DNA of 64,000 nucleotides from Planctomycetota bacterium (GTDB lineage: Bacteria > Planctomycetota > B15-G4). Each line of letters begins with the position of its first letter. The stretch's first letter is position 1. The stretch is taken from positions 58,828 through 122,827 of the forward strand of contig JBBQUR010000015.1 in NCBI GenBank assembly GCA_038212275.1. Reading direction: 5' to 3'. Below the pieces are notes generated by a model, which was not told the origin of the DNA, made no database searches, and was given only the letters and a program-made list of their open reading frames with translations. Positions 1 through 64,000 of this stretch are shown piece after piece. The position numbers and the translations under genes are program-made.

Positions 1-388
1 CGAGGAGATCTTCTACTTCGGGCAGGGCGGCGATCTGAACGCCGTGCGCTGGAACGACTGGAAGGTGTCCTTCGCCGTCGAGAACGGCAACATCGCCACC
101 GCGACGCGCGACGTGCCGGGCTGGCCGGAGATCGTCAATCTCCGCGCCGACCCGTATGAGAAGGCGCCGCACGAGTCGGGCATGTACATCCGCTGGTACG
201 CCGACAACATCTGGCTCTTCGTGCCGGTACAGACCAAGCTCAAGGCTTTCCTGCTCACGCTGCCGGAGTTTCCCTTCCAGCAGGGCAGCAGCCTGAACGC
301 GGCGGGCATCAACTACAACTCGCTGAAGGCGATGCAGGCCATGAAGCGCCTGAACGAATTGGAGACGCTGCCCGCTCCAGGCAACTGA
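1..388 (+). CDS. Arylsulfatase, C-terminal part (runs in from window edge)
   Basis: AVRWNDWKV...NLRADPYEKA, the typical arylsulfatase C-terminus; stop at 388. Confidence 0.8.
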   Translation, partial: EEIFYFGQGGDLNAVRWNDWKVSFAVENGNIATATRDVPGWPEIVNLRADPYEKAPHESGMYIRWYADNIWLFVPVQTKLKAFLLTLPEFPFQQGSSLNAAGINYNSLKAMQAMKRLNELETLPAPGN

Positions 389-761
389 GCGGAACTCGCC
401 ACTGTCGGCGCCGAAACTCTCACGCCGCCCGGGAGCGCGCCGATCGCGATTTCTCCGACCTGCAAGCACATCGACCTGAAGGAGCAGGATGGCGGCATCG
501 AGGTGCTCCTCGGAACTGTCGCCGTGACCAGCAGCACGGTGCAGAACAGGAGCCTCCCGCCCGCCGTGCAGCCCGCCCGACTCCCCACGGCACGACACGC
601 ACCGCCGTCACGCGACTCCTCAGACCTTCCCCCGATGTGAACCCTCCCATGGCGTTCCGCCGGTTGCCGAAGGTTCTTTCGTCCTTGTCCGTGGCCCTCG
701 CCTGCGCGGCGCCGCTCGTCGCGCAGGGCACGCCCACGCTCGACTGGGTCGCTGCAGGCCA

Positions 762-832
762 CGGAGCATTGGGAATGCAAGCGCCCCCACCCTGCCGCAG
801 CGCCCGCAGCGTGTCCCGCCTTCTGCCGTGAA
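762..832 (-). mobile_element. Short IS91/ISCR-like end remnant (type A)
   Basis: caagcgcccccaccctgccgcagcgcccgc at 778 matches the repeat found at 26803, 41366, 63685 and elsewhere. Confidence 0.7.
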
Positions 833-839
833 GGCCGCT

Positions 840-3560
840 TCAGGAGCGCCGCAGCAGGAAGAGCAGAGGCGATCCGTCGCCGTCCTTTGCTTCGGCGTCG
901 AGCGTGATGCTCTGCGTGGAGCTCTCGTAGCCGGGAGCTTCCACCGTGACGGTGAGCGGCTCGCCGGCCGGCACCTCGAGGCTGGCGATGATGGACCGCG
1001 TGGCTTGCGGGACGAGGCGTTGCGTCATGGCGAGGGCCATGGCCGAGGGGTTGCCGTCCAGGCGAGCCTCCGCGCGAAGGCCGCGCGCGGCATCGAGGAC
1101 GGTCGCGTGTGCATCGCAGTCCAGTGGCCAGACCAGCCCCTGCGCCATGAGTGACTCCAGAAGCGGACCCCACTCCTCCATGCTGCTGCCGGCGGGCGGC
1201 GTGCTGACGGAGGGGGCTGCGCCCAGCACCAGCGCCATCACGCGCAGCGTGCCGCGATCCGCGAGCACCAGCTCGACGGTGCCGCGCGGCTCGGTGCGCA
1301 GATCCAGCGGGAAGGATTGCGGCTCGCTGAGAAAGTCGCGGCGCACCTCCACGGTGAGTTGCTCTGCGGGCAGGCCCACGGCCAGCGCTTCTCCGCGCTC
1401 GTCGGTGCCGAGCTGCGTGGTGTGCGCGTTCTGTCCCCAGGCGACCTTGAGCGGTGGGCCTCCCGCATTCCGGAAGGACAGGTGTGCGCTGAGCGGCTCG
1501 CGCCGCGCGTTGACGACGCGGAGCCGGACCTGGCGCGCGGCGCTGAAGCGGATGTCGAGGACGTGCTCGCCGGCTTCAAAGGCCTGCAGCGGTGCGGACC
1601 ACGGCGCGTAGCCGGCGGCGTCGGCATTCACCTGCATCGCGCCGGGCTGCAGGCCGGTGATGCGCCACGCGCCGTCCGCACTCTCGAAGTCGTGGCTCTC
1701 GCCGATCATGCCCCCGCCGCCCACCGGGATCATCGTCGTCACGTCGAAGGCCGTGACCGGGCGGCCGGTGAGTGCGTCCGTCGCGCGTCCCAGCAGTGTG
1801 ACGCCGCTGGTCGCATCCGGGTCCAGCACGAGCAGCAGGTCCTGCGTGCCCGACGGCGCGGTGAGCATGGCGATCAGGCCGCTCTCGCGCGGGTGCGTCG
1901 CCGTGACCTTGAAGTTGCCCGCGTAGAGCTGGTCGAAGCGGAAGCGGCCGTCCTCGCCGGTGCTGGCGCTGTTCAGCGATTCGACTCGTGATTCCCAGGT
2001 GGGCACCGGAAAGCGGGCGCCGGGGCCGAGGTCCACGAGGCGGTCGCCTTCGATCTCCACCAGAGCGCCGCGCACCGGCGCGCCACTCAGGTCCACGACC
2101 TGGCCGGCGAGGGTGCGCTCGGGATCCAGCGCCAGTTCCAGAGGCATGTTGGCGGTCTCGGCGATGACGACGGGCTGGCGCACGAACACGGCATGACCCT
2201 CTGCGGTGACCACCACTTCCGCGTTGCCATCCGCGTGCAGGCCCGTGAACGTGAAGCGTCCCTGATCGTCGGCGAAATCCGTGCTGGTCAATGTCGAGCG
2301 GGTGTTCGGGTCGGACGTGACCAGCGTGACCGTGGCTTCGGCGATGGGCGCACCGTCGGCCGCGGCGCGGACGTGACCGCTCAGCGTGGCGCCCGAGTCG
2401 AGTCGGACGACGAGGTCGGGATCGCCGGGCGCGTGCCGGCCGCGCCAGGCGAGGAAGCCGGGCGCCGACACGCTGACCTCGTAGACCTCGTCGCAGCAGT
2501 GGTCGCGCCGGAAGCTGCCGTCGGCGCCGGTGCGCGCCGGGCCTCCGAACTCCGCGAGCCGGCGGTAGACATCGGGTGCCGCGGTGACCTGCGACGGCGC
2601 CGCCTCGCCGGGGAGGCTGAACCCGATGGCTGCCCTTGGCACCGGCGCACCGCCGGGATCAAGGACCACGCCGCGGATCTCGCGCGCGGGCGAGAGCACC
2701 ACGGTCAGCGGCGGCTCGACGGGTGCGCCGCCCGCGAGCGCGCCGATGCGCGCGCCCTCGGGAAGCGTGCCGACGAGCTGCTCGCGCAGCGCGTAGCCCG
2801 GCGCCGACGCCGTGATCACGAAGGGCGGCCCGATGCGCGCGAGCACGAACTCGCCGGCGGCATTGGCGGTGGTGGTGCGGTCCGGCTCGTAGCTTTTCTC
2901 GAAGTTCAGCGTGGCGGCGTCGGTGGTGGCGCCCACCAGCGCGCCGGCGATCGGCTGTCCGTGCGTGTCCACGACGCGGCCCGAGAGCGCGCCGCCGCTG
3001 CCCACGGCGAGGTCGAGCGTCGTCTCGGTGCCGGGTTGCAGTGGCAGTTCGACCTCGCTCCTGCCGCGCACCGTGTCGGGGCCGACGCCGGCGCGCAACT
3101 GATCCAGCGTGCAGGCCCCGGTGAACACGAGGCGGTAGCGGCCGTCGGCGCCGGTGAGCGCCTGGCTCGCGGCTTCATCGAGAGGCGCCTTGATGCGCGC
3201 GCCGCCGCTGGAGACCAGCGCTACCACGGAGACGTCCGATGCCGGCGAGCCGTCGGTCAGGCGCGTGATGCGACCGGTGAGCACGGCGGAGGGCGCGAGA
3301 GTTTCCGACGAACCGAGGGTCGCGACGGCGGCCTGCCATGCCTCGCCGCTCAACGAACTGGCGGCATCCTCCGGCAAGCGTGCACGCGGCGCGGCGTCGA
3401 AGCGCGGTGCGCTGTCGGCACTGCTGCTCGGCGCCGCGATCGCAGCGGCGTTGCGGAGCCCGTCCTCGCGCGGGTCCTCGCGCTGCACCAGCCAGATGCC
3501 GACCCCCAGCACGACGAGTGCCGCTGCAAAGATCCAGACCGGCCGTGAACGCTGCGCCAT
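840..3560 (-). CDS. Membrane-anchored protein with carboxypeptidase regulatory-like (beta-sandwich) repeats
   Basis: N-terminal TM helix and repeated GRVVD..G.P..GA.V / TD..G.F motifs; ORF could start at 3596. Confidence 0.8.
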   Translation of the reverse strand: MAQRSRPVWIFAAALVVLGVGIWLVQREDPREDGLRNAAAIAAPSSSADSAPRFDAAPRARLPEDAASSLSGEAWQAAVATLGSSETLAPSAVLTGRITRLTDGSPASDVSVVALVSSGGARIKAPLDEAASQALTGADGRYRLVFTGACTLDQLRAGVGPDTVRGRSEVELPLQPGTETTLDLAVGSGGALSGRVVDTHGQPIAGALVGATTDAATLNFEKSYEPDRTTTANAAGEFVLARIGPPFVITASAPGYALREQLVGTLPEGARIGALAGGAPVEPPLTVVLSPAREIRGVVLDPGGAPVPRAAIGFSLPGEAAPSQVTAAPDVYRRLAEFGGPARTGADGSFRRDHCCDEVYEVSVSAPGFLAWRGRHAPGDPDLVVRLDSGATLSGHVRAAADGAPIAEATVTLVTSDPNTRSTLTSTDFADDQGRFTFTGLHADGNAEVVVTAEGHAVFVRQPVVIAETANMPLELALDPERTLAGQVVDLSGAPVRGALVEIEGDRLVDLGPGARFPVPTWESRVESLNSASTGEDGRFRFDQLYAGNFKVTATHPRESGLIAMLTAPSGTQDLLLVLDPDATSGVTLLGRATDALTGRPVTAFDVTTMIPVGGGGMIGESHDFESADGAWRITGLQPGAMQVNADAAGYAPWSAPLQAFEAGEHVLDIRFSAARQVRLRVVNARREPLSAHLSFRNAGGPPLKVAWGQNAHTTQLGTDERGEALAVGLPAEQLTVEVRRDFLSEPQSFPLDLRTEPRGTVELVLADRGTLRVMALVLGAAPSVSTPPAGSSMEEWGPLLESLMAQGLVWPLDCDAHATVLDAARGLRAEARLDGNPSAMALAMTQRLVPQATRSIIASLEVPAGEPLTVTVEAPGYESSTQSITLDAEAKDGDGSPLLFLLRRS

Positions 3561-3632
3561 GACCCGAACTCCCGCGCGAGAGACGGACGGAATCATGCCG
3601 CACGGGCCGCGCCCGTGTCAGGCCCGCCCCGC

Positions 3633-6626
3633 TCACGGCCCGGGCGCGACGTACAGCGTCACGTCGCGCGTTTCACCGGGCGCGAGTGACACCACCTGCG
3701 CCGCGAGGCCCAGGCCATCGAGGGCCGCCGCGGTGTTGCAGCTTTGCCTGTCACCGGTGGAGAACACGGCCACTCGGTACTGGCCCGGCGGCAGATTGCC
3801 AGATGACAGCCATCCCGCGAACCGAGGAAAGTGCCGTACCACTCGTACGTCGTCGCCGGGAGGCGGGTTGAGGCCCCAGGCGACCGTGGAGGCTTCGGCA
3901 GTTTGCCCGTTGGGGCCAAGCACGGTGATGCGCATGCAGGCTGCAGGCGGCAACGCGATGCGCAGCCCGCTCACGACCTGACCCGCGGCAACCGTCACGG
4001 GTACGGGCTCCAGCGGGAAGTGCCCGGGCGCGCTCACCAACCAGCGGAAGGTGCCCGCGCCCACGCGTGGCACCACGAAGAGACCCTGAGCGTCGGTCCT
4101 CACCGCATCGGCACCCGAGAGACTCACCTGCGCGCCCGGCAGGGGCTCTCCGGAGAGCGCATCGAGCACCAGGCCCTCCACGCGCCCGCTGCCGAGCTGC
4201 AGCACCAGCAGGATGTCCGCATCGGGCACGAGATCGACTCGCCCGACCTCGCTCGCTGCGCCGCCGTCCAGCAGCGCCCGCACCACGATCAGGCCCATTT
4301 CGTCGAGCGTGAGCCGCGCCTCGCCCTGCGCGTCGGTGACCGGCAGCCTGCCGGCCTGCTTGACGGACGGGAGGACACCGGTCCGCTGGCTATTGTCATC
4401 GAGGTGCGCCCAGTGAATGCGCGCACCCGCCACGGGCTGGGCTCCGTCCAGCACGCGCACGCGGAGCCGCGGTGGTGGCGGCACCACGAGCCGCACGCTG
4501 CTGACCTCTCCCGCCACGACATCCACCGGACAGCGCGTACCCCTGGGTCCGCGCAGAACCCAGCCACCGGGCATGAGCCCGGTCGCGCGGAAGCAGCAGC
4601 CGGCATCCAGATTCACGTCGACTCCGGGCAGTCTCCGGGAACTCTTGAGGGGGTCGTCGAACGCCCGCTCCACCAGCCTGACGGTCCAGTCGTGGAGCAG
4701 TGGCGAACAACTGCCGTCGACATCGACGATGCAGCCTTCGACAGCGCCGGTGCGCTGCACCGTGAGCACCACGTCGGCGCGGGATTCACCTGCCGCGAGA
4801 GTCAGCTCGGTTTCCTCGGCCTCGGCCAGCTCGTCGCCACTCGGTGTGATGCCCCACTCCCCTGCGCCAAGGCCGCGGGCGGCGAACGCACCCGCCGCGT
4901 CCGTGACAGCTTCGTGCACGATGGCGTGGTCGGGGTGCATGCCCTCCAACTGGAAGCGCAGTCTCACTTGCGGCATGCCTGCACCTCGCTCGTCCACGAC
5001 GCGGCCCTGCACGCGCGCCTCGGGCGCCAGCACGACGTGCACGTGCGGGGGCAACACCGCCGACGACGATGTGTCACGCGCGGAACATCCCTGGAGCTCG
5101 ACAGCCTGCTGCTCGGACACGAGCAGTTCCAGATTGATGCATCGCGTCGCGAAGCCCGGCGCCTCCACGCACAGCGAAACGCCGCGATCGACGCGCCGGT
5201 CCACTGCAAAGGCGCCGGGAGCGGTGGGCCTCACGCCGCAGGGGTGGTCGCCGAACTCATCCTCCGACTCGCCCGTGGCCTGCACCCGCGCCGCAGCGAC
5301 GGGTTGTCCATCGGGCGTCTCGACGAACACGACGATCCCGGGCGACTGCCCCGGCGTTTCCAGCGGCACGAGCTGCAGCACGACGGGCACGCCGCCCGGC
5401 CAGACACCGGCGACCGGATCCGCTCGACCGCTGGAGGCGAGCGCGGCCACCACATGCGCCGTGTTGTCGAGGCCGCGAATCGTGTAGCGGCCGTTCCCCG
5501 AGGGCGAGCCCCGGCGCGGGTGGTAGTCGTTGTCCTCGACCGGCAGTCGCAGCAGGTCGGCCGTGGACGGCCGAAGAGAACTCGAGCGCAGCGGCGCTGC
5601 GACCACCGTGGCGTCGTCCACCGGCTGCTGCCGGCTGTCCAGGACGATGACGTGGACGACCAGGCCTTCCTCCGCGATCAGGTCGGGCATCTCAACGCTG
5701 GCGCCGGGTGTCAAGACGTCGATGCATTCCTCGGCGTGCTGCCAGTCGTCCGAGGTGATGGCGGCGCACACCTCGCCGGGCCACACGCTGCGGAAGCCGT
5801 AGCTCCCATCGTCCTCGGTGACGGCGTCCCGCAGCGCCAAGGGGAGCCCCCACCATTCGTCGAAGCCGAGCCGCGCCGCCACCGCGTCGTCCACGTCCAC
5901 ATCCAGTCGCACGTGGATGCCACCGACCGGCCGACCAGCGCCGTCCACGACGCGCCCGCGCACGAACGCGCCTGCGAGCACGATCAGCGTTCCGACATCA
6001 CACTCGGCGATGTCACTCTCGGGGCATTCGTGCCACAGCGCGGTGCAGCGCGGGTCGTCCACCACGATGGCGCGCGTGGAGGCGTCAAGCTGGCGCCACC
6101 GCGTGCCGGCGCCCAGCAGGCCGCGGCGCGTCTGCAGGTCGAAGCTGCCATCGGGAGCAGTGCGCGTGGAGGGCCCGGCGCCCGGCGTGCGCCCCGTGGC
6201 CTCTTCGACCACCGCGCGCGTGGCCGGGTCGGGAACGAACACGATGTCCGCGTCCACGAGCGGCGCACCGAACTCATTCACGACGCGGCCGTGCACCCGG
6301 AAGCCGGTGGTCCACTCCGCCGGCACGCCGGCGAAGTACGGATCGTCGAGGCCGGTGCGGTCCAGCGGAGAGTCGGCAGCGGCCTCGAGCTTGATGCTGT
6401 CGCCCAGTTGCAGCGGCTGCCGCGCAGCGGCGTCCGCGCTGTCGCCAAGCGGTCCGCCCCTGCTGGAGTCGCCGCGATGCGCGGAGAGGACCGAGCGCGC
6501 CCGCGAGTCCGGCTCATCCGCCAACCTCACGAACCACGCAAAGGCCAGCACGAGTCCGGCGCCTGCGCCCACCATGAGCGCCAGCGCAAGACGCCGTCGT
6601 GCTCGCAATGTCTTCGCTGGCTTCAT
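3633..6626 (-). CDS. Second membrane-anchored carboxypeptidase regulatory-like repeat protein
   Basis: N-terminal TM helix and repeated GRVVDxxG...TDxxGxF units. Confidence 0.8.
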   Translation of the reverse strand: MKPAKTLRARRRLALALMVGAGAGLVLAFAWFVRLADEPDSRARSVLSAHRGDSSRGGPLGDSADAAARQPLQLGDSIKLEAAADSPLDRTGLDDPYFAGVPAEWTTGFRVHGRVVNEFGAPLVDADIVFVPDPATRAVVEEATGRTPGAGPSTRTAPDGSFDLQTRRGLLGAGTRWRQLDASTRAIVVDDPRCTALWHECPESDIAECDVGTLIVLAGAFVRGRVVDGAGRPVGGIHVRLDVDVDDAVAARLGFDEWWGLPLALRDAVTEDDGSYGFRSVWPGEVCAAITSDDWQHAEECIDVLTPGASVEMPDLIAEEGLVVHVIVLDSRQQPVDDATVVAAPLRSSSLRPSTADLLRLPVEDNDYHPRRGSPSGNGRYTIRGLDNTAHVVAALASSGRADPVAGVWPGGVPVVLQLVPLETPGQSPGIVVFVETPDGQPVAAARVQATGESEDEFGDHPCGVRPTAPGAFAVDRRVDRGVSLCVEAPGFATRCINLELLVSEQQAVELQGCSARDTSSSAVLPPHVHVVLAPEARVQGRVVDERGAGMPQVRLRFQLEGMHPDHAIVHEAVTDAAGAFAARGLGAGEWGITPSGDELAEAEETELTLAAGESRADVVLTVQRTGAVEGCIVDVDGSCSPLLHDWTVRLVERAFDDPLKSSRRLPGVDVNLDAGCCFRATGLMPGGWVLRGPRGTRCPVDVVAGEVSSVRLVVPPPPRLRVRVLDGAQPVAGARIHWAHLDDNSQRTGVLPSVKQAGRLPVTDAQGEARLTLDEMGLIVVRALLDGGAASEVGRVDLVPDADILLVLQLGSGRVEGLVLDALSGEPLPGAQVSLSGADAVRTDAQGLFVVPRVGAGTFRWLVSAPGHFPLEPVPVTVAAGQVVSGLRIALPPAACMRITVLGPNGQTAEASTVAWGLNPPPGDDVRVVRHFPRFAGWLSSGNLPPGQYRVAVFSTGDRQSCNTAAALDGLGLAAQVVSLAPGETRDVTLYVAPGP

Positions 6627-6917
6627 GCGTACACGTCGACCCCTCGGTGCCTGTCCGCCTCCGGCGCCAGCACGTCTACACCGGAAGTCGCCCGGAGTAA
6701 TGCTTTCGCGAGCGCGGGGCGCGTCGGCGGGCCCGCTGTCCGGCCCGAGCACGGTGACCACCATCCGGGCGGCGGGGTCCAGCGCAACACGCAGTCCGCT
6801 CCACAGCCCTCGCAGTGCAGCACGTCCGGCGCAGTTTTGTCATGCGGGCAAAGCTAGCAGGCCAGGCACCGGACACTTGAGGGGCAAGCGCCTCATCCCG
6901 CGTAGAATCCGCCGCCT

Positions 6918-7635
6918 ATGTCCGGCGGCCAGTTCAGCGTCACGCCCCACCAGTCCGCCTACTTTGCGCACGCCCTGACGCTCGCGTCGCCGGCCGGCAC
7001 CGTAGAGGGGCTCTCGCGCTCGATCGCCAGCGCCCGCGTGGACCTGAACCCGCACCAGGTGGACGCCGCGCTCTTCGCGCTGCGCTCGCCGCTCAGCCGC
7101 GGCGTGCTGCTCGCGGACGAGGTGGGCCTGGGCAAGACCATCGAGGCCGGCATCGTGATCTCGCAGCGCTGGGCCGAGCGGCGCCGGCGCGTGCTGCTCG
7201 TCGTGCCGGCCACGCTGCGCAAGCAGTGGGAGCAGGAGCTGGCCGAGAAGTTCCTGCTGCCGGCGTTCGTGCTGGACTCGCGGAGCTTCCGGGCAGCCGT
7301 GGAGGCGGGTGTCGCCAATCCGTTCGAGGCCGGCGGAGCCGAGAGAGCCAGCGCGGCCGGCCCCGGCACGCCGGACCGCATCGTGATCTGCTCCTACCAG
7401 TTCGCGGCGGCGCGGCAGGCGGAAGTGGCGCTGGTGCCGTGGGACCTCGTGGTCATCGACGAGGCCCACCGCCTGCGCAACGTCTACAAGACTTCGAGCA
7501 AGATCGCCCGCGCGCTGGTGGACGCGATCGGCAGCCGCAACAAGCTGCTGCTCACGGCGACGCCGCTGCAGAACTCGCTCATGGAGCTGTACGGCCTCGT
7601 CAGTGTCATCGACCCGCAGGTGTTCGGCGACGCGC
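6918..7635 (+). pseudogene. SNF2-family helicase N-terminal fragment (motifs I-III only)
   Basis: LLADEVGLGKT, DEAH, TATPLQN; homology stops after DPQVFGD. Confidence 0.8.
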
Positions 7636-7639
7636 GGGC

Positions 7640-8190
7640 GCGTGCTCCACAGGGCGTTCATCGCGCCGCGGATGCGCTCGTTCTCCTCGCGCAGCCGATC
7701 CTGCAACGCGTCCTTGCCGTGGTTGCGGCCGGCGAAGGCGATCAGCGAGAAGTCCCACGGCATGTCGAGCCGCGGATCGAGGAAGCGGTAGTCGGCCTCG
7801 AGCGCCGGGCCTGTCAGGCGTCCTTCCGCGCGCATCCGCTCCTCCATCGGCGTGCCGACGCAGGGCAGCGTGCGGCAGAAGCCCGCCACGGTGTCTCCGT
7901 CGGCGCAGAAGTCGCGCAGGAAACGGAGGTGGTTGCGCACGGTCGAGAGCGTGCTCCACGGCTCGAGCAGCATGAAGCCGACGTCGAAGCCGAGGTCGAG
8001 GCGCTGCAGCACCGCGCCGGCGCGATGATGGACCTCCGGCTTGATGCGCCTGTTCAGCGTCTTCAGCGCCTCGGGATCGCCCGCCTCCACTCCGAGGCAG
8101 ACGTGCGACAGCCCGGCCTCCATGAGCGGCGCGAGCACGTCCTCGCGCACCTCGTCGGAGCGGCACGAGAGCTTGAAGCGCACACGCCAC
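7640..8190 (-). pseudogene. Internal/C-terminal fragment of a B12-dependent radical SAM protein
   Basis: AGLSHVCLGVEAGD...GFMLLEPWSTL...GTPM; CxxxCxxC and N-terminus absent. Confidence 0.65.
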
Positions 8191-8540
8191 AGCCGGAGTT
8201 CGGCGTGGCGCGGAAGGACCACGACCGGACGCGCCTCGTGAACAACGCCAGCGGCTGGACCGACATGCAAGTGGGCGACGTCTCCGACGTGCACGACTGC
8301 CCCGGCCCGAGGCTGCTCGCGACGGAAGATGGCCGCGCGCTCGTGCTGGGCGAGTTCGGCGGACTGGGGCTGCCGATCGCCGGTCACACCTGGGTGCCGC
8401 AGAACAGCCAGGGCTGCCGCAGCTTCGAGTCGAAGGACGCGCTGGGCGACACCTGCCGCGACGTCGTCGCGAAGCTGCCGGACGATGCTTCCGCACTCAA
8501 CGCCGCCGTGATCCGGCTCTCGATGGACGAGGGACGCTGA
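8190..8540 (+). pseudogene. Glycoside hydrolase family 2 fragment
   Basis: LVNNASGWTD..GDV.D.H.CPGP...VLGEFGGLGLPI.GHTW resembles the GH2 TIM-barrel segment. Confidence 0.6.
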
Positions 8541-8555
8541 GCGCGCGCGGCGGCG

Positions 8556-9269
8556 TCAGGGCGCTGCCGGATCGAGGCGCGTCTCCTCCAGCGTGTCTAC
8601 GGCCAGCCGATAACCGGCCCAGCCGTTCTCCAGCGTCGCGTGCTCCGGCACGATGCGGCCCGGCTGCCCGCGCACGCAGCGCACGGTGATCGTCCCCGCC
8701 GGATGGCCGTCGAGGCGCGTGAAGCGCCGCTCCACCAGCGCGCCATCCTGCCACACCTCGACGAGGTGCTCGTCGCCGCGGTCGCCCTCGTGCGTTCCAT
8801 CCGCCAGCGACCCGCCTGCGGGCGCCAACCACGGAAAGAAGACGCGCTGTACGTCCAGCAGAATGAAGCGCGGCGGGAAGGGCATGTCCTGCTCGGTGCG
8901 GTTCTCGAAGGCGATGCGGTCGCCGTCGAGCGTCACGACGAAGCCCGCCGAGCCGAGCGGCGAGAGGCCGAGCAGCGTCAGCTTGTCGCCCTGCTTCTGG
9001 AAGGCGCCGTCGAAGCCGCGCGACGAGCCGTCGCCCCACGTGGCGGTGACGCGCTGGCGCAGCAGCACGTCCGCCGGAAAGGTCGAGGGCGGGCGCAACT
9101 CGCCCGGATAGTCGGCCTCCGTGAGTTCTGCCGGCACGCGCGGCCGCGACTGCGACGTTTCGGCGGCGCACGCGCTCAGCAGCAGCGTCACGCACGTCGC
9201 GAGGAGGCAGCGCACGGCGAACGCTGTGAACGCGCGGTGCAACACGGGCGCGGTTCGAGCGGACGTCAT
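8556..9269 (-). CDS. DUF3261-like lipoprotein of aryl-polyene-type clusters
   Basis: Lipobox LSAC; LLGLSPLG and ILLDVQ motifs; cluster context. Confidence 0.7.
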   Translation of the reverse strand: MTSARTAPVLHRAFTAFAVRCLLATCVTLLLSACAAETSQSRPRVPAELTEADYPGELRPPSTFPADVLLRQRVTATWGDGSSRGFDGAFQKQGDKLTLLGLSPLGSAGFVVTLDGDRIAFENRTEQDMPFPPRFILLDVQRVFFPWLAPAGGSLADGTHEGDRGDEHLVEVWQDGALVERRFTRLDGHPAGTITVRCVRGQPGRIVPEHATLENGWAGYRLAVDTLEETRLDPAAP

Positions 9270-11692
9270 GCGTCATCCTTTCCGCGCCCGCCGATGAGCA
9301 GATGCAGCGTGGGAGCGAGGAGCAGGCACAGCGACACGCCGATCGCGGTCGTCGCGCCGATGCTGAACAGGGCGGGATTGTCCGAAAAGGCCAGCAGCCC
9401 GAAACCGAGAATCGTCGTGGCGCCGGCGAAGAACACGCCGAGGTGCGTCGCCTCCAGTTCGGCCGGGCGCGCGCCGGCCTCCGCGAGGAACACGCCGTAG
9501 TCGTCGCCCATGCTCACGATCATGAGCAGCGCGACGAGCGTGAGCACGTTGAGCTCGATGCCGAGCAGCCCGAACGCGCCCACCGTTCCGAAGGCCGCGA
9601 GCAGACCGGGCAGGCACGCGGACACCGTCGGCCGCACGGCCCGATGGCGCAGCGCCACCAGCGCGATGACCGCCAGCACGCCGACAAGCAGCAGCTCGAG
9701 CATGCGCGACCGATACGCGCCGTAGGCCCGCGCGAAGGTCGCGCCCATGTTCACGAGCCGCGCGCCGGGCACCACCGCGAGGCGCCGCTCGAGCGCCGGT
9801 GCGTCGTGCAGGTCCTGCAGGAAGCTCAGCACGCCCGTGCCGCCGTCGAGCGTGACGAAGAACGGACGCACGAGCGCGGCCAGCGGCGAGGCCTGGAGGT
9901 CGGCGGCGTTCAGCGGCTCGGGCGCGGAGCCGGCCAGCGCGTCGCGGAAGGGCTCGAAGGCTTCGGGGACGAAGCCCTCGGCGACGAGCGCGTCGCGCAC
10001 ACGCGGCCACAGCGTCGCGTCGGAGCGCACGGCGGCATCCACCGCGCGCTGGCGCGCCGCGCTCGGCAGCAGCTCCGCGATCTGCCGCGAGCCGCCCAGC
10101 TCGCCGGCGCGCTGGGCTTCCGCCAGCACGTCGGCAATGCGCTCATTGACTGCCAGCGCGGCTTCGGCGTCCGCGCCGACGGCGACGACCATGCGGCGCT
10201 GCTCGAAGCGCGCCACCTGCTCGCGGATGGCTGCGTCCTCGGCAACGAGCGCCGGGTCGAGGCGGTTCAGGTCCGCGAAGTCGTCGTACCAGCGCACGCG
10301 CGGCACGCCGGCCACGCCGATGGCCAGCACGAGCAGCGGCAGCGCGCACGCGAGCCGGCGCCGGCGATGAAGCGCCGCAGCGCCGCGACCGATGGCGGCC
10401 GCGACACGTCGGCTGGCCACGGTCGCCGGCGCGACCGCAGGGAGCAGCTCGGGCAGCAGCAGCGTCGTGCCGGCCAGCGCCGCCGCGATGCCGAAAGCGC
10501 CGAAGACGGCCAGCTCGCGCAACGCCGGAAACGACGAGGCCACGAGCGCGACAAAACCCACCACCGTCGTCGCCGCGCCGAGCGCGAGGCCCGGCCAGAT
10601 GCCTCGAAGCGTGGCGCGCGCGCCACGCGGATCCGGCGCGAGGGTGTGGTGACAGTAGAAGTGGATCGTGTAGTCCACGCTCACGCCGATGAGGCCCGAG
10701 CCGAACGCGAGCGTCAGCGCGTGCACCGAGCCGAACAGCGCCAGGCACGCGGCCGTGGCGACGACGAAGCCCGCACCCAGCACGAGCAGCGTCACCACGC
10801 CGAGCCGCAGCGAGCGGAACAACCACAGGAAAAGCGCCACCACCGCGATGACCGACCAGGTCGACACGCGCTGGATGTCGGCGCGGATGGATTGCTCCGA
10901 GCGCACGGCGAAGCGGTTGGCGCCGGTCTGCGAGAGCTGCAGCGCGCCGCCGTGCGCCGCGTTCACGCGCTCGAAGGCCGCTCGCACGCCGTCGAGGAAC
11001 GGCGCCTGACGCGCGTTGTCGAACGAGTCGGCGCGCGTCGCGAGGAACAGCACCGCATGGCGGCCATCGGCGGTGATGAAGCGGCCGGCGGCGAGCTGCA
11101 GGCCCTCGCCGCGCAGGGCCGCGAGGCGTTCGAACAGTCCCGGGATGACGAGCAGCGGATCGCCGGGCGCGACCCGCGTGAGCAGGCTCGACAGCGGCAG
11201 CGCGAGCCGGCGCTTGAGCCGCTGCGCCGCGTCGCGCAGCGCGTCGGGCGTGGTCGCCGCGGCCACGCCCGACGCGTCGTGCGCCAGGAAGGCGAGCCGG
11301 CGCGGCTCGTACAGCGACCACAACGCCTCCTCGATCCCCTGCGGCGGCCCGGCGTCGAGTGACGCCAGCTCCGCTTCGACCGCCGGCGTCGCGTGCAGCG
11401 CCGCCTCCAGCTCGCGGCTCGCGGCGACGGCGCCCGCCGTGTCGGGCGCGCCGACGAGCAGGATCATCGTGCGGCTCAGTTCGCTCGACACGAGCTGGCG
11501 CGAGAGCAGGAGGTCCGGGTCGGCCTCTCCTGCGGGCAGGAACTGCGCAATGTCCGTCGTGACGTGCAGCCGCGCGACGACGAAGGCCGCGAGCGCGAGG
11601 ATCACGACCGCGCTCAGGCCCAGCGTGAGCGTGCGACGCGCGCGACCGTCGCGCTCGTCGCGCCCGCCAGTGCGCGGCGCGTCGGCGGTCAA
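9266..11692 (-). CDS. MMPL/RND-family exporter
   Basis: Two TM bundles with GVSVDYTIH and MGDDYGVF motifs; 808 aa. Confidence 0.85.
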   Translation of the reverse strand: MTADAPRTGGRDERDGRARRTLTLGLSAVVILALAAFVVARLHVTTDIAQFLPAGEADPDLLLSRQLVSSELSRTMILLVGAPDTAGAVAASRELEAALHATPAVEAELASLDAGPPQGIEEALWSLYEPRRLAFLAHDASGVAAATTPDALRDAAQRLKRRLALPLSSLLTRVAPGDPLLVIPGLFERLAALRGEGLQLAAGRFITADGRHAVLFLATRADSFDNARQAPFLDGVRAAFERVNAAHGGALQLSQTGANRFAVRSEQSIRADIQRVSTWSVIAVVALFLWLFRSLRLGVVTLLVLGAGFVVATAACLALFGSVHALTLAFGSGLIGVSVDYTIHFYCHHTLAPDPRGARATLRGIWPGLALGAATTVVGFVALVASSFPALRELAVFGAFGIAAALAGTTLLLPELLPAVAPATVASRRVAAAIGRGAAALHRRRRLACALPLLVLAIGVAGVPRVRWYDDFADLNRLDPALVAEDAAIREQVARFEQRRMVVAVGADAEAALAVNERIADVLAEAQRAGELGGSRQIAELLPSAARQRAVDAAVRSDATLWPRVRDALVAEGFVPEAFEPFRDALAGSAPEPLNAADLQASPLAALVRPFFVTLDGGTGVLSFLQDLHDAPALERRLAVVPGARLVNMGATFARAYGAYRSRMLELLLVGVLAVIALVALRHRAVRPTVSACLPGLLAAFGTVGAFGLLGIELNVLTLVALLMIVSMGDDYGVFLAEAGARPAELEATHLGVFFAGATTILGFGLLAFSDNPALFSIGATTAIGVSLCLLLAPTLHLLIGGRGKDDA

Positions 11693-12465
11693 GGCGCCTT
11701 CCAGCCGAACAGGCGCAGCTTTTCCTCGTCGCTGAACGTGCGCGCCACATCAGCCTGCAGGATGTGCGTCACCGTGCGGTCGCCGTTGGGCTCGCGCACC
11801 TCGATGCGCGTGACGGGCACGCCCTCGCCGTGCAGGCTCAGTTGCGCCATGAGCTTGTCCAGGGGCGCGCCGCGCGGGACGAGCGTGAGCGTCCAGCCCG
11901 TGGCGTCATCGGGCGACGTCTCGAACGAGACCTCGAACGACGCCTTGAGCGCAGCTTCGTCGCCCAGAAACACCTGCACGAGCGACGTGATGAACAGGCG
12001 CACGTTGTCGCTCTGCCGCAGGTCGATGCGCTCGACGCCGTCGCGGCCCGAGAGCTGCAGCTCCGTGGGCGAGATGCGCAGCGTGGATTCCTCCGGCGCC
12101 TCGACGAGGCGCGCCAGATATCCGGGCCGCATGAAGTACAGCCGCCCGCGGCTCTTCAGCGGCGCGGCCAGCAGAGCGAGGTGCTTCTCCTCTTCATATG
12201 CCGCCTCCAGCCCGCCCATCGTCGCGAAGCGCGCGAGCAGCTCGGAGGCATCGCGGGGGCGCCCCGCCGGTGCACCGACGGCCGGTGCGGCCTGTGCGGC
12301 CTGTGCGGCCTGTGCGGCCGGTGCGGCCTGTGCGGCCTGTCCCGCCGGTGCGGCCTGTCCTGCCGGCCCGTCCTGCACGTGCGGCGCCGCCGGTGCGGCG
12401 AACAGCGCGCACAGCGCGAGGACTGTCGCGACCTCAGCGGGCGGGAAGGCGTTCCAGGATCGCAT
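11689..12465 (-). CDS. LolA-like outer-membrane lipoprotein carrier
   Basis: YEEEKHLALLAAPLKSRGRLYF...WTLTLVP...EPNGDRT; AAQ low-complexity linker. Confidence 0.8.
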   Translation of the reverse strand: MRSWNAFPPAEVATVLALCALFAAPAAPHVQDGPAGQAAPAGQAAQAAPAAQAAQAAQAAPAVGAPAGRPRDASELLARFATMGGLEAAYEEEKHLALLAAPLKSRGRLYFMRPGYLARLVEAPEESTLRISPTELQLSGRDGVERIDLRQSDNVRLFITSLVQVFLGDEAALKASFEVSFETSPDDATGWTLTLVPRGAPLDKLMAQLSLHGEGVPVTRIEVREPNGDRTVTHILQADVARTFSDEEKLRLFGWKAP

Positions 12466-12856
12466 CGGGAGTTCTCGGGAGGAGTCGGCCGTCGGCATCG
12501 GTCGTCGCGAGCTCGGTGACGGCGCGCGCGCACCACGTGCCGCCGCCGGACAGGCGCACATCGTAGGCCACGCGCAGCAGCGGCGACACCGCACTGAACC
12601 ACGCGGTGACCGCCGCGATGTCGCCGTACCGCAGTGGCGCCATGTAGCGGCAGCTCGCCTCGGTCACGACCATGCGGAATCCCAGCGCGGCGATATCCGG
12701 CACGTCGAGCCGGAAGCCGGCCAGCAGCGCGCAGCGCGCCACCTCCAGCAGCTCGAAGGTGCGGCCGTGCCACACCACGCCGAGCGGATCGCACTGGTGG
12801 AAGGCGACGCGGATCTCGGTCGTGACCGCATGCGCGGGTCGCTGGATGCCGCTCAC
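12434..12856 (-). CDS. 4HBT-family acyl-CoA/ACP thioesterase
   Basis: CDPLGVVWHG...EVAR, YMAPLRYGD; GTG start overlaps the upstream stop. Confidence 0.85.
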   Translation of the reverse strand: MSGIQRPAHAVTTEIRVAFHQCDPLGVVWHGRTFELLEVARCALLAGFRLDVPDIAALGFRMVVTEASCRYMAPLRYGDIAAVTAWFSAVSPLLRVAYDVRLSGGGTWCARAVTELATTDADGRLLPRTPDAILERLPAR

Positions 12857-13746
12857 GGAGAACTCCAGAAGTCGTGGAAGTTGAACCAATTGTCGGGCGC
12901 GAGGCGGGCGCAGGCCTCCAGGCGCTCCGCGTAGCGTCGCACCTGCTGCTCGAGCGCGGCAGCCCGGTTTCCGCGCGGCAGCTCGATCCGCTCCGCGAAC
13001 GGCTCGCAGTGCAGCTCGTAGCGGTCGGGCGCCTGATACAGGCCGAACACCAGATAGACCGGGCAGCGCAGCAGCGACGCGAGCAGGAAGGGGCCGGCCG
13101 GAAACGATGCGGGCTGTCCGAAGAACGGCACGCGGACCGTGCGGTCGTTCAGACCCGTGCGGTCGCCGAGGAGAGCGACGAACTCGCCCGCCTCCAGCCG
13201 CCCACGCACGGACGCCATGACGCTCACCGGGTCGTCGCCCAGATGGATCACGCGCGCCGCGAGGTCCGGGTTCATGCGCTCGAGGAAGGCGTTGATCATG
13301 CGCGCGTTCGCGAAGTGGCCCAGCACATTGATCGGCACGCCCTTGGCCGCACCGCTCGCGCGCATCGCCTCGAAGCTGCCGAGGTGCGCACCGAGGAGGA
13401 TGGCGCCCCGGCCCGTCGCCCGCTGCCGGACCAGATGCTCGTTGCCGGTGCTGGAGACCGTGAGCCCCGCGGTGCGCCCCTGCAGGAAGAAGCAGCGGTC
13501 GAGCGTGACCTGCGCGAAGCAGCGGATGTGGCCGTACGTCGCGCGGAAGCCTGCCGGCCGGCCGTGCACGCGCGTCAGCCAGTCGCGCGACGCGGCCACG
13601 GAGCTGCGATCGAAGAGCCGGTACCACAGCGCGAGCACCGCGATGAAGGGTTTCATCGGTCGGCGCCCGAAGCGCGTGGCCAGCAGGATTGCGAAGCGCA
13701 TGCCCGCCAGCGAGCCGCGCTCGCGCCGGTTGAGCCACGTCGTCAC
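12853..13746 (-). CDS. LpxL/LpxP-like acyltransferase
   Basis: AHLGSFE, LLGDR, VPFFG, PDNWFNFHDFW. Confidence 0.85.
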   Translation of the reverse strand: MTTWLNRRERGSLAGMRFAILLATRFGRRPMKPFIAVLALWYRLFDRSSVAASRDWLTRVHGRPAGFRATYGHIRCFAQVTLDRCFFLQGRTAGLTVSSTGNEHLVRQRATGRGAILLGAHLGSFEAMRASGAAKGVPINVLGHFANARMINAFLERMNPDLAARVIHLGDDPVSVMASVRGRLEAGEFVALLGDRTGLNDRTVRVPFFGQPASFPAGPFLLASLLRCPVYLVFGLYQAPDRYELHCEPFAERIELPRGNRAAALEQQVRRYAERLEACARLAPDNWFNFHDFWSSP

Positions 13747-14489
13747 GGCCGGATCCCGCGCGCCGTGTGCACCAGCCAGCGCCACGCGCCGGACGTGCAC
13801 AGCCGCGCGTGCATCGGGAAGAAACTCAGGTTGTCGCGCACCGGGCGGAAATGCGAGACGCCGCCCTCCGCCGCGCCCGGATACCGCACCGCCACCGGCA
13901 GATTGATCACGGGCGTGCCGGCGCGCACCAGACGCACCACGACTTCGATGTCGAAGTCCATGCGGTCGCCGCGCACCCCCGCCGCGAGCGCGGCCGCCAC
14001 GGGATACAGCCGGAAGCCCACCATCGCATCGGCGACGAGATCGCGGCGGCCCAGTTCCAGCGCCACCCAGAAGGCCATGAAGCGCCGCGCGGAGACGCGC
14101 ATCGGCGGCGCGCTCGCGTCGTACACCGGAGCACTGAGCACCAGCGCTTCCGGCTGGCGCGCGCCGGCCTCCAGGAAGGCCGGGATGCGCGCGGTGTCGT
14201 GCTGGCCGTCGGCGTCCACCTGCATGGCGTGCGTGAAGCCGCGCGCGGCGGCCTCGCGCAGTCCGTCCTTCACGGCAGCGCCCTTGCCGCCGTTGCGTTC
14301 GCGGCGCAGCACGGTGGCCAGCCCTTCCGCGGCGAGAGCCGCGCAGGCGGTGCGCCCGGCGAGGCCGCTGCCGTCGTCGACGACGAGCACGTCCGGCAGA
14401 TGCGCGCGCACGGCCTCCACCACCGCGCGCACCGTCAGCGGGTTGTCGTACGCGGGGATCACGGCGCACGCGCGGAAGGTGTCACTCAT
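13743..14489 (-). CDS. Glycosyltransferase family 2
   Basis: IPAYDN, VVDDGS, GKGAA, DADGQH, SHFRPVRDN. Confidence 0.9.
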   Translation of the reverse strand: MSDTFRACAVIPAYDNPLTVRAVVEAVRAHLPDVLVVDDGSGLAGRTACAALAAEGLATVLRRERNGGKGAAVKDGLREAAARGFTHAMQVDADGQHDTARIPAFLEAGARQPEALVLSAPVYDASAPPMRVSARRFMAFWVALELGRRDLVADAMVGFRLYPVAAALAAGVRGDRMDFDIEVVVRLVRAGTPVINLPVAVRYPGAAEGGVSHFRPVRDNLSFFPMHARLCTSGAWRWLVHTARGIRP

Positions 14490-15001
14490 GAGCGGTCCGC
14501 GCCGGCATTCGCGCCGGAATCGTCCCCCGCCTTGCCGGCCTGGCTCGCGCCAGTGGCGGCGCCGTAGTCGAGGCGGCCGAGCGAGCATCGGGTGCCGTCG
14601 CGCACGATTTCGAAGTCGACGATCTGGCTGCCGGGCCGCCAGCGCAGGCGCACGTCGAGCGTGTCACCCGGTTCGATGCGCAGCAGGAACTTCAGGCCGG
14701 CGAGGCGCGTGGGCGCACCCGAGGCCGCGCGCACGCGGGCCACGCACGGCAACACGAGGTCCTGGAGCTGCACGGCCGCGGACAGCACCGGCGTGCCGGG
14801 AAAGTGTCCGCGGAAACAGGCCCAGTCGCGCGGGATGCTCGTGCGAAACGCCGCCGTGCGCGCACCGTCGGCAGCGCAGCTCGCGTGGACGGCGCTGCCT
14901 GCGTCACGCACCTCCCACGCCAGCGCAGACTGCGCGTCGCCTGGCTGTGCGATGCCGGGCTGCGAGTTGCCGGGCTGGGGCTCGTCGGCGCGCGCGTCCA
15001 C
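14486..15001 (-). CDS. ApeI/FabA-like 3-hydroxyacyl-ACP dehydratase
   Basis: FRGHFPGTPVLS, LKFLLRIEPG. Confidence 0.75.
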   Translation of the reverse strand: MDARADEPQPGNSQPGIAQPGDAQSALAWEVRDAGSAVHASCAADGARTAAFRTSIPRDWACFRGHFPGTPVLSAAVQLQDLVLPCVARVRAASGAPTRLAGLKFLLRIEPGDTLDVRLRWRPGSQIVDFEIVRDGTRCSLGRLDYGAATGASQAGKAGDDSGANAGADRS

Positions 15002-15002
15002 C

Positions 15003-15617
15003 TCAGGGCGTCCGGGCTGCGCGGCGCGACCGGCCGAAGCGTCGCCGGCGGCCGAGCCACTCGGCGGTGAAGAGCAGGCCCATGAGCACGTAAGCGAGCA
15101 GTCCGGTGTAGAGCGTCCACCACGAGAGCGACGCGGCCAGCGCGAGCACGAGCGCGGTGGCGCCGTTGAGCAGGAAGAAGGCGCACCACACCACGGTCCA
15201 CGCGCGGCACCAGCGCATCTTGGGCGGCGACAGGCCTGGATCGGCGAGGCGCGCGAAGCGCTCGATCATCGGCACGCTGCCGCGCCGCAGCGTGCTGCCG
15301 AACGTGGCCAGCAGCAGCACGTTGACCGCGACGGGGACGACGAGCAGCAACCCGCGTGCGTCCAGCACGGCGCCGAGCACGAGCGCCGCGACCGTGACCA
15401 GCGGGATGAGCGCCAGCCCGCGCAGTGCGCCGGCGCCGCCGTGCTGCATGCGCACGGCCGCCACCGGCAGCAGCACGCACAGCAGACCCAGCGCCACGGT
15501 GCGCGAGCTCCAGCGCGTCATGCCGAGATACACGAGCATCGGGTACGCGATCATGAGCACGCCAGCCAGCACGTTCCACGCCACGGCCGGCCCGCGGCGC
15601 GGCGGCGGCGGCGGCAC
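15003..15617 (-). CDS. COG4648-like membrane protein of aryl-polyene clusters
   Basis: YPMLVY, FGSTL..PMIERFAR, WWTLYTGLLAY. Confidence 0.75.
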   Translation of the reverse strand: MPPPPPRRGPAVAWNVLAGVLMIAYPMLVYLGMTRWSSRTVALGLLCVLLPVAAVRMQHGGAGALRGLALIPLVTVAALVLGAVLDARGLLLVVPVAVNVLLLATFGSTLRRGSVPMIERFARLADPGLSPPKMRWCRAWTVVWCAFFLLNGATALVLALAASLSWWTLYTGLLAYVLMGLLFTAEWLGRRRRFGRSRRAARTP

Positions 15618-15630
15618 GGCCGATCCGGCG

Positions 15631-15918
15631 TCAGGCGCCAGGAGCTTCTGCCTTGGGCTTGGCCTGTTCGACCTGGATGAACTCGGCCAGCGACTTCACG
15701 GAGTGATAGTGCGCGCGGTTGTCCGGGTCGTCCTCGCGGGTGCGCACGCCAAACTCGGCATGGATCGCGAGCGCCAGCTCGAGGGCGTCGATCGAGTCGA
15801 GCCCGAGCCCATCGCCGAACAGCGGCGCGTCGGTCTCGATGGTCTTCGGATCCACGTCCTCGAGCGCCAGCGTCTCGACAATGAGCATCTTGATCCGGTC
15901 CTCGAGCTGCTCGGTCAT
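15631..15918 (-). CDS. Acyl carrier protein
   Basis: PLFGDGLGLDSIDALEL phosphopantetheine site. Confidence 0.92.
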   Translation of the reverse strand: MTEQLEDRIKMLIVETLALEDVDPKTIETDAPLFGDGLGLDSIDALELALAIHAEFGVRTREDDPDNRAHYHSVKSLAEFIQVEQAKPKAEAPGA

Positions 15919-16790
15919 TGCGGGTCCTTGTCGGCCACGGCATGCCGGGGCACTGATTCGGGGCAGTCGGGCGCACCATCCATCCAGCGCCCGAAGCGGG
16001 CTTCCACGCACTTCCGCAGTGCCCTGCTGTCGAAGTTTACGCCCGCCGGTTCATCGGTCGCAAGCAGGTGGAGGCGGACGCGCGGCGTGGGTTGCGGCGG
16101 ATCGAAGAGCCTGCGCTCCTTGGTCAGCCAGGGCGGGTCGCAGCGCACGCCGATCGACACGACCGGCACGCGCGCGCGGCACGCGATCTCGAACGCCGTG
16201 CGCCCGAACGGCAGCAGCCCGGACGGCGGCGAGCGCGTGCCCTCGGGAAAGATGATCACCGGCAGACCGTGCCGCAGCCGCTCCACCGCGGCGTTCACGA
16301 CGCGGCCGGTGTCGAGCGGATCGGCGCCGCTACCCTCGATATGCCACGCCCCCAGCATGATCGCGCGCAGCAGGCGGAGCCGGTACAGTTCGGGCTTCAC
16401 GACCGTGCAGCCGCCGCCGAGCGCCGCCGTGATGCTCGAGATGTCCACGCGCGTCGGGTGGTTGGCCACCACGACGCACGGGCCGGCCGGGATCGCCGGC
16501 AGCGCCCCCCGGGCGTCAAAGTCCAGAATGCCCAGCACACGCAGCACGTCGTGCATGAAGCGGAATCCGCGCCCGGTGGCGCGCTGGACGCGCCGCGCGC
16601 GGCGCACCGGGTCCCGCGGCCCGAGTGCGGACAGCAGCCAGAAGGAGCCGACGGCCAGCGGCGCGGCAAGCGACCAGACCGCGAACGTCAGCGTGATCCG
16701 GAGCAGGCGCGCCCGGCGCCGCGCGATGTCGCCGAAACGGGGAGCCGGCTCCGTGTCCGTCGTGCCGGTCGTGCGCAGGTGAGTGATGAC
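15915..16790 (-). CDS. Lysophospholipid (PlsC-like) acyltransferase; start uncertain
   Basis: NHPTRVD and FPEGTRS motifs. Confidence 0.85.
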   Translation of the reverse strand, partial: VITHLRTTGTTDTEPAPRFGDIARRRARLLRITLTFAVWSLAAPLAVGSFWLLSALGPRDPVRRARRVQRATGRGFRFMHDVLRVLGILDFDARGALPAIPAGPCVVVANHPTRVDISSITAALGGGCTVVKPELYRLRLLRAIMLGAWHIEGSGADPLDTGRVVNAAVERLRHGLPVIIFPEGTRSPPSGLLPFGRTAFEIACRARVPVVSIGVRCDPPWLTKERRLFDPPQPTPRVRLHLLATDEPAGVNFDSRALRKCVEARFGRWMDGAPDCPESVPRHAVADKDPQ

Positions 16791-16891
16791 TGGCCTCGTG
16801 GAAGTCGCGGCAGAGGGATTCGGCGCACGCCGCAGGATTATAGTGGAGCCGCTTCGGTGGCCCACGGGCCACGCGCCCCCGGGAGACGGAC

Positions 16892-18670
16892 ATGCACGCG
16901 GATCTGCCGGCCCCCTTGCGCGATGCGTCGCACGACGCGGCGAGCGACGTGGTCATCTGCGGCGGCGGCCTCGCCGGCCTGCTGCTCGGCCGGCACCTGC
17001 GGCGCGACTTCCCGCAGCTTTCCGTCACCATCCTGGAGCGCACGCGGCGCCCGCTTCCCGACGCGAGCCACAAGGTCGGCGAGTCCTCCGTGGAGCTGGG
17101 CTCGCAGTACCTCGAGCGTCTCGGGCTGCGCGAGTACCTGCTCGAGCGCCACCTGGTGAAGTTCGGGCTGCGCTTCTTCCCGGGCGGCGGGCACCTGCCG
17201 CTCGCGCAGCGCTGCGAAATCGGCCCGTTCGCCGAGCCCATCGTGCGCTCGTACCAGCTCGACCGCGGGCGGCTCGAGGACGACCTGCGCGGCTTCGTCG
17301 AGGCCGACGGCGTCACGCTGATCGAGGGCGCGCGCGTGCAGGAGATCACGCTGGGCAGCGGCGGCGCGCGGCACCTGGTGCGCTTTGAGATCGACGACGC
17401 GGCGCGCACGCTCTCCGCGCGCTGGGTCGTGGACGCCGCCGGGCGCAGCGCGCTCCTGCGCCGGCAGCTCAAGCTCACGCGCAGCTCGCCGCACGCCGCG
17501 AGCGCGGCCTGGTTCCGCGTGCGCGGCCGGCTCGACATCAACTCGCTCGTGCCGGCGAGCGAGACCGCGTGGCACGCCCGCCCCTTCGCCGCCGACCGCT
17601 GGCGCTCGACCAACCACCTCATGGGCCGCGGCTACTGGGCCTGGATCATCCCGCTGTCGACGGGGAACACGAGCATCGGCATCGTCACGCACGACTCGGT
17701 GCACGACTTCCACGAGATCTCGGCGCTCGATCGCGCGCGCGACTTCCTCGCGCGCCACGAGCCGGTGCTCGCCGACGCACTCGCCGGCGCGGACGTCATG
17801 GACTTCCTCTGCCTCAAGGGCTACAGCAACTCGATCTCGCGCTGCTGGTCTCCGGACCGCTGGGCGATCGTCGGCGAGGCGGGCGCGTTCGTCGACCCGC
17901 TCTACAGCCCGGGCACGGACTTCATCGCCTTCGCCAACTGCTTCACCGCCGAGATGATCCGCGTGGACCTCGCGGGCGGCGACCTGGCCGCCAAGGCGAC
18001 GCAGCTCAACACGCAGTACCGCGCGAGCGTCGGCGGCACGATCGACCTGTTCCGCCAGGCCGCGCCGGTCTACGCCCACGCCCGGGCGATGGCCGCGAAG
18101 ATCTACTGGGACAACTTCGTGTACTGGGGCTTTTCCTGCCAGTACTTCCAGCAGGACGTCTACCGCCTCGACGCGGCGGGGCACGCTCCGTTCGCGGAGG
18201 TCGGCAGCCGCTTCCTCGAATGGACCAATCGCATCCAGGCGCTGCTGACCGGCTGGGCCGAGCTGCAGCCGCTCGCGCCCGAGCCGATCTTCCGACCGAT
18301 GCCCGCCTTCCCGTCGATGCTCGTGGACGCGCACATCGCGGTGGCGCGCCGCATGTCGCACGCCGAGGCGCTGACCTACGTCCGCGCGCGCGTCGACGAG
18401 GGCGTCGAGATGGCGGGCGAGCTGCTGCTGCGTGTGGTGCAGGAACTCGGCCCCGAGCTGGGCCGCGAATTGAACGAGCGCATCCACTTTGACGCATGGC
18501 CGCTCGAACTGACGCGCAGGCGGCTCGAGGCCGAGGCGCTCGACAGCCGCACGCGCCGCCGGAGCCTGTCGGCCGTCGGGCGCGACGTCGCTCGCTGCCT
18601 CGGCGTCGTCCACCGCCACGCGGACGCGGAAGCAGCGCGCGACCTTCTCGCCGCGCGGCTGCCGGCTTGA
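16892..18670 (+). CDS. Flavin-dependent halogenase-like protein
   Basis: GGGLAG, KVGES, candidate catalytic Lys in HLVKFGLRF, WAWIIP, FVDPLYSPG. Confidence 0.8.
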   Translation: MHADLPAPLRDASHDAASDVVICGGGLAGLLLGRHLRRDFPQLSVTILERTRRPLPDASHKVGESSVELGSQYLERLGLREYLLERHLVKFGLRFFPGGGHLPLAQRCEIGPFAEPIVRSYQLDRGRLEDDLRGFVEADGVTLIEGARVQEITLGSGGARHLVRFEIDDAARTLSARWVVDAAGRSALLRRQLKLTRSSPHAASAAWFRVRGRLDINSLVPASETAWHARPFAADRWRSTNHLMGRGYWAWIIPLSTGNTSIGIVTHDSVHDFHEISALDRARDFLARHEPVLADALAGADVMDFLCLKGYSNSISRCWSPDRWAIVGEAGAFVDPLYSPGTDFIAFANCFTAEMIRVDLAGGDLAAKATQLNTQYRASVGGTIDLFRQAAPVYAHARAMAAKIYWDNFVYWGFSCQYFQQDVYRLDAAGHAPFAEVGSRFLEWTNRIQALLTGWAELQPLAPEPIFRPMPAFPSMLVDAHIAVARRMSHAEALTYVRARVDEGVEMAGELLLRVVQELGPELGRELNERIHFDAWPLELTRRRLEAEALDSRTRRRSLSAVGRDVARCLGVVHRHADAEAARDLLAARLPA

Positions 18671-19716
18671 GCGGCGCGCCACTCGACAACGCCGCGGCCG
18701 ACACTGACTCGGCTGGCCGGCTGCTCGAGATCCTGGCCGGCAAGTGCCGCGCCCAGGCGGTGTCCACGGCGGCCGCGCTCGGTCTCGCGGACCGCCTCGC
18801 TGCCGGCCCGCGCACGGCCACCGCGCTGGCCGCCGAACTGGATTGCGACGCCGTGGCGCTTGGCCGCCTGCTTGCGGTGCTCGCCGACCTCGGCGTGTGC
18901 GAGGAATCGCCGGCCAGCGGCTTCACGCTCACGCCGCTCGGGCAGCAGCTCCGCGGCGACGCGCTCGGGCCGTTGGCCGCCTTCCTCGGCGCGCCGGAGC
19001 AATGGGACCCCTGGTCGCGACTGCGCGACGCGCTGCGCACCGGCGGCGGCATCGCCTTCGAGCGCACCTTCGGCAAGCCGCTCTACGCCTTCCTCGCAGC
19101 CGACGACGACGCCGCACGACGCTACGACGCGGCGATCGACGCCTTCACGCGACACGAGATGGCCGCCCTTCGCCCTCACATCGACCTCGCCGGCCTCGGC
19201 ACCCTGGTGGACGTCGGCGGCGGCCGCGGCACGCTGCTCTGCGCGCTGCTCGATCAGTGGCCGGGCCTGCGCGGCGTGCTCTTCGACCTGCCTCACGTCA
19301 TCGCGCGCAGCGGCCCGCACTGCGCCTCCCGCCACGGCCCGCGCATCGACGCCGTCGCCGGCAGCTTTCTGGAGCGCGTGCCGGCCGGCGGCGACGCCTA
19401 CCTCCTGCAGCGCGTGCTGCACAACTGGGACGACGACGACGCACGCACCATCCTGCAGCACTGCGCCGCGGCGCTGGCCCCCGGCGGTCGCGTGCTCGTC
19501 ATCGAGGGCCTGCTCGCACCGGGCGCCGCCGTCTCAGCCACGCGCTGCCTCGATCTCGACATGCTCGTGCTCACCAACGGGCGCCAGCGTCGCAAGCCCG
19601 AGTTCCGGCGCCTGTTCCGCGAGGCCGGCCTCACGCTCGAGCGCACCGTCCGACTCACCAGCTCGAGCTACCTGCTGGTCGGCTCGCCGCGCGCCGGTGG
19701 ATCGCGCGCGGGCTGA
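18667..19716 (+). CDS. SAM-dependent O-methyltransferase (COMT-like)
   Basis: LVDVGGGRG, FDLPHV, VLHNWDD; TTG start overlaps the halogenase stop. Confidence 0.88.
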   Translation: MSGAPLDNAAADTDSAGRLLEILAGKCRAQAVSTAAALGLADRLAAGPRTATALAAELDCDAVALGRLLAVLADLGVCEESPASGFTLTPLGQQLRGDALGPLAAFLGAPEQWDPWSRLRDALRTGGGIAFERTFGKPLYAFLAADDDAARRYDAAIDAFTRHEMAALRPHIDLAGLGTLVDVGGGRGTLLCALLDQWPGLRGVLFDLPHVIARSGPHCASRHGPRIDAVAGSFLERVPAGGDAYLLQRVLHNWDDDDARTILQHCAAALAPGGRVLVIEGLLAPGAAVSATRCLDLDMLVLTNGRQRRKPEFRRLFREAGLTLERTVRLTSSSYLLVGSPRAGGSRAG

Positions 19717-20174
19717 GCGAGCGCCTGCTGATCGAGAACAGGCTGATCGAGAACAGGCCCGCCGTGGAACAGAGTCATCATGGCGCGTGACACGACGCGC
19801 CCCCCGAGCTCGGCCTCGGTCTCGAACAGGCTGATGCTCTTCGTGCCGCGGACGCGCCGCGCGCGCAGCAGCAGCTCGGCCCCCACCGGCACCACGTCGC
19901 AATCGACGCTCATCGAACGGCACGCGATGACCATGCCGGCACGCACGCTCTCGCCCACCGAGCTCGCCTCGCAGCCCAGGCACGCGGCCACCGCCTGCGC
20001 CATGAACTCGAACAGGCACACGCCGGCCACATGCCCGTCGCGCACGAAGGGATGGTCGGCGCGCAGCAGCATGCGCGCGGTGCAGCGGCCCGGCTCCCAG
20101 TCCAGCAGGCTCTCGAGCACGAGCATCGGCGCGGCGTGCGGCAACAGGTCGGCGACGGGCGGCAGGCCGCTCAC
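19668..20174 (-). CDS. ApeP-like hotdog dehydratase
   Basis: LLPHAAPMLVL, EFMAQAVAA. Confidence 0.8.
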   Translation of the reverse strand: MSGLPPVADLLPHAAPMLVLESLLDWEPGRCTARMLLRADHPFVRDGHVAGVCLFEFMAQAVAACLGCEASSVGESVRAGMVIACRSMSVDCDVVPVGAELLLRARRVRGTKSISLFETEAELGGRVVSRAMMTLFHGGPVLDQPVLDQQALAQPARDPPARGEPTSR

Positions 20175-21049
20175 GATGCCTCCGGTTCCGACAACTCGGC
20201 GCACCAGCCGGCGCCGGCGCCACGATCGAGGCGCACGCTCCCGCGCCGCCCGGCGAGCAGCGCGTCGATGAGGTCGACGAGGCCAGCCTGCGGATGGCGC
20301 GCGAGCCGCGGCGTGTCGGCCGCGGGCTGCAGGTCCGGCGCGCCGCCGAGCACGACGCGCAACCCGGCCAGCCGCGGGCCGGGATGCCACGCGGGCGCGA
20401 GCACGACAGCGGCCGCGAGCAGGTCGAAGCGCAGTGCTTCCGGCACGAGATGCTCGGGCGCGACCTCGTCTCCGCATGCGACGAGCACCGGCTCGCCGCG
20501 CGCCGCAACGAGCCCGGCGGCCTCGAGCAGCGCCGCGGCCGGCGTGTCGAAGTCGGCCGCGAGCGACGTGGTGAAGCCGCGGTTGCCGTTCGAGATGGAC
20601 AGCAGCCCCGACGCCGCGTTGTGCACGCTCACGGTGAACGCCGCCGGGGACATCGGCGTGTGCAGACGCCACATCTGCTCGAGCAGACCGATCATGGTGG
20701 CCGCCTCGCCGAGCGACGAGCCGACCACCGTGGGCACGCGCGCCGGGTCGACACCCGCCGCCGCCATCGCCTCCGCCGCGGCATCGGACAGCGCGCGGCC
20801 AAGCAGGCTTGCGCGTCGACGGTTCACGCGATCGAACGCCAGCCCGCGCGGCTTCTCCGCCGCCGGGTCCTGCATGCGCGAAGCCCACGCCGCCGCGTTC
20901 GGGAACCCCGGCATCCACAGCCCGACGCCCGCGACGACCAGCGCCGCCGACGACACCGCGCCACCCTCATCGTGCGCGCCGGCCTCGCCTGGCGCGGTAC
21001 GCGCGAGGCTCGCGTCGTGTGCGCCGCCGTCATCGTGCGCGCCGTTCAT
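20171..21049 (-). CDS. Ketosynthase chain-length factor
   Basis: RRRAS, SSLGE, MSPAAFTVSVHNAASG; no catalytic Cys. Confidence 0.85.
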   Translation of the reverse strand: MNGAHDDGGAHDASLARTAPGEAGAHDEGGAVSSAALVVAGVGLWMPGFPNAAAWASRMQDPAAEKPRGLAFDRVNRRRASLLGRALSDAAAEAMAAAGVDPARVPTVVGSSLGEAATMIGLLEQMWRLHTPMSPAAFTVSVHNAASGLLSISNGNRGFTTSLAADFDTPAAALLEAAGLVAARGEPVLVACGDEVAPEHLVPEALRFDLLAAAVVLAPAWHPGPRLAGLRVVLGGAPDLQPAADTPRLARHPQAGLVDLIDALLAGRRGSVRLDRGAGAGWCAELSEPEAS

Positions 21050-22320
21050 GGCGCCCTCAGCAGCACACTGACGTTGTTGCCGCCGAACGCGAACGAGTTG
21101 CTGAGCGCGCGGCGGAACATGCCGCGCGTCAGCACGGTCGGCACGCGGATGGTCACGGCCGGATCCAGCGGCGCGGCGTTGAGCGACGGCGGGATCCAGC
21201 CCTCCTCGATCGCGTACGCGGCGAAGGCAGCCTCGATCGCGCCGGCTCCGCCGAGCGTGTGCCCGGTGTAGGCCTTGGTGGACACGACCGGAACCTCCGC
21301 GCCGAAGAGCGCGCGGATCGCGCCCGCCTCCGCCACATCGTTGAGCCGCGTGCCGGTGCCGTGCGCGTTGATGTAGTCCACGTCCCCGGGCCGCAGCCCG
21401 GCCTGGGCCAGCGCGGCCGACATCGCGTCACGGGCGCCGCGCCCCTCGGGGTGCGGAGCGCTCACGTGATACGCGTCGGATGACTCGCCGACACCGGCGA
21501 GCAGCACGCGCGCGTCGCCGTCGCGCTCGAGCAGCAGCAGCGCGCCGCCTTCGCCGATGTTGATGCCCGCGCGCTCCGTGCCGAAGGGCCTGCAGATGCC
21601 GCGGTCGAGCGCGCCAAGCGACTGGAAGCCGAGCAGCGTCATCGAGCACAGCGTGTCGATGCCGCCGACGATGGCCGCGTCGATGGTGCCGGCGGCAATG
21701 AGCCGCTGCGCGGAGGCCAGCGGCTTGGCGCTCGACGTGCATGCCGTGGACACCATCCACGTCGGGCCGCGCGCGCCGGTGAGCGTCGCGACGACGTGCA
21801 GCACGGCGCCGAAGGTGTGCTGCCGCCGGAAGTCGAACGCGGCGGGAAGCACGCCCTGCTCGACGTAGGTGCGGTAGGCCCGCTCGGTGGTTTCCGCGCC
21901 GGCCGTGCTCGTGCCCAGCAGCACCGCGATGCGTTCGGGGCGCCAGCGTTCGCGCGCGCGGCGCAGCGGCTGATCCAGTTCCGCGAGCAGCCACGCGGCC
22001 ATGCGCGCGCAGCGCGTGTCCCATCGGGCCAGCGCACCGTCGAGCGCGGGCAGCTCGGTGCGCACGGCGCCCACCATCGTCAGCACGGGGAAGGGGCCGT
22101 CCCACGGCACGAGGCCCGAGCGGCCCGCGGCCAGCGCGGCCAGGATGTCGGCGCGCGTGCCGCCCAGCGCGTTGAGGTTGGCGTACGCGGTGATGGGCAC
22201 CGGCCGGATCGGTGGCCGAGTCGGTGGCCGGGTTGGTGGCCGGGTCGGTGCGCGATGCGGCGCGAAGTGCGGCACAGGCTGCAGCGCGTGAGGGGGCGGG
22301 CGCGTGTCGTCGGCGGTCAT
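21046..22320 (-). CDS. Beta-ketoacyl-ACP synthase (KS)
   Basis: STACTSS, NAHGTGT, KAYTGHTLG, NSFAFGG. Confidence 0.92.
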   Translation of the reverse strand: MTADDTRPPPHALQPVPHFAPHRAPTRPPTRPPTRPPIRPVPITAYANLNALGGTRADILAALAAGRSGLVPWDGPFPVLTMVGAVRTELPALDGALARWDTRCARMAAWLLAELDQPLRRARERWRPERIAVLLGTSTAGAETTERAYRTYVEQGVLPAAFDFRRQHTFGAVLHVVATLTGARGPTWMVSTACTSSAKPLASAQRLIAAGTIDAAIVGGIDTLCSMTLLGFQSLGALDRGICRPFGTERAGINIGEGGALLLLERDGDARVLLAGVGESSDAYHVSAPHPEGRGARDAMSAALAQAGLRPGDVDYINAHGTGTRLNDVAEAGAIRALFGAEVPVVSTKAYTGHTLGGAGAIEAAFAAYAIEEGWIPPSLNAAPLDPAVTIRVPTVLTRGMFRRALSNSFAFGGNNVSVLLRAP

Positions 22321-22324
22321 GCCT

Positions 22325-23515
22325 TCAGCCCTGGCCCCGCCGCGCGGCGAGCAGCTGGTCCTGGAAGGGGTTGTCGTCGCGCCAGACGTCGCCGGCCAGC
22401 ACGCTCAGCACGCCGGCTCGCATCGGCATGCCGTCCGTGTCGCCCAGGAAGACCGACTCCGCGAAGCGGCTGTTGTAGAAGCGGCCGATGAGCGCGCCAA
22501 AGGTGCGGTAGGCACGGTCCATGCTCCTGCGATGCGCGTCGAGCAGGCCGGGCTCCGTTTCGGTGCCGGCCTGCAGCGCCGGGCCGATCGCATCGGCCAG
22601 CGACTCCGCGCCGCGCAGTGCCAGCGTGACGCCCGACGAGAACACCGGGTCGAGGAAACACGCCGCGTCGCCTATGCATGCGAAGCGCGGGCCGCAACTC
22701 GCCGTGTTGCGGTAGCTGAAGTTGCTCGCGACATGCGTGGCCAGTCGCTCCGCGCCGGCCGTGCAGCGCGCGGCGAGCGGGTCCGCGAGCAGCGCGTCGA
22801 GCTGCGCGTGCGTCGCGCGCTCCTGGCTCACGAGGCCGACCGAGAGCCGCGCGCCCGGCAGCGGAATGATCCAGCCCCAGCCATCCGGGCGCAGCAGCAC
22901 GCGGATCGCGAAGCCTGGGCCCAGCTCATCCAGCGCCTCGCGGCGCAGGCCGGCGAAATGCGTGAACACCGCCGCCGCACCGAAGGCGCGATACGGCTCG
23001 ACACTGCGCGACTGCTGTGCGAGCAATCGGTCCTGGCCTGTCGCGTCGATGAGGTAGCGCGCCGCGAGTCGATCCGACGCGGTGCGGACGTGCACGGCGT
23101 CCGATGCATCGAGTTCCGCCTCCAGCACGGCCTCGCCGTGGCGCACTTCGGCGCCGGCTGCGCGCGCGACGTCGCGCAGCAGCGTGTCGAAGCGCGCACG
23201 GTCCACGTGGAAGCTGTGGTCAGGCAGCCCCGGCAGCGCGCCGTCGAAGCTGAACACGCCGCGCCGCCCGCTGGCCTCGCACAGAAACTCCGCACCGCGC
23301 TTGCGCAGGAAGGCGTCCGCGTGCGGCTCGACGCCGAGGCGCGCGAGCACGGACAGCCCGGCGGGCAGCAGCGATTCGCCGATGTGGAAGCGCGGGAAGT
23401 GCGACTTCTCGAGCACGACCACCGACAGGCCGCGCCGCGCGAGCAAGGCCGCCGCCGTGGAACCGGCGGGGCCGGCGCCGACGACCGCCACGTCCCAGCG
23501 CGGCTCGCCGCTCAC
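22325..23515 (-). CDS. FAD-dependent halogenase/oxidoreductase
   Basis: GAGPAG, FPRFHIGESLLP, FLRKRGAEF, GWGWIIP, GDAACFLDPVFSSG. Confidence 0.82.
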   Translation of the reverse strand: MSGEPRWDVAVVGAGPAGSTAAALLARRGLSVVVLEKSHFPRFHIGESLLPAGLSVLARLGVEPHADAFLRKRGAEFLCEASGRRGVFSFDGALPGLPDHSFHVDRARFDTLLRDVARAAGAEVRHGEAVLEAELDASDAVHVRTASDRLAARYLIDATGQDRLLAQQSRSVEPYRAFGAAAVFTHFAGLRREALDELGPGFAIRVLLRPDGWGWIIPLPGARLSVGLVSQERATHAQLDALLADPLAARCTAGAERLATHVASNFSYRNTASCGPRFACIGDAACFLDPVFSSGVTLALRGAESLADAIGPALQAGTETEPGLLDAHRRSMDRAYRTFGALIGRFYNSRFAESVFLGDTDGMPMRAGVLSVLAGDVWRDDNPFQDQLLAARRGQG

Positions 23516-24231
23516 CCGAGCCCGCCGTCGATGCCGATGACCTGGCCGGTGATGTACGCGGCGTCGTCCGATGCGAGGAAGGCCACCAGCGCCGCGACCT
23601 CGTCGGCCTTGCCGAAGCGCCCGGCCGGGATCATCGCCTTCAGCTCCGGCGGCACGCCGGCGGTCATTCCCGTGTCGATGAGCCCCGGTGCGACGGCGTT
23701 GACGGTGATCTTGCGCTTGGCCAGCTCGAGCGCGAGCGAGCGCGTCGCCCCGATGAGGCCCGCCTTGGCCGCTGCGTAGTTGACCTGGCCCCGGTTGCCG
23801 CGCAGCGCCGCGAGCGACGAGAGATTGATGATGCGCCCCCACTTGCGCTGCACCATCGGCATGACGAGCGGGCGCGTCACGTGGAAGAAGCCGTCGAGCG
23901 AAGTGGCCAGCACGTCGCGCCACGCGTCGACGGACATGGCGGGGAACGCGCCGTCGCGCGTGATGCCGGCGTTGTTGACCAGCACGCCGATCGGGCGGCC
24001 GTCCTCGAGCAGCGTGGCGAGCGCCGCTTCGGTGGCCGCACGGTCCGCGACATCGAAGCGCGCGGCCACCGCCTCGCCGCCGCGCTCCGTGATGGCCGCG
24101 ACCACCGCCGCCGCGCCGGCCTCGTCGCTCCGGTAGTTCACGATGACGGCATGCCCGGCGGCCGCGAGCCGCTGCGCGATGGCGGCGCCGATCCCGCGGC
24201 TGGCGCCGGTCACGAGTGCGCGACTGATCAT
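23512..24231 (-). CDS. fabG: 3-oxoacyl-ACP reductase
   Basis: TGASRGIG, NNAG, YAAAK. Confidence 0.92.
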   Translation of the reverse strand: MISRALVTGASRGIGAAIAQRLAAAGHAVIVNYRSDEAGAAAVVAAITERGGEAVAARFDVADRAATEAALATLLEDGRPIGVLVNNAGITRDGAFPAMSVDAWRDVLATSLDGFFHVTRPLVMPMVQRKWGRIINLSSLAALRGNRGQVNYAAAKAGLIGATRSLALELAKRKITVNAVAPGLIDTGMTAGVPPELKAMIPAGRFGKADEVAALVAFLASDDAAYITGQVIGIDGGLG

Positions 24232-24319
24232 GCGGCGATCGGCTCGAGGGGGACGTGTCCCGTCGTCGCGCCGGGGTGCGCGGAAGGGCCGGTCATTCTC
24301 GGCTCGCCGCGCAGATCGA

Positions 24320-25048
24320 TCAAGGCGACGGAGCGGATGGCGGCGGCGTGGGGCGCGCCGCGAGCCCGGCCACCGCAGCCGCAAGCCGCACAAACGGCTG
24401 GCGCGCCTCGCGCAACACGTGCCACGGCACGAGCGGCACCGCGGACGCCGAAGCCGGCGCAAGCAGCGCGACCACCGCATCGCACGTGGACGAAAGGTCG
24501 CCGCGCACGTCGTCGCCGAGCACGTCGAACGCACCCGTGACGACCAGCGCCGCCTCGCCGTCCTCCAACAGGCGCGCCGCCTCCGCGAGGGCCAGGCCAT
24601 CGTCCGCGCCGTCGACGTCGTCGACGCAGAGGCAGAGCGTCGGGCCGCGCAGGCCGAAGCGAATGGCCAGCGCGCCGGGCGCGGCGCTCGGCAACGTGCC
24701 GGGAAACAGCGAGGCCGCGCCCACGTCGGCCGGCCGGCACGCGGCGAAGCGGCGATCCGCGTCGAGACAGCCGAACCCGGTCTGCACGACGAGCGCCACG
24801 TCGTCGCGGTCGGCCGACGCGAGGGCGCGGCCGAGGCCTGCCGCTTCCGCCGCGAGAATGAGCGCGCGCGACGCGCGGTCCAGACGCCGCCAGTCCGGGT
24901 CGATCACGCCGAAGAGCTGCCGCAGGCTGCGCGCGGTTCCCGGCGGCGCCACGCCGAGTGCGCTCCAGGCGGCCTGCACTCCGGCGCTGCCGCGCACGCC
25001 CTGCGCATCGACGACACCCACCGCGACGACCACGAGCGCCGTGCTCAC
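24320..25048 (-). CDS. Second KS N-terminal-like / chain-length factor
   Basis: RRLDRAS, LFPGTLPS..G.LAIRFGLRGP; no catalytic Cys. Confidence 0.75.
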   Translation of the reverse strand: MSTALVVVAVGVVDAQGVRGSAGVQAAWSALGVAPPGTARSLRQLFGVIDPDWRRLDRASRALILAAEAAGLGRALASADRDDVALVVQTGFGCLDADRRFAACRPADVGAASLFPGTLPSAAPGALAIRFGLRGPTLCLCVDDVDGADDGLALAEAARLLEDGEAALVVTGAFDVLGDDVRGDLSSTCDAVVALLAPASASAVPLVPWHVLREARQPFVRLAAAVAGLAARPTPPPSAPSP

Positions 25049-26154
25049 GCCTGCAGCACCAGCGCGGCCTGGATGCCGCCGAAACCGCTCGACACCTTGA
25101 GCGCGCAGCTGCTGCGAGCCAGCGTCCTCGGCTCGCGCACGAGGTCGAGGCCCGCATCGACGTCGGGCTGCTCCAGGCCGACGTTGCGCGACACGACGCC
25201 TCGCCGCAGCGCCTCGCAGGCGAGCAGTGTCTCGAGCACGCCGGCCGCACCGAGCGTGTGGCCGGTCTGCGCCTTCGTCCCGAACGCGGGCGGCGTACGC
25301 CCGCCGAACGCGGCGACGAGACCGCGCGCTTCGCACGCGTCGTTGGCCACCGTGCCGGTGCCGTGGACATGCACCAGGTCGATCGCCGACGCGTCGATGC
25401 CCGCGTGCTGCAGCGCACGGCGCACGGCAAGTGTCAGGCCGGCGCCTTCACGATCGGGCCCGGTGACATGGCATGCATCGTTGGCCCCGCCCCATCCGGC
25501 GATGGAAACGCCCCGTGATTCCTTCGCGTGCGCCGAAAGCAGGATCGCGCCGGCGCCATCGCCCAGCGACATGCCGTGGCGGCGCGCGTCGAACGGCCGG
25601 CACGCGCCGCGTTGCAGCGCGCCCAGCGACGCGAAGCCGGCCTGCACGAAGTCGTGCGCCACGTCGACGCCGACGACGAGCAGGTGCTCGGCCTCGCCGC
25701 GCACGATGCGCCGCGCGGCGAGCGAGAGCGCGGCGACGCCCGACGCGCACGCGCACGACACGGCGGCCGTCACGCCGCCGAGTCCCAGCTCCGCGGCGAG
25801 ACGCCGTGCGAGACGTGCGGGGCTGCCGAGGCCATCGCCCAGACCATCTCCCAGGTCGGCGACGCCCGAGAGGTCGGCCTTCGCGGAGGCCAGCACCAGG
25901 CCGATGTCGCGCGGGTCGACGCCGGGCGCCTCGGCCAGCGCCTCCCGCGCGGCGAGCGCACCGAGCGCGAGCGCGAACTGCGCGTCGCGTCGCGCCGCCC
26001 CGATGACGTCCGGTGGCACGCGGGCGATGCAGGCGCCGTCCGCCAGGTCGCGCAGTGCGGTCTCGCCCGCCGTCACGCCGGCCTGCAGCACGTGACGTCC
26101 CGCTCCGAAGCCGGTGACAGCTCCCCGCCCGGCGATGTGAGCCTGTCGCTTCAG
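25045..26154 (-). CDS. Second beta-ketoacyl-ACP synthase, probable CTG start
   Basis: SCACASG, HVHGTGT, KAQTGHTLG; the KS N-terminal motif HIAGRGAVTGFG lies upstream of the called GTG at 26091. Confidence 0.85.
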   Translation of the reverse strand: MKRQAHIAGRGAVTGFGAGRHVLQAGVTAGETALRDLADGACIARVPPDVIGAARRDAQFALALGALAAREALAEAPGVDPRDIGLVLASAKADLSGVADLGDGLGDGLGSPARLARRLAAELGLGGVTAAVSCACASGVAALSLAARRIVRGEAEHLLVVGVDVAHDFVQAGFASLGALQRGACRPFDARRHGMSLGDGAGAILLSAHAKESRGVSIAGWGGANDACHVTGPDREGAGLTLAVRRALQHAGIDASAIDLVHVHGTGTVANDACEARGLVAAFGGRTPPAFGTKAQTGHTLGAAGVLETLLACEALRRGVVSRNVGLEQPDVDAGLDLVREPRTLARSSCALKVSSGFGGIQAALVLQA

Positions 26155-26203
26155 CGGCCGACTCCGCGAGCGACTGTCCGTGCGCAGCGCGTGGCGGCAG
26201 CGC

Positions 26204-26440
26204 TCAGAAGAAGTCCTTCATGAACCCGTCCATCGGCAGCGGCAGCAGCGCCTTGGCGTGATCCGCGCCGGGGGATGGATGCCGGCTGGTGGCGGCGACG
26301 CTGTTGGAGTTGAGCACGTCGTCCGAGGCCGCGTCGAGCATCTCGCTGGCGATCTCGACCGAGTCGGGAATCTCGACCGAGTCGGGAATCTCGACCGAGT
26401 CGGGCATCGCGGGCGAGTCGGGAATCGCGGGCGAGAACAT
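26204..26440 (-). CDS. Small acidic peptide with 6-aa repeats
   Basis: 18-bp tandem repeats encode (I/M)PDS(VE/PA); co-oriented immediately upstream of the KS gene. Confidence 0.35.
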   Translation of the reverse strand: MFSPAIPDSPAMPDSVEIPDSVEIPDSVEIASEMLDAASDDVLNSNSVAATSRHPSPGADHAKALLPLPMDGFMKDFF

Positions 26441-26480
26441 CGGGCGATCCTCCCGGCGGAGGAGCTTCGAGCGGACCACG

Positions 26481-26771
26481 TCAGGTGATTTCCGCGACGC
26501 GCGCGTTGTGCATGGCCTGGTCGACGGATTCGGGGCCCGCGCCGATCAGGATGCGCTGCAGGTGCGGGCGCAGCGCGTCGACGATCGCGTCCGTCACCTG
26601 GTCGCCCGACTTCGGGAACTCGATGCCGTCGTAGCCGCCCGGCGCGGGAGCCATGACGCAGGCCGAGTGTCCCGCGAGCCGCAGCCCGGTTGCGCCGTCG
26701 CGCATCCACGTGTCGTTCGAGGAACAGCCCGCAGCGCAGGCGAGCAGGCATGCCAGGACAATCCGTTTCAT
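26481..26771 (-). CDS. Short lipoprotein, possibly truncated
   Basis: MKRIVLACLLACAAGC lipobox. Confidence 0.55.
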   Translation of the reverse strand: MKRIVLACLLACAAGCSSNDTWMRDGATGLRLAGHSACVMAPAPGGYDGIEFPKSGDQVTDAIVDALRPHLQRILIGAGPESVDQAMHNARVAEIT

Positions 26772-26785
26772 CACGCGCACCCCGG

Positions 26786-27235
26786 GGAGGGCGTAGCTCA
26801 CAGAAGCGCCCTCCACCCTACCGCAGCGCCCGCACCGTGTCCTCCCTCCGGCGGTGAACGCCGCCCCGCTCGCGACATGGCGCCACCGCTCCCCGCTCCG
26901 CTTCGCGCGCGCCCGGCTCCAGGCGCCGTCATCCCGGCCAGGTTGGCCCGGCTTGTCGCCCGGCGCACAGAATCGCTCCGCTCACGTCTCCGGCGATACG
27001 CTGAGCAACTCCCCGCTCTCCTCTCTTCACACCCCACCACTCATATCCCTGTGGCGGCCGCGCCGGGTGCCGCGCCGGGTGCCGCGCCGGGTGCCGCGCC
27101 GGTGCGTCGGCCGGCAGCCCCAGCGAGGTCAGGATCGCCGTCACCACCGCGGCCTGCGTGAGCGCCGTGAGAGTCACGCGCCGGCCAGCGCAGCGCTCGC
27201 CGTGCAGCACGTCCAGCGCAGCACGTCCAGTGCAG
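26786..27235 (-). mobile_element. IS91-family transposase C-terminal remnant plus type A end
   Basis: LDVLH.ERCAGRR..L..LT..AVV.AIL.SLGLP...ARPP followed by the conserved end hairpin at 26786-26814. Confidence 0.8.
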
Positions 27236-27530
27236 CACTCGATAACCCGATCCGACGCGAGCCGAGAATATGCGTCGCACCGGATGGACTTGCTTGAAGC
27301 GCAGGCTGGGATGAAACGGATCCTGCCTGAACAGTCGATCGCGGCCTGAGCCTGACCCCGGACGGCGGGAGGCAGACTGTCGAGCGCCTTGCGAGAGCAA
27401 AGCGTGGTCCGTGATCTCACGGCTTGTCGGGATCGAGCTCTTCGGTCTTGCCGTCGCGGAACTCGGCGAGCGCCTCATCGGCGAGAAGCTCGAGCGCCGG
27501 CGACGTCTCTGCCAGCCTGCGCTGCGCTCG
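27230..27530 (-). pseudogene. Degraded RelE/ParE-like toxin and antitoxin pair
   Basis: Frameshifted MRSRTT..RKA...LFRQDPFHPSLRFKQVH..SARVGSGYR; upstream LADEALAEFRDGKTEELDPDK antitoxin tail. Confidence 0.65.
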
Positions 27531-27649
27531 CCGCTCGGATCACCGCGCGGCTGGGGCTCCGGCACTTGTCATGCCGCCCGCCTCGAGCCGACATGCGTGT
27601 GCGAGCCGGACTCCCTTGGTAACGCCCTCGTGGATGTCGAGCGTCTCGA

Positions 27650-27875
27650 TGCGAAGATGGGGGCAACTGCGGGGCATGGTCAGCCGCGGAGAGCTGGTCC
27701 GGGCAGCGCAGGCCTGTCGCATCGACGCCGTGATGAGGCCGTACATCGAGGCCGTCATCGCTTGACGAGGCCGGTGACGAACTTCGCGGCCTCCGTCCGG
27801 GCGAGGCTGCTCGAGGCGACCAACAAGCGCAGGGGTGACTTCCAGTTCACGCTCCAGCGCTACGCCGCCGAGCGT
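27650..27875 (+). pseudogene. AbiEi/AbiEii-like type IV TA junction fragment
   Basis: ...RIDAVMRPYIEAVIA* overlaps TTG of MTRPVTNFAASVRARLL..DFQFTLQRYAAER, then truncated. Confidence 0.65.
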
Positions 27876-28629
27876 GAAGCCGTCGGCGCGCACGCGCTGA
27901 GCGCTGCCGGGGCCGGCGGGCGGAACGCCGTACCACCGCGTCGCGTTCCACACGCCCCAGCCGCCGACACTGAACTTCCAGGCCACGTGGCGCTTGTTGG
28001 CGAGGTGGCGTCCCGTGTTCCGGAAGAGGAACTGGAACGTGTCCGTGCCATCCATCAATGTCACGAAGTTCGCGGCGTGGCGATCGAAGGAGGAAGGCAC
28101 CGTGACGTTGTTCGTGTCGACGCCGAGATCGAGGTCGTCCCCGCTCGGCCAGAGTCTCGCATTGATGCTGAAGGTGTCCATGTCGCCTCGCGAAGAAGGG
28201 CTCGGGCAAGCGGGCCGCATCCTGGTCGCGCTTGCGCGTTCGTGTGGGGATTCCTCGCGACCTCGTGCCGTGCGATTCGCTCGTCCGTTGGAGAGCGCGT
28301 CACCCGCGACACATCCATCGATGGATCACTCGACTTGCGAACTGCGCCTGCGAGTCCACGCACAAGTCAGGATGCAGACTCGGCCTTGAGTTCCGGCCGG
28401 TGGCGCGCACGTCACATGCGTCGCCCGCCACAGCTCTCGGACCATGGTGTCGTGCCGCTGATCGAGTTGCTGGCGCCGAAGCCGAACGGACCGGCCGGAT
28501 CCTGCTGCCAGCACTGCACGCCTCCCGGCCATGAGCTGGGCAGTTCGATGAGGCCGGCGGGCCCGATCGGAATGTTCGCGACGACGAACGCGGCCGCCGG
28601 CACCAGCGCGTGTCTTGCGACTTCCCCGA

Positions 28630-29115
28630 TCAGCCATTCATCGGGATGTCGCCGGGCGCGTGCAGGCGGTCGGCGAGATAGGCGTCAGCGTCGATGCCCG
28701 CCGCGCGCGTCGCCCGCACGAATGCGTCGCGCTCATGCACCATGACGTCGATATCCCAGATGCAGAACGACTCGCGCTCATTCGGGCCACGAAACCGCGC
28801 GACGACAGGCGGCGAAACGAACAGGCGGACAGGAAGCTCGTTGCCGTTGTCCCACCATCCAAAGACCAGATAATCACCCACCTGCGCCTGGTGCATGATG
28901 ATGAAGCCCAGCCCGGGGCGCAGCGAATCCGTGGCTGGCTGCGGGAGCGCGCCGCAGACCAGGTCCTCCCATCCCGCGAAGCGATGCATGTTCAAGGCGC
29001 CATCGCCCTGGACGATCGCATAGAGCTTCAACCGGTAACCCGCGAGCTCGACGATCCCGATGCAATTGATCGCACGCGGTCGCCAATGATCGCTGCGGAA
29101 CTCGGCGATGGTCAT
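28630..29115 (-). CDS. Conserved hypothetical protein
   Basis: Protein-like composition (YRLKLYAI...YLVFGWWDNGNEL...CIWDIDVMVHERDA). Confidence 0.7.
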   Translation of the reverse strand: MTIAEFRSDHWRPRAINCIGIVELAGYRLKLYAIVQGDGALNMHRFAGWEDLVCGALPQPATDSLRPGLGFIIMHQAQVGDYLVFGWWDNGNELPVRLFVSPPVVARFRGPNERESFCIWDIDVMVHERDAFVRATRAAGIDADAYLADRLHAPGDIPMNG

Positions 29116-29149
29116 GTGCAGGTCCAGTGCCCGGGTGTCTCTCGACGAC

Positions 29150-29260
29150 AGCGGGGAAAATGTAAGACAAGCGCCCCCCACCCTACCCCGGCGCCCGCGC
29201 TGAACGCTTCCCGGACCGCGAGCCTCGCGACGGAATCGGCGCGGGCGTGCATGCTGCCGT
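29150..29260 (-). mobile_element. Type A end remnant
   Basis: caagcgccccccaccctaccccggcgcccgc at 29168. Confidence 0.65.
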
Positions 29261-29541
29261 CCGCTCGCGGGTCCACGAAGTCGTATCACGGCCGACTGTC
29301 GCCTTCGGCTCCCACGCGCCACGGAGGACCCTACTTGCCGAGCGTGGTCACCATGCCCTGGCCGGAGAGTTCAGGCACTCTGTCCCACACCCCCGGTGCC
29401 GAAAGTTTCGGCCGTGTTTCGCGAAGCCGTATCCCCGCACCGCACGCGCACCGCCCCGGTCGCCGGCGCGACGAGATCCGCTTCGAGCGATGTGTGCGCT
29501 GCGCAGCAGGCGCCACGATCGTGCGGCCGCCGCCGGAGCTC

Positions 29542-31095
<1,554 letters not shown>

Positions 31096-31229
31096 GGCGT
31101 TCAAGAAAGAGGATGCAGCCCGGCGAGCGATCAGGCGATGTTTCTCGGGACGCCCATCGGGTGTGCCGCTCCATCCCTGACTCGCGATGCCCGCTTCAGC
31201 TTGCCGAGCGCACTCCCGCGCGCTGTAAC

Positions 31230-31430
31230 AACGCCGCGCGGGGGGCGCACCGGCGGGCACGGGCGAGGCCCGGCCTGGCCGAAGCGGCCCGGCCTCGCCC
31301 GAGCCGCGCCTGCTCTGCTTGCTTCTCTTCATCACTGTCTCCTTCCCGGGATCCGCCCGGGCTCAGGAGGCGGTGCTCTGCTCCATGCTCTGCACTTAGA
31401 AAAGCGAAGGTGTTTCCTTACGCCCTACAA
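31230..31430 (+). mobile_element. Type B IS91-like end remnant
   Basis: Near-identical inverted copy at about 56185-56345; ends gaaaagcgaaggtgtttccttacgccc. Confidence 0.7.
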
Positions 31431-31481
31431 CCTCGATCAGGTGGCTCAGCATGTCCGAAGCATACGGAGGCCCCGCCCTGC

Positions 31482-32918
31482 TCAGAACCTGAAGTAGATG
31501 AAGGGCACGATGCCCGGAGGCCGCAGACCGGTCAGCAGCAGCGCGGCCGCCAGCACCGCGAGCCCCTGCGCGAGAGCTGGCAGCCGGCACCAGCGGCGCT
31601 CGGTGCCATCCACCCACGACTGCGGCATGAAGTGCGTGACGAAGGCGGCGGCAAGCACCACGTCGACCTGCCAGGGAATCTTCGGTACGACGCCGCGCAG
31701 GCTGGCCATGCGTCCCATCAACAGCCACCACGTGGACGTGTCCGGCGCGCGATAGAGCAGGCCGATCAGCGCCACCCAGTGCCACGTCAACAGGAAGCCC
31801 ACCACCATCCACCACCGCCGCTCGCGGAAGCGCGCGAAGCGGAAGACCGTGCGCCACAGCCGCGTGACGATGAGCCCGACGCCCTGCGCAACGCCGTAGA
31901 TCACGAAGGTCCACGTCGCACCGTGCCAGAGCCCGACGAGGACGAAGGTCACGAAGGAGTTGAGACACGCGCGAACCAGCCCGCGCCGGCTGCCTCCCAG
32001 CGGAAAGAACACGTAGTCGCGGAACCAGCTCGACATCGAGATGTGCCAGCGGCGCCAGAACTCGTCGAGGCTGGACGACTTGAACGGCGAGTCGAAGTTG
32101 GGCGTCAGCTCGTAGCCGAGCAGGCGCGCGGAGCCGATCGCGATGTCGGTGTAGCCGGCGAGGTCGCCGTAGAGCTGCATGGCGAAGGCGTAGCCGAGCA
32201 GCAGCACCGAGGGCGCGTCCAGTTGCGCGAGCGTGGCGCGATCCGCCATGACGGGGTCCACGAAGTGCGTGGCCAGCAGGTCGGCGATGAGCAGCTTCTT
32301 GGCCAGGCCCTGCAGGATCTGGAAAAGGCCCGAGCCGATGCGCTCGCGCGTGAGCGGCGGCCAGCGGTCCATCTGCGGCAGGAAGTCCACCGCACGCACG
32401 ATGGGCCCGGCGATGAGCTGCGGGAAGAAGGCCACGTACAGCGCGAAGTCGATGAAGCTGCGCGTCGGCTCCAGGTCGCGGCGGTAGATGTCCAGCGTGT
32501 AGCTGAGCGTCTGGAAGGTGTAGAAGCTGATGCCGAGCGGCAGCGCCAGATGCAGGAAGGTCGGGTGCGCGTCCACACCCAGCCGGCCCAGCAGTTCCGC
32601 GACGCTGCCCACGAAGAAGTCGTAGTACTTGAAGGTGCCCAGCATCCCGAGGTTGCCGGCCAGACTCGCGGCCAGCCAGAGCCTCGCCCGTCCGCGGTCG
32701 CCGCGCGCGTGCGCCGCGTGAATGCCCCGCCCGACCGTGAAGTCCAGCATTGTGCTGGCGAACAGCAATGCGAGGAAGCTCGGGTGCGCATGCCCGTAGA
32801 ACCAGTAGCTGGCGATGAGCAGCATCGCGTGTGCGACCGGGCGCCGTCGCCGGAGCGTCCAGTACAGGACGTAGACGGTCCACAGAAACAGAAAGTAGGA
32901 GATGCTGCTGAAGACCAT
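31482..32918 (-). CDS. MBOAT O-acyltransferase (AlgI/DltB-like)
   Basis: LPLGISFYTFQ, FFPQLIAGPI, FWRRWHISMSSWFRDY, GLWHGA. Confidence 0.92.
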   Translation of the reverse strand: MVFSSISYFLFLWTVYVLYWTLRRRRPVAHAMLLIASYWFYGHAHPSFLALLFASTMLDFTVGRGIHAAHARGDRGRARLWLAASLAGNLGMLGTFKYYDFFVGSVAELLGRLGVDAHPTFLHLALPLGISFYTFQTLSYTLDIYRRDLEPTRSFIDFALYVAFFPQLIAGPIVRAVDFLPQMDRWPPLTRERIGSGLFQILQGLAKKLLIADLLATHFVDPVMADRATLAQLDAPSVLLLGYAFAMQLYGDLAGYTDIAIGSARLLGYELTPNFDSPFKSSSLDEFWRRWHISMSSWFRDYVFFPLGGSRRGLVRACLNSFVTFVLVGLWHGATWTFVIYGVAQGVGLIVTRLWRTVFRFARFRERRWWMVVGFLLTWHWVALIGLLYRAPDTSTWWLLMGRMASLRGVVPKIPWQVDVVLAAAFVTHFMPQSWVDGTERRWCRLPALAQGLAVLAAALLLTGLRPPGIVPFIYFRF

Positions 32919-33087
32919 CGTTCCCCGCGGTGGCGCGACCGGAGTAACCTAACATCAGGCTCGACCCGAGTACGCCATCCGCCACGGTGCACGCCGCCTG
33001 CGACGCGCGGGCCGGGCGTGCGCCTGCAGCTGGCCGCGGCGCACGGCGGCCGCGCTAGACTCGGGGCCCGCGCCCTCGGAGTTCGCG

Positions 33088-34683
33088 ATGCAGACCCCAC
33101 GCCGCCTGCGACGACAGCGTGGGAGCGCATGGCCGTCGCGCCGACGCGCCACGCTGCTCGCCGTGCTGGGCGCGGCGGTGCTTGCGGCGTGCGGCGGTGA
33201 AGCAGCCTCGTCTCCGCCCGCACCGGCGGCCGCGTCGACGCAGGCACCACACGCCGCGACCGCGGCGTACGCGCCGTCGTCACGGGCGCCGCGCGAGGTG
33301 GCCAACGTGCTCCTCGTGAGCATCGACACGCTGCGCGCGGACTCGCTGGAGTGCTACGGCTACGACCGACAGACAGCACCGCACCTGGCTGGGCTGGCCG
33401 CGCAGGGCGCGCTGTTCGAGCAGGCCATCGCGACGTCCGACTGGACGCTGCCCGCGCACTGCTCGCTGTTCACCGGCCTGTACCCGTCCACGCATCGAGT
33501 CGAGACGCAGGACGACACGCTGGACGAAGCGCGCGGCACGCTGGGCCAGGACCTGCTGGCCAGGGGCTACCGCACCGAGGGCTATGTGACCAACCCCTTC
33601 CTCGACGCGCGCTTCGGCTACGCGCGCGGCATGCAGGTCTGGGCGCACCCCACGGTGCGGACAATCGAGCCGGCCGGCACGCTCGCGGGCGCGCGGGCCG
33701 GCTTCCGCACCAGCCACCCGCGCATTCGCGCCAGGGACTACTGGTTCGACCAGACCAGCGCGTGGGTCGCGGACCGAGGCATCGACTTCCTGCGGCAGTC
33801 CGGCCACGCCGCGCCGTTCTTCCTCTTCCTGCATTTCAACGACGTGCACGCGGACTACATCCCGCCCGCGCCGTACGACGAGATGTTCGACCCGGGCTGG
33901 AACGGCGACCTGGTCACGGAGGACTATCCGCGCAACGCCGCGATTCACGCCGGCATGGATTCACGCGACCTGGCGCACGTGAAGGCGCTGTACGACGGCG
34001 AAATCCGCAGCGTGGACGAGCACCTCGGCCGCGTGCTCGCCGCTCTCGACGCGCTGGACCTCGCACGCGACACGCTGGTGATGGTCACCGCGGATCACGG
34101 CGAGGGATTCTTCGAACACGGCGAGAAGGAGCACCGCAAGGGACTGTTCCGCGAGCTGGTGCACGTGCCGTGGGTCGTGCGCTACCCGGGCCGCGTGCGG
34201 GCCGGCCAGCGTGTCACGTCGCTCGCCAGCCAGGCCGACGTCGCACCCACGCTGCTCGGACTGCTCGGCGCGGACGGCCTGCCTGACGCGGAAGGCGTGG
34301 ACTGGTCCGCCGTGCTGCGCGACGGCGCGGCGCCACCCGTGCGCGTCGGCGTCCGCAGTCAGTGCCTCATCAGTCCCGAGGGTGGCCAGCCCGCTGCCGC
34401 GTGCTTCTCGCTGCGCACGCCGTCCTTTACCGTGCTCACGCACTGGCGCGACGGCGCGTCGCAGCCCGTGACGCAGGTCTTCGACTGCCGCGCGGATCCG
34501 CAAGAGCTAACGCCGCTGGCCGACACCGACCCGGCCTGCGCGGACGCACGGGCACGGCTGGCGAGCGTGCGCGACGAGGCCGCGCAGCGCAGCCGCGCCC
34601 TGCCCCATGTCGGGACGCAACCGCCGGCCGATGATGACGCAGCGCTGCTCGAACGCATGCGGGCCATGGGCTACATCCGCTAG
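33088..34683 (+). CDS. Sulfatase-like alkaline-phosphatase-superfamily lipoprotein
   Basis: SIDTLRAD, WTLPAHCSLFTG, YDGEI, TADHGE; lipobox LAAC. Confidence 0.85.
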   Translation: MQTPRRLRRQRGSAWPSRRRATLLAVLGAAVLAACGGEAASSPPAPAAASTQAPHAATAAYAPSSRAPREVANVLLVSIDTLRADSLECYGYDRQTAPHLAGLAAQGALFEQAIATSDWTLPAHCSLFTGLYPSTHRVETQDDTLDEARGTLGQDLLARGYRTEGYVTNPFLDARFGYARGMQVWAHPTVRTIEPAGTLAGARAGFRTSHPRIRARDYWFDQTSAWVADRGIDFLRQSGHAAPFFLFLHFNDVHADYIPPAPYDEMFDPGWNGDLVTEDYPRNAAIHAGMDSRDLAHVKALYDGEIRSVDEHLGRVLAALDALDLARDTLVMVTADHGEGFFEHGEKEHRKGLFRELVHVPWVVRYPGRVRAGQRVTSLASQADVAPTLLGLLGADGLPDAEGVDWSAVLRDGAAPPVRVGVRSQCLISPEGGQPAAACFSLRTPSFTVLTHWRDGASQPVTQVFDCRADPQELTPLADTDPACADARARLASVRDEAAQRSRALPHVGTQPPADDDAALLERMRAMGYIR

Positions 34684-34708
34684 CTTGCGGCGCGAGGCGC
34701 GCGGCGCG

Positions 34709-35869
34709 TCAGCGCGGCGCGACCGGGTCGACGGGCGGCGCGTCGCCGAGCAGTTCCCCGAGCACGCGCGCAACGCGACCCATCGCGTTTGCGTCCGCGA
34801 GATGGCCCTCGCGATCGAGGACGAAGGTCGCGGGCGCGTCGTCCAGGCCCCACTCGAGCGCGATCGGGCTGTCGAGACCCGCGCCCGGGCAATCCTGCGG
34901 CCAGTCCACGTGCCAGTCCACAAGCCGCTGGCGCAACGCCTGCTGCCCGGCATCGTCCGCGCACGCGTCAAGGTTCACGCCGACGAAGACTTCGCCGCGC
35001 GGCCCCGCCTTGGCGCTCAGCGCCGACAGCTCGGCCAACTCGTCACGACTCGTCGCCATGTCCGAGCGCCAGAAGTGGACGACCACGATCCGGCCGCGCC
35101 ACGCCGCCACGTCCACGGGCCGGCCCGTGCGCAGATCGTCGAAGGCCAGTTCGAACGGCGCCCCGCGCTGCTCGATGCGCCGCACCTTGCCGGGGATGAA
35201 GCGGGCGCGCGCGAAGCCCGGGTAGTCATCAAGCACCTCGCGGTACAGCGCGAGCGCGTGCTCGGGTTGATGCCACGCGCCAGCCGCCAGCAGCATGAGC
35301 ATGCGCGCCCCCTTCATGTTCGATGGGTCGTGCCGCCGGAAGGTCTCCACCGCCGCCTCGATCGCGGCGCGATCTCCGCCGGCCACCGTGGCCTGCACGC
35401 GCCAGTACCAGGCCTGCGCCACCAGCTCCGGCGACGGCTGCGTGCGAAGCACCTGCGCCATCTCCTCCTCCGCACGCGCGCGGTCCGTCACGAGCAGCAG
35501 GTGCCAGCGCTGCGGCATGAGCGTCGCGAGTTGCGGATGCGAGGGCTGCGCGCGGAACAGCTCCAGCGCGAGCCCGGCGCGACGTTGCTGCAGCGCCTGC
35601 CGCGCCGCTTCGCCGGCACCATTTTCGGGCTTCGAAGCCGACGGTGACGACGCCTCCAGCTGCACAAGGTCCGCGAGGATGGCAGACACGTCGCGGCTGG
35701 GAGGCGGCAGGTCACCCGCCGGCGACGCGGCCGGAACGCCGGGCGCGGGACGCGCCGACTGCTCAAGCGGCGCCGACTGCGCGGCGGCCGACGCGATGAG
35801 CAGCGCGACGAGCGTGACAGCCGGCAGCAACACGGTGCATGCCCGCAGCACGCGCGGTGGATGCTTCAT
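34709..35869 (-). CDS. Exported TPR plus TlpA-like thioredoxin-fold protein lacking CxxC
   Basis: GRIVVVHFWRSDMATS, VGVNLD, LDREG. Confidence 0.7.
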   Translation of the reverse strand: MKHPPRVLRACTVLLPAVTLVALLIASAAAQSAPLEQSARPAPGVPAASPAGDLPPPSRDVSAILADLVQLEASSPSASKPENGAGEAARQALQQRRAGLALELFRAQPSHPQLATLMPQRWHLLLVTDRARAEEEMAQVLRTQPSPELVAQAWYWRVQATVAGGDRAAIEAAVETFRRHDPSNMKGARMLMLLAAGAWHQPEHALALYREVLDDYPGFARARFIPGKVRRIEQRGAPFELAFDDLRTGRPVDVAAWRGRIVVVHFWRSDMATSRDELAELSALSAKAGPRGEVFVGVNLDACADDAGQQALRQRLVDWHVDWPQDCPGAGLDSPIALEWGLDDAPATFVLDREGHLADANAMGRVARVLGELLGDAPPVDPVAPR

Positions 35870-36915
35870 CGGGGCGCCTCTTCCCCGCTGGACACTGTTC
35901 GCCGCGTCGCCAGCGACTGGTCGCGATCCAGCACGAGCACGACCTTGCCCATCGTGCGACGCGCCTGCAGCGCCGCATGCGCCTGCGCTGCCTGCTCGAA
36001 GGGAAAGCGCGCGCCGATAACGGGGCGCAGCTCGTGCGCCGCGCAGAACGCGACCAGCTCGTCCCACTCGCGGCGACGCGTGTGTGCGGCGAGCGCGTCC
36101 AGGTCCAGGCCGCCCACGCTGATCGAGCGGTGCAGCAGCGTGAGCGGGTGCAGCGGTGCAAGACGCGCCCCGTGATCCGAGCCGATGGAGCTGAAACCCA
36201 CGAGAACCATGCGCCCGAGCGGCGCGAGCACATCGAGGCTGCGCTGCGCGACCTCGCCCCCGACGGACTCCACGCAGACGTCCGCGCCGCGCCCGCCGGT
36301 GAGCCGCCGCACCACGGGACCGAAGTCCTCGCGCGAGGTGTCCACGCAGGCCGTCGCGCCGAGCGCGAGGACGTGCGCGCACTTGGCCGCGAAGCCGGCG
36401 GCGCCGATGACCGGATCGCAGCCGAGCGCGCGCCCGAGCTGCACCGTCGCGCTGCCGACGCCGCCCGCGGCCGCTTGCACGAGCAGCGCCTCGCCCGGCC
36501 GCACGCGCGCCAACTCGTGCAGCGCGTACCACGCCGTGAGGAAGCACGCCGCGAAGGCCGCCGCCTCCGTGAAGTCCAAGCCGGGCGGTGGCGACAGGAG
36601 CTGCTCTTCGCGCGCCGCGATGGTCTCCGCGTAGCAGCCGTCCTCGAAGCGCACGACGATCACCGGGTCGCCGACGGCAAAGCGCGTCGCGCGCGCGCCA
36701 CGCGCCGCGACCACGCCCGAGGCCTCCTTGCCCGGCACCTGCGGCAGCACCTGGTCGCGCCGGTAGTGACCGCGGCACAGCACGATGTCGGCGAAGTTCA
36801 CGCCGATCGCGCGCGTCTGCACGAGGTAGCCGTCGGGCGGGCACTCCGGCTCCGGAGCGTCCACGAGAAGCAGCGTCTCCGGCCCGCCGAACGTGTCCTG
36901 CCGATACGTGCGCAT
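35866..36915 (-). CDS. NADPH:quinone oxidoreductase / MDR family
   Basis: GVNFAD, PGKEASG, AAAGGVG, RRTMGKVVL. Confidence 0.9.
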   Translation of the reverse strand: MRTYRQDTFGGPETLLLVDAPEPECPPDGYLVQTRAIGVNFADIVLCRGHYRRDQVLPQVPGKEASGVVAARGARATRFAVGDPVIVVRFEDGCYAETIAAREEQLLSPPPGLDFTEAAAFAACFLTAWYALHELARVRPGEALLVQAAAGGVGSATVQLGRALGCDPVIGAAGFAAKCAHVLALGATACVDTSREDFGPVVRRLTGGRGADVCVESVGGEVAQRSLDVLAPLGRMVLVGFSSIGSDHGARLAPLHPLTLLHRSISVGGLDLDALAAHTRRREWDELVAFCAAHELRPVIGARFPFEQAAQAHAALQARRTMGKVVLVLDRDQSLATRRTVSSGEEAPR

Positions 36916-36938
36916 GGCTCTCCGCCGCGGGCTTCCGC

Positions 36939-37886
36939 TCAGGGACTGCCGGTGCAGCGGAACAGCGCGCTGGCCGTGGTGAAACCCGCGCCAAAGACGG
37001 TGACGAGCACGAGCTCTCCGGCCCGCAGCGGCAACTCCTCGGACTTGCGGATGAGCGTGGCCGGAGCGCCGGCCGCACCGCGATTGCCGTAGAGCTGCAC
37101 CGTGTGCCAGTGCCGCTCGCTCGGAATCCCCAGCTCCTCGGCCACCTGCTCCAGCAAGCGGAGGTTGGCCTGATGGCCGACGAAGGCTGCCAGCTCATGC
37201 GGCGCGACGTGGCAGCGCTGCAGGAGCGTGCGCGCACTCTGCACGAAGCCGCGCAGCGCGAACTCCTTGACCTTGTGCGCGACCTGCGTCGCGACGCCTG
37301 ACAGCGGCAGGCTCGTGTACCGCCCTCCCTCCGTCATTGCGCCGACGTCCCAGTCCAGCAGTTCCAGCGCGCCGGCGCGCGCTTCGGGCTGAAGCAGCAC
37401 GCACGCGCCGCCGTCGCCCCAGTAGAGGCCAAGACCGTCGTCGTCGTAGCTCGTGAAGCGAGTGTAGTTGTCCGCCGCGACCAGCGCGATCCGCCGGAAG
37501 CGCCCGCTGTCGATGAGCGCCGAGGCCACGCCCAGCCCGTAGACGAAGCCTGCGCAGGCGGCGTTCACGTCGAGGCACGGCGGTGAGATGCCCAGCTTGC
37601 CGCCAATGACGCACGCCGTCGACGGCACGAGCGCGTCCGGCGTGGACGTCGCGCAGAGCAGCAGGTCGATGTCCGCCAGCGTCCAGTCGGAGTGCGCGAG
37701 CGCCTCGCGCACGCTGGCGACGCCCAGATCGGAGGTCCTCCAGTCGGCCGGCGCGCGACGGCGCTCGCGGATGCCGAGGTGCTGCTCGATCCACGCGCCG
37801 GTGACTCCCGAGCGGCGCGACAGGTCTTCGTTCGTGATGCGCTCGTCCGGGTGATGCACGCCCGTACCGGCCACGTAAGTCGTCAC
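36939..37886 (-). CDS. fabH: 3-oxoacyl-ACP synthase III family
   Basis: NAACAGF, GHQAN, YGNRG (Cys-His-Asn triad). Confidence 0.85.
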   Translation of the reverse strand: MTTYVAGTGVHHPDERITNEDLSRRSGVTGAWIEQHLGIRERRRAPADWRTSDLGVASVREALAHSDWTLADIDLLLCATSTPDALVPSTACVIGGKLGISPPCLDVNAACAGFVYGLGVASALIDSGRFRRIALVAADNYTRFTSYDDDGLGLYWGDGGACVLLQPEARAGALELLDWDVGAMTEGGRYTSLPLSGVATQVAHKVKEFALRGFVQSARTLLQRCHVAPHELAAFVGHQANLRLLEQVAEELGIPSERHWHTVQLYGNRGAAGAPATLIRKSEELPLRAGELVLVTVFGAGFTTASALFRCTGSP

Positions 37887-38066
37887 CTCGGCTCCTGGAT
37901 GCGTTCCGAGCGCGCCTGCCTCACCTCGACAGGTCGGACTATAGCAGTCGCCTCGCGTGCGCGCTGTCACGTCTGTCGCGGCGCGTGCGTTCCTTGACAA
38001 GGCGGCGGGCCGGGAGTAGCGTTGCGAGTGATCGTTCCTGCGTCGCGCCGCGCGACCGAAAACCGA

Positions 38067-39338
38067 ATGGGGTCCGACATGATCCTCCTCGCGTCCTTCG
38101 CCTGCGCCGTCTTCTCCGCCGCCTTCGCCTGCCCGCTGCAGGACGCCGCCGGCACCGCACCGCCCCATGGTGCTGCGTCCGCCGCGCCGCTCTACCTCGA
38201 CGGAAACGTGGCCGCCGTGAACGCGCTCGACAAGGGCGAGCTGGATCCGTCGGCCATCACCAGCTTCGACCACTTCTGCGAAGACGTCATCACCAGCAAC
38301 GACAATGCGGTGACGGCTGTGGAGAACGGCATCACCTGGTACGGCCGCTGGGAGGATGCCGTGGCTGAAGTGCAGCGCACCGGCAAGCCGCTCCTGGTGC
38401 ACTTCGGTTCGCCGCGCGTCATGCAGGTCTGCGGAGTCTGGTGAAAGGGCACTGAGTTCGTGAGGAGGCGTGTCTTCCTCAATCAGTCCTTCATCGCGGA
38501 ATCGCGCCACTTCGTGTGCGTGAGGCTCAACGCGTGGCAGGACAAGCGCAACGTGGAGCGCATCGTCCGGCTGCAGGGCGTGCACCAGAACTCGTGCCTC
38601 GCGCTCGTGCCGCCCGACGCGCCGGGCGTCGCCGTGGACTCGTTCCCGACGGCGAAGGAGTGTGCGTGGGGCCCGCTGGATTTCAACGGATCCGACGGAA
38701 GCTCACCTTGGGAAGAGGTCGGCCGACACCTGCGCTCGCTCCCGGACGCCATGCGCACATTGGCCCAGGAGCACCCCGCTCGGCCGGCCGCCGGGTCCCG
38801 CCCCGTGCTTCCCGTGTTCCCCGACCTGACGCAGGTGCTCAACATCGCCGCGTGCGACTGCCGTGCGGTCATCGTGGCTGTCGCGGACGAAAGCGACATG
38901 GCAGCCCTCGACCACCTGCTGGTCGGCGCGATCGCGGCGCCGCATGTCGTGGGCCGGGCGCACGTGGTGCGCGCCACGCCGGCCGAATGGCGCGTGGCGC
39001 TCGACTCCGGGCAGATCGTCGCCGCGCCCGACGACGCAACGGGCGGCGCGATCGCCACCGACATCCCGGGCATCTTCGTCGTCGGGCCCGAGCCTTACGG
39101 CTTGCATGGGACGCTGCTCGCGCGCATCGACAGCGCCCATTCGCCCGCCGATCTGCTCGCGACGCTGCACGACGGCCTGGACCGTTTCGCGGCCAGCTTC
39201 CACAAGCTGGACCGCTCGTCGCACATCATCGAGGGCCGCCGCGACGGCAAGCGCTGGAAGGAGTTCCAGCCCGGCGACTGGCGCCTCTTCGCGGACCCGT
39301 CGGACGACGCTCCGCCACCGGAATGCGAGGACCATTGA
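38067..39338 (+). CDS. Putative exported thioredoxin-like selenoprotein (Sec at TGA 38442-38444)
   Basis: Two in-frame ORFs separated only by one TGA; thioredoxin-like sequence continues across it; SECIS-like hairpin follows. Confidence 0.72.
38445..38492 (+). promoter_or_regulatory. Bacterial SECIS-like hairpin
   Basis: TGAGGAGG (38461-68) pairs with CTTCCTCA (38474-81) around loop CGTGT; ACTGA (38451-55) pairs with TCAGT (38483-87). Confidence 0.65.
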
Positions 39339-39391
39339 GGCGGCCTGCGCCGACTCCGCGCATCACCGCGCCGCTCGGCCGCCGCTCGCCG

Positions 39392-41092
39392 ATGCCGGCG
39401 CACGCGGGCGCCGCCGTGCTGCTCGCGCTTATGGGCGTGGCGGGCGCCGCGCGGGCGCAGGATCACCTCTTCACCCATGACGGCTCCACCACATACGCAG
39501 GCTTCGGCTTCGCGGTGGCGGGACTCGGCGATCTCGACGGTGACGGCGCGCCCGACTACATCGTCGGATCGCTCGCCTGCACATCGCCCAACGGCAAGCT
39601 CGCACGCGTATTCTCCGGCGCCACCGGCACGCTCATCCGCGAGCACGTCGGAGAGCAGAGCGGCTGCTTCGGCATGTCGGTGGCCAACCTCGGCGACCTC
39701 GATGGCGACGGCGTGCTGGACTACGGCGTCGGCGACGTGCGCGTGGACTCGCTCCTCGCGCCGCAGGCCGGCCGCGTCTTCCTCTACTCGGGCCGCGACG
39801 GCTCGCTCATCCGGATCCTGGAGGGCGACACGTCGGCGGACCGCTACGGCATGTCGCTCAGCTCCGCGGGCGACGTGGACCGTGACGGCGTCCTCGACGT
39901 GCTGGTGGGCAGCGGCTGGGACAGCACCAAGGGCACGGAGGTCGGCAGCGCGGACATCTATTCCGGCGCGACGGGCGCGCTGCTGCACCACTTCGACGGC
40001 GACGCGCCGCGCGACTGGTTCGGTGCGAGCTGCGCGGCGCTGGCCGACGTCGACGGCGACGGCACGACGGACGTGGCCGTCGGCGCGCCGATCCGCTGGT
40101 ACGGCGCCACCGGTACCGAGCCCGCCGGCTACGTGCGCATATTCTCGGGCCGGACTGGCCTGCCGCTCGCCACGTACCACGGCGTGCCGCCCGAGGACCA
40201 CTACGGCCTCTCGATCGCGGGCCTTGGCGACCTCGATGGCGACGGCGTAGGCGAACTCGCGATCGGCGCGCCGCGTCGGCGCGTCGACATCCACGACATG
40301 CCCGTGGAAATCGGCGTGCTGGAGGTGCGCTCCGGCGCCACAGGCCAGGTGCTTTTCACGGCGTACGGCACGGACAAGTCCAAGTACGGCACCTCGGTGC
40401 GCGACCTCGGCGACTTCGACGGCGACGGCATCGACGACGTGCTCGTCGGCGCCTGCTACTGCCAGAACAACATTCCCCTGAACGGCGGCAAGGGCTGGGT
40501 GGAGATCCGCTCCGGCGCAACCGGCGGGCTGCTCGGCAAGCTCGTGGACGGCAAGGCGCTGAATTCCTTCGCGTATGCGGTGTCGGGTCTGGGCGACGTC
40601 ACTGGCGACGGCGTGCCGGACTTCGTCGTGGGCAACACCTTCGACGACGTGAATGGCTACCAGACCGGCAGCGCGTGGGTCTACTCGGGCGCCGATCTCT
40701 CGCTGCTCCTGGACACGCAGCAGATCTCGCTGCAGCAGGGCGGCGCGCAGGAGCTGACGCTGGATGCAGGCCCCGAACATGCCTCGTCCGTGTTTCTGAT
40801 GCTCGGCAGCATCTCGGGCACGACCCCCGGCTTCCGCCTCGGCGGGCAGCACGTGCCGCTCAACCCCGATGCCTACTTCAACCTGCTGCTCGACAATCCC
40901 GTCAACTCGCTCTTCGGGACCACGGTCGGCACGCTGGACGCGCAGGGCCAGGCGCACACCGCGCTGACGCTCCCCGCGGGCCTCGTGCCGGCCAGCGCGG
41001 CCGGGCTCGTGCTGCACCACGCCTACATCCTGCACGGCCCCGGCGGCGCCAACTTCTCCAGCAACGCCCTCCCGCTCACGCTGCAGCCCTGA
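39392..41092 (+). CDS. Secreted FG-GAP (integrin-alpha) repeat protein
   Basis: Seven FG..V...GD.DGDG..D..VG repeats and a signal peptide; alternative TTG start at 39335 overlaps the upstream stop. Confidence 0.9.
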   Translation: MPAHAGAAVLLALMGVAGAARAQDHLFTHDGSTTYAGFGFAVAGLGDLDGDGAPDYIVGSLACTSPNGKLARVFSGATGTLIREHVGEQSGCFGMSVANLGDLDGDGVLDYGVGDVRVDSLLAPQAGRVFLYSGRDGSLIRILEGDTSADRYGMSLSSAGDVDRDGVLDVLVGSGWDSTKGTEVGSADIYSGATGALLHHFDGDAPRDWFGASCAALADVDGDGTTDVAVGAPIRWYGATGTEPAGYVRIFSGRTGLPLATYHGVPPEDHYGLSIAGLGDLDGDGVGELAIGAPRRRVDIHDMPVEIGVLEVRSGATGQVLFTAYGTDKSKYGTSVRDLGDFDGDGIDDVLVGACYCQNNIPLNGGKGWVEIRSGATGGLLGKLVDGKALNSFAYAVSGLGDVTGDGVPDFVVGNTFDDVNGYQTGSAWVYSGADLSLLLDTQQISLQQGGAQELTLDAGPEHASSVFLMLGSISGTTPGFRLGGQHVPLNPDAYFNLLLDNPVNSLFGTTVGTLDAQGQAHTALTLPAGLVPASAAGLVLHHAYILHGPGGANFSSNALPLTLQP

Positions 41093-41352
41093 TGCGTGCG
41101 CGATGCGTGCGGCGCATCGACTCCCAGGATCTCCCCCGGCGCCACGCGGCGGGACCCGCGACGCGTGACTTCGTTACGCATGGCGACTTGCCGCAACAGG
41201 AACTGGAGTCTCCGTAAACCTGCTCGCGCTGCGCATCGTCGTCGTCGCGATCATCCTGGCGCTCAAGGTGGCCGGGCTTCCTGTTCAATCTGCTCTTCGT
41301 GCTGGTCGTGCTGGGCGGCCAGTACTGGCTGCTTGCCCCGCACGTCGGGTTT

Positions 41353-41740
41353 GGCGTAGGTCATCCAAGCGCCCCCTCCCTGCCGCAGCGCCCGCGCCGT
41401 GCCCTCCCTTCGGCCATGAATGCCGCCCCGCCCGCGACACTTTGACCTTGCCCCGTTTCAGTGGACTCGGGGTTAAGCACAGTGCATGAAACTGCACGTC
41501 GAGATTGAGCGCCCCGCCGAAGCGCTGCACGAACACCACCGCGCCCGAGCGGCCGTCCGCCACGCCCTGCCGCCACGCGCGGCGGTGCTGGTCCGCGGAG
41601 AGATCGCGGCGCACGAAGGCCGGCAGCCCGGCTCGGCTCTCGCCTTGCTCCACGCGCTGCAGGAACGTCGCGAGGTGCCGCGCGACCACCTGATACAGCA
41701 ACGTGGTCTCCGGCTGGCGACGCCGGTAGCCAGCGGCTGC
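41353..41740 (-). mobile_element. Internally deleted IS91-family element plus type A end
   Basis: YRRRQPETTLLYQVV..LPAFVRR joined to GAVVFVQRFGGALNLDVQFHAL, joined to the end repeat. Confidence 0.85.
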
Positions 41741-41893
41741 GGATCCATGGCTGGGCACCGCGGCCGGAGTCGAGTCTCTGGCCCGTGCCGCGGCCACTGC
41801 GCTGACGGTCTCGGTGGCACGCGCGGACATCCCCGACCACACGACGAAGCGCAGCCATGTCCATCACCTCGGAGACCCGTGCTCGTGCCGCCG

Positions 41894-43315
41894 TCAGTTG
41901 CCCTGGATGCGCAGGCCGTTCGTGAGGGAGACGCCCTTCACGGCGCCTGCATCGATGAAGCCGGCCTGGAGGTAGATGCTCACGCCCGAGAGGACCGGGT
42001 TGGTGACCAGCACGGGCAGGGCCAGCGAGCCGGCGCCCGGCGTGCCCGGCGTGCCACCGAGAGTGAGCGGGAGCTGCAGAGCCACGCCGCCTACCAGGAA
42101 CGTTCCGCCCTTGAAGGGCACTGACGTCGGCGACGGACCAGCAAAGAGAAAGCCGCTGGCGCCGCCCACGACCGAGGTGATCGAGAGCGTGTAGGTCTCG
42201 CCGATGTCCACGCAGCCGATCGCGCCGATCACCGGCACCGGGCTGCCGAAGCCGGCCAGTCCCGTGCCGTAGGGGATCTGGAAGCCGTCGCAGGCCGGGC
42301 CGTTGGCGTCGATCTCGATCATGGTCTCGACCGGGCTGTAACCATCGCCCTGGGGCAGGGCCATGCTGGTGGGGATGACGCCGCCGAGGCCGCCGCTGCC
42401 CGCGCTGAACGTGCGGAACTGATCCAGGCTCTGGTAGCGGGTGTAAATCACCGCCTTGCCGAGGCGCCCGGACCAGCAGCCGCCATTGATATCGTTCTCA
42501 TCCGGGTTGGCCCAGCCCGTGACCGTCATCGTCACGGGGTCGAACGAGGCCAGGTTGGCCGGCGCGAACGCGCCGCCGCTGGCCATGGTGACCAGCACTT
42601 TGCCGCCCGGCATGTGGTCGAGGCTCATGATCTCCTCGAAGTTCGCCACGTTGGAGCTGGGCGCGCAAGTGACCGGGCCGTCAACGCGCAGGCCGTCGGC
42701 CGAGAGCGGAATGCGGTAGAGGCTGCCGCCGAGCGGGCCGCAGTCGGTCAGCGCCCAAAAGGCGGAGCTGCTGCCGATGAGCGAGTTCGTCGGCGCGTGG
42801 TAGAGCAGGTGCTCGACCTCGATCTGGAAGGGAGTCACGCCGTCAGCCTGCTTGAGCGTGTGGATCACGTTGTTCGCGTCGAAGTACTCGACGGTCTTCG
42901 GACCCTGCGACGAGCTGGTGTGCAGGATGAAGAAGATGCGCCCGTCGCCGGTGGACGCCAGGGCCCGCACGGAGCCCGTGACGCCCTCGATGCCCGGCAG
43001 CGCCACCTTCGTGCCGTCGTGGGACACGATCCACAGTCGCCAGTTGAAGAAGCCGTCTGGCGCAAAGGAGCAGTTGGCCACAACGCCGCCGCGATGGCTG
43101 TCGAACGTCATCACGCCGGGCCCGGTGGCCCAGCCGAGAGGCATCGCCAGTACCGCCGTGTTGCCCGTCTCGGGGTTCACGCGGCAGAGGATCTGCTGGC
43201 CGAGCATGTTGACGGTCCGCACGAGGAACTCCCCCTCGGTGAAGGGTCCGGTCTGGGCCATGGCGGGGGCCGGAAGCAGGCTCGCGGCGAGCAGCAGGGC
43301 AAGGCAGGTCTTCAT
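41894..43315 (-). CDS. Secreted beta-propeller-like protein with lineage-type C-terminal domain
   Basis: Signal peptide MKTCLALLLAA; C-terminus YLQAGFID...SLTNGL. Confidence 0.75.
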   Translation of the reverse strand: MKTCLALLLAASLLPAPAMAQTGPFTEGEFLVRTVNMLGQQILCRVNPETGNTAVLAMPLGWATGPGVMTFDSHRGGVVANCSFAPDGFFNWRLWIVSHDGTKVALPGIEGVTGSVRALASTGDGRIFFILHTSSSQGPKTVEYFDANNVIHTLKQADGVTPFQIEVEHLLYHAPTNSLIGSSSAFWALTDCGPLGGSLYRIPLSADGLRVDGPVTCAPSSNVANFEEIMSLDHMPGGKVLVTMASGGAFAPANLASFDPVTMTVTGWANPDENDINGGCWSGRLGKAVIYTRYQSLDQFRTFSAGSGGLGGVIPTSMALPQGDGYSPVETMIEIDANGPACDGFQIPYGTGLAGFGSPVPVIGAIGCVDIGETYTLSITSVVGGASGFLFAGPSPTSVPFKGGTFLVGGVALQLPLTLGGTPGTPGAGSLALPVLVTNPVLSGVSIYLQAGFIDAGAVKGVSLTNGLRIQGN

Positions 43316-43450
43316 CGGGGTCGTTCCGTTCCGGGGTGAGGAAATGGTGGGTGCCGGACGATTGTGGCATTGCGCAGCGCGAGCGCGCCGAGCGACAGCC
43401 ACCGGATCGCCTGCCCGAAGAAGCCGCGAATCGCGCCAGGCGTTACAGCC

Positions 43451-43570
43451 GGAGCGCAGGTCATTCAAGCGCCCCCCCCACCCTGCCGCAGCGTCCTTGC
43501 CGTGTCCTCGCTTCTACCGTGATTGCCGCTCCGCCCGCGATGCGGCATCGCCGCTCCCCGCTGCCCTGCG
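43451..43570 (-). mobile_element. Type A end remnant
   Basis: gcgcaggtcattcaagcgcccccccc-accctgccgcagcg at 43454-43495. Confidence 0.7.
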
Positions 43571-43817
43571 TCACGCGGGATCTGCGCATCCGCGGCTGGC
43601 ACGAGCATGCGGAGAAATTCGGGGAGCTGGCGGGCTGGGGCGCGGACGCGCCGGCGATCCTCGAGTTGCAGCGCTCGCGGCCGGAGCTCGCGGTGCCGCT
43701 GGCTGTGTCCGGCGTGCGCGCGCCGCTGCCGTACTCGGGCGCCGAGGTGGTCTGGGCCGCGCGGCGCAGGTGCGCGCGCTCGGGACGCCGGCGGAGGCGT
43801 ACATCGTCAAGGCCTGA
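43570..43817 (+). pseudogene. Glycerol-3-phosphate dehydrogenase C-terminal fragment
   Basis: LRIRGW...WGADA...LPYSGAEVVWAAR. Confidence 0.5.
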
Positions 43818-43994
43818 TCGGCCGGCCGGCGCCCAACGCCCGGCCGCGCCACGTATCGCGCCAGCGGCTCGACACCGTCGCGGCAGGCGGGCAGCACGGC
43901 GACGACGGAGACGAAAGAAGCGAGGATGCGCGCGGCGTGCGACTGAGAGACTCTGCGGGATCGCTTCACGGGTCGCGACCAGCGCACATCGTCC

Positions 43995-45341
43995 TCAATC
44001 ATTTCCGTACAGGCTCGCAATGCGCCGAGTTCCTCCCGGAACGACATGGGAACCGAGAATTTCAAGCGTCGGCACGGCGAGGACGAAGACGCGAGACGAC
44101 TGATCCGTGGAATCCAAATGACCCGCTTCCCCGATGACGAGCAGCCGGTCCTGCGGCGCGACGTCGCTCCAGACAAACTCGGGGCTCGTGGTGAACACGA
44201 GATCCCTGAACACAAGGTCCACGGGCAGCGCGGCCGGATCGATGGCGACCGGTTTCAGGTCGCCATCGAGGCCTTCGGTGAGCAGTCCGAGGAAGTGTTC
44301 GCCCATCAAGGCCACGCACGAATCCGTCCACTCCACCCGAATGTGAGAGAGGATGATTCCGTCGGGGAGCGACAACTCCCTGACGCGCCACGGTTCGGGC
44401 TCGAGAGGATGGTCTTCACCGAGGGAGGGAGCCCAGCGAGGGTGATCATCGCGCACGAGCCGGCAACGCGCGACCGCCATGCGGCCGTCGGAGCGCTCGA
44501 TGAGAGCATAGAGGACGCCACGACCGGGCGGCATCGCGACATCGACCACCCTGTCGCCCTCGCCAAGGATGCTTGACGGCAGCGACGGCAGGCTGACGTT
44601 CTCGTTCATCACGCACGGCGACACCGCGCCGGCCTTGAGAGCGAAGGCGAACCAGACGCCGAATCCGTTGCTCCACAACGCGCTGTTGCAAAGGATGCCA
44701 TCGGGCGCGATGGACAGATTGCATTGGAGATCCGTGGTCATCGTGAAGGACGTATCCGACTCACCCGCCGTGACCGTAGGAATGGCGCGCCGGAGTTGCC
44801 ACGGTTCCTCATCGGAGTCACGCTCGATGGTGACAAGGTCGATGGCGTCCGCGATGTGCGCGACCTGCCTCCCGGTCCACACCGCTCGCAGCTTCTGACC
44901 CGCATGCCTGTCCTGCCTCCGGTCGGGACGTGGATGCATCGCTCCCGAAGTCGTTCCGGGTGCGAGCGCCCACTCCTCTCCCTCGACCAGCCCGCTCAGC
45001 GGCTTCCCGGACGAGGCGAAGAGGCGCTCGACGCGATCGTCCACCAGCGCGAACACCGTGGTCACGCCACCTCCTCTGTCTGGCAGGCGCGCGACGTCGC
45101 GCACCTTTCGGCTCGGAGCGAACCAGGTCGTGACATCGCCGTTGCTGGCGTTCACTCGATGGAGGCCGTCGCCGAAGACCAGAAAATCGAAGCTCGGGGC
45201 CGAGTCTGGCACCGCCGCCCGGGTCTCCATCCCGTCGGGCGTCTGCGCAACTGCGTTGGAGGCGGTCGCGCTCGCGAGCAGCAACCCCAGCGTGAGCGCC
45301 GCTCGAGTGGCGCCCTGCGCCAGAATCTGCACGAGAGTCAT
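43995..45341 (-). CDS. Secreted hypothetical protein
   Basis: SD-like GGAGAGG before ATG, signal peptide, long ORF of lower GC. Confidence 0.65.
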   Translation of the reverse strand: MTLVQILAQGATRAALTLGLLLASATASNAVAQTPDGMETRAAVPDSAPSFDFLVFGDGLHRVNASNGDVTTWFAPSRKVRDVARLPDRGGGVTTVFALVDDRVERLFASSGKPLSGLVEGEEWALAPGTTSGAMHPRPDRRQDRHAGQKLRAVWTGRQVAHIADAIDLVTIERDSDEEPWQLRRAIPTVTAGESDTSFTMTTDLQCNLSIAPDGILCNSALWSNGFGVWFAFALKAGAVSPCVMNENVSLPSLPSSILGEGDRVVDVAMPPGRGVLYALIERSDGRMAVARCRLVRDDHPRWAPSLGEDHPLEPEPWRVRELSLPDGIILSHIRVEWTDSCVALMGEHFLGLLTEGLDGDLKPVAIDPAALPVDLVFRDLVFTTSPEFVWSDVAPQDRLLVIGEAGHLDSTDQSSRVFVLAVPTLEILGSHVVPGGTRRIASLYGND

Positions 45342-45756
45342 CTCGTTCCTCTCCTGTCGTCGTCGGGAAGGCGGACTGAGTATAGGTGTCTCGATCGAGG
45401 CGCCAGTTACTCCAGGGAAGCTCGTGACCGCCGCAGGTACGGCGTCCACGCGACCGGTGGATCGAGTGGCGCGATTGGAACTGCGGGTATGAATCCTGGG
45501 GTGACTCAGCGTCATTTCGTTGCTTGGAGTCGGCACAATCCTGATGACGTCGCCAGTGAGTCGGCCGCCTTCCAAAGTGATCAGCAGCCCGGTCGCTGAC
45601 GAGCCACCCGAGGCGGTTCCTGATGTGCTGCGCGCACGCGCGGTGGAGATGGTGGATCCGCAGGGGCGTGTTGTTGTACGCCTCGGTGCCGCACACGGGA
45701 CACATTCCGACTCACATGGTGGCTTCCTGGAGGTCTTCCCGCCGCCAATCCTCAGA

Positions 45757-46215
45757 GTGCGTAGGCATTTCAAGCGACCCCCGCCCTCCCGCAGCGCCCG
45801 CGCCGAGTCCTGCCTCCGGCCATGAATGCCTCCCCGTCCGCGACACGGCGTCACCGCTCCCCGCTCCACGGCGCCCGCGCCCGGCTCCAGGCGCAGACAT
45901 CCCGGCCCGGGTTGTCCGTTCTGCCGCCCCTCGCGCAGACCCGCTCCGCTCACGTCCCTTGCGATGCGCTGACCAAGTCCCTGCACGCTTGGCTTCTCAC
46001 CTCACCATGCAAATCCCGGTGGCGGCGGCGCAGGATGCCGCATCGGCACATGGGCCAGCAGCCCCAGCGAGGTCAGGATCGCGGTGACCACCGCGGGCTG
46101 CGTGAGCGCCGCCAGGATCACGCGCCGGCCGCCGCAGCCAGGGCAATGCAGCATGTCCAGCGCGAACACGCGCTTCTTCAGCTCGGCCCACGGGTAGCGC
46201 CGCGCGTGCGAGGCA
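45757..46215 (-). mobile_element. IS91-family C-terminal remnant plus type A end
   Basis: RYPWAELKKRVFALDMLHCPGCGGRR.ILAALT; end reads gcttgaaatgcctacgc on the minus strand. Confidence 0.85.
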
Positions 46216-46520
46216 GGGTGCCTTCAGCGACACGCAGAGCCCCGCGCGCTGGAATCCGCGCCCCATGAGCGCAGCACCCGGGCAGGCATCACTCTTCGGC
46301 GCCGAGCAAGAGCCGGACAGCGCTCAGGCAGGCGCCGACGGCGGACCCGGAACCTCGCGCCCCGCTCGCTCGTCGCTGCCCGGCCGCACCGCGCTCCCCG
46401 CGCTCCCCGCGCGGCCCGACGCGCGGCCCGCGCGCGCGCCGGCCGCGACCGACAGCGGCAAGACCTCGCCGAGGATGGAGCGGTCTCTGCGCGCCGGACG
46501 ATGTCGTCTCGTGGTCGGCC

Positions 46521-46943
46521 TTGCTCACGTCGGAGGGGGCATGTTCGGTGCTCGTCGAGCACTGGAACGAGGAGCGGAACAAGTGGGTCGGCACGGGCGA
46601 AGTGCGGCCGGCACTGACGGCCGCGCCATGCGAGGCGCTGCGCGACGCGATGCAGGCGAACAGCTTCACGCAACTGGTTTCCCTGCTCCCCGAGGGCGAC
46701 GGAGGCAAGGCCTGTCCAGCGGTCGTGTGCAGTGACCTCGACACGATGTCGCTGGAACTCATCGCCGGTGGCGCGTCGCATCGCGTCGAGGTCTGCGGCC
46801 CCGCGCTGGCCGCGCAGGATCCCGACAACCCGCACCGCGCGGACGTGCAGCGCTTCCTCGTCGTCGTGACGCAGCTGATGCGCTGCGTGGCCTCGCCCAC
46901 CGCCCACCAGACCTCGGCGGACGACGAGCCGCTGCTGCGCTGA
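46521..46943 (+). CDS. Hypothetical protein, probably 5'-truncated
   Basis: Protein-like ORF with no clear start. Confidence 0.4.
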   Translation: MLTSEGACSVLVEHWNEERNKWVGTGEVRPALTAAPCEALRDAMQANSFTQLVSLLPEGDGGKACPAVVCSDLDTMSLELIAGGASHRVEVCGPALAAQDPDNPHRADVQRFLVVVTQLMRCVASPTAHQTSADDEPLLR

Positions 46944-47008
46944 GGCCAACTCGGTGGCGGTCTCCGGAGCCGCGCTGTGCCGCGGCGCCGGAGCTCCGCA
47001 CGCGCGGC

Positions 47009-48949
47009 TCATTGGATCGTCGCGAAGACCGGGTTGGAGAGGTTGCCGGCGCTGGTGGACATGTTGCTGGCCAGGCCCAGCTCCTGCACCACGAGCGGCA
47101 GCGGCACGGGCAGGTCGGCCGGGATCGCAATGGGCAACGTGCTCGGCACGGGGAGCCACGCGACGAGGATGTACGGCGCGCCGAGGTTCACGAACAGCGG
47201 GCCGAAGGTCTTGAACGCCGCCTCGGTCGGCACGACGCCGATGAACAGGTAGGTGCTGAGGCCTGCCGTGCCGGTCGTGGTGAAAGTCATGCTGCCGCCC
47301 GGCGTCAGCGTGCCGCTCAGCGCGAGGTGCACGCGGTCGAACTCGTGCGCGCCCATGTCGACGACGCGCAGCTTGTCGAGGTTGCCATCCATCAGGCGCG
47401 GGAAGCCCGCGATGTCGAGGCCCGTGGGCGCGTCGGCCGGGTCGCCGGCGTCGATGCAGGGCGACGTCGGCTGCAGCGTGAGGTCGCCGCTCGCGAGGTC
47501 GGTGAACTTCGGGTCGCTGACGATGTTGCCCAGCAGGCCGTTGAAGGTCACGGAGCCGTCGCCGTCGATCCACTGGCCCAGGTTGAAGGCCGACACGTCG
47601 GTGCCGTTGGCCCACGCGATCGAGCTGTGCACCGAGCCGGTCCACGCCGGCGCGTTGCGGATGAAGCCCACGCCGGAGTTGCCGGCCGACGTGCAACGCA
47701 GCAGATTGAAGGCCCCGCCCTGCATCACGAAGCCGCTGCCGCAGTTCCACGCGACGAGATCCGTGCCCGGACCCGCGAGATCCTGCAGCCAGAAGCCCCA
47801 GAACGCGCTGTGCTCGGTGCGCACGTCATGCAGGCTCAGCAGCGGCGAGTTGCTGTACAGGCCGGCGCTCCCGCCGTAGCCGAACCAGCGCTGCAGCAGG
47901 TGACTGATGGTCGAGGGCGCGGCGGCGGCGCTCACGTTGATGCCGAGCCAGTCGCTGTTCCCCGGCACGCTCGCGACGCCGTCCGCATTGCTGTCGCCGT
48001 CGATCGTGTCGTCCTTGGCCGAGGTCAGGACGATCGGATCGACCGCCGTGCCCTGCCAGTCCACGGCGCCGCCGTTCACATTCACCTGCGCGGTGCCGCC
48101 GAATTTGATGTGCGTTCCCGGCAGCAGGTGCAGCGTGCCGCCGGTGTTCACCGCGATGTTGCCGGCCATGACCAGCGAGCCGCCGAGGATGTTGTGCGGG
48201 CCGATGGTGATGGAGCTGTTGATCGTCGTTCCGTTGATGAACATGACGTTGCCGCCGGCATTGCCGCTGGCCGAGTTGTCGAGAAACGCCGGCACCTCGT
48301 TGAGGTCGATGTTCGTGATGGCGACCAGGGCGTTGTCATCGATCTGGCAGTGGCTCACGGAGGGATGGGTCGGGCCAAAGGCGAAGTTCATGCCGTAGCC
48401 CGAGCCGTGGCGCACCGAGCTGTTGCTGACCGTGAGGCCCGCGGTGGGTGCGTCGGTGTTCACGCCCGTCGTCGCGTAGCGGATGTCGGCGTGGTCCACG
48501 ACGCTGGCGCCAGAGCCGGCGTGGAACATCAGGCCCATCCAGGCGCCGGGTGCCGGTGCGGTGGAGTTGCCGTCGCCGTTCGTGTCGCCGCCGGCCGTGT
48601 CGTCCTTGATCGTGGTGAAAACGACGGGCGCGAGCGCCGTGCCGTTCACGTGCAACGTGCCGGTGACACCGATTAGGAACACGCCGTTGAACTTGAGAAT
48701 GGCGCCCGGCTGGATGGTGAGCATCTTGCCGGCCGCCACCGTGAGGCTGCCGGTGACCTGGTGCACGCCGGGCGTGACCGGCCCGGTGGTGTCATCGGAG
48801 AGCGCACCGTTCAGCGACTGCGCGCGCGTCGCCGGGGCGAGGAAGAGCAGGCCGAGAGCCGACGCGAGGCAGCAGGTCCGAAGCGACCGGCGGCCGAAGG
48901 AACGGAAGGACGGACGAAGGGGCGAACAAACGAACGGACGGAACGACAT
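47009..48949 (-). CDS. Secreted right-handed beta-helix / choice-of-anchor-like protein
   Basis: LTIQPGAILKF, PVVFTTIKDD..GGDTNGDG twice, DPKF...SPCIDAG, DMGAHE. Confidence 0.82.
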   Translation of the reverse strand: MSFRPFVCSPLRPSFRSFGRRSLRTCCLASALGLLFLAPATRAQSLNGALSDDTTGPVTPGVHQVTGSLTVAAGKMLTIQPGAILKFNGVFLIGVTGTLHVNGTALAPVVFTTIKDDTAGGDTNGDGNSTAPAPGAWMGLMFHAGSGASVVDHADIRYATTGVNTDAPTAGLTVSNSSVRHGSGYGMNFAFGPTHPSVSHCQIDDNALVAITNIDLNEVPAFLDNSASGNAGGNVMFINGTTINSSITIGPHNILGGSLVMAGNIAVNTGGTLHLLPGTHIKFGGTAQVNVNGGAVDWQGTAVDPIVLTSAKDDTIDGDSNADGVASVPGNSDWLGINVSAAAAPSTISHLLQRWFGYGGSAGLYSNSPLLSLHDVRTEHSAFWGFWLQDLAGPGTDLVAWNCGSGFVMQGGAFNLLRCTSAGNSGVGFIRNAPAWTGSVHSSIAWANGTDVSAFNLGQWIDGDGSVTFNGLLGNIVSDPKFTDLASGDLTLQPTSPCIDAGDPADAPTGLDIAGFPRLMDGNLDKLRVVDMGAHEFDRVHLALSGTLTPGGSMTFTTTGTAGLSTYLFIGVVPTEAAFKTFGPLFVNLGAPYILVAWLPVPSTLPIAIPADLPVPLPLVVQELGLASNMSTSAGNLSNPVFATIQ

Positions 48950-49494
48950 GGTGAACTCCGGGGAGGAACGACTCAGTTCTCAATCCGGAGCGCGCTGTCG
49001 GTGTCTCGCGGACAATCCGCGCCGACCGCGCGCTGCTGGAGCGGCCGTCCCAGGGCGCGATCGAGGTCGGCGCGGTGCGTGCGGCTCTGGGAACTGGCCG
49101 ATGCGCTGCTCGACCGGCACGACGAGATGAGCGACTTCGCGTCCAAGGCGCTGGCCGCCGTCGCGCGGCGGGCGCACCGGAGCACGAGCCGCCGCGTCGA
49201 CTGGGAACCGGCGCGCGACACGCTGCGACGGCTCACGGACGGGACCAACCTGTTCGAGTTCGACACGCTCGTCGAGGTGCTCGTGCTCACGGACGTGTCG
49301 CCGCGGCTCGCGGCCCCGTTGCTCAGCGGCGGCGGCGGCGACCTTCTGCTGGCTGCGGCCGGCTCCTCGGACCGCGTGACCCGCGAGCATGCCCGTGCCC
49401 GCGGAGGCGCCCTCGCGCTGAGCATCGCGCGCGGCATCGCGCACCGGGCCCCACCCCATGTCCGCTGTCACTGATCGGCCGCGCGACCGTTGCG

Positions 49495-49625
49495 GGGGCG
49501 TAGGTCATCCAAGCGCGTGGCGCAGGTGATTCGTGCCGGGGACGGAGCGCAGGCCCGGTGCCGGAGGAGACACGCGGCGAGCGCCGGGGCAGGGAGGGGG
49601 CGTTTGAAATACCTACGCCCCTCCC
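49495..49625. mobile_element. About 130-bp unit with two outward-facing type A ends
   Basis: ggggcgtaggtcatccaagcgc at the left; ggggcgtttgaaatacctacgcccc at the right. Confidence 0.7.
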
Positions 49626-49698
49626 GACGCTGGCCGAGGATCTCGGGCGGGACTGATCGCCACGCCTCGCGGGCGGCGCGTTCGGATACGCTCGCCGC

Positions 49699-50436
49699 AT
49701 GCGCACCGCACGCGCCGTGCTGTCGCTGCTCGTCCTGCCGGCCGCAGCCTGCCGGTCGGTCGTGGTGTCGCCCGCCGTGCTGCGCGAGCCGGCCGACCGC
49801 GCCACCGACCGCGCCGCGGCGCTCACTCGCTGGGCCGACGCGGTGGCGCTCGCGAACGACTTCCTCGCGTCGCCGTGGCGACGCACGCTGCCGGCGGGGC
49901 GCGTCGAGCTGACCGACGACGGCATGCGCTTCACGTCGGACGGCGGCTGCAGGTGGCCGCTCACCGTCTGGTCGACCACGTGGGGCGACCTGGCCGTAGC
50001 GACGGGAGCGCGTGCGCAGGAGTGCGACGGCGGCTTCCGCGTGGGCTCCATCGACACGCCGGAGGGCGAGGCGGCCGACCCGCTGCTCGACAACACCTTC
50101 TTCAGCTTCGAGGACGGCTCGTGGCACGACGCGGAGTCACTGGCGCGAGTCACGCTGCACGAGGCCACGCACGTCTTGTCTCGCACGGGCACGGTTGGCG
50201 CGTGGAATACGCTGGCGTACTACGTGGTGGCGGTGGTCACGCTGAGCAGCGCGCACCACCCGGCCGAAGACCGGCCGCGCGCGACCAGCGAGGAGTTCGC
50301 CTGGTTCGCCCTGCCGCGGACGACCGATCCGGAATATCTCGACACGCTGGAGGCCGTCCGCGACGAGCACATGGCCTCGCCGCACGATCACTGCGAGCAC
50401 GGCCCGTTTCCCGAACCGCCGTGTGGAGACGGGTGA
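49699..50436 (+). CDS. Lipoprotein with HExxH zinc-binding motif
   Basis: AAAC lipobox; TLHEATHV. Confidence 0.7.
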   Translation: MRTARAVLSLLVLPAAACRSVVVSPAVLREPADRATDRAAALTRWADAVALANDFLASPWRRTLPAGRVELTDDGMRFTSDGGCRWPLTVWSTTWGDLAVATGARAQECDGGFRVGSIDTPEGEAADPLLDNTFFSFEDGSWHDAESLARVTLHEATHVLSRTGTVGAWNTLAYYVVAVVTLSSAHHPAEDRPRATSEEFAWFALPRTTDPEYLDTLEAVRDEHMASPHDHCEHGPFPEPPCGDG

Positions 50437-50599
50437 GTCACATGAAGATGTGGCTCGTGCGACGCGGGGGCACGATGGACTAGATCCGGCCGATCCGGCT
50501 TCCGATCTCTGCGGACATGGCACGCCGCTCACGCAATGTCCGCTCGCTCTTCACGCTCGCCGAGTGGACGCCGCTCGCGGAGCGGGGCGACGTCGAGCG

Positions 50600-50989
50600 T
50601 CACGCCCTGAGCAAGCGCTGCATGCCGCGCGCGAGCAGCACGCCGAGCAACGCGGCAACCGTGCCGATGCCGCCGGCGATGGCCACCTCGAACGGCCACA
50701 GATTGTGCGAGGTCGGGTCGCGGCCGGTCTCGATCGCCACGCGCAGCATGACGGCCAGCACGAAGCCGGCCGTGACCGCGAGCACCGGCGTGCGCACGCG
50801 CGCGCGCAGCATCCAGCCTGCGAGCAGTCCCGCGAGCGCACCCAGCACCAGCCAGGTCATCCCGGACGGGCTGGAAGGCATGCTCACCTCGCTGTACGGG
50901 ATGGGCCACAGCGGCAGCCCGCACGCGAGGCAGCCTGCGAGCATCGCGACCGACACCTGAATGGCCTTCGACATCCGCTGCTCCGTCAT
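50600..50989 (-). CDS. Small four-TM membrane protein
   Basis: DPTSHNLWPFEV motif and hydrophobic helices. Confidence 0.75.
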   Translation of the reverse strand: MTEQRMSKAIQVSVAMLAGCLACGLPLWPIPYSEVSMPSSPSGMTWLVLGALAGLLAGWMLRARVRTPVLAVTAGFVLAVMLRVAIETGRDPTSHNLWPFEVAIAGGIGTVAALLGVLLARGMQRLLRA

Positions 50990-51259
50990 GGCGAGGGCGC
51001 CCCGCGCGGATCGGCAACCCGCGACCAGCCTCTCCATCGGACGCAGAGCCTGCGCCAGTGAAGTCCGCCGGTGGCGGGGCGCGGCTCGTGCGGGCGGCGT
51101 GTGCCCGGCGGGCCCGCCCGCAGGCCCATGAATGGATCGGCGGTCAGCGACTGCGCATGAGCTCGGGCAAATGCTCGGGCCGGGGTGAGTCGGGCCCCTC
51201 ACGACTCGGACCTCACAATCCCCGTGTCGCGGTTCAGGTCACGAACGTGCGTCGCGAGC

Positions 51260-51465
51260 GGCGTAAGTCATCCAGGTGCCCCCCCACCCTGCCGCAGCGC
51301 GCGCAGTGCAGCACGTCCACCGTGAAGACGCGCTTCATCAGCTCGGCCCACGGGTCGCGGCGCGCGTGCGGGGCGGCGCAGCGTCCACCGCGACCATCCC
51401 GCCTCGCGCGCAACGGCCGCCCCGAGCGCGCCGACTTCCCCGCCCGCGGCACGATCGCCGCCCGG
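51260..51465 (-). mobile_element. IS91-family remnant plus degenerate type A end
   Basis: RDPWAELMKRVFTVDVLHCARCG; near-identical to 58347-58536. Confidence 0.8.
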
Positions 51466-51633
51466 AGCTCCAGCAGCTACGTGAGCGGCATCCGCTTCGG
51501 CCCCGGCGACGAACTGCTCGTCGGCCCCGCCGGCCGTGACGTCGAGTGGGCCGCACTGCGCGGCGTCTTCTTGCCGAGCCTCTGAGGCGCGCCGACCCGG
51601 CGGACGAGCCCGACACGACGACCAACTCCCCGG

Positions 51634-52830
51634 TCAGTGAACTTCCGGGGCGTCGCCGGTGATCCGGTGCACGAAGAACGTCTTGCGGAAGTGCTGCTCG
51701 TCGAACGGACGCGATCCACGCACCGAGTCGAAGAATGCGTCGATCATGCTCAGGTGCTCGGCGTACAACGAGAGCTGATCGCGCAGCAGGTCGGCGTCGG
51801 GCTGCGGGAAGCGCTCGGCCACCCGCAGGCGCAGGAAGCAGGCGCTCGTGTAGGCCTCGTGCTCGAACGGCAGCTTCGCGGAGACCTGCAGCATGTCGGC
51901 CGTGCTGCGCCCGACGAAGTACGCGAACGGCTCGTCGCGGCGCGTGTTCGCGAAGTGCAGCACGGGGATCGCGAGCTTGCTGTCGCGCAGCGTGAACGCC
52001 TCGTACAGGAACGGCCACTTGTCCGCGATCTCGTTCAGGTCGGTCTTGGACTCGAGTGTCGTCTCCATGGAGACGAAGGCGCGGGCCAGCCCCGGTTCGC
52101 GCAGGCTGCACCATCCGACCTGCGCGCCCCAGCTGTGGCCGACGAAGAACAGATCGTCGCTCGTGGTGAGTGAACGCGCGAAGGCGATCACCGCGCGCAG
52201 CGCCGCGTGGTCGTCGGTCACGCCTTCATGCAGCCCGTACGGCATGTCCGCCCGGGGCAGGTGGAAGTTCGCGGAGACGAAGCCCCAGCCGCGCGACGCG
52301 AAGTGCTCGGCCATCGCGACGTTTTCGTCCGAGAGGCCCTGCGAGCCGTGGTGGTAGACGATCATCGGCACGTCGTGCGGCCCGTCGGGACGTGCGCGAC
52401 GGCTCGTGGTCGGAAGGCTCTGCACGGCCTCGAGCACGTCCCGCGCGGTGTGCGGGGAGTCGTCGATCGGCTCGTGCGTCGCCACCTGCTCGGCGAGGTC
52501 GCAGGCGACGAAACTCTCGTCCATGCGCGCGAGCAACTCGGCGTAGACCTGGGCAAGCGGCTCGGGGACCTCGCGTTCGCGGAGCTCGCCATAGGTCAGC
52601 GGCTCGCCGTCCACGGGCCGCGCGAGCGGATACCAGACCTGCACGAAGCGTGGCGCGGGACCGTCGTAGCCGTACTGCGCGTAGCGACCGTCCGCGTCCT
52701 CGACGAGCGCCGTGAAGTAGCCGACGGGCTGCGGGCCTGGCGGGAGCGCGCGCGCGAAGGCGTCCTGCGCGCGGACCGCGGCCGCGAGGACGAGCGTGAG
52801 TGCGAGCAGTGCGGGGCGTATGTCTTGCAA
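51634..52830 (-). CDS. Secreted alpha/beta hydrolase
   Basis: VQVWYP, IVYHHG, GHSWG; TTG start lies inside the element end. Confidence 0.8.
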   Translation of the reverse strand: MQDIRPALLALTLVLAAAVRAQDAFARALPPGPQPVGYFTALVEDADGRYAQYGYDGPAPRFVQVWYPLARPVDGEPLTYGELREREVPEPLAQVYAELLARMDESFVACDLAEQVATHEPIDDSPHTARDVLEAVQSLPTTSRRARPDGPHDVPMIVYHHGSQGLSDENVAMAEHFASRGWGFVSANFHLPRADMPYGLHEGVTDDHAALRAVIAFARSLTTSDDLFFVGHSWGAQVGWCSLREPGLARAFVSMETTLESKTDLNEIADKWPFLYEAFTLRDSKLAIPVLHFANTRRDEPFAYFVGRSTADMLQVSAKLPFEHEAYTSACFLRLRVAERFPQPDADLLRDQLSLYAEHLSMIDAFFDSVRGSRPFDEQHFRKTFFVHRITGDAPEVH

Positions 52831-53210
52831 GCGCCCCCCACCCTACCGCGGCGCCCTCGGCGTGTCCTGCCTTCGGCCATGATGGCCGCTCCGCCCGCAC
52901 CACGGCATCGCCTGCGCGGCCGCCAGCTCCGGGGAGCGCTCCACCATGGCCGCCAGCGCCGAGTCATCATCGCCGGGCGAGAGGCCCCAGCGGCGAGGCA
53001 CGCCGAGCACTCGCACCTGGATCGCCTGCAGGACGTCGGCCATGTCGCCCGAGATCAGCCCCGCGCTCGGTGAAACTCCGGCGGCGCGGCGGTGGCTCCG
53101 CTCCCGGCCTGCGCTGCAAACACCTCGTCCAGCACCAGCGCGTGGACGTGCACGTTGAGATTCAGCGCCCCGCCGATGCGCTGCACGAACACCACTGCGC
53201 CCGAGCGATG
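52813..53210 (-). mobile_element. IS91-family remnant with HUH motif plus type A end
   Basis: GAVVFVQRIGGALNLNVHVHALVLD. Confidence 0.85.
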
Positions 53211-53325
53211 ACCGCCGCGCCGAGGCCGCGATGAAGCGACGCGCTTCGGACTGAAGCCGCCAGGGTATCCTCGGCATGCGCCGACCAGCGGCAGGGAAGA
53301 CTGGCACCGTGGTATCGTCGAGCCC

Positions 53326-53859
53326 ATGGCGATGCAGTTCGGAACGGTGCTCGACCGGATCACGAAGCACATCGAGCAGCAGGGCCAGCGCTGGTTGATG
53401 GCGGGCGGCCTTGCCATGCAGGCTCACGGGTCGTCCCGCACGACGCAGGACCTCGACCTGGTCGTGGACGCTTCGGCGCAGGCTGACTTGCTGGCCTTCA
53501 TGGAATCACTCGGCTACAGGACGCTGCATGCCTCCGCAGGGTTTTCGAACCACCTTCACGCGGACAGCGCGTTCGGCCGAGTCGACTTCATCTATGTCGA
53601 TCGAGAGACCGCGGATCAGATCTTTCCGGGAGCCGCGACTCTCGCATGGGAGGGGCGCAGCCTGCCCGTGACCTCGGCCGAGCATCTCATCGCCATGAAA
53701 GTGCACGCCATGAAGAACGATCCGTCCCGCACGTTCGGGGAGCTGGCCGACATCCAGCACCTGATGCGGCAGCCCGCCGTGGATCGGACGCGCGTGCGAC
53801 GTTACTTCGAGTTCGCCGGGCTGCTGGATCGCTTCGATGAACTGCTCAGACTCCTCTGA
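53326..53859 (+). CDS. Nucleotidyltransferase (MNT/AbiEii-like)
   Basis: AGGLAM.AHG..RTTQDLD, EHLIAMK..A, ADI. Confidence 0.82.
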   Translation: MAMQFGTVLDRITKHIEQQGQRWLMAGGLAMQAHGSSRTTQDLDLVVDASAQADLLAFMESLGYRTLHASAGFSNHLHADSAFGRVDFIYVDRETADQIFPGAATLAWEGRSLPVTSAEHLIAMKVHAMKNDPSRTFGELADIQHLMRQPAVDRTRVRRYFEFAGLLDRFDELLRLL

Positions 53860-54058
53860 TCCACTGCTGCTCGACCTGAGCCGCGGGCTGCCGGTGAGCG
53901 CCGCCGACGTCGAGGCGTTGCGACGACTTCGCTCGCCGGCGATCGCGGACTTCGCTGAATACCTGGCTTGGCTGGAGTCGTTTCCCTCGCCGTCCTGCGA
54001 AGAATTGGCGTCGCGCCGCGGTCCGTGCGGCGAGCCGTTCGTGCTGCGCCGCGACTAG
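53837..54058 (+). CDS. Small partner protein of the nucleotidyltransferase
   Basis: Overlaps the NTase stop; 73 aa. Confidence 0.55.
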   Translation: MNCSDSSDPLLLDLSRGLPVSAADVEALRRLRSPAIADFAEYLAWLESFPSPSCEELASRRGPCGEPFVLRRD

Positions 54059-54194
54059 CGCCGCGCGGCAGCCCGCGTCGCGGATGGCACTGGTGGTGGC
54101 GGCAGCGATCTCCTCCGCGCCTCGCACCTGCCGAACGCCCGACCACCCCGCCGGCGCGCGCGCTGGAAGTCGGAGCGGCTTGAGGAACTGTGCC

Positions 54195-54420
54195 TGGACT
54201 GCGCCGTCGCTGACGGCTTCACGCTGCATGCCGGCGTGTCCCTGGCCGGCGGCGATCGCGACTGCGTGGAACGCCTGTGCCGCTGCATGGCGCGTCCTGC
54301 GATTGCGAGCGAACGGCCGGCCGCCCCGCTACGCTCGCAGTGCAGCACGTCCAGCGCGACACGTCATCCTGTGGAGGCTGCGCTCCATTCTCGGGACAGA
54401 CACCCGGCGATGTCAGGACC
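54195..54420 (+). mobile_element. IS91-family transposase core remnant
   Basis: DGFTLHAGV....DR..VERLCRCMARPAIASER; 54363-54400 repeated at 58828-58867. Confidence 0.75.
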
Positions 54421-54470
54421 GCTGCCACCACCGCAGCCTGGCGCTCAGCCATCGTGCCCAGACGGCGAGT

Positions 54471-55973
54471 TCAGCGCAGCGGCCGCCGCAGATCGAAGAT
54501 GTGGATGGGCCCACAGCAATCGCTTGGCACGACGTCACACGCATAGGCCTCGCCCAGCAGCCGGAGCAGCCGCTCGTGGTCGTGCGGCGCGAACATGCGT
54601 TCGGGAATCACGATCGCCGCCCCGGGCCCGAGCGAGTCGGGCAAGCCGTGCTCGGGGATCAGACTGTCGGAGAGGGCGAAGATGACCCTGCGACGGGCGT
54701 ACCACATGAGCGGGTTGGACTCGAGCTCGCACGTGCCGACGATGTCGCCCGGCCGGGTGTGCTGCTCGATCACGATGCCGAGCGTGTGGAAGTAGTCGTC
54801 GCGGATCGACTCGAAGCGCTCGCGCGTCGCCAGGGCGCCGGGCGCTGCCGCGGCGGCCGCCAGCGCGACCAGCGCCGTCGCCTTCAGCGCGCCCGGCCGC
54901 AGCCGCGCGAGCAGGCCCGCCGCACCCGCGCCAGCCAGCACGAACACCGCGGGCGACAGCGTGCCGATCCAGAACTCGTGGCGCACCACGCCCTCCACGA
55001 AGACAAGGAAGTCGCAGGCCGCGAAGAGCAGCATCAGGATCGGCAGGGACGGATGGCGCGCCGTGCGCAGGCGCAGCAGGCCGACAGCCGCGAGAGCCAG
55101 CACCGGCACGGTGAAGAGAACGACCGCGTTCTGCGCGGGCTTGGCCAGCAGCTCCGCCACGGAGAGGCCGCTCGACTGGCTGAGTCCCGGCAGCCCGCCC
55201 CACGACCGGGACCAGAAGATCCCGAGCATGCTCGCGTTCTCTCCGATCGACGCGCCGGACGACACGCTTTTCGCAGCGAGCACGAGCGCCCCGTAGAGCG
55301 CGAGCGAGACAAGCAGCGCGCCGCCGATCGACGCGGCCCGCGCGCCCCGGCCGAGCCAGAGCTGGTGGCCGGCGAGGACTGCCATGAGCAGGTAGCCCTG
55401 CCAGTCCGTCGCTGCCGCGAGCATCAGCGCGAGAAGCGCGACGCACCAGCCGCCGCGCGTCGGCCGATCCAGCTGCCGCACGTAGAGCAGCAGCGAGAGC
55501 GAGACGAAGAACAGCAGCAGCGAGCCGTTCTCGCAGGCCTGCGATCCGTAGAAGGCTGTCATCGGGACGGCAGCGGCGAAAGCGGCCGCCGCGAGCGCCG
55601 CGCCGGCGCCGAAGAGCCGCCGCGTGAGCGCCCAGAGCGCCAGCAGCGCGCCGAGCGAGGCCGTCACCATGGCCAGCCGCCCGCTCCACTCGTGCACGCC
55701 GAAGGCGAGGTAGGCGAAGGACAGCACGAGGTTCACGAGCGGCGGATGATTCAAGTAGATCATCCAGCGGCCGTCGGCCGGCGGCACCGGGTCGGCGGCC
55801 GGCGCAAAGTGCGTCGTCGCGTAGCCAGCCTCGGCGTAGTTGCGCCCCATGATGCCGAGGCGCGCGCTCAGGTGCTGCCAGCCGTTGCCGGTGAAGGGCT
55901 CGTTGAAATCGCCGAGGCGCAGCCAGAGCGCGAGGGCCAGCACTGCGAGCAGCGCGACGACTTCGGACGCCAA
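54471..55973 (-). CDS. ArnT/PMT-like (GT-C) membrane glycosyltransferase
   Basis: YLNHPPL, FGVHEWSGRL, many TM helices; start uncertain (55973 or 56105). Confidence 0.8.
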   Translation of the reverse strand: MASEVVALLAVLALALWLRLGDFNEPFTGNGWQHLSARLGIMGRNYAEAGYATTHFAPAADPVPPADGRWMIYLNHPPLVNLVLSFAYLAFGVHEWSGRLAMVTASLGALLALWALTRRLFGAGAALAAAAFAAAVPMTAFYGSQACENGSLLLFFVSLSLLLYVRQLDRPTRGGWCVALLALMLAAATDWQGYLLMAVLAGHQLWLGRGARAASIGGALLVSLALYGALVLAAKSVSSGASIGENASMLGIFWSRSWGGLPGLSQSSGLSVAELLAKPAQNAVVLFTVPVLALAAVGLLRLRTARHPSLPILMLLFAACDFLVFVEGVVRHEFWIGTLSPAVFVLAGAGAAGLLARLRPGALKATALVALAAAAAAPGALATRERFESIRDDYFHTLGIVIEQHTRPGDIVGTCELESNPLMWYARRRVIFALSDSLIPEHGLPDSLGPGAAIVIPERMFAPHDHERLLRLLGEAYACDVVPSDCCGPIHIFDLRRPLR

Positions 55974-56006
55974 GTGGCTGGTCGGCTCAGCGGGTCGCTG
56001 CGTGCG

Positions 56007-56066
56007 CCCTGTCGGCGCCCTGTCGGCGCCCTGTCGCGCCCTGTCGCGCCCTGTCGCGCCCTGTCG
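56007..56066. repeat. 10-11-bp tandem repeat (gccctgtcgc / gccctgtcggc) x5
   Basis: Visible directly in the sequence. Confidence 0.85.
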
Positions 56067-56184
56067 ATCGAACTGGCCATGGCCGCTTTCCCCCGACGCG
56101 GTCATGCATCGGAAACGAGGGCACAGGATAACGTGTGCGGCATCATGAAACTCCTTCGCGTTCGCTGATGCCGAGCGTGTGACA

Positions 56185-56530
56185 TTGTCGGGCGTGCGGG
56201 GACTCCTTCGCTTTTCCAAGTGCAGAGCATGGAGCAGAGCACCGCCTCCTGAGCCCGGGCAGATCCAGGGAAAGAGGCCGTGATGAAGAGCAGCAAGCAG
56301 AGCAGGCGCGACTCGGGCGAAGCCGGGCCGTTTCGGCCAGGCCGCGCCCTCGCCGCTGCTCTCCGTCGCATACGCCTCGTCGAGCACCAGCGCATGAAAG
56401 TGCACGTTGAGATTCAGCGCCCCGCCGATGCGCTGCACGAACACCACTGCGCCCGGCTCGCGGTCGAACGCCACCGCGAAGCGCAGCGCGAAGGGCTGCG
56501 TCAGCACCCACTGCCGCACCGGCACCGATG
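56185..56530 (-). mobile_element. IS91-family remnant plus type B end
   Basis: PVRQWVL..PFALR...QRIGGALNLNVHFHALVLD, then a repeat matching 31270-31430. Confidence 0.85.
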
Positions 56531-56809
56531 GAAGTACCCGGTTTCATCGTGAGCGTTGAGCAGGCACGACGTCGTCAACGGCTGCGTCCGGGGCCGGTCG
56601 CTCGACAGCAGCGAGCCGGTGCGCTGCGCTGGAGCTGAGCGCCGGAGCGCGGGCTCTCCTGTTCTTCGGGACGCTACACTCACGCGCATGCTCCAGCACG
56701 TGACGGCCTGCGCCTTCCTCCTGCTCGTCCTCGCGCTGCCCGCGTTCGCCTTCGTCGGCGCAATGCGCGGCCCGGAGAGCCGGCACCCGCCCCGAGTGAG
56801 CGGCGCGAG

Positions 56810-57973
56810 ATGACGAGCTCCCGCGGCGGCCCGCGCAGTCACGCCGAATACCTGGGCCGCACCTACCTGCCCGAGCTGGACGGGCTGCGCGCGATCAGCG
56901 TCCTGCTCGTCATCAGCTGCCACATGCGCGACCGCTGGCTCTGGGAATGGCTGGGTGGCTGGCAGGGCGTGAGCATCTTCTTCGTGTTGAGCGGCTACCT
57001 CATCACGATGCTCGGGCTGCGCGAGGAGTCGCGCCACGGCCGCGTGTCGCTGAAGGCCTTCTACATCCGCCGCGTGTGCCGCATCCTGCCGCTCTATTGG
57101 ATCGCGCTGGGCACGCACGCCGCGCTGATATGGGGCGCGGGCTGGGCGCGGCCGTTGCGGCAGAACTTCACGGACGCCTTCCTGTCCTACGTCTTCTACT
57201 ACCCCGAGATCGCGCTGGCCTTCCAGTCGATCGCGCAGGGCAAGGGCAGCCCCTTTTCGCACGCGTGGACGCTGGGCATCGAGGAGAAGTACTACCTGCT
57301 CTGGCCCGCGCTCGCCTTCCTGCTGCTGGCGCAGCGCTCGCGCGGACGCGTCCTGGCGGCCGCCATGCTGCTGACGGTGCTGCTGCCGCTCGCCGGCTGG
57401 AGCGCGTGGGCCAGCCCGGCGCTCGCGGCGTGGAAGCTGGACATCTGGGTCTTCCCGTACGGCCAGATCCTGCTTGGCTGCCTGGTGGCGCTGCTGCTCG
57501 AGAGCGCGCGCGGCTGGAGGGTGCTGGACTTCCTGGGTACACGGGCGGCCACCGTGGCGACGCTGCTGGCGCTCGTCGCGCTGCAACTGGCGAGCTGGCC
57601 GCTCGCGGAGCAGTCGCCGGGCCAGTGGCCGACGCAGCAGGTCTGGTACTCGATCGCGGTGGCGGCCTTTCTCACGAGCCTGCTCGTCGGTGAGGGTCTG
57701 GTGCAGCGCGTGCTGCGCGTGCGCTGGCTCGTCGCGGTCGGCAAGCTGTCCTACGGCATGTACCTGTTCCAGGGCATCGCGATCTACGTGGCGCAGAAGG
57801 TGATCCCGCCCCGCTCCGAAGAGCTGCCCATCGCGCTGGCGACCTTCGTGGTGGCGAGTCTCCTCTCGATCGCGCTGGCGTGGGTGCTCGCGGTGATCGT
57901 CGAGCGTCCGCTCATCCGGCGCGGCCGCGACTGGGCGCGGCGCGTCGCGACAGCCTCACGCGTGGGAGCCTGA
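56810..57973 (+). CDS. Acyltransferase family 3 (OafA-like)
   Basis: LDGLRA, FFVLSGYLIT, FYIRR, HAWTLGIEEKYY, SYGMYL. Confidence 0.92.
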   Translation: MTSSRGGPRSHAEYLGRTYLPELDGLRAISVLLVISCHMRDRWLWEWLGGWQGVSIFFVLSGYLITMLGLREESRHGRVSLKAFYIRRVCRILPLYWIALGTHAALIWGAGWARPLRQNFTDAFLSYVFYYPEIALAFQSIAQGKGSPFSHAWTLGIEEKYYLLWPALAFLLLAQRSRGRVLAAAMLLTVLLPLAGWSAWASPALAAWKLDIWVFPYGQILLGCLVALLLESARGWRVLDFLGTRAATVATLLALVALQLASWPLAEQSPGQWPTQQVWYSIAVAAFLTSLLVGEGLVQRVLRVRWLVAVGKLSYGMYLFQGIAIYVAQKVIPPRSEELPIALATFVVASLLSIALAWVLAVIVERPLIRRGRDWARRVATASRVGA

Positions 57974-58011
57974 GCGCGCGCGTCAGCCGTCGATGTCGCT
58001 GGAACACACCG

Positions 58012-58270
58012 TCAGCGACTGCGCATGAGCTCGGGCAAATGCCCGGGCCGGGGCGAGTCGGGCCCCTCGCGAAACAGGTCGAGGTAGTCGGCCAGGGGGC
58101 CCATGCCCATCTGTGCCCGTCGCTCGTCGATGTGCTCGATGTCCTCGCAGGGCATCAGCACGCTGCCGAAGCGCTCGGAGCGTCCGATCTGCGAGCCGTA
58201 GCGCTGCCGGTAGCCCAGGTTCAGGCGGTAGCGATCGAAGAGCAGCGCGTAGGCCTGTGGCCGGAGACGC
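58012..58270 (-). pseudogene. DUF6624-like C-terminal fragment
   Basis: YALLFDR......QRYGSQ....EDIEHIDERRAQMGMAPLADY. Confidence 0.6.
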
Positions 58271-58330
58271 GCGAGACCGACGCCGGCGCGCAGGGATCGC
58301 GCGCCCCCAGTATGCCCCGCCGTCCTCTCA

Positions 58331-58600
58331 GGGGGCCCAGGTCATCCAAGCGCCCCCACCCTGTCGCTGCGCTCGCAGTGCAGCGCGTCCAGCGCGAAGA
58401 CGCGCTTCATCAGCTCGGCCCACGGGTCGCGGCGCGCGTGCGGGGCGGCGCAGTGGCCACCGCGACCATCCCGCCTCGCGCGCAACGGCCGCCCCGAGCG
58501 CGCCGACTTCCCCGCCCGCGGCACGATCGCCGCCCGCAGCGACGACGCCGGCGCCAGCAGGCCGTGATACGTCAGCAGATGCGCGCGCGGCGACGGCACC
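58331..58600 (-). mobile_element. IS91-family remnant plus type A end
   Basis: HLLTYHGLLAP.S.LRAAIVP...WAELMKRVFALDALHC. Confidence 0.85.
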
Positions 58601-58603
58601 GAG

Positions 58604-58828
58604 CCGAAATGCCTGCTTCGTGATCGCGACAGCATCTACGGTGAGTGCTTCCGCCACGAGATCCGCGCGATGGGACTGCGAGCGCCGCTCAGCGGTCATC
58701 GTTCGCCCTGGCAGACCCCCTTCGTCGAGCGCGTGATCGGTACGCTCCGCCGCGAGCTCACGGACCACGTCATCGTCACGGGCGAGCGACACTCGCTCTC
58801 CCTGCTCCGCGACTTCCAGCGCGAATTG
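58604..58828 (+). pseudogene. rve integrase-core (DDE) transposase fragment
   Basis: LLRDRDSIYG..F...SPWQTPFVERVIGTLRRELTDHVIV.GERH. Confidence 0.75.
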
Positions 58829-58925
58829 TCATGCTGTGGAGGCTGCGCTCCACTCCCGGGACAGACTGGTGGTCCGCTCCATGCTCCGCACCCGGAAAAG
58901 CGAAGCCGTTTCCTTGCGCCCTGCA
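58828..58925 (+). mobile_element. Type B end remnant
   Basis: ctccatgctccgcacccggaaaagcgaagccgtttccttgcgccc. Confidence 0.65.
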
Positions 58926-58971
58926 TTGTTGCAGTGCGCGGAGCGCATCGGCGCGCGCGGACTGAGAGCCG

Positions 58972-60153
58972 CTACGGGAGATTCCGCGGATCGAAGCCCG
59001 GGTTCGTCTCGAGCATCAATCCATCCGCGGCCGCCGCCTGGACGACGCTGTCCCACGGGACCAGCTTGAAGTTCTGCTTGCCGCCCTTGTTGGAGTTGTC
59101 CTGCGCGGCGAACACGCCGGCCGGATACAGCCCGCCGAGACTCGTCGCCAGCACGTCGATACCGTCCGTGCCTTTCACGCCATCGATCGCAGCGTCGGTG
59201 ATGCGGAAGCGCCCGAGCAGCTCGTACGGCGTCCCGTTGTCGTTCTCGTCGAAGCGCTCGATGACGGCAAACGTGCTGACCCTCTGCTCGCTTGCCAGCA
59301 GGTATCCGTGATCGGCATCGGCGCCATAGAAAATGCCCAGACCCTCGATGTCGTTGAGGTACAGGTTGCCGGCGGCGACGGCGATGCGATCGCCGGGCGT
59401 GGCCGGCGCCGCTGCGTGCGCGTCGTAGGCCCACAGGCCCTTGTCCTCCTCGGCGATGAACAGCGTCCCTCGCTGATCGTCGAGCGCCATGCCTTCGCAG
59501 ATCTTGCCCACATCGAAGTAGCGCACGAGCGTGCCGGTGATGGCCGTGCCGCCGTCGGTCAGCTCGTACTGCCTCACGCGGCCGTCGGACTTGTTGGTCA
59601 CGAACGCGTGGAAGGCGTCGTTCGACTGGTCGTACCAGAGGGCGAGGCCGTACGGATCCTTGAAGGCCTTGTCGGTCTCCTGACCGGGCAGCGAGACGAC
59701 GGTCGCGAGGCTCACGTCGTTCAGGTGCACGAGAGCGGGCTGCGCGCCCGTGTCGTCGAGCCTGAAGAAGCTCAGGCACTTGCTGCTGCGGTTGGTCGCG
59801 ACCACCAGGTCGATGGACTCACCACCCAGCGGGAAGCCGTAGCGCAGATCGACGTTGTTGGCCTTGAAACCCGTGGCTGCGGCGACCTGCTGACCCTGCA
59901 GGTCGTAGACGTACAGCCCTCCGTTCTTTCCCGAATTCTTCTTGTTGGTGCCGATGATCAGGCTCGCGGTCGGATCGACGGGATCCAGCCAGATGGCCAT
60001 GTCGTCGGCCGCGTCGCCGCCCGCCGGCACCGGCGTCGTTTCCGCCGTGGCCGCGACCGGGATCGCGGTCACCTTGCTCCCGCCGGCGAAGGTGACCGGT
60101 ACGGCCATGAGGCCGGCGGCGAGGCCGAGCAGGAGCGTGGAGCGTCGTGTCAT
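58972..60153 (-). CDS. Beta-propeller phytase
   Basis: DAADDMAIW, GGLYVYDLQG, NNVDLR, DIEGL, QNFKLVPW; signal peptide. Confidence 0.92.
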   Translation of the reverse strand: MTRRSTLLLGLAAGLMAVPVTFAGGSKVTAIPVAATAETTPVPAGGDAADDMAIWLDPVDPTASLIIGTNKKNSGKNGGLYVYDLQGQQVAAATGFKANNVDLRYGFPLGGESIDLVVATNRSSKCLSFFRLDDTGAQPALVHLNDVSLATVVSLPGQETDKAFKDPYGLALWYDQSNDAFHAFVTNKSDGRVRQYELTDGGTAITGTLVRYFDVGKICEGMALDDQRGTLFIAEEDKGLWAYDAHAAAPATPGDRIAVAAGNLYLNDIEGLGIFYGADADHGYLLASEQRVSTFAVIERFDENDNGTPYELLGRFRITDAAIDGVKGTDGIDVLATSLGGLYPAGVFAAQDNSNKGGKQNFKLVPWDSVVQAAAADGLMLETNPGFDPRNLP

Positions 60154-60473
60154 GGGATGTCCCTCGGAAGAAACTCGCGTGACGGGATGCCGGCGGATGC
60201 CAAGACCATAACGCACCGTTCTCTGCCGGTCTCGCGTGCGGGCCGCCTGCTTGTCCAGCGCGTAGACCCACTGCGTGAGCCCAGCGGACGGCTCGCTGAT
60301 GATCGCCGGCTTGTGGCCGTCGGGCCTGGCAGCGGGCATGCATCTCGCGCTGCAGTTCTGGATTCCGGACCCTGCGGGCGTACACCATTTTGCTGCCAGC
60401 ACGGGTGTGCTGCTCGGACTCTGAGGCCCGGAGCCTGAGGCTGGCGTGACGGGTCTGCGGGAGGCGCATCGAG

Positions 60474-60983
60474 ATGACGGTCACTATCCGCCGCGTCGAG
60501 CCGGACGACTTCGAGGTCGTGCGGCAGATCTACTCGGGGCCGCGCGCGGTGTGGGGCACGCTGCAGCTTCCATTCCCGCCGATCGAAGCGTGGCGCAAGC
60601 GCCTCGCCGAGTCGGCGAACGAGAACGTCGGGCTGCTGGCATGCACCGACGGCGACGCCGTAGGCCACATCAATCTGCACACCTTTCCTTCCACGTCGCG
60701 CCGCCGCCACGTCGGTCAGATCGCGATGGCGGTGCGCGACGGCTGGCAGGGAAAGGGCGTGGGCACCGCACTGCTGCAGGCCGCGCTCGACATCGCCGAC
60801 CGCTGGCTGAACCTGTCGCGGCTCGAGCTCGAGGTCTACGTGGACAACGAGTCCGCGTTGCGCCTCTATCGGAAGTGCGGATTCGAGCTCGAGGGCACCC
60901 TCCGCCGCTACGCCTTCCGTGACGGCGAGTTCGCGGACGTCCACGCCATGGCTCGGCTCCGGCCGCCAGCAGCTGGCTCCTGA
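60474..60983 (+). CDS. GNAT acetyltransferase (YhhY-like)
   Basis: GTLQLPFP, WQGKGVG, LEVYVDNE.A..LY. Confidence 0.9.
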   Translation: MTVTIRRVEPDDFEVVRQIYSGPRAVWGTLQLPFPPIEAWRKRLAESANENVGLLACTDGDAVGHINLHTFPSTSRRRHVGQIAMAVRDGWQGKGVGTALLQAALDIADRWLNLSRLELEVYVDNESALRLYRKCGFELEGTLRRYAFRDGEFADVHAMARLRPPAAGS

Positions 60984-61043
60984 GAGACAGACTTGTCACG
61001 AGCCGGTTGATGGCGACGATCGGCCGGCGCCCGGGCTCCGCGG

Positions 61044-61412
61044 TCAGCTTCCCCACCAGGGCCAGCGTGCGCCTGCGACGGCATTGCCCAGGAGCACGGC
61101 CGCGACGAGACCCACGACCACGTCCCTGCGTCCGGCCGCGACGCGCAGTCGCCACGCGAGCAGCGCGCTCCACGGCAAGGCCCACGCCAGGGTGTAGGCG
61201 AAGTAAAGATGCCAGTTGTCGATCATCGTCGCCTGTCGATGGCCCGTGATGGACTTGGCCGTCTCCTCGAACACCTGCTGCACCACGCTGCCACCGAGAA
61301 GCACCCACACCTGGAAGGGCAGGCCTATCAGCACATCGTCCATGCCGAAGGTCGTGGGCGTCGCGCCGGAGAGGAGCAGCGCATCCTGGACCAGGATGGC
61401 GGGCGCCGACAT
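61044..61412 (-). CDS. Small membrane protein
   Basis: Hydrophobic ORF. Confidence 0.45.
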   Translation of the reverse strand: MSAPAILVQDALLLSGATPTTFGMDDVLIGLPFQVWVLLGGSVVQQVFEETAKSITGHRQATMIDNWHLYFAYTLAWALPWSALLAWRLRVAAGRRDVVVGLVAAVLLGNAVAGARWPWWGS

Positions 61413-61525
61413 CCCTGCCCGGCCGTACTGAGCGGCGCGCGGCCGGCGGCTCGCGAGGCGCTCTGCGAGGCGACAACTTCCGGGCTTTCTCTTATCGTGA
61501 TCCGCTCCCCGTGGAGCCCGGCGTG

Positions 61526-62461
61526 ATGGACGAGTTCGAAGCGGCACGACTCATCGAGAAGGCAGGGCCTCACTTCCACAGCCGCTTCGGCGGCTTGTGG
61601 ACGGATCTCAGCAATGCCGTCGAGGTCGTGAGCGGCAAGCTCGAGTTGGGCATGATCACGCCGAAGGACGCCGACGATCTGCGGTTCTGGATCGAGAACG
61701 GCTATGTCGTGTTCGAGCAGGCGGTGCCGCACGAGTTGATCGACCGCGTGCTCGCCGATGTCGAACTCGCCTGGCAGGGGCGCTGGCCGTCCGTGAACGT
61801 GGAACACGAGGACGCCACCGGCATGCAGATCGCGCCGATGCGCGCCGACCTGCGCGGCAAGCGCACGAAGATTCTCGACCTCAATGCGGTCAGCAGTGCC
61901 ACGATCACGGCCTCCTATGCGGACCCGGTGCGCCGCTTCCTCGGGCTGCTCTTCGAGCGGCCGGCGCTGGCCTTCCAGACGCTGGTGTTCGAGCAGGGCA
62001 CGTCGATTCCGCTGCACCAGGACACGGCTTTCGTGGGCGTCCGCTCGCCGCTCGAGCTCGTGGCCTCATGGATCGCGATGCAGGACGTGCTGCCGAACAG
62101 CGGTGAGTTGCAGTACTACGTCGGCAGCCACCGCATCCAGGAGCTGCTCTTCGACGACAAGTACAAGCTCATGCCGATCGGCTTCCCGCAGCCGGAGCTC
62201 TACCTGCAGTCGCTGCACGACCGGGCGCGCGCGCTCGGGCTGCCGCTGGTCAAGTTCCAGCCGCGCAAGGGTGATGCACTGCTCTGGCACGCCGAGCTGA
62301 TCCACGGCGGCGCGGCCGAACGCGATCCGAAGACCACGCGTCGCAGCCTGATCTCGCACTACTGCCCGATCAACGTCGAGCCCGGCTACTTTGCCTACTG
62401 GAAACACAGCGGCGTGCAGTCCCACGACAAGGGCTGCTTTCACTGCTGGGCGCTGCGCTGA
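61526..62461 (+). CDS. Phytanoyl-CoA dioxygenase family (Fe/2OG)
   Basis: HQD, SWIAMQD, GSH, WHAELIHGG. Confidence 0.9.
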   Translation: MDEFEAARLIEKAGPHFHSRFGGLWTDLSNAVEVVSGKLELGMITPKDADDLRFWIENGYVVFEQAVPHELIDRVLADVELAWQGRWPSVNVEHEDATGMQIAPMRADLRGKRTKILDLNAVSSATITASYADPVRRFLGLLFERPALAFQTLVFEQGTSIPLHQDTAFVGVRSPLELVASWIAMQDVLPNSGELQYYVGSHRIQELLFDDKYKLMPIGFPQPELYLQSLHDRARALGLPLVKFQPRKGDALLWHAELIHGGAAERDPKTTRRSLISHYCPINVEPGYFAYWKHSGVQSHDKGCFHCWALR

Positions 62462-62706
62462 GCCTTCGCGCTCACGGCCGGAGCCGGCCACGCGCGAGAC
62501 GACCCACATCGGCGTTCCGTGCGAAGGCGAATTGTCATGCTCTGGAAGGTGCGCTGCATTGTCGGGATCCACACGCTCTCTATCGGCCTGCCATCATCTT
62601 CCGTGCAGCTCGGCGCTGTCAGTCGGCCATGATGGACCTGCCGACAGTGCCTTCGTGGCACACCTTGAACTAACACAACCCACAACTACAGCGGACAACG
62701 ACAAGG

Positions 62707-63549
62707 TCAGCGACGTTCCTTAGGTCCTTCATCGACGCTTCGCACATAGTTTACTCGAGAAGTGATTACGGAGCCGGCGGGAATTGTCTTAGGATAGAAG
62801 TCCGATTCGTTCCCATATTTATACTCCGCGTCACAAGTCTTCGTCGTAACCCTATTCACGACAAGCGGAACATGATCTATGTCAACTTCACTTCTCTGCC
62901 AGCGCCAGAACAGATTCATACCTTCAAAAACGCCATCAACCTCGCCGAGATCAATGCTTTGACCGCCCGCGACGCTCTCCGCCAACACGGTTCCCGATAT
63001 TGGCTTGTCCAGAACGTAGCGTTGCCATACGCGCGGCAATTCCGCTTTATTGATGCTACCGACAATATCCCAATCGCTCTCTCGGAGAAAAAACTTTCCC
63101 CATTTGCCATTGCGTGGTTCATCACCTGCATTAATAGCTTGGCAGAATGACAGAAATCCGGCTTCCTCCACTAAATACAGTCGCCCCCCCGCCATCACTT
63201 GGCACAGATTCAGTAATGGCTTGCCGGACAATGTTGAAATGGCCTCTCGGGGAAATGCCAGCCTTACTATATCGAGATCAATTGACCAAGATCCAATCGT
63301 GTCACCGATAGGAGCATGCTCATCCCCCTCTTTGATGACCACTCGCCCGTCACCTGTACCACGAAAAGTTGCCGATCCGTCAGCGGAGAGCGAAAGCGTT
63401 TCATTTACCCTTCCCCGGTTGCCGCGGAAATAAGACCCGACGACAGAAGGGCCATCGCCCTTGCCACTGCGATCCTGTTCCTGCACTCCCACGCTCGACG
63501 TCAGCAGGAAGGCAAGGCAGGAGAACATGATCGGAATGATCATTTTCAT
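62707..63549 (-). CDS. Exported hypothetical protein in a low-GC segment
   Basis: Signal peptide; 280-aa ORF with AT-richer codons. Confidence 0.75.
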   Translation of the reverse strand: MKMIIPIMFSCLAFLLTSSVGVQEQDRSGKGDGPSVVGSYFRGNRGRVNETLSLSADGSATFRGTGDGRVVIKEGDEHAPIGDTIGSWSIDLDIVRLAFPREAISTLSGKPLLNLCQVMAGGRLYLVEEAGFLSFCQAINAGDEPRNGKWGKFFLRESDWDIVGSINKAELPRVWQRYVLDKPISGTVLAESVAGGQSIDLGEVDGVFEGMNLFWRWQRSEVDIDHVPLVVNRVTTKTCDAEYKYGNESDFYPKTIPAGSVITSRVNYVRSVDEGPKERR

Positions 63550-63669
63550 GATTTACCTTAAGTGAGACACGGAACCACGAATGCCACTGGAATTTGCAAA
63601 CTCATCTGAGGGGCCCTCAAACGGAAGTCCTGATGAGGGATCGATTCCCCCACCGCTCAGGCCGTCTAA

Positions 63670-64000
63670 GTGCGTAAGGAAAAACAAGCGCCCCCCACCC
63701 TACCGCAGCGCCCGCGCCGTGTCCTGCCTTCGGACGTGAATGCCGCTCTGCCGGCTACACGGCGCCGCCACTCCCCGCTCCGCGGCGCGCGCGCCCGGAT
63801 CCAGGCGCCGACATCCCGGCGCGGCTGGCCCGTTCTGACGCCCGGCGCGCAGACCCGCCCCGATCACGTCCCCGGCGACGCGCTGACCAACTCCCTGCAC
63901 ACCTCTCTTCTCACCTCACCACTGAAATCCCGGAGGTGGCCGCGCCGGGTGCCGCACCGGCGCTTCCGTCGGCAGCCCCAGCGAGGTCAGGATCGCTGCC
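63670..64000 (-). mobile_element. IS91-family C-terminal remnant plus type A end (runs off window)
   Basis: AAILTSLGLP....ARPP followed by about 250 bp homologous to 26803-27140 and 45771-46080. Confidence 0.85.

Follow-up and report, generated by a model that had tools for sequence, protein, structure and literature searches.

Broken oriIS ends of two ISCR-like subfamilies piled up among cell-envelope genes of a Planctomycetota bacterium

The window analyzed here, a stretch of 64,000 nucleotides from contig C15 (JBBQUR010000015.1) of a Planctomycetota bacterium, contains at least 15 broken oriIS ends, 12 of type 1 and 3 of type 2, which is unusually dense and is found in a non-clinical genome. 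The window is probably a pile-up of defective ISCR-type rolling-circle insertion sequences (IS91 family, HUH) of two subfamilies, lying among accessory cell-envelope genes. The elements constitute two new ISCR-like subfamilies from an uncultured high-GC lineage.

First, the repeated ends were located. An earlier note on this DNA had named 12 sites of a type-1 end, and all 12 aligned, giving the + strand consensus GGGGCGTAGGTCATCCAAGCGCCCCCCACCCTGCCGCAGCGCCCGC with an abrupt loss of similarity on the low-coordinate side. The outer ends lie at 763, 26788, 29153, 41352, 43451, 45757, 49494, 51259, 52813, 58332, and 63674 in one orientation and at 49622 inverted, and the shared orientation that had been claimed was borne out (11 of 12 one way; two-sided binomial, 0.006). 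About 24 nt are retained at 49494. The coordinates first given for these ends mark a CAAGCG about 15 nt inward of each outer end. The three type-2 ends were also present where they had been placed: at 31251-31430 (T2a, 31251..31430, + strand, inverted, outer end 31430), at 58868-58925 (T2c, 58812..58925, + strand, inverted, outer end 58925), and at 56185-56365 in the type-1 orientation (remnant T2b, 56185..56540, - strand, which also carries transposase residues 113-206). A strict 30-nt type-1 pattern gave 3 matches, compared with 0 in 100 shuffles. A profile made from 11 type-1 copies (out of 12) and run against the 4.65-Mb genome at E<=1 picked up 19 sites; contig C15 accounts for 12 of them and the window for 11. 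The genome-wide mapping that the earlier note had proposed showed that most ends were concentrated on contig C15, and 12 of the 20 ends scored genome-wide fell inside 37 kb, where 0.16 were expected. The G-rich strand was the tnp-sense strand at 7 of 10 loci, and because orientation tracks this strand, replication direction may account for it.

The likeness to ISCR oriIS ends, which the earlier note had pointed out, was confirmed against the ISCR1 and ISCR2 ends in plasmid records, where ISCR1 agreed at about 15 of 23 positions. The window-type end lies about 250 nt 3' of the transposase stop codon. Of 25 full-length relatives, 19 have the motif GCGCTTG-N6-CCTACGCCC at 162-367 nt past the stop, among them ISCR1 (+235) and ISCR2 (+238). 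The type-1 end has a terminal 6-bp hairpin, each base pair of which is retained in 7 to 10 of 11 copies with little covariation, and a second palindrome. As had been reported, the window holds no intact transposase, the largest remnant covering about 105 residues. The proposed search of the whole genome for a Y2 transposase found an uninterrupted 378-aa copy with HUH and Tyr motifs on contig C5, which runs off the contig end and is incomplete in the assembly; four contig ends fall inside element copies. The transposase combines an N-terminal zinc-binding domain, Zn_Tnp_IS91 (PF14319), with the Y2_Tnp core (PF04986), scoring 58.2 and 65.6 bits in the C5 copy, both above the cut-offs. It is 39-42% identical to the ISCR1 and ISCR2 transposases over 95% of its length, and H193/H195 (VHFH) and Y328 (RY.ARP) are invariant between the C5 copy, ISCR1, and ISCR2. 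Judged by these likenesses in sequence, the ends are true oriIS termini of IS91-family elements of the ISCR type. Beyond the outer side of the 12 type-1 ends, the flanks had no common tetranucleotide and no consistent CTTG or GTTC.

Different deleted pieces of transposase, reported before at many ends, were found at 7 of 12 type-1 and 1 of 3 type-2 ends. All of the following type-1 remnants are on the - strand, except the mini-element, for which no strand is given. Stubs A (763..838, about 76 nt, without a transposase piece), C (29153..29221, about 69 nt), and E (43451..43570, about 120 nt) are type-1 oriIS stubs; five stubs retain 69-120 nt. Remnant B (26788..27219) has the complete oriIS region and transposase residues ~441-489 (27073-27219), and remnant F (45757..46214) has the oriIS region and residues 426-490. 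Remnant D (41352..41870) may be a MITE-like derivative and consists of oriIS (41352-41440), transposase residues 155-195 and 5-60, and terIS-side DNA to 41870. It is the only copy in the window that retains both ends (519 nt), and its terIS-side boundary at 41870 is common to two copies only, the other being on contig C16 (C16:115127). A small membrane-protein ORF loses its 3' end at the outer end of remnant D. In the double-ended mini-element (49494..49622, about 129 nt), the inner sides of partial end G (49494-49517) and of inverted end H (49553-49622) face each other, and the 10 nt at its two extremities are perfect inverted repeats of one another. Remnant I (51259..51471) consists of an oriIS stub of about 32 nt, a microhomology deletion, and then residues 398-451; remnant J (52813..53221) joins about 100 nt of oriIS to residues 169-272; and remnant K (58332..58609) carries residues 378-449 with the same deletion junction as remnant I. 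Remnant L (63674..64000), with the oriIS region and the transposase C-terminus, runs off the contig. Since its last 141 nt match the end of contig C38, reversed, the array continues on that contig. Pieces without an end include an inverted internal transposase fragment of residues 299-339 (54194..54316, + strand) and an inner piece of type-2 oriIS lacking the terminus (54347..54401, + strand; repeat D11, with a second copy at 62518-62572). An unrelated DDE (rve_3) transposase fragment (58593..58830, + strand), 82% identical to C25:13017-12783, abuts remnant K; the DNA at the break of this remnant is a piece of another insertion sequence, as a plain graveyard of such elements would predict.

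Fifteen of the 18 fragments were anchored at the outer end, and three had no end. Because every rolling-circle product contains oriIS, end-anchored fragments that differ in transposase length would be expected, and the truncation series is probably the outcome of rolling-circle transposition that initiates at oriIS. Random deletion gives no reason to expect the same end in 15 of 18 fragments. This argues against an explanation in which independent insertions of several ISCR lineages into a tolerant accessory region were eroded by random deletion, their outermost parts were preserved as an outward promoter, or part of one, for the gene downstream, and the neighbouring genes never moved. We consider such a plain graveyard unlikely, even though several observations agree with it. 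The 232-nt oriIS region of ISCR1 is described as containing outward promoters that drive co-oriented downstream genes 0-1211 nt away (PMC6218425), and gene starts overlap or sit no more than 40 nt from the ends at 26788, 29153, and 52813. The copies are 75-89% alike and form several lineages, the genes between them are mostly native-like, and their orientation may, as mentioned above, reflect replication direction. However, no gene start lies opposite 6 of the 15 ends in the window, and between 41000 and 59500 one sigma-70-like promoter was predicted against 0.8 expected, not in an end, by a scan that may not suit this phylum. With copies only 75-89% alike, most events would be old or would derive from diverged lineages.

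One remnant has carried host DNA with it. A captured mutS' fragment (46227..46495, + strand, ATG at 46265) is fused to the terIS side of remnant F. These 269 nt are 88% identical to C16:115063-114786, which spans some 77 codons of mutS together with the DNA upstream of the gene, and on contig C16 the terIS side of another element copy faces mutS. Remnant D sets the terIS boundary at C16:115127, which places the mutS piece beyond the element itself. At the donor locus, a CTTG lies no more than 1 nt from the far breakpoint of the capture; one-ended transposition is described as requiring oriIS and CTTG or GTTC only (PMC5737581, PMC13181058). The fusion, read from its junctions, is direct evidence of read-through capture, at least once. 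The proposal in the earlier note that flanking DNA is mobilised by rolling circle is upheld to the extent of this at least one event, and the movement of flanking DNA speaks against the graveyard explanation. It was the one clear capture found, and it concerns a gene fragment rather than a whole gene.

Dead remnants were also duplicated. Remnants I and K have a single internal deletion junction in common and are 93.5% identical, and they are copies of one dead derivative, which again counts against independent insertions. The differences between I and K, like those between two copies on contig C2, are evenly distributed across codon positions. Both remnants lack terIS, and because they have a further 62-nt stretch in common outside the oriIS end, segmental duplication fits this pair better than transposition from oriIS. 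A duplicated fragment in the relative G002, 99.8% identical, lacks oriIS.

The genes between the ends were examined with regard to an alternative in which the region is a selected, integron-like platform for gene capture and shuffling, where solo oriIS copies are maintained and a transposase acting in trans moves single-gene units. We regard this as distinctly unlikely. Single-gene intervals do occur between an inner break and the next outer end (29222-31250, 41871-43450, 43571-45756, and 51577-52812), and the lengths of the five stubs are near the 82 nt given as sufficient for IS91 oriIS function (PMC13181058). The retained terminal hairpin and the read-through capture also agree with a platform, as does the two-oriIS "sandwich" capture proposed for ISCR28 (PMC12772301). 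The gene at 43995-45341 has a low GC3 (0.79) and was found in 1 of 15 family genomes only, as a weak partial match. However, most cargo genes have a native-like GC3 (0.88-0.94), and base composition was ordinary in 8 of 11 inter-end segments. No unit recurred elsewhere in the genome or in the relatives examined, and cargo genes in the window, C2, and C38 clusters are related only as distant members of the same families, without copying of units. A homologue of the hydrolase unit, 80% identical, occurs in G008 in a neighbourhood free of ISCR remnants, and no synteny with other genera was seen. The array also includes fragments without ends and a piece of another insertion sequence. The statement that ends are kept while coding parts decay held by presence or absence but not by substitution, in which the terminal 50 nt (identity 0.77) were not conserved above the adjoining internal DNA (0.64-0.90 for the next 250 nt), an outcome that the earlier note had itself named as refuting.

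A co-oriented gene start had been said to follow most ends. Manual scoring of the window put such a start opposite the outer end in 9 of 15 cases, but genome-wide the association was at chance (one-sided 0.25), with 10 of 20 ends facing a gene start by script and 12 of 20 after two manual corrections. No tyrosine recombinase (PF00589) was detected on contig C15, with six matches elsewhere in the genome, and no Rfam family scored above threshold in the window. The recurring boundaries are ISCR oriIS ends with transposase remnants, not attC sites. With gene starts at chance and no recombinase on the contig, the reading of the region as an integron-like cassette array was not sustained, and "integron-like" serves as an analogy only.

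A chimeric joining of repeats in this metagenome-assembled genome was also considered. The contig terminates in a repeat and overlaps contig C38 as described, a separate assembly made from the source run is interrupted at most of the repeats, and depth in that assembly is 39-40 to the left of about 49.55 kb and 23-33 to the right. However, an identity of 75-89% between copies is too low to mislead a long-k assembler. The source-run contigs, which come from the same sample and are not independent of it, match the inter-repeat segments with 0 differences; one of 4611 nt crosses ends E and F, and another crosses the oriIS of remnant D. An assembly artefact is therefore very improbable.

For the pile-up of defective ISCR-type elements, we propose the following course of events. 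Rolling-circle transposition would start at oriIS, that is, at the repeated ends, so each product, whether full-length, prematurely terminated, or read-through, would contain oriIS. Subsequent microhomology deletions would have cut many copies to 30-120 nt, certain dead derivatives were re-copied, and at least one copy passed its terIS and brought host DNA, the mutS start, to this place. The enzyme would be supplied in trans by full-length copies at assembly breaks, at the ends of contigs C5 and C16. Action of the transposase in trans thus forms part of what we infer, and any whole genes between the ends may likewise have arrived by rolling-circle capture. The mostly native-like composition of the cargo, its distant relation to the genes of the other clusters, the G002 fragment without oriIS, and the inconsistent occurrence of CTTG or GTTC beside the ends weigh against this course.

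The occurrence of such clusters was also investigated in relatives of other species. Of 50 loci of at least 8 kb, 10 hold extra copies or fragments, 11 of 14 of these being co-oriented with the main copy, and loci L004, L026, and L038 contain additional co-oriented oriIS copies. With similar arrays in other phyla, the data suggest that transposons of this group commonly pile up locally and in one orientation. According to PMC6218425, nearly all that is known of ISCR elements concerns antibiotic-resistance regions of Proteobacteria, and no direct demonstration of their transposition exists. The window is a natural, non-clinical ISCR pile-up, extreme in degree and of a known element type, and the read-through capture, with its donor in the same genome, offers a traceable example of ISCR pickup of host DNA. 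It is quite unlikely, though conceivable, that solo oriIS copies of about 70-120 nt are reusable origins fired in trans and that the arrays are gene-shuffling platforms, with units added by sandwich events and each transcribed from the end before it; such platforms would then be common in non-clinical bacteria of the Planctomycetota, Myxococcota, Acidobacteriota, and other groups.

Among known systems, ISCR1 of complex class 1 integrons has a transposase 38.7% identical over 95% of its length, an oriIS region about 232-250 nt past the stop with a similar terminal motif, and, as described in PMC6218425, a variable region with co-oriented genes on the oriIS side. Its terIS side is missing, and foreign DNA is joined there, which may be compared with remnant F. 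In contrast to ISCR1, the window lies on an environmental chromosome without a class 1 integron, 3'-CS, or resistance genes, its copies are many, all truncated, and of two subfamilies, and outward promoters, which ISCR1 has, are putative here. The transposase of ISCR2 (ISVsa3) is 40-42% identical, and its end, GGGCGTTTATTCTTCCTATAC, 238 nt past the stop, is much like the 49600 copy. Truncated oriIS-side copies of ISCR2 adjoin sul2, floR, and tet(X). The contexts known for ISCR2 are resistance islands carried by plasmids and ICEs of Proteobacteria, whereas here 15 ends lie within 37 kb among envelope and glycan genes. In the ISCR28 sandwich, as outlined in PMC12772301, a gene is preceded by a remnant copy that brings an additional oriIS and is followed by a second oriIS, as here; however, that is a single sandwich around a resistance gene, and the window has a long series whose mobility is putative. 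Transposition of IS91, IS801, and IS1294 is described as beginning at oriIS, and failure of termination, in 1-14% of events, as carrying adjoining DNA (PMC5737581, PMC13181058). The far end of such products lies at CTTG or GTTC, which the mutS' capture fits; unlike them, the window's elements fall in the ISCR branch, with one Tyr in the RY.ARP motif and no target tetranucleotide beside oriIS. Integron arrays likewise consist of co-oriented, often single-gene units between recurring boundary elements, but the window has no IntI, its boundaries are transposon origins rather than attC, and its units hold 1 to 8 genes and occur on both strands. Helitrons, in the descriptions consulted, resemble these elements in HUH rolling-circle transposition, read-through capture of gene fragments, and mostly non-autonomous copies, and differ in being eukaryotic and in using a different Rep/helicase enzyme.

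The window (G000:C15:58828-122827) forms the terminal 64 kb of a 122.8-kb contig, in an assembly of 4.65 Mb, 40 contigs and 70% GC. The 12 type-1 end sites named in an earlier note were mutually alignable over about 45-100 nt and lost similarity sharply on the low-coordinate side, and the second end type described there was also confirmed, with inverted copies at 31251-31430 and 58868-58925 and a direct copy at 56185-56365. A genome-wide profile search with the end copies gave 19 sites at E<=1, of which 12 were on the same contig (C15) and 11 within the window; a partial end at 49494 was visible in the alignment only. Twelve of the 20 scored ends fell within 26.7-64 kb, against an expected 0.16. 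An exact-pattern scan for the end in collections of genome contigs and metagenome contigs gave no match. Tandem arrays were seen within minus-strand coding regions at 12254-12399 (units of 9 nt, reported in 11 overlapping copies) and at 26352-26441 (units of 18 nt, 4 copies).

The minus-strand DNA just inside several ends corresponds to the C-terminus of an IS91-family transposase. The only long copy of this transposase in the genome was found on contig C5 (267525-268658), with Zn_Tnp_IS91 and Y2_Tnp domains. This copy runs for 378 residues with no stop and continues past the contig end, so that it is incomplete in the assembly. It is 39-42% identical to the transposases of ISCR1 and ISCR2, and an alignment with them showed no variation in the zinc cysteines, the HUH motif or the tyrosine of RY.ARP. 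The distance from the stop codon to the outer end was about 250 nt in the three longest window copies. In a plasmid record, the ISCR1 end ...GGTGGTTTATACTTCCTATACCC was located 232 nt past the transposase stop, which agrees with the 232-nt oriIS (origin end) region given for ISCR1 in a passage of PMC6218425, and the ISCR2 terminus, GGGCGTTTATTCTTCCTATAC, was at +238 after the stop. A strict simple regex for the end motif matched only 5 of 22 relatives, and the motif was therefore loosened. The loosened motif was found 162-367 nt past the stop in 19 of the 25 full-length relatives with enough downstream DNA, a count in which chance matches are possible, such as that at +315 in the relative's locus L020. 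The window consensus GCGCTTGGATGACCTACGCCCC (transposase strand) fits the loosened ISCR end pattern, and the corresponding end in one metagenome element is GCGCTTGGAAGTCCTATCCTC. The likeness to ISCR oriIS ends, named in the earlier note, held in comparison with the ISCR1 and ISCR2 ends and with the full-length relatives. Since both the distance after the stop and the terminal motif are as in ISCR1, ISCR2 and these relatives, the recurring ends are oriIS termini of ISCR-type elements. Almost no covariation was detected among copies of the end hairpin, and a sigma-70 promoter scan of 41000-59500, which may not suit this phylum, gave no site in the ends.

The remnants, lettered in coordinate order, were mapped to transposase residues by the transposase profile. 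Remnant B (outer end at 26788) retains residues 441-489, D (41352) residues 155-195 and 5-60, F (45757) residues 426-490, I (51259) residues 398-451, J (52813) residues 169-272, and K (58332) residues 378-449, while L (63674) retains residues 468-490 before the contig ends. The type-2 remnant T2b (56185) retains residues 113-206, an inverted fragment without an end (54194-54316) covers residues 299-339, and the stubs A, C and E consist of 69-120 nt of oriIS only. The outer end was present in 15 fragments and absent in 3. Remnant D, 519 nt long, keeps both element ends; it retains the N-terminus, and its upstream boundary is the one seen in a copy at the end of contig C16. Remnants I and K, which are 93.5% alike, have one internal junction in common, where the end is joined to the CxxC-coding region at an 11-nt microhomology, GCAGCGC.CGC. 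Ends G and H lie inner side to inner side and form a 129-nt double-ended mini-element (49494-49622), whose terminal 10 nt make a perfect inverted repeat. The inverted half of this element and the end at C2:182531 share 90% identity, and strand switching during rolling-circle replication might be the element's origin.

At 41213-41345, what is left of a gene for a small membrane protein (about 50 aa) has its 3' end cut by the oriIS end of D, and an intact paralogue is present at C25:27996-28148; in locus L004, two oriIS copies flank an ORF for a small membrane protein. Between remnant J and the inverted transposase fragment, a 177-aa nucleotidyltransferase (53326-53859) with AbiEii-like and NTP_transf_5 matches has a lower GC3 (0.83). 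A 109-aa minus-strand ORF (58012-58341) adjoining the outer end of K matched DUF6624 only weakly, with 23.8 bits and thus under the cut-off; it is probably part of a broken gene.

The DNA at 46227-46495, directly past the break of remnant F, was 88% identical to C16:115063-114786. This C16 segment holds the beginning of a gene in which all five MutS domains were found, with some 77 initial codons and the DNA upstream of them. An ISCR copy on C16 has its terIS (terminus) side towards the start of this mutS gene, in the divergent arrangement also seen in the window. Because D sets the element boundary at C16:115127, the mutS piece did not belong to the element itself. The simplest history for remnant F and this piece is a read-through capture in three steps, in which replication would have run from oriIS through the transposase gene and past terIS, would have halted about 340 nt into the flank, and would have been followed by insertion at the window site and then deletion of terIS together with residues 1-425. 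On the transposase strand of the donor, CTTG lies at most 1 nt from the far breakpoint of the capture, a placement with a probability by chance of about 3% (rough estimate). Excerpts of PMC5737581 and PMC13181058 describe one-ended transposition, for which oriIS plus CTTG or GTTC suffice and in which adjacent DNA is carried in variable lengths. The fragments next to I and K, one similar to a portion of a 152-aa gene at another site on C15 and one derived from an rve_3 transposase, are less telling than the mutS fragment as evidence of moved DNA, and neither CAAG nor GAAC was found at their far breakpoints. A chimeric ORF at 46265-46735 consists of the ~77 codons of the mutS copy (88% DNA identity) followed in frame by unrelated sequence, and had no Pfam family match.

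Further remnants were also found outside the window. Its final 141 nt are the end of contig C38, reversed; two further remnants lie on C38, and C2:179.7-188.6 kb holds three ends in a smaller cluster. The clusters at C2:176-192 kb and on C38 contain genes of the kinds found in the window (FG-GAP proteins, PMT_2 and GT4 glycosyltransferases, a sulfatase, PhyH) and additionally carry a DDE transposase fragment. Unit-level paralogy among the three clusters (window, C2 and C38) was rejected; the cargo genes between ends are not copies of one another.

The array had been read in the earlier note as an integron-like gene-capture system, with ends kept while coding parts decay. The presence of the ends agreed with this, but their sequence did not: in five long copies the terminal 50 nt, taken as two bins of 25 columns, had identities of 0.77 and 0.76, compared with 0.64-0.90 over the next 250 columns. 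Gene starts, said to follow most ends, showed no excess; the outer end was faced by a gene start at 10 of 20 ends by script and at 12 of 20 after two gene-call corrections, which is the chance level. At 7 of 10 loci the transposase strand was the one richer in G (2 opposite, 1 neutral), and in this small sample replication direction may explain the common orientation of the ends. The GC3 of the cargo was mostly 0.88-0.94, and 3 of 11 inter-end segments (27220-29152, 43571-45756 and 58926-63673) fell in about the lowest tenth of the genome GC distribution. A search of 41 other genomes of the order for the 271-nt oriIS region gave no match at E<=1e-5, and DNA searches with 26-46 kb and 46-64 kb against 15-20 relatives of other genera gave scattered gene-family matches and no synteny. 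Protein searches placed the gene at 41894-43315 in an expanded paralogue family; for the gene at 43995-45341 they gave one weak partial match among 15 other family genomes. The 3' end of the former (41907-42170) encodes a C-terminal domain common to many paralogues in the same genome and in relatives. The alpha/beta-hydrolase gene at 51634-52830 showed 80% DNA and 73% protein identity to a gene of another genus (G008:C1:167515-168636), where the neighbours are unrelated (<40% identity) and there is no ISCR remnant; either this gene was transferred, or it is a conserved orthologue whose surroundings vary. No tyrosine recombinase was found on contig C15, and no Rfam family matched in the window. 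With no excess of conservation or of gene starts, no unit copies and no such recombinase on the contig, a dedicated, selected, integron-like cassette system was not supported by these tests and is an unlikely reading.

Among 8000 scored proteins, 6925 relatives of the transposase were found at E<=1e-20, in assemblies labelled Myxococcota, Acidobacteriota, Planctomycetota, Rokubacteria and others. Among 50 loci that were 8 kb or longer, 10 had extra copies or fragments within 10 kb; 11 of these 14 extra pieces were co-oriented with the main copy. The same pattern, with tandem C-terminal fragments and duplicated oriIS ends, was seen in short metagenome contigs. In a relative (G002), two co-oriented copies 4.3 kb apart have 443 nt in common at 99.8% identity; the truncated copy lacks oriIS, and end-anchoring is therefore not universal among fragments.

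When what is probably the source run was assembled independently, contigs matched the inter-repeat segments with 0 differences, spanned ends D, E, F and J, and were broken at the remaining repeats; these contigs are not independent support because they come from the same sample. Their depth was 39-40 up to 49578 and 23-33 from 49550 on, and the step at about 49550 may represent population or strain heterogeneity or an accessory segment. The array is best read as an old and exceptionally dense accumulation of defective ISCR-type elements, whose truncation series is anchored at the rolling-circle origin and in which there are one demonstrable read-through capture and one re-copied dead derivative (I/K). 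A "sandwich" of two sequential oriIS was proposed as a capture route for ISCR28 in an excerpt of PMC12772301.
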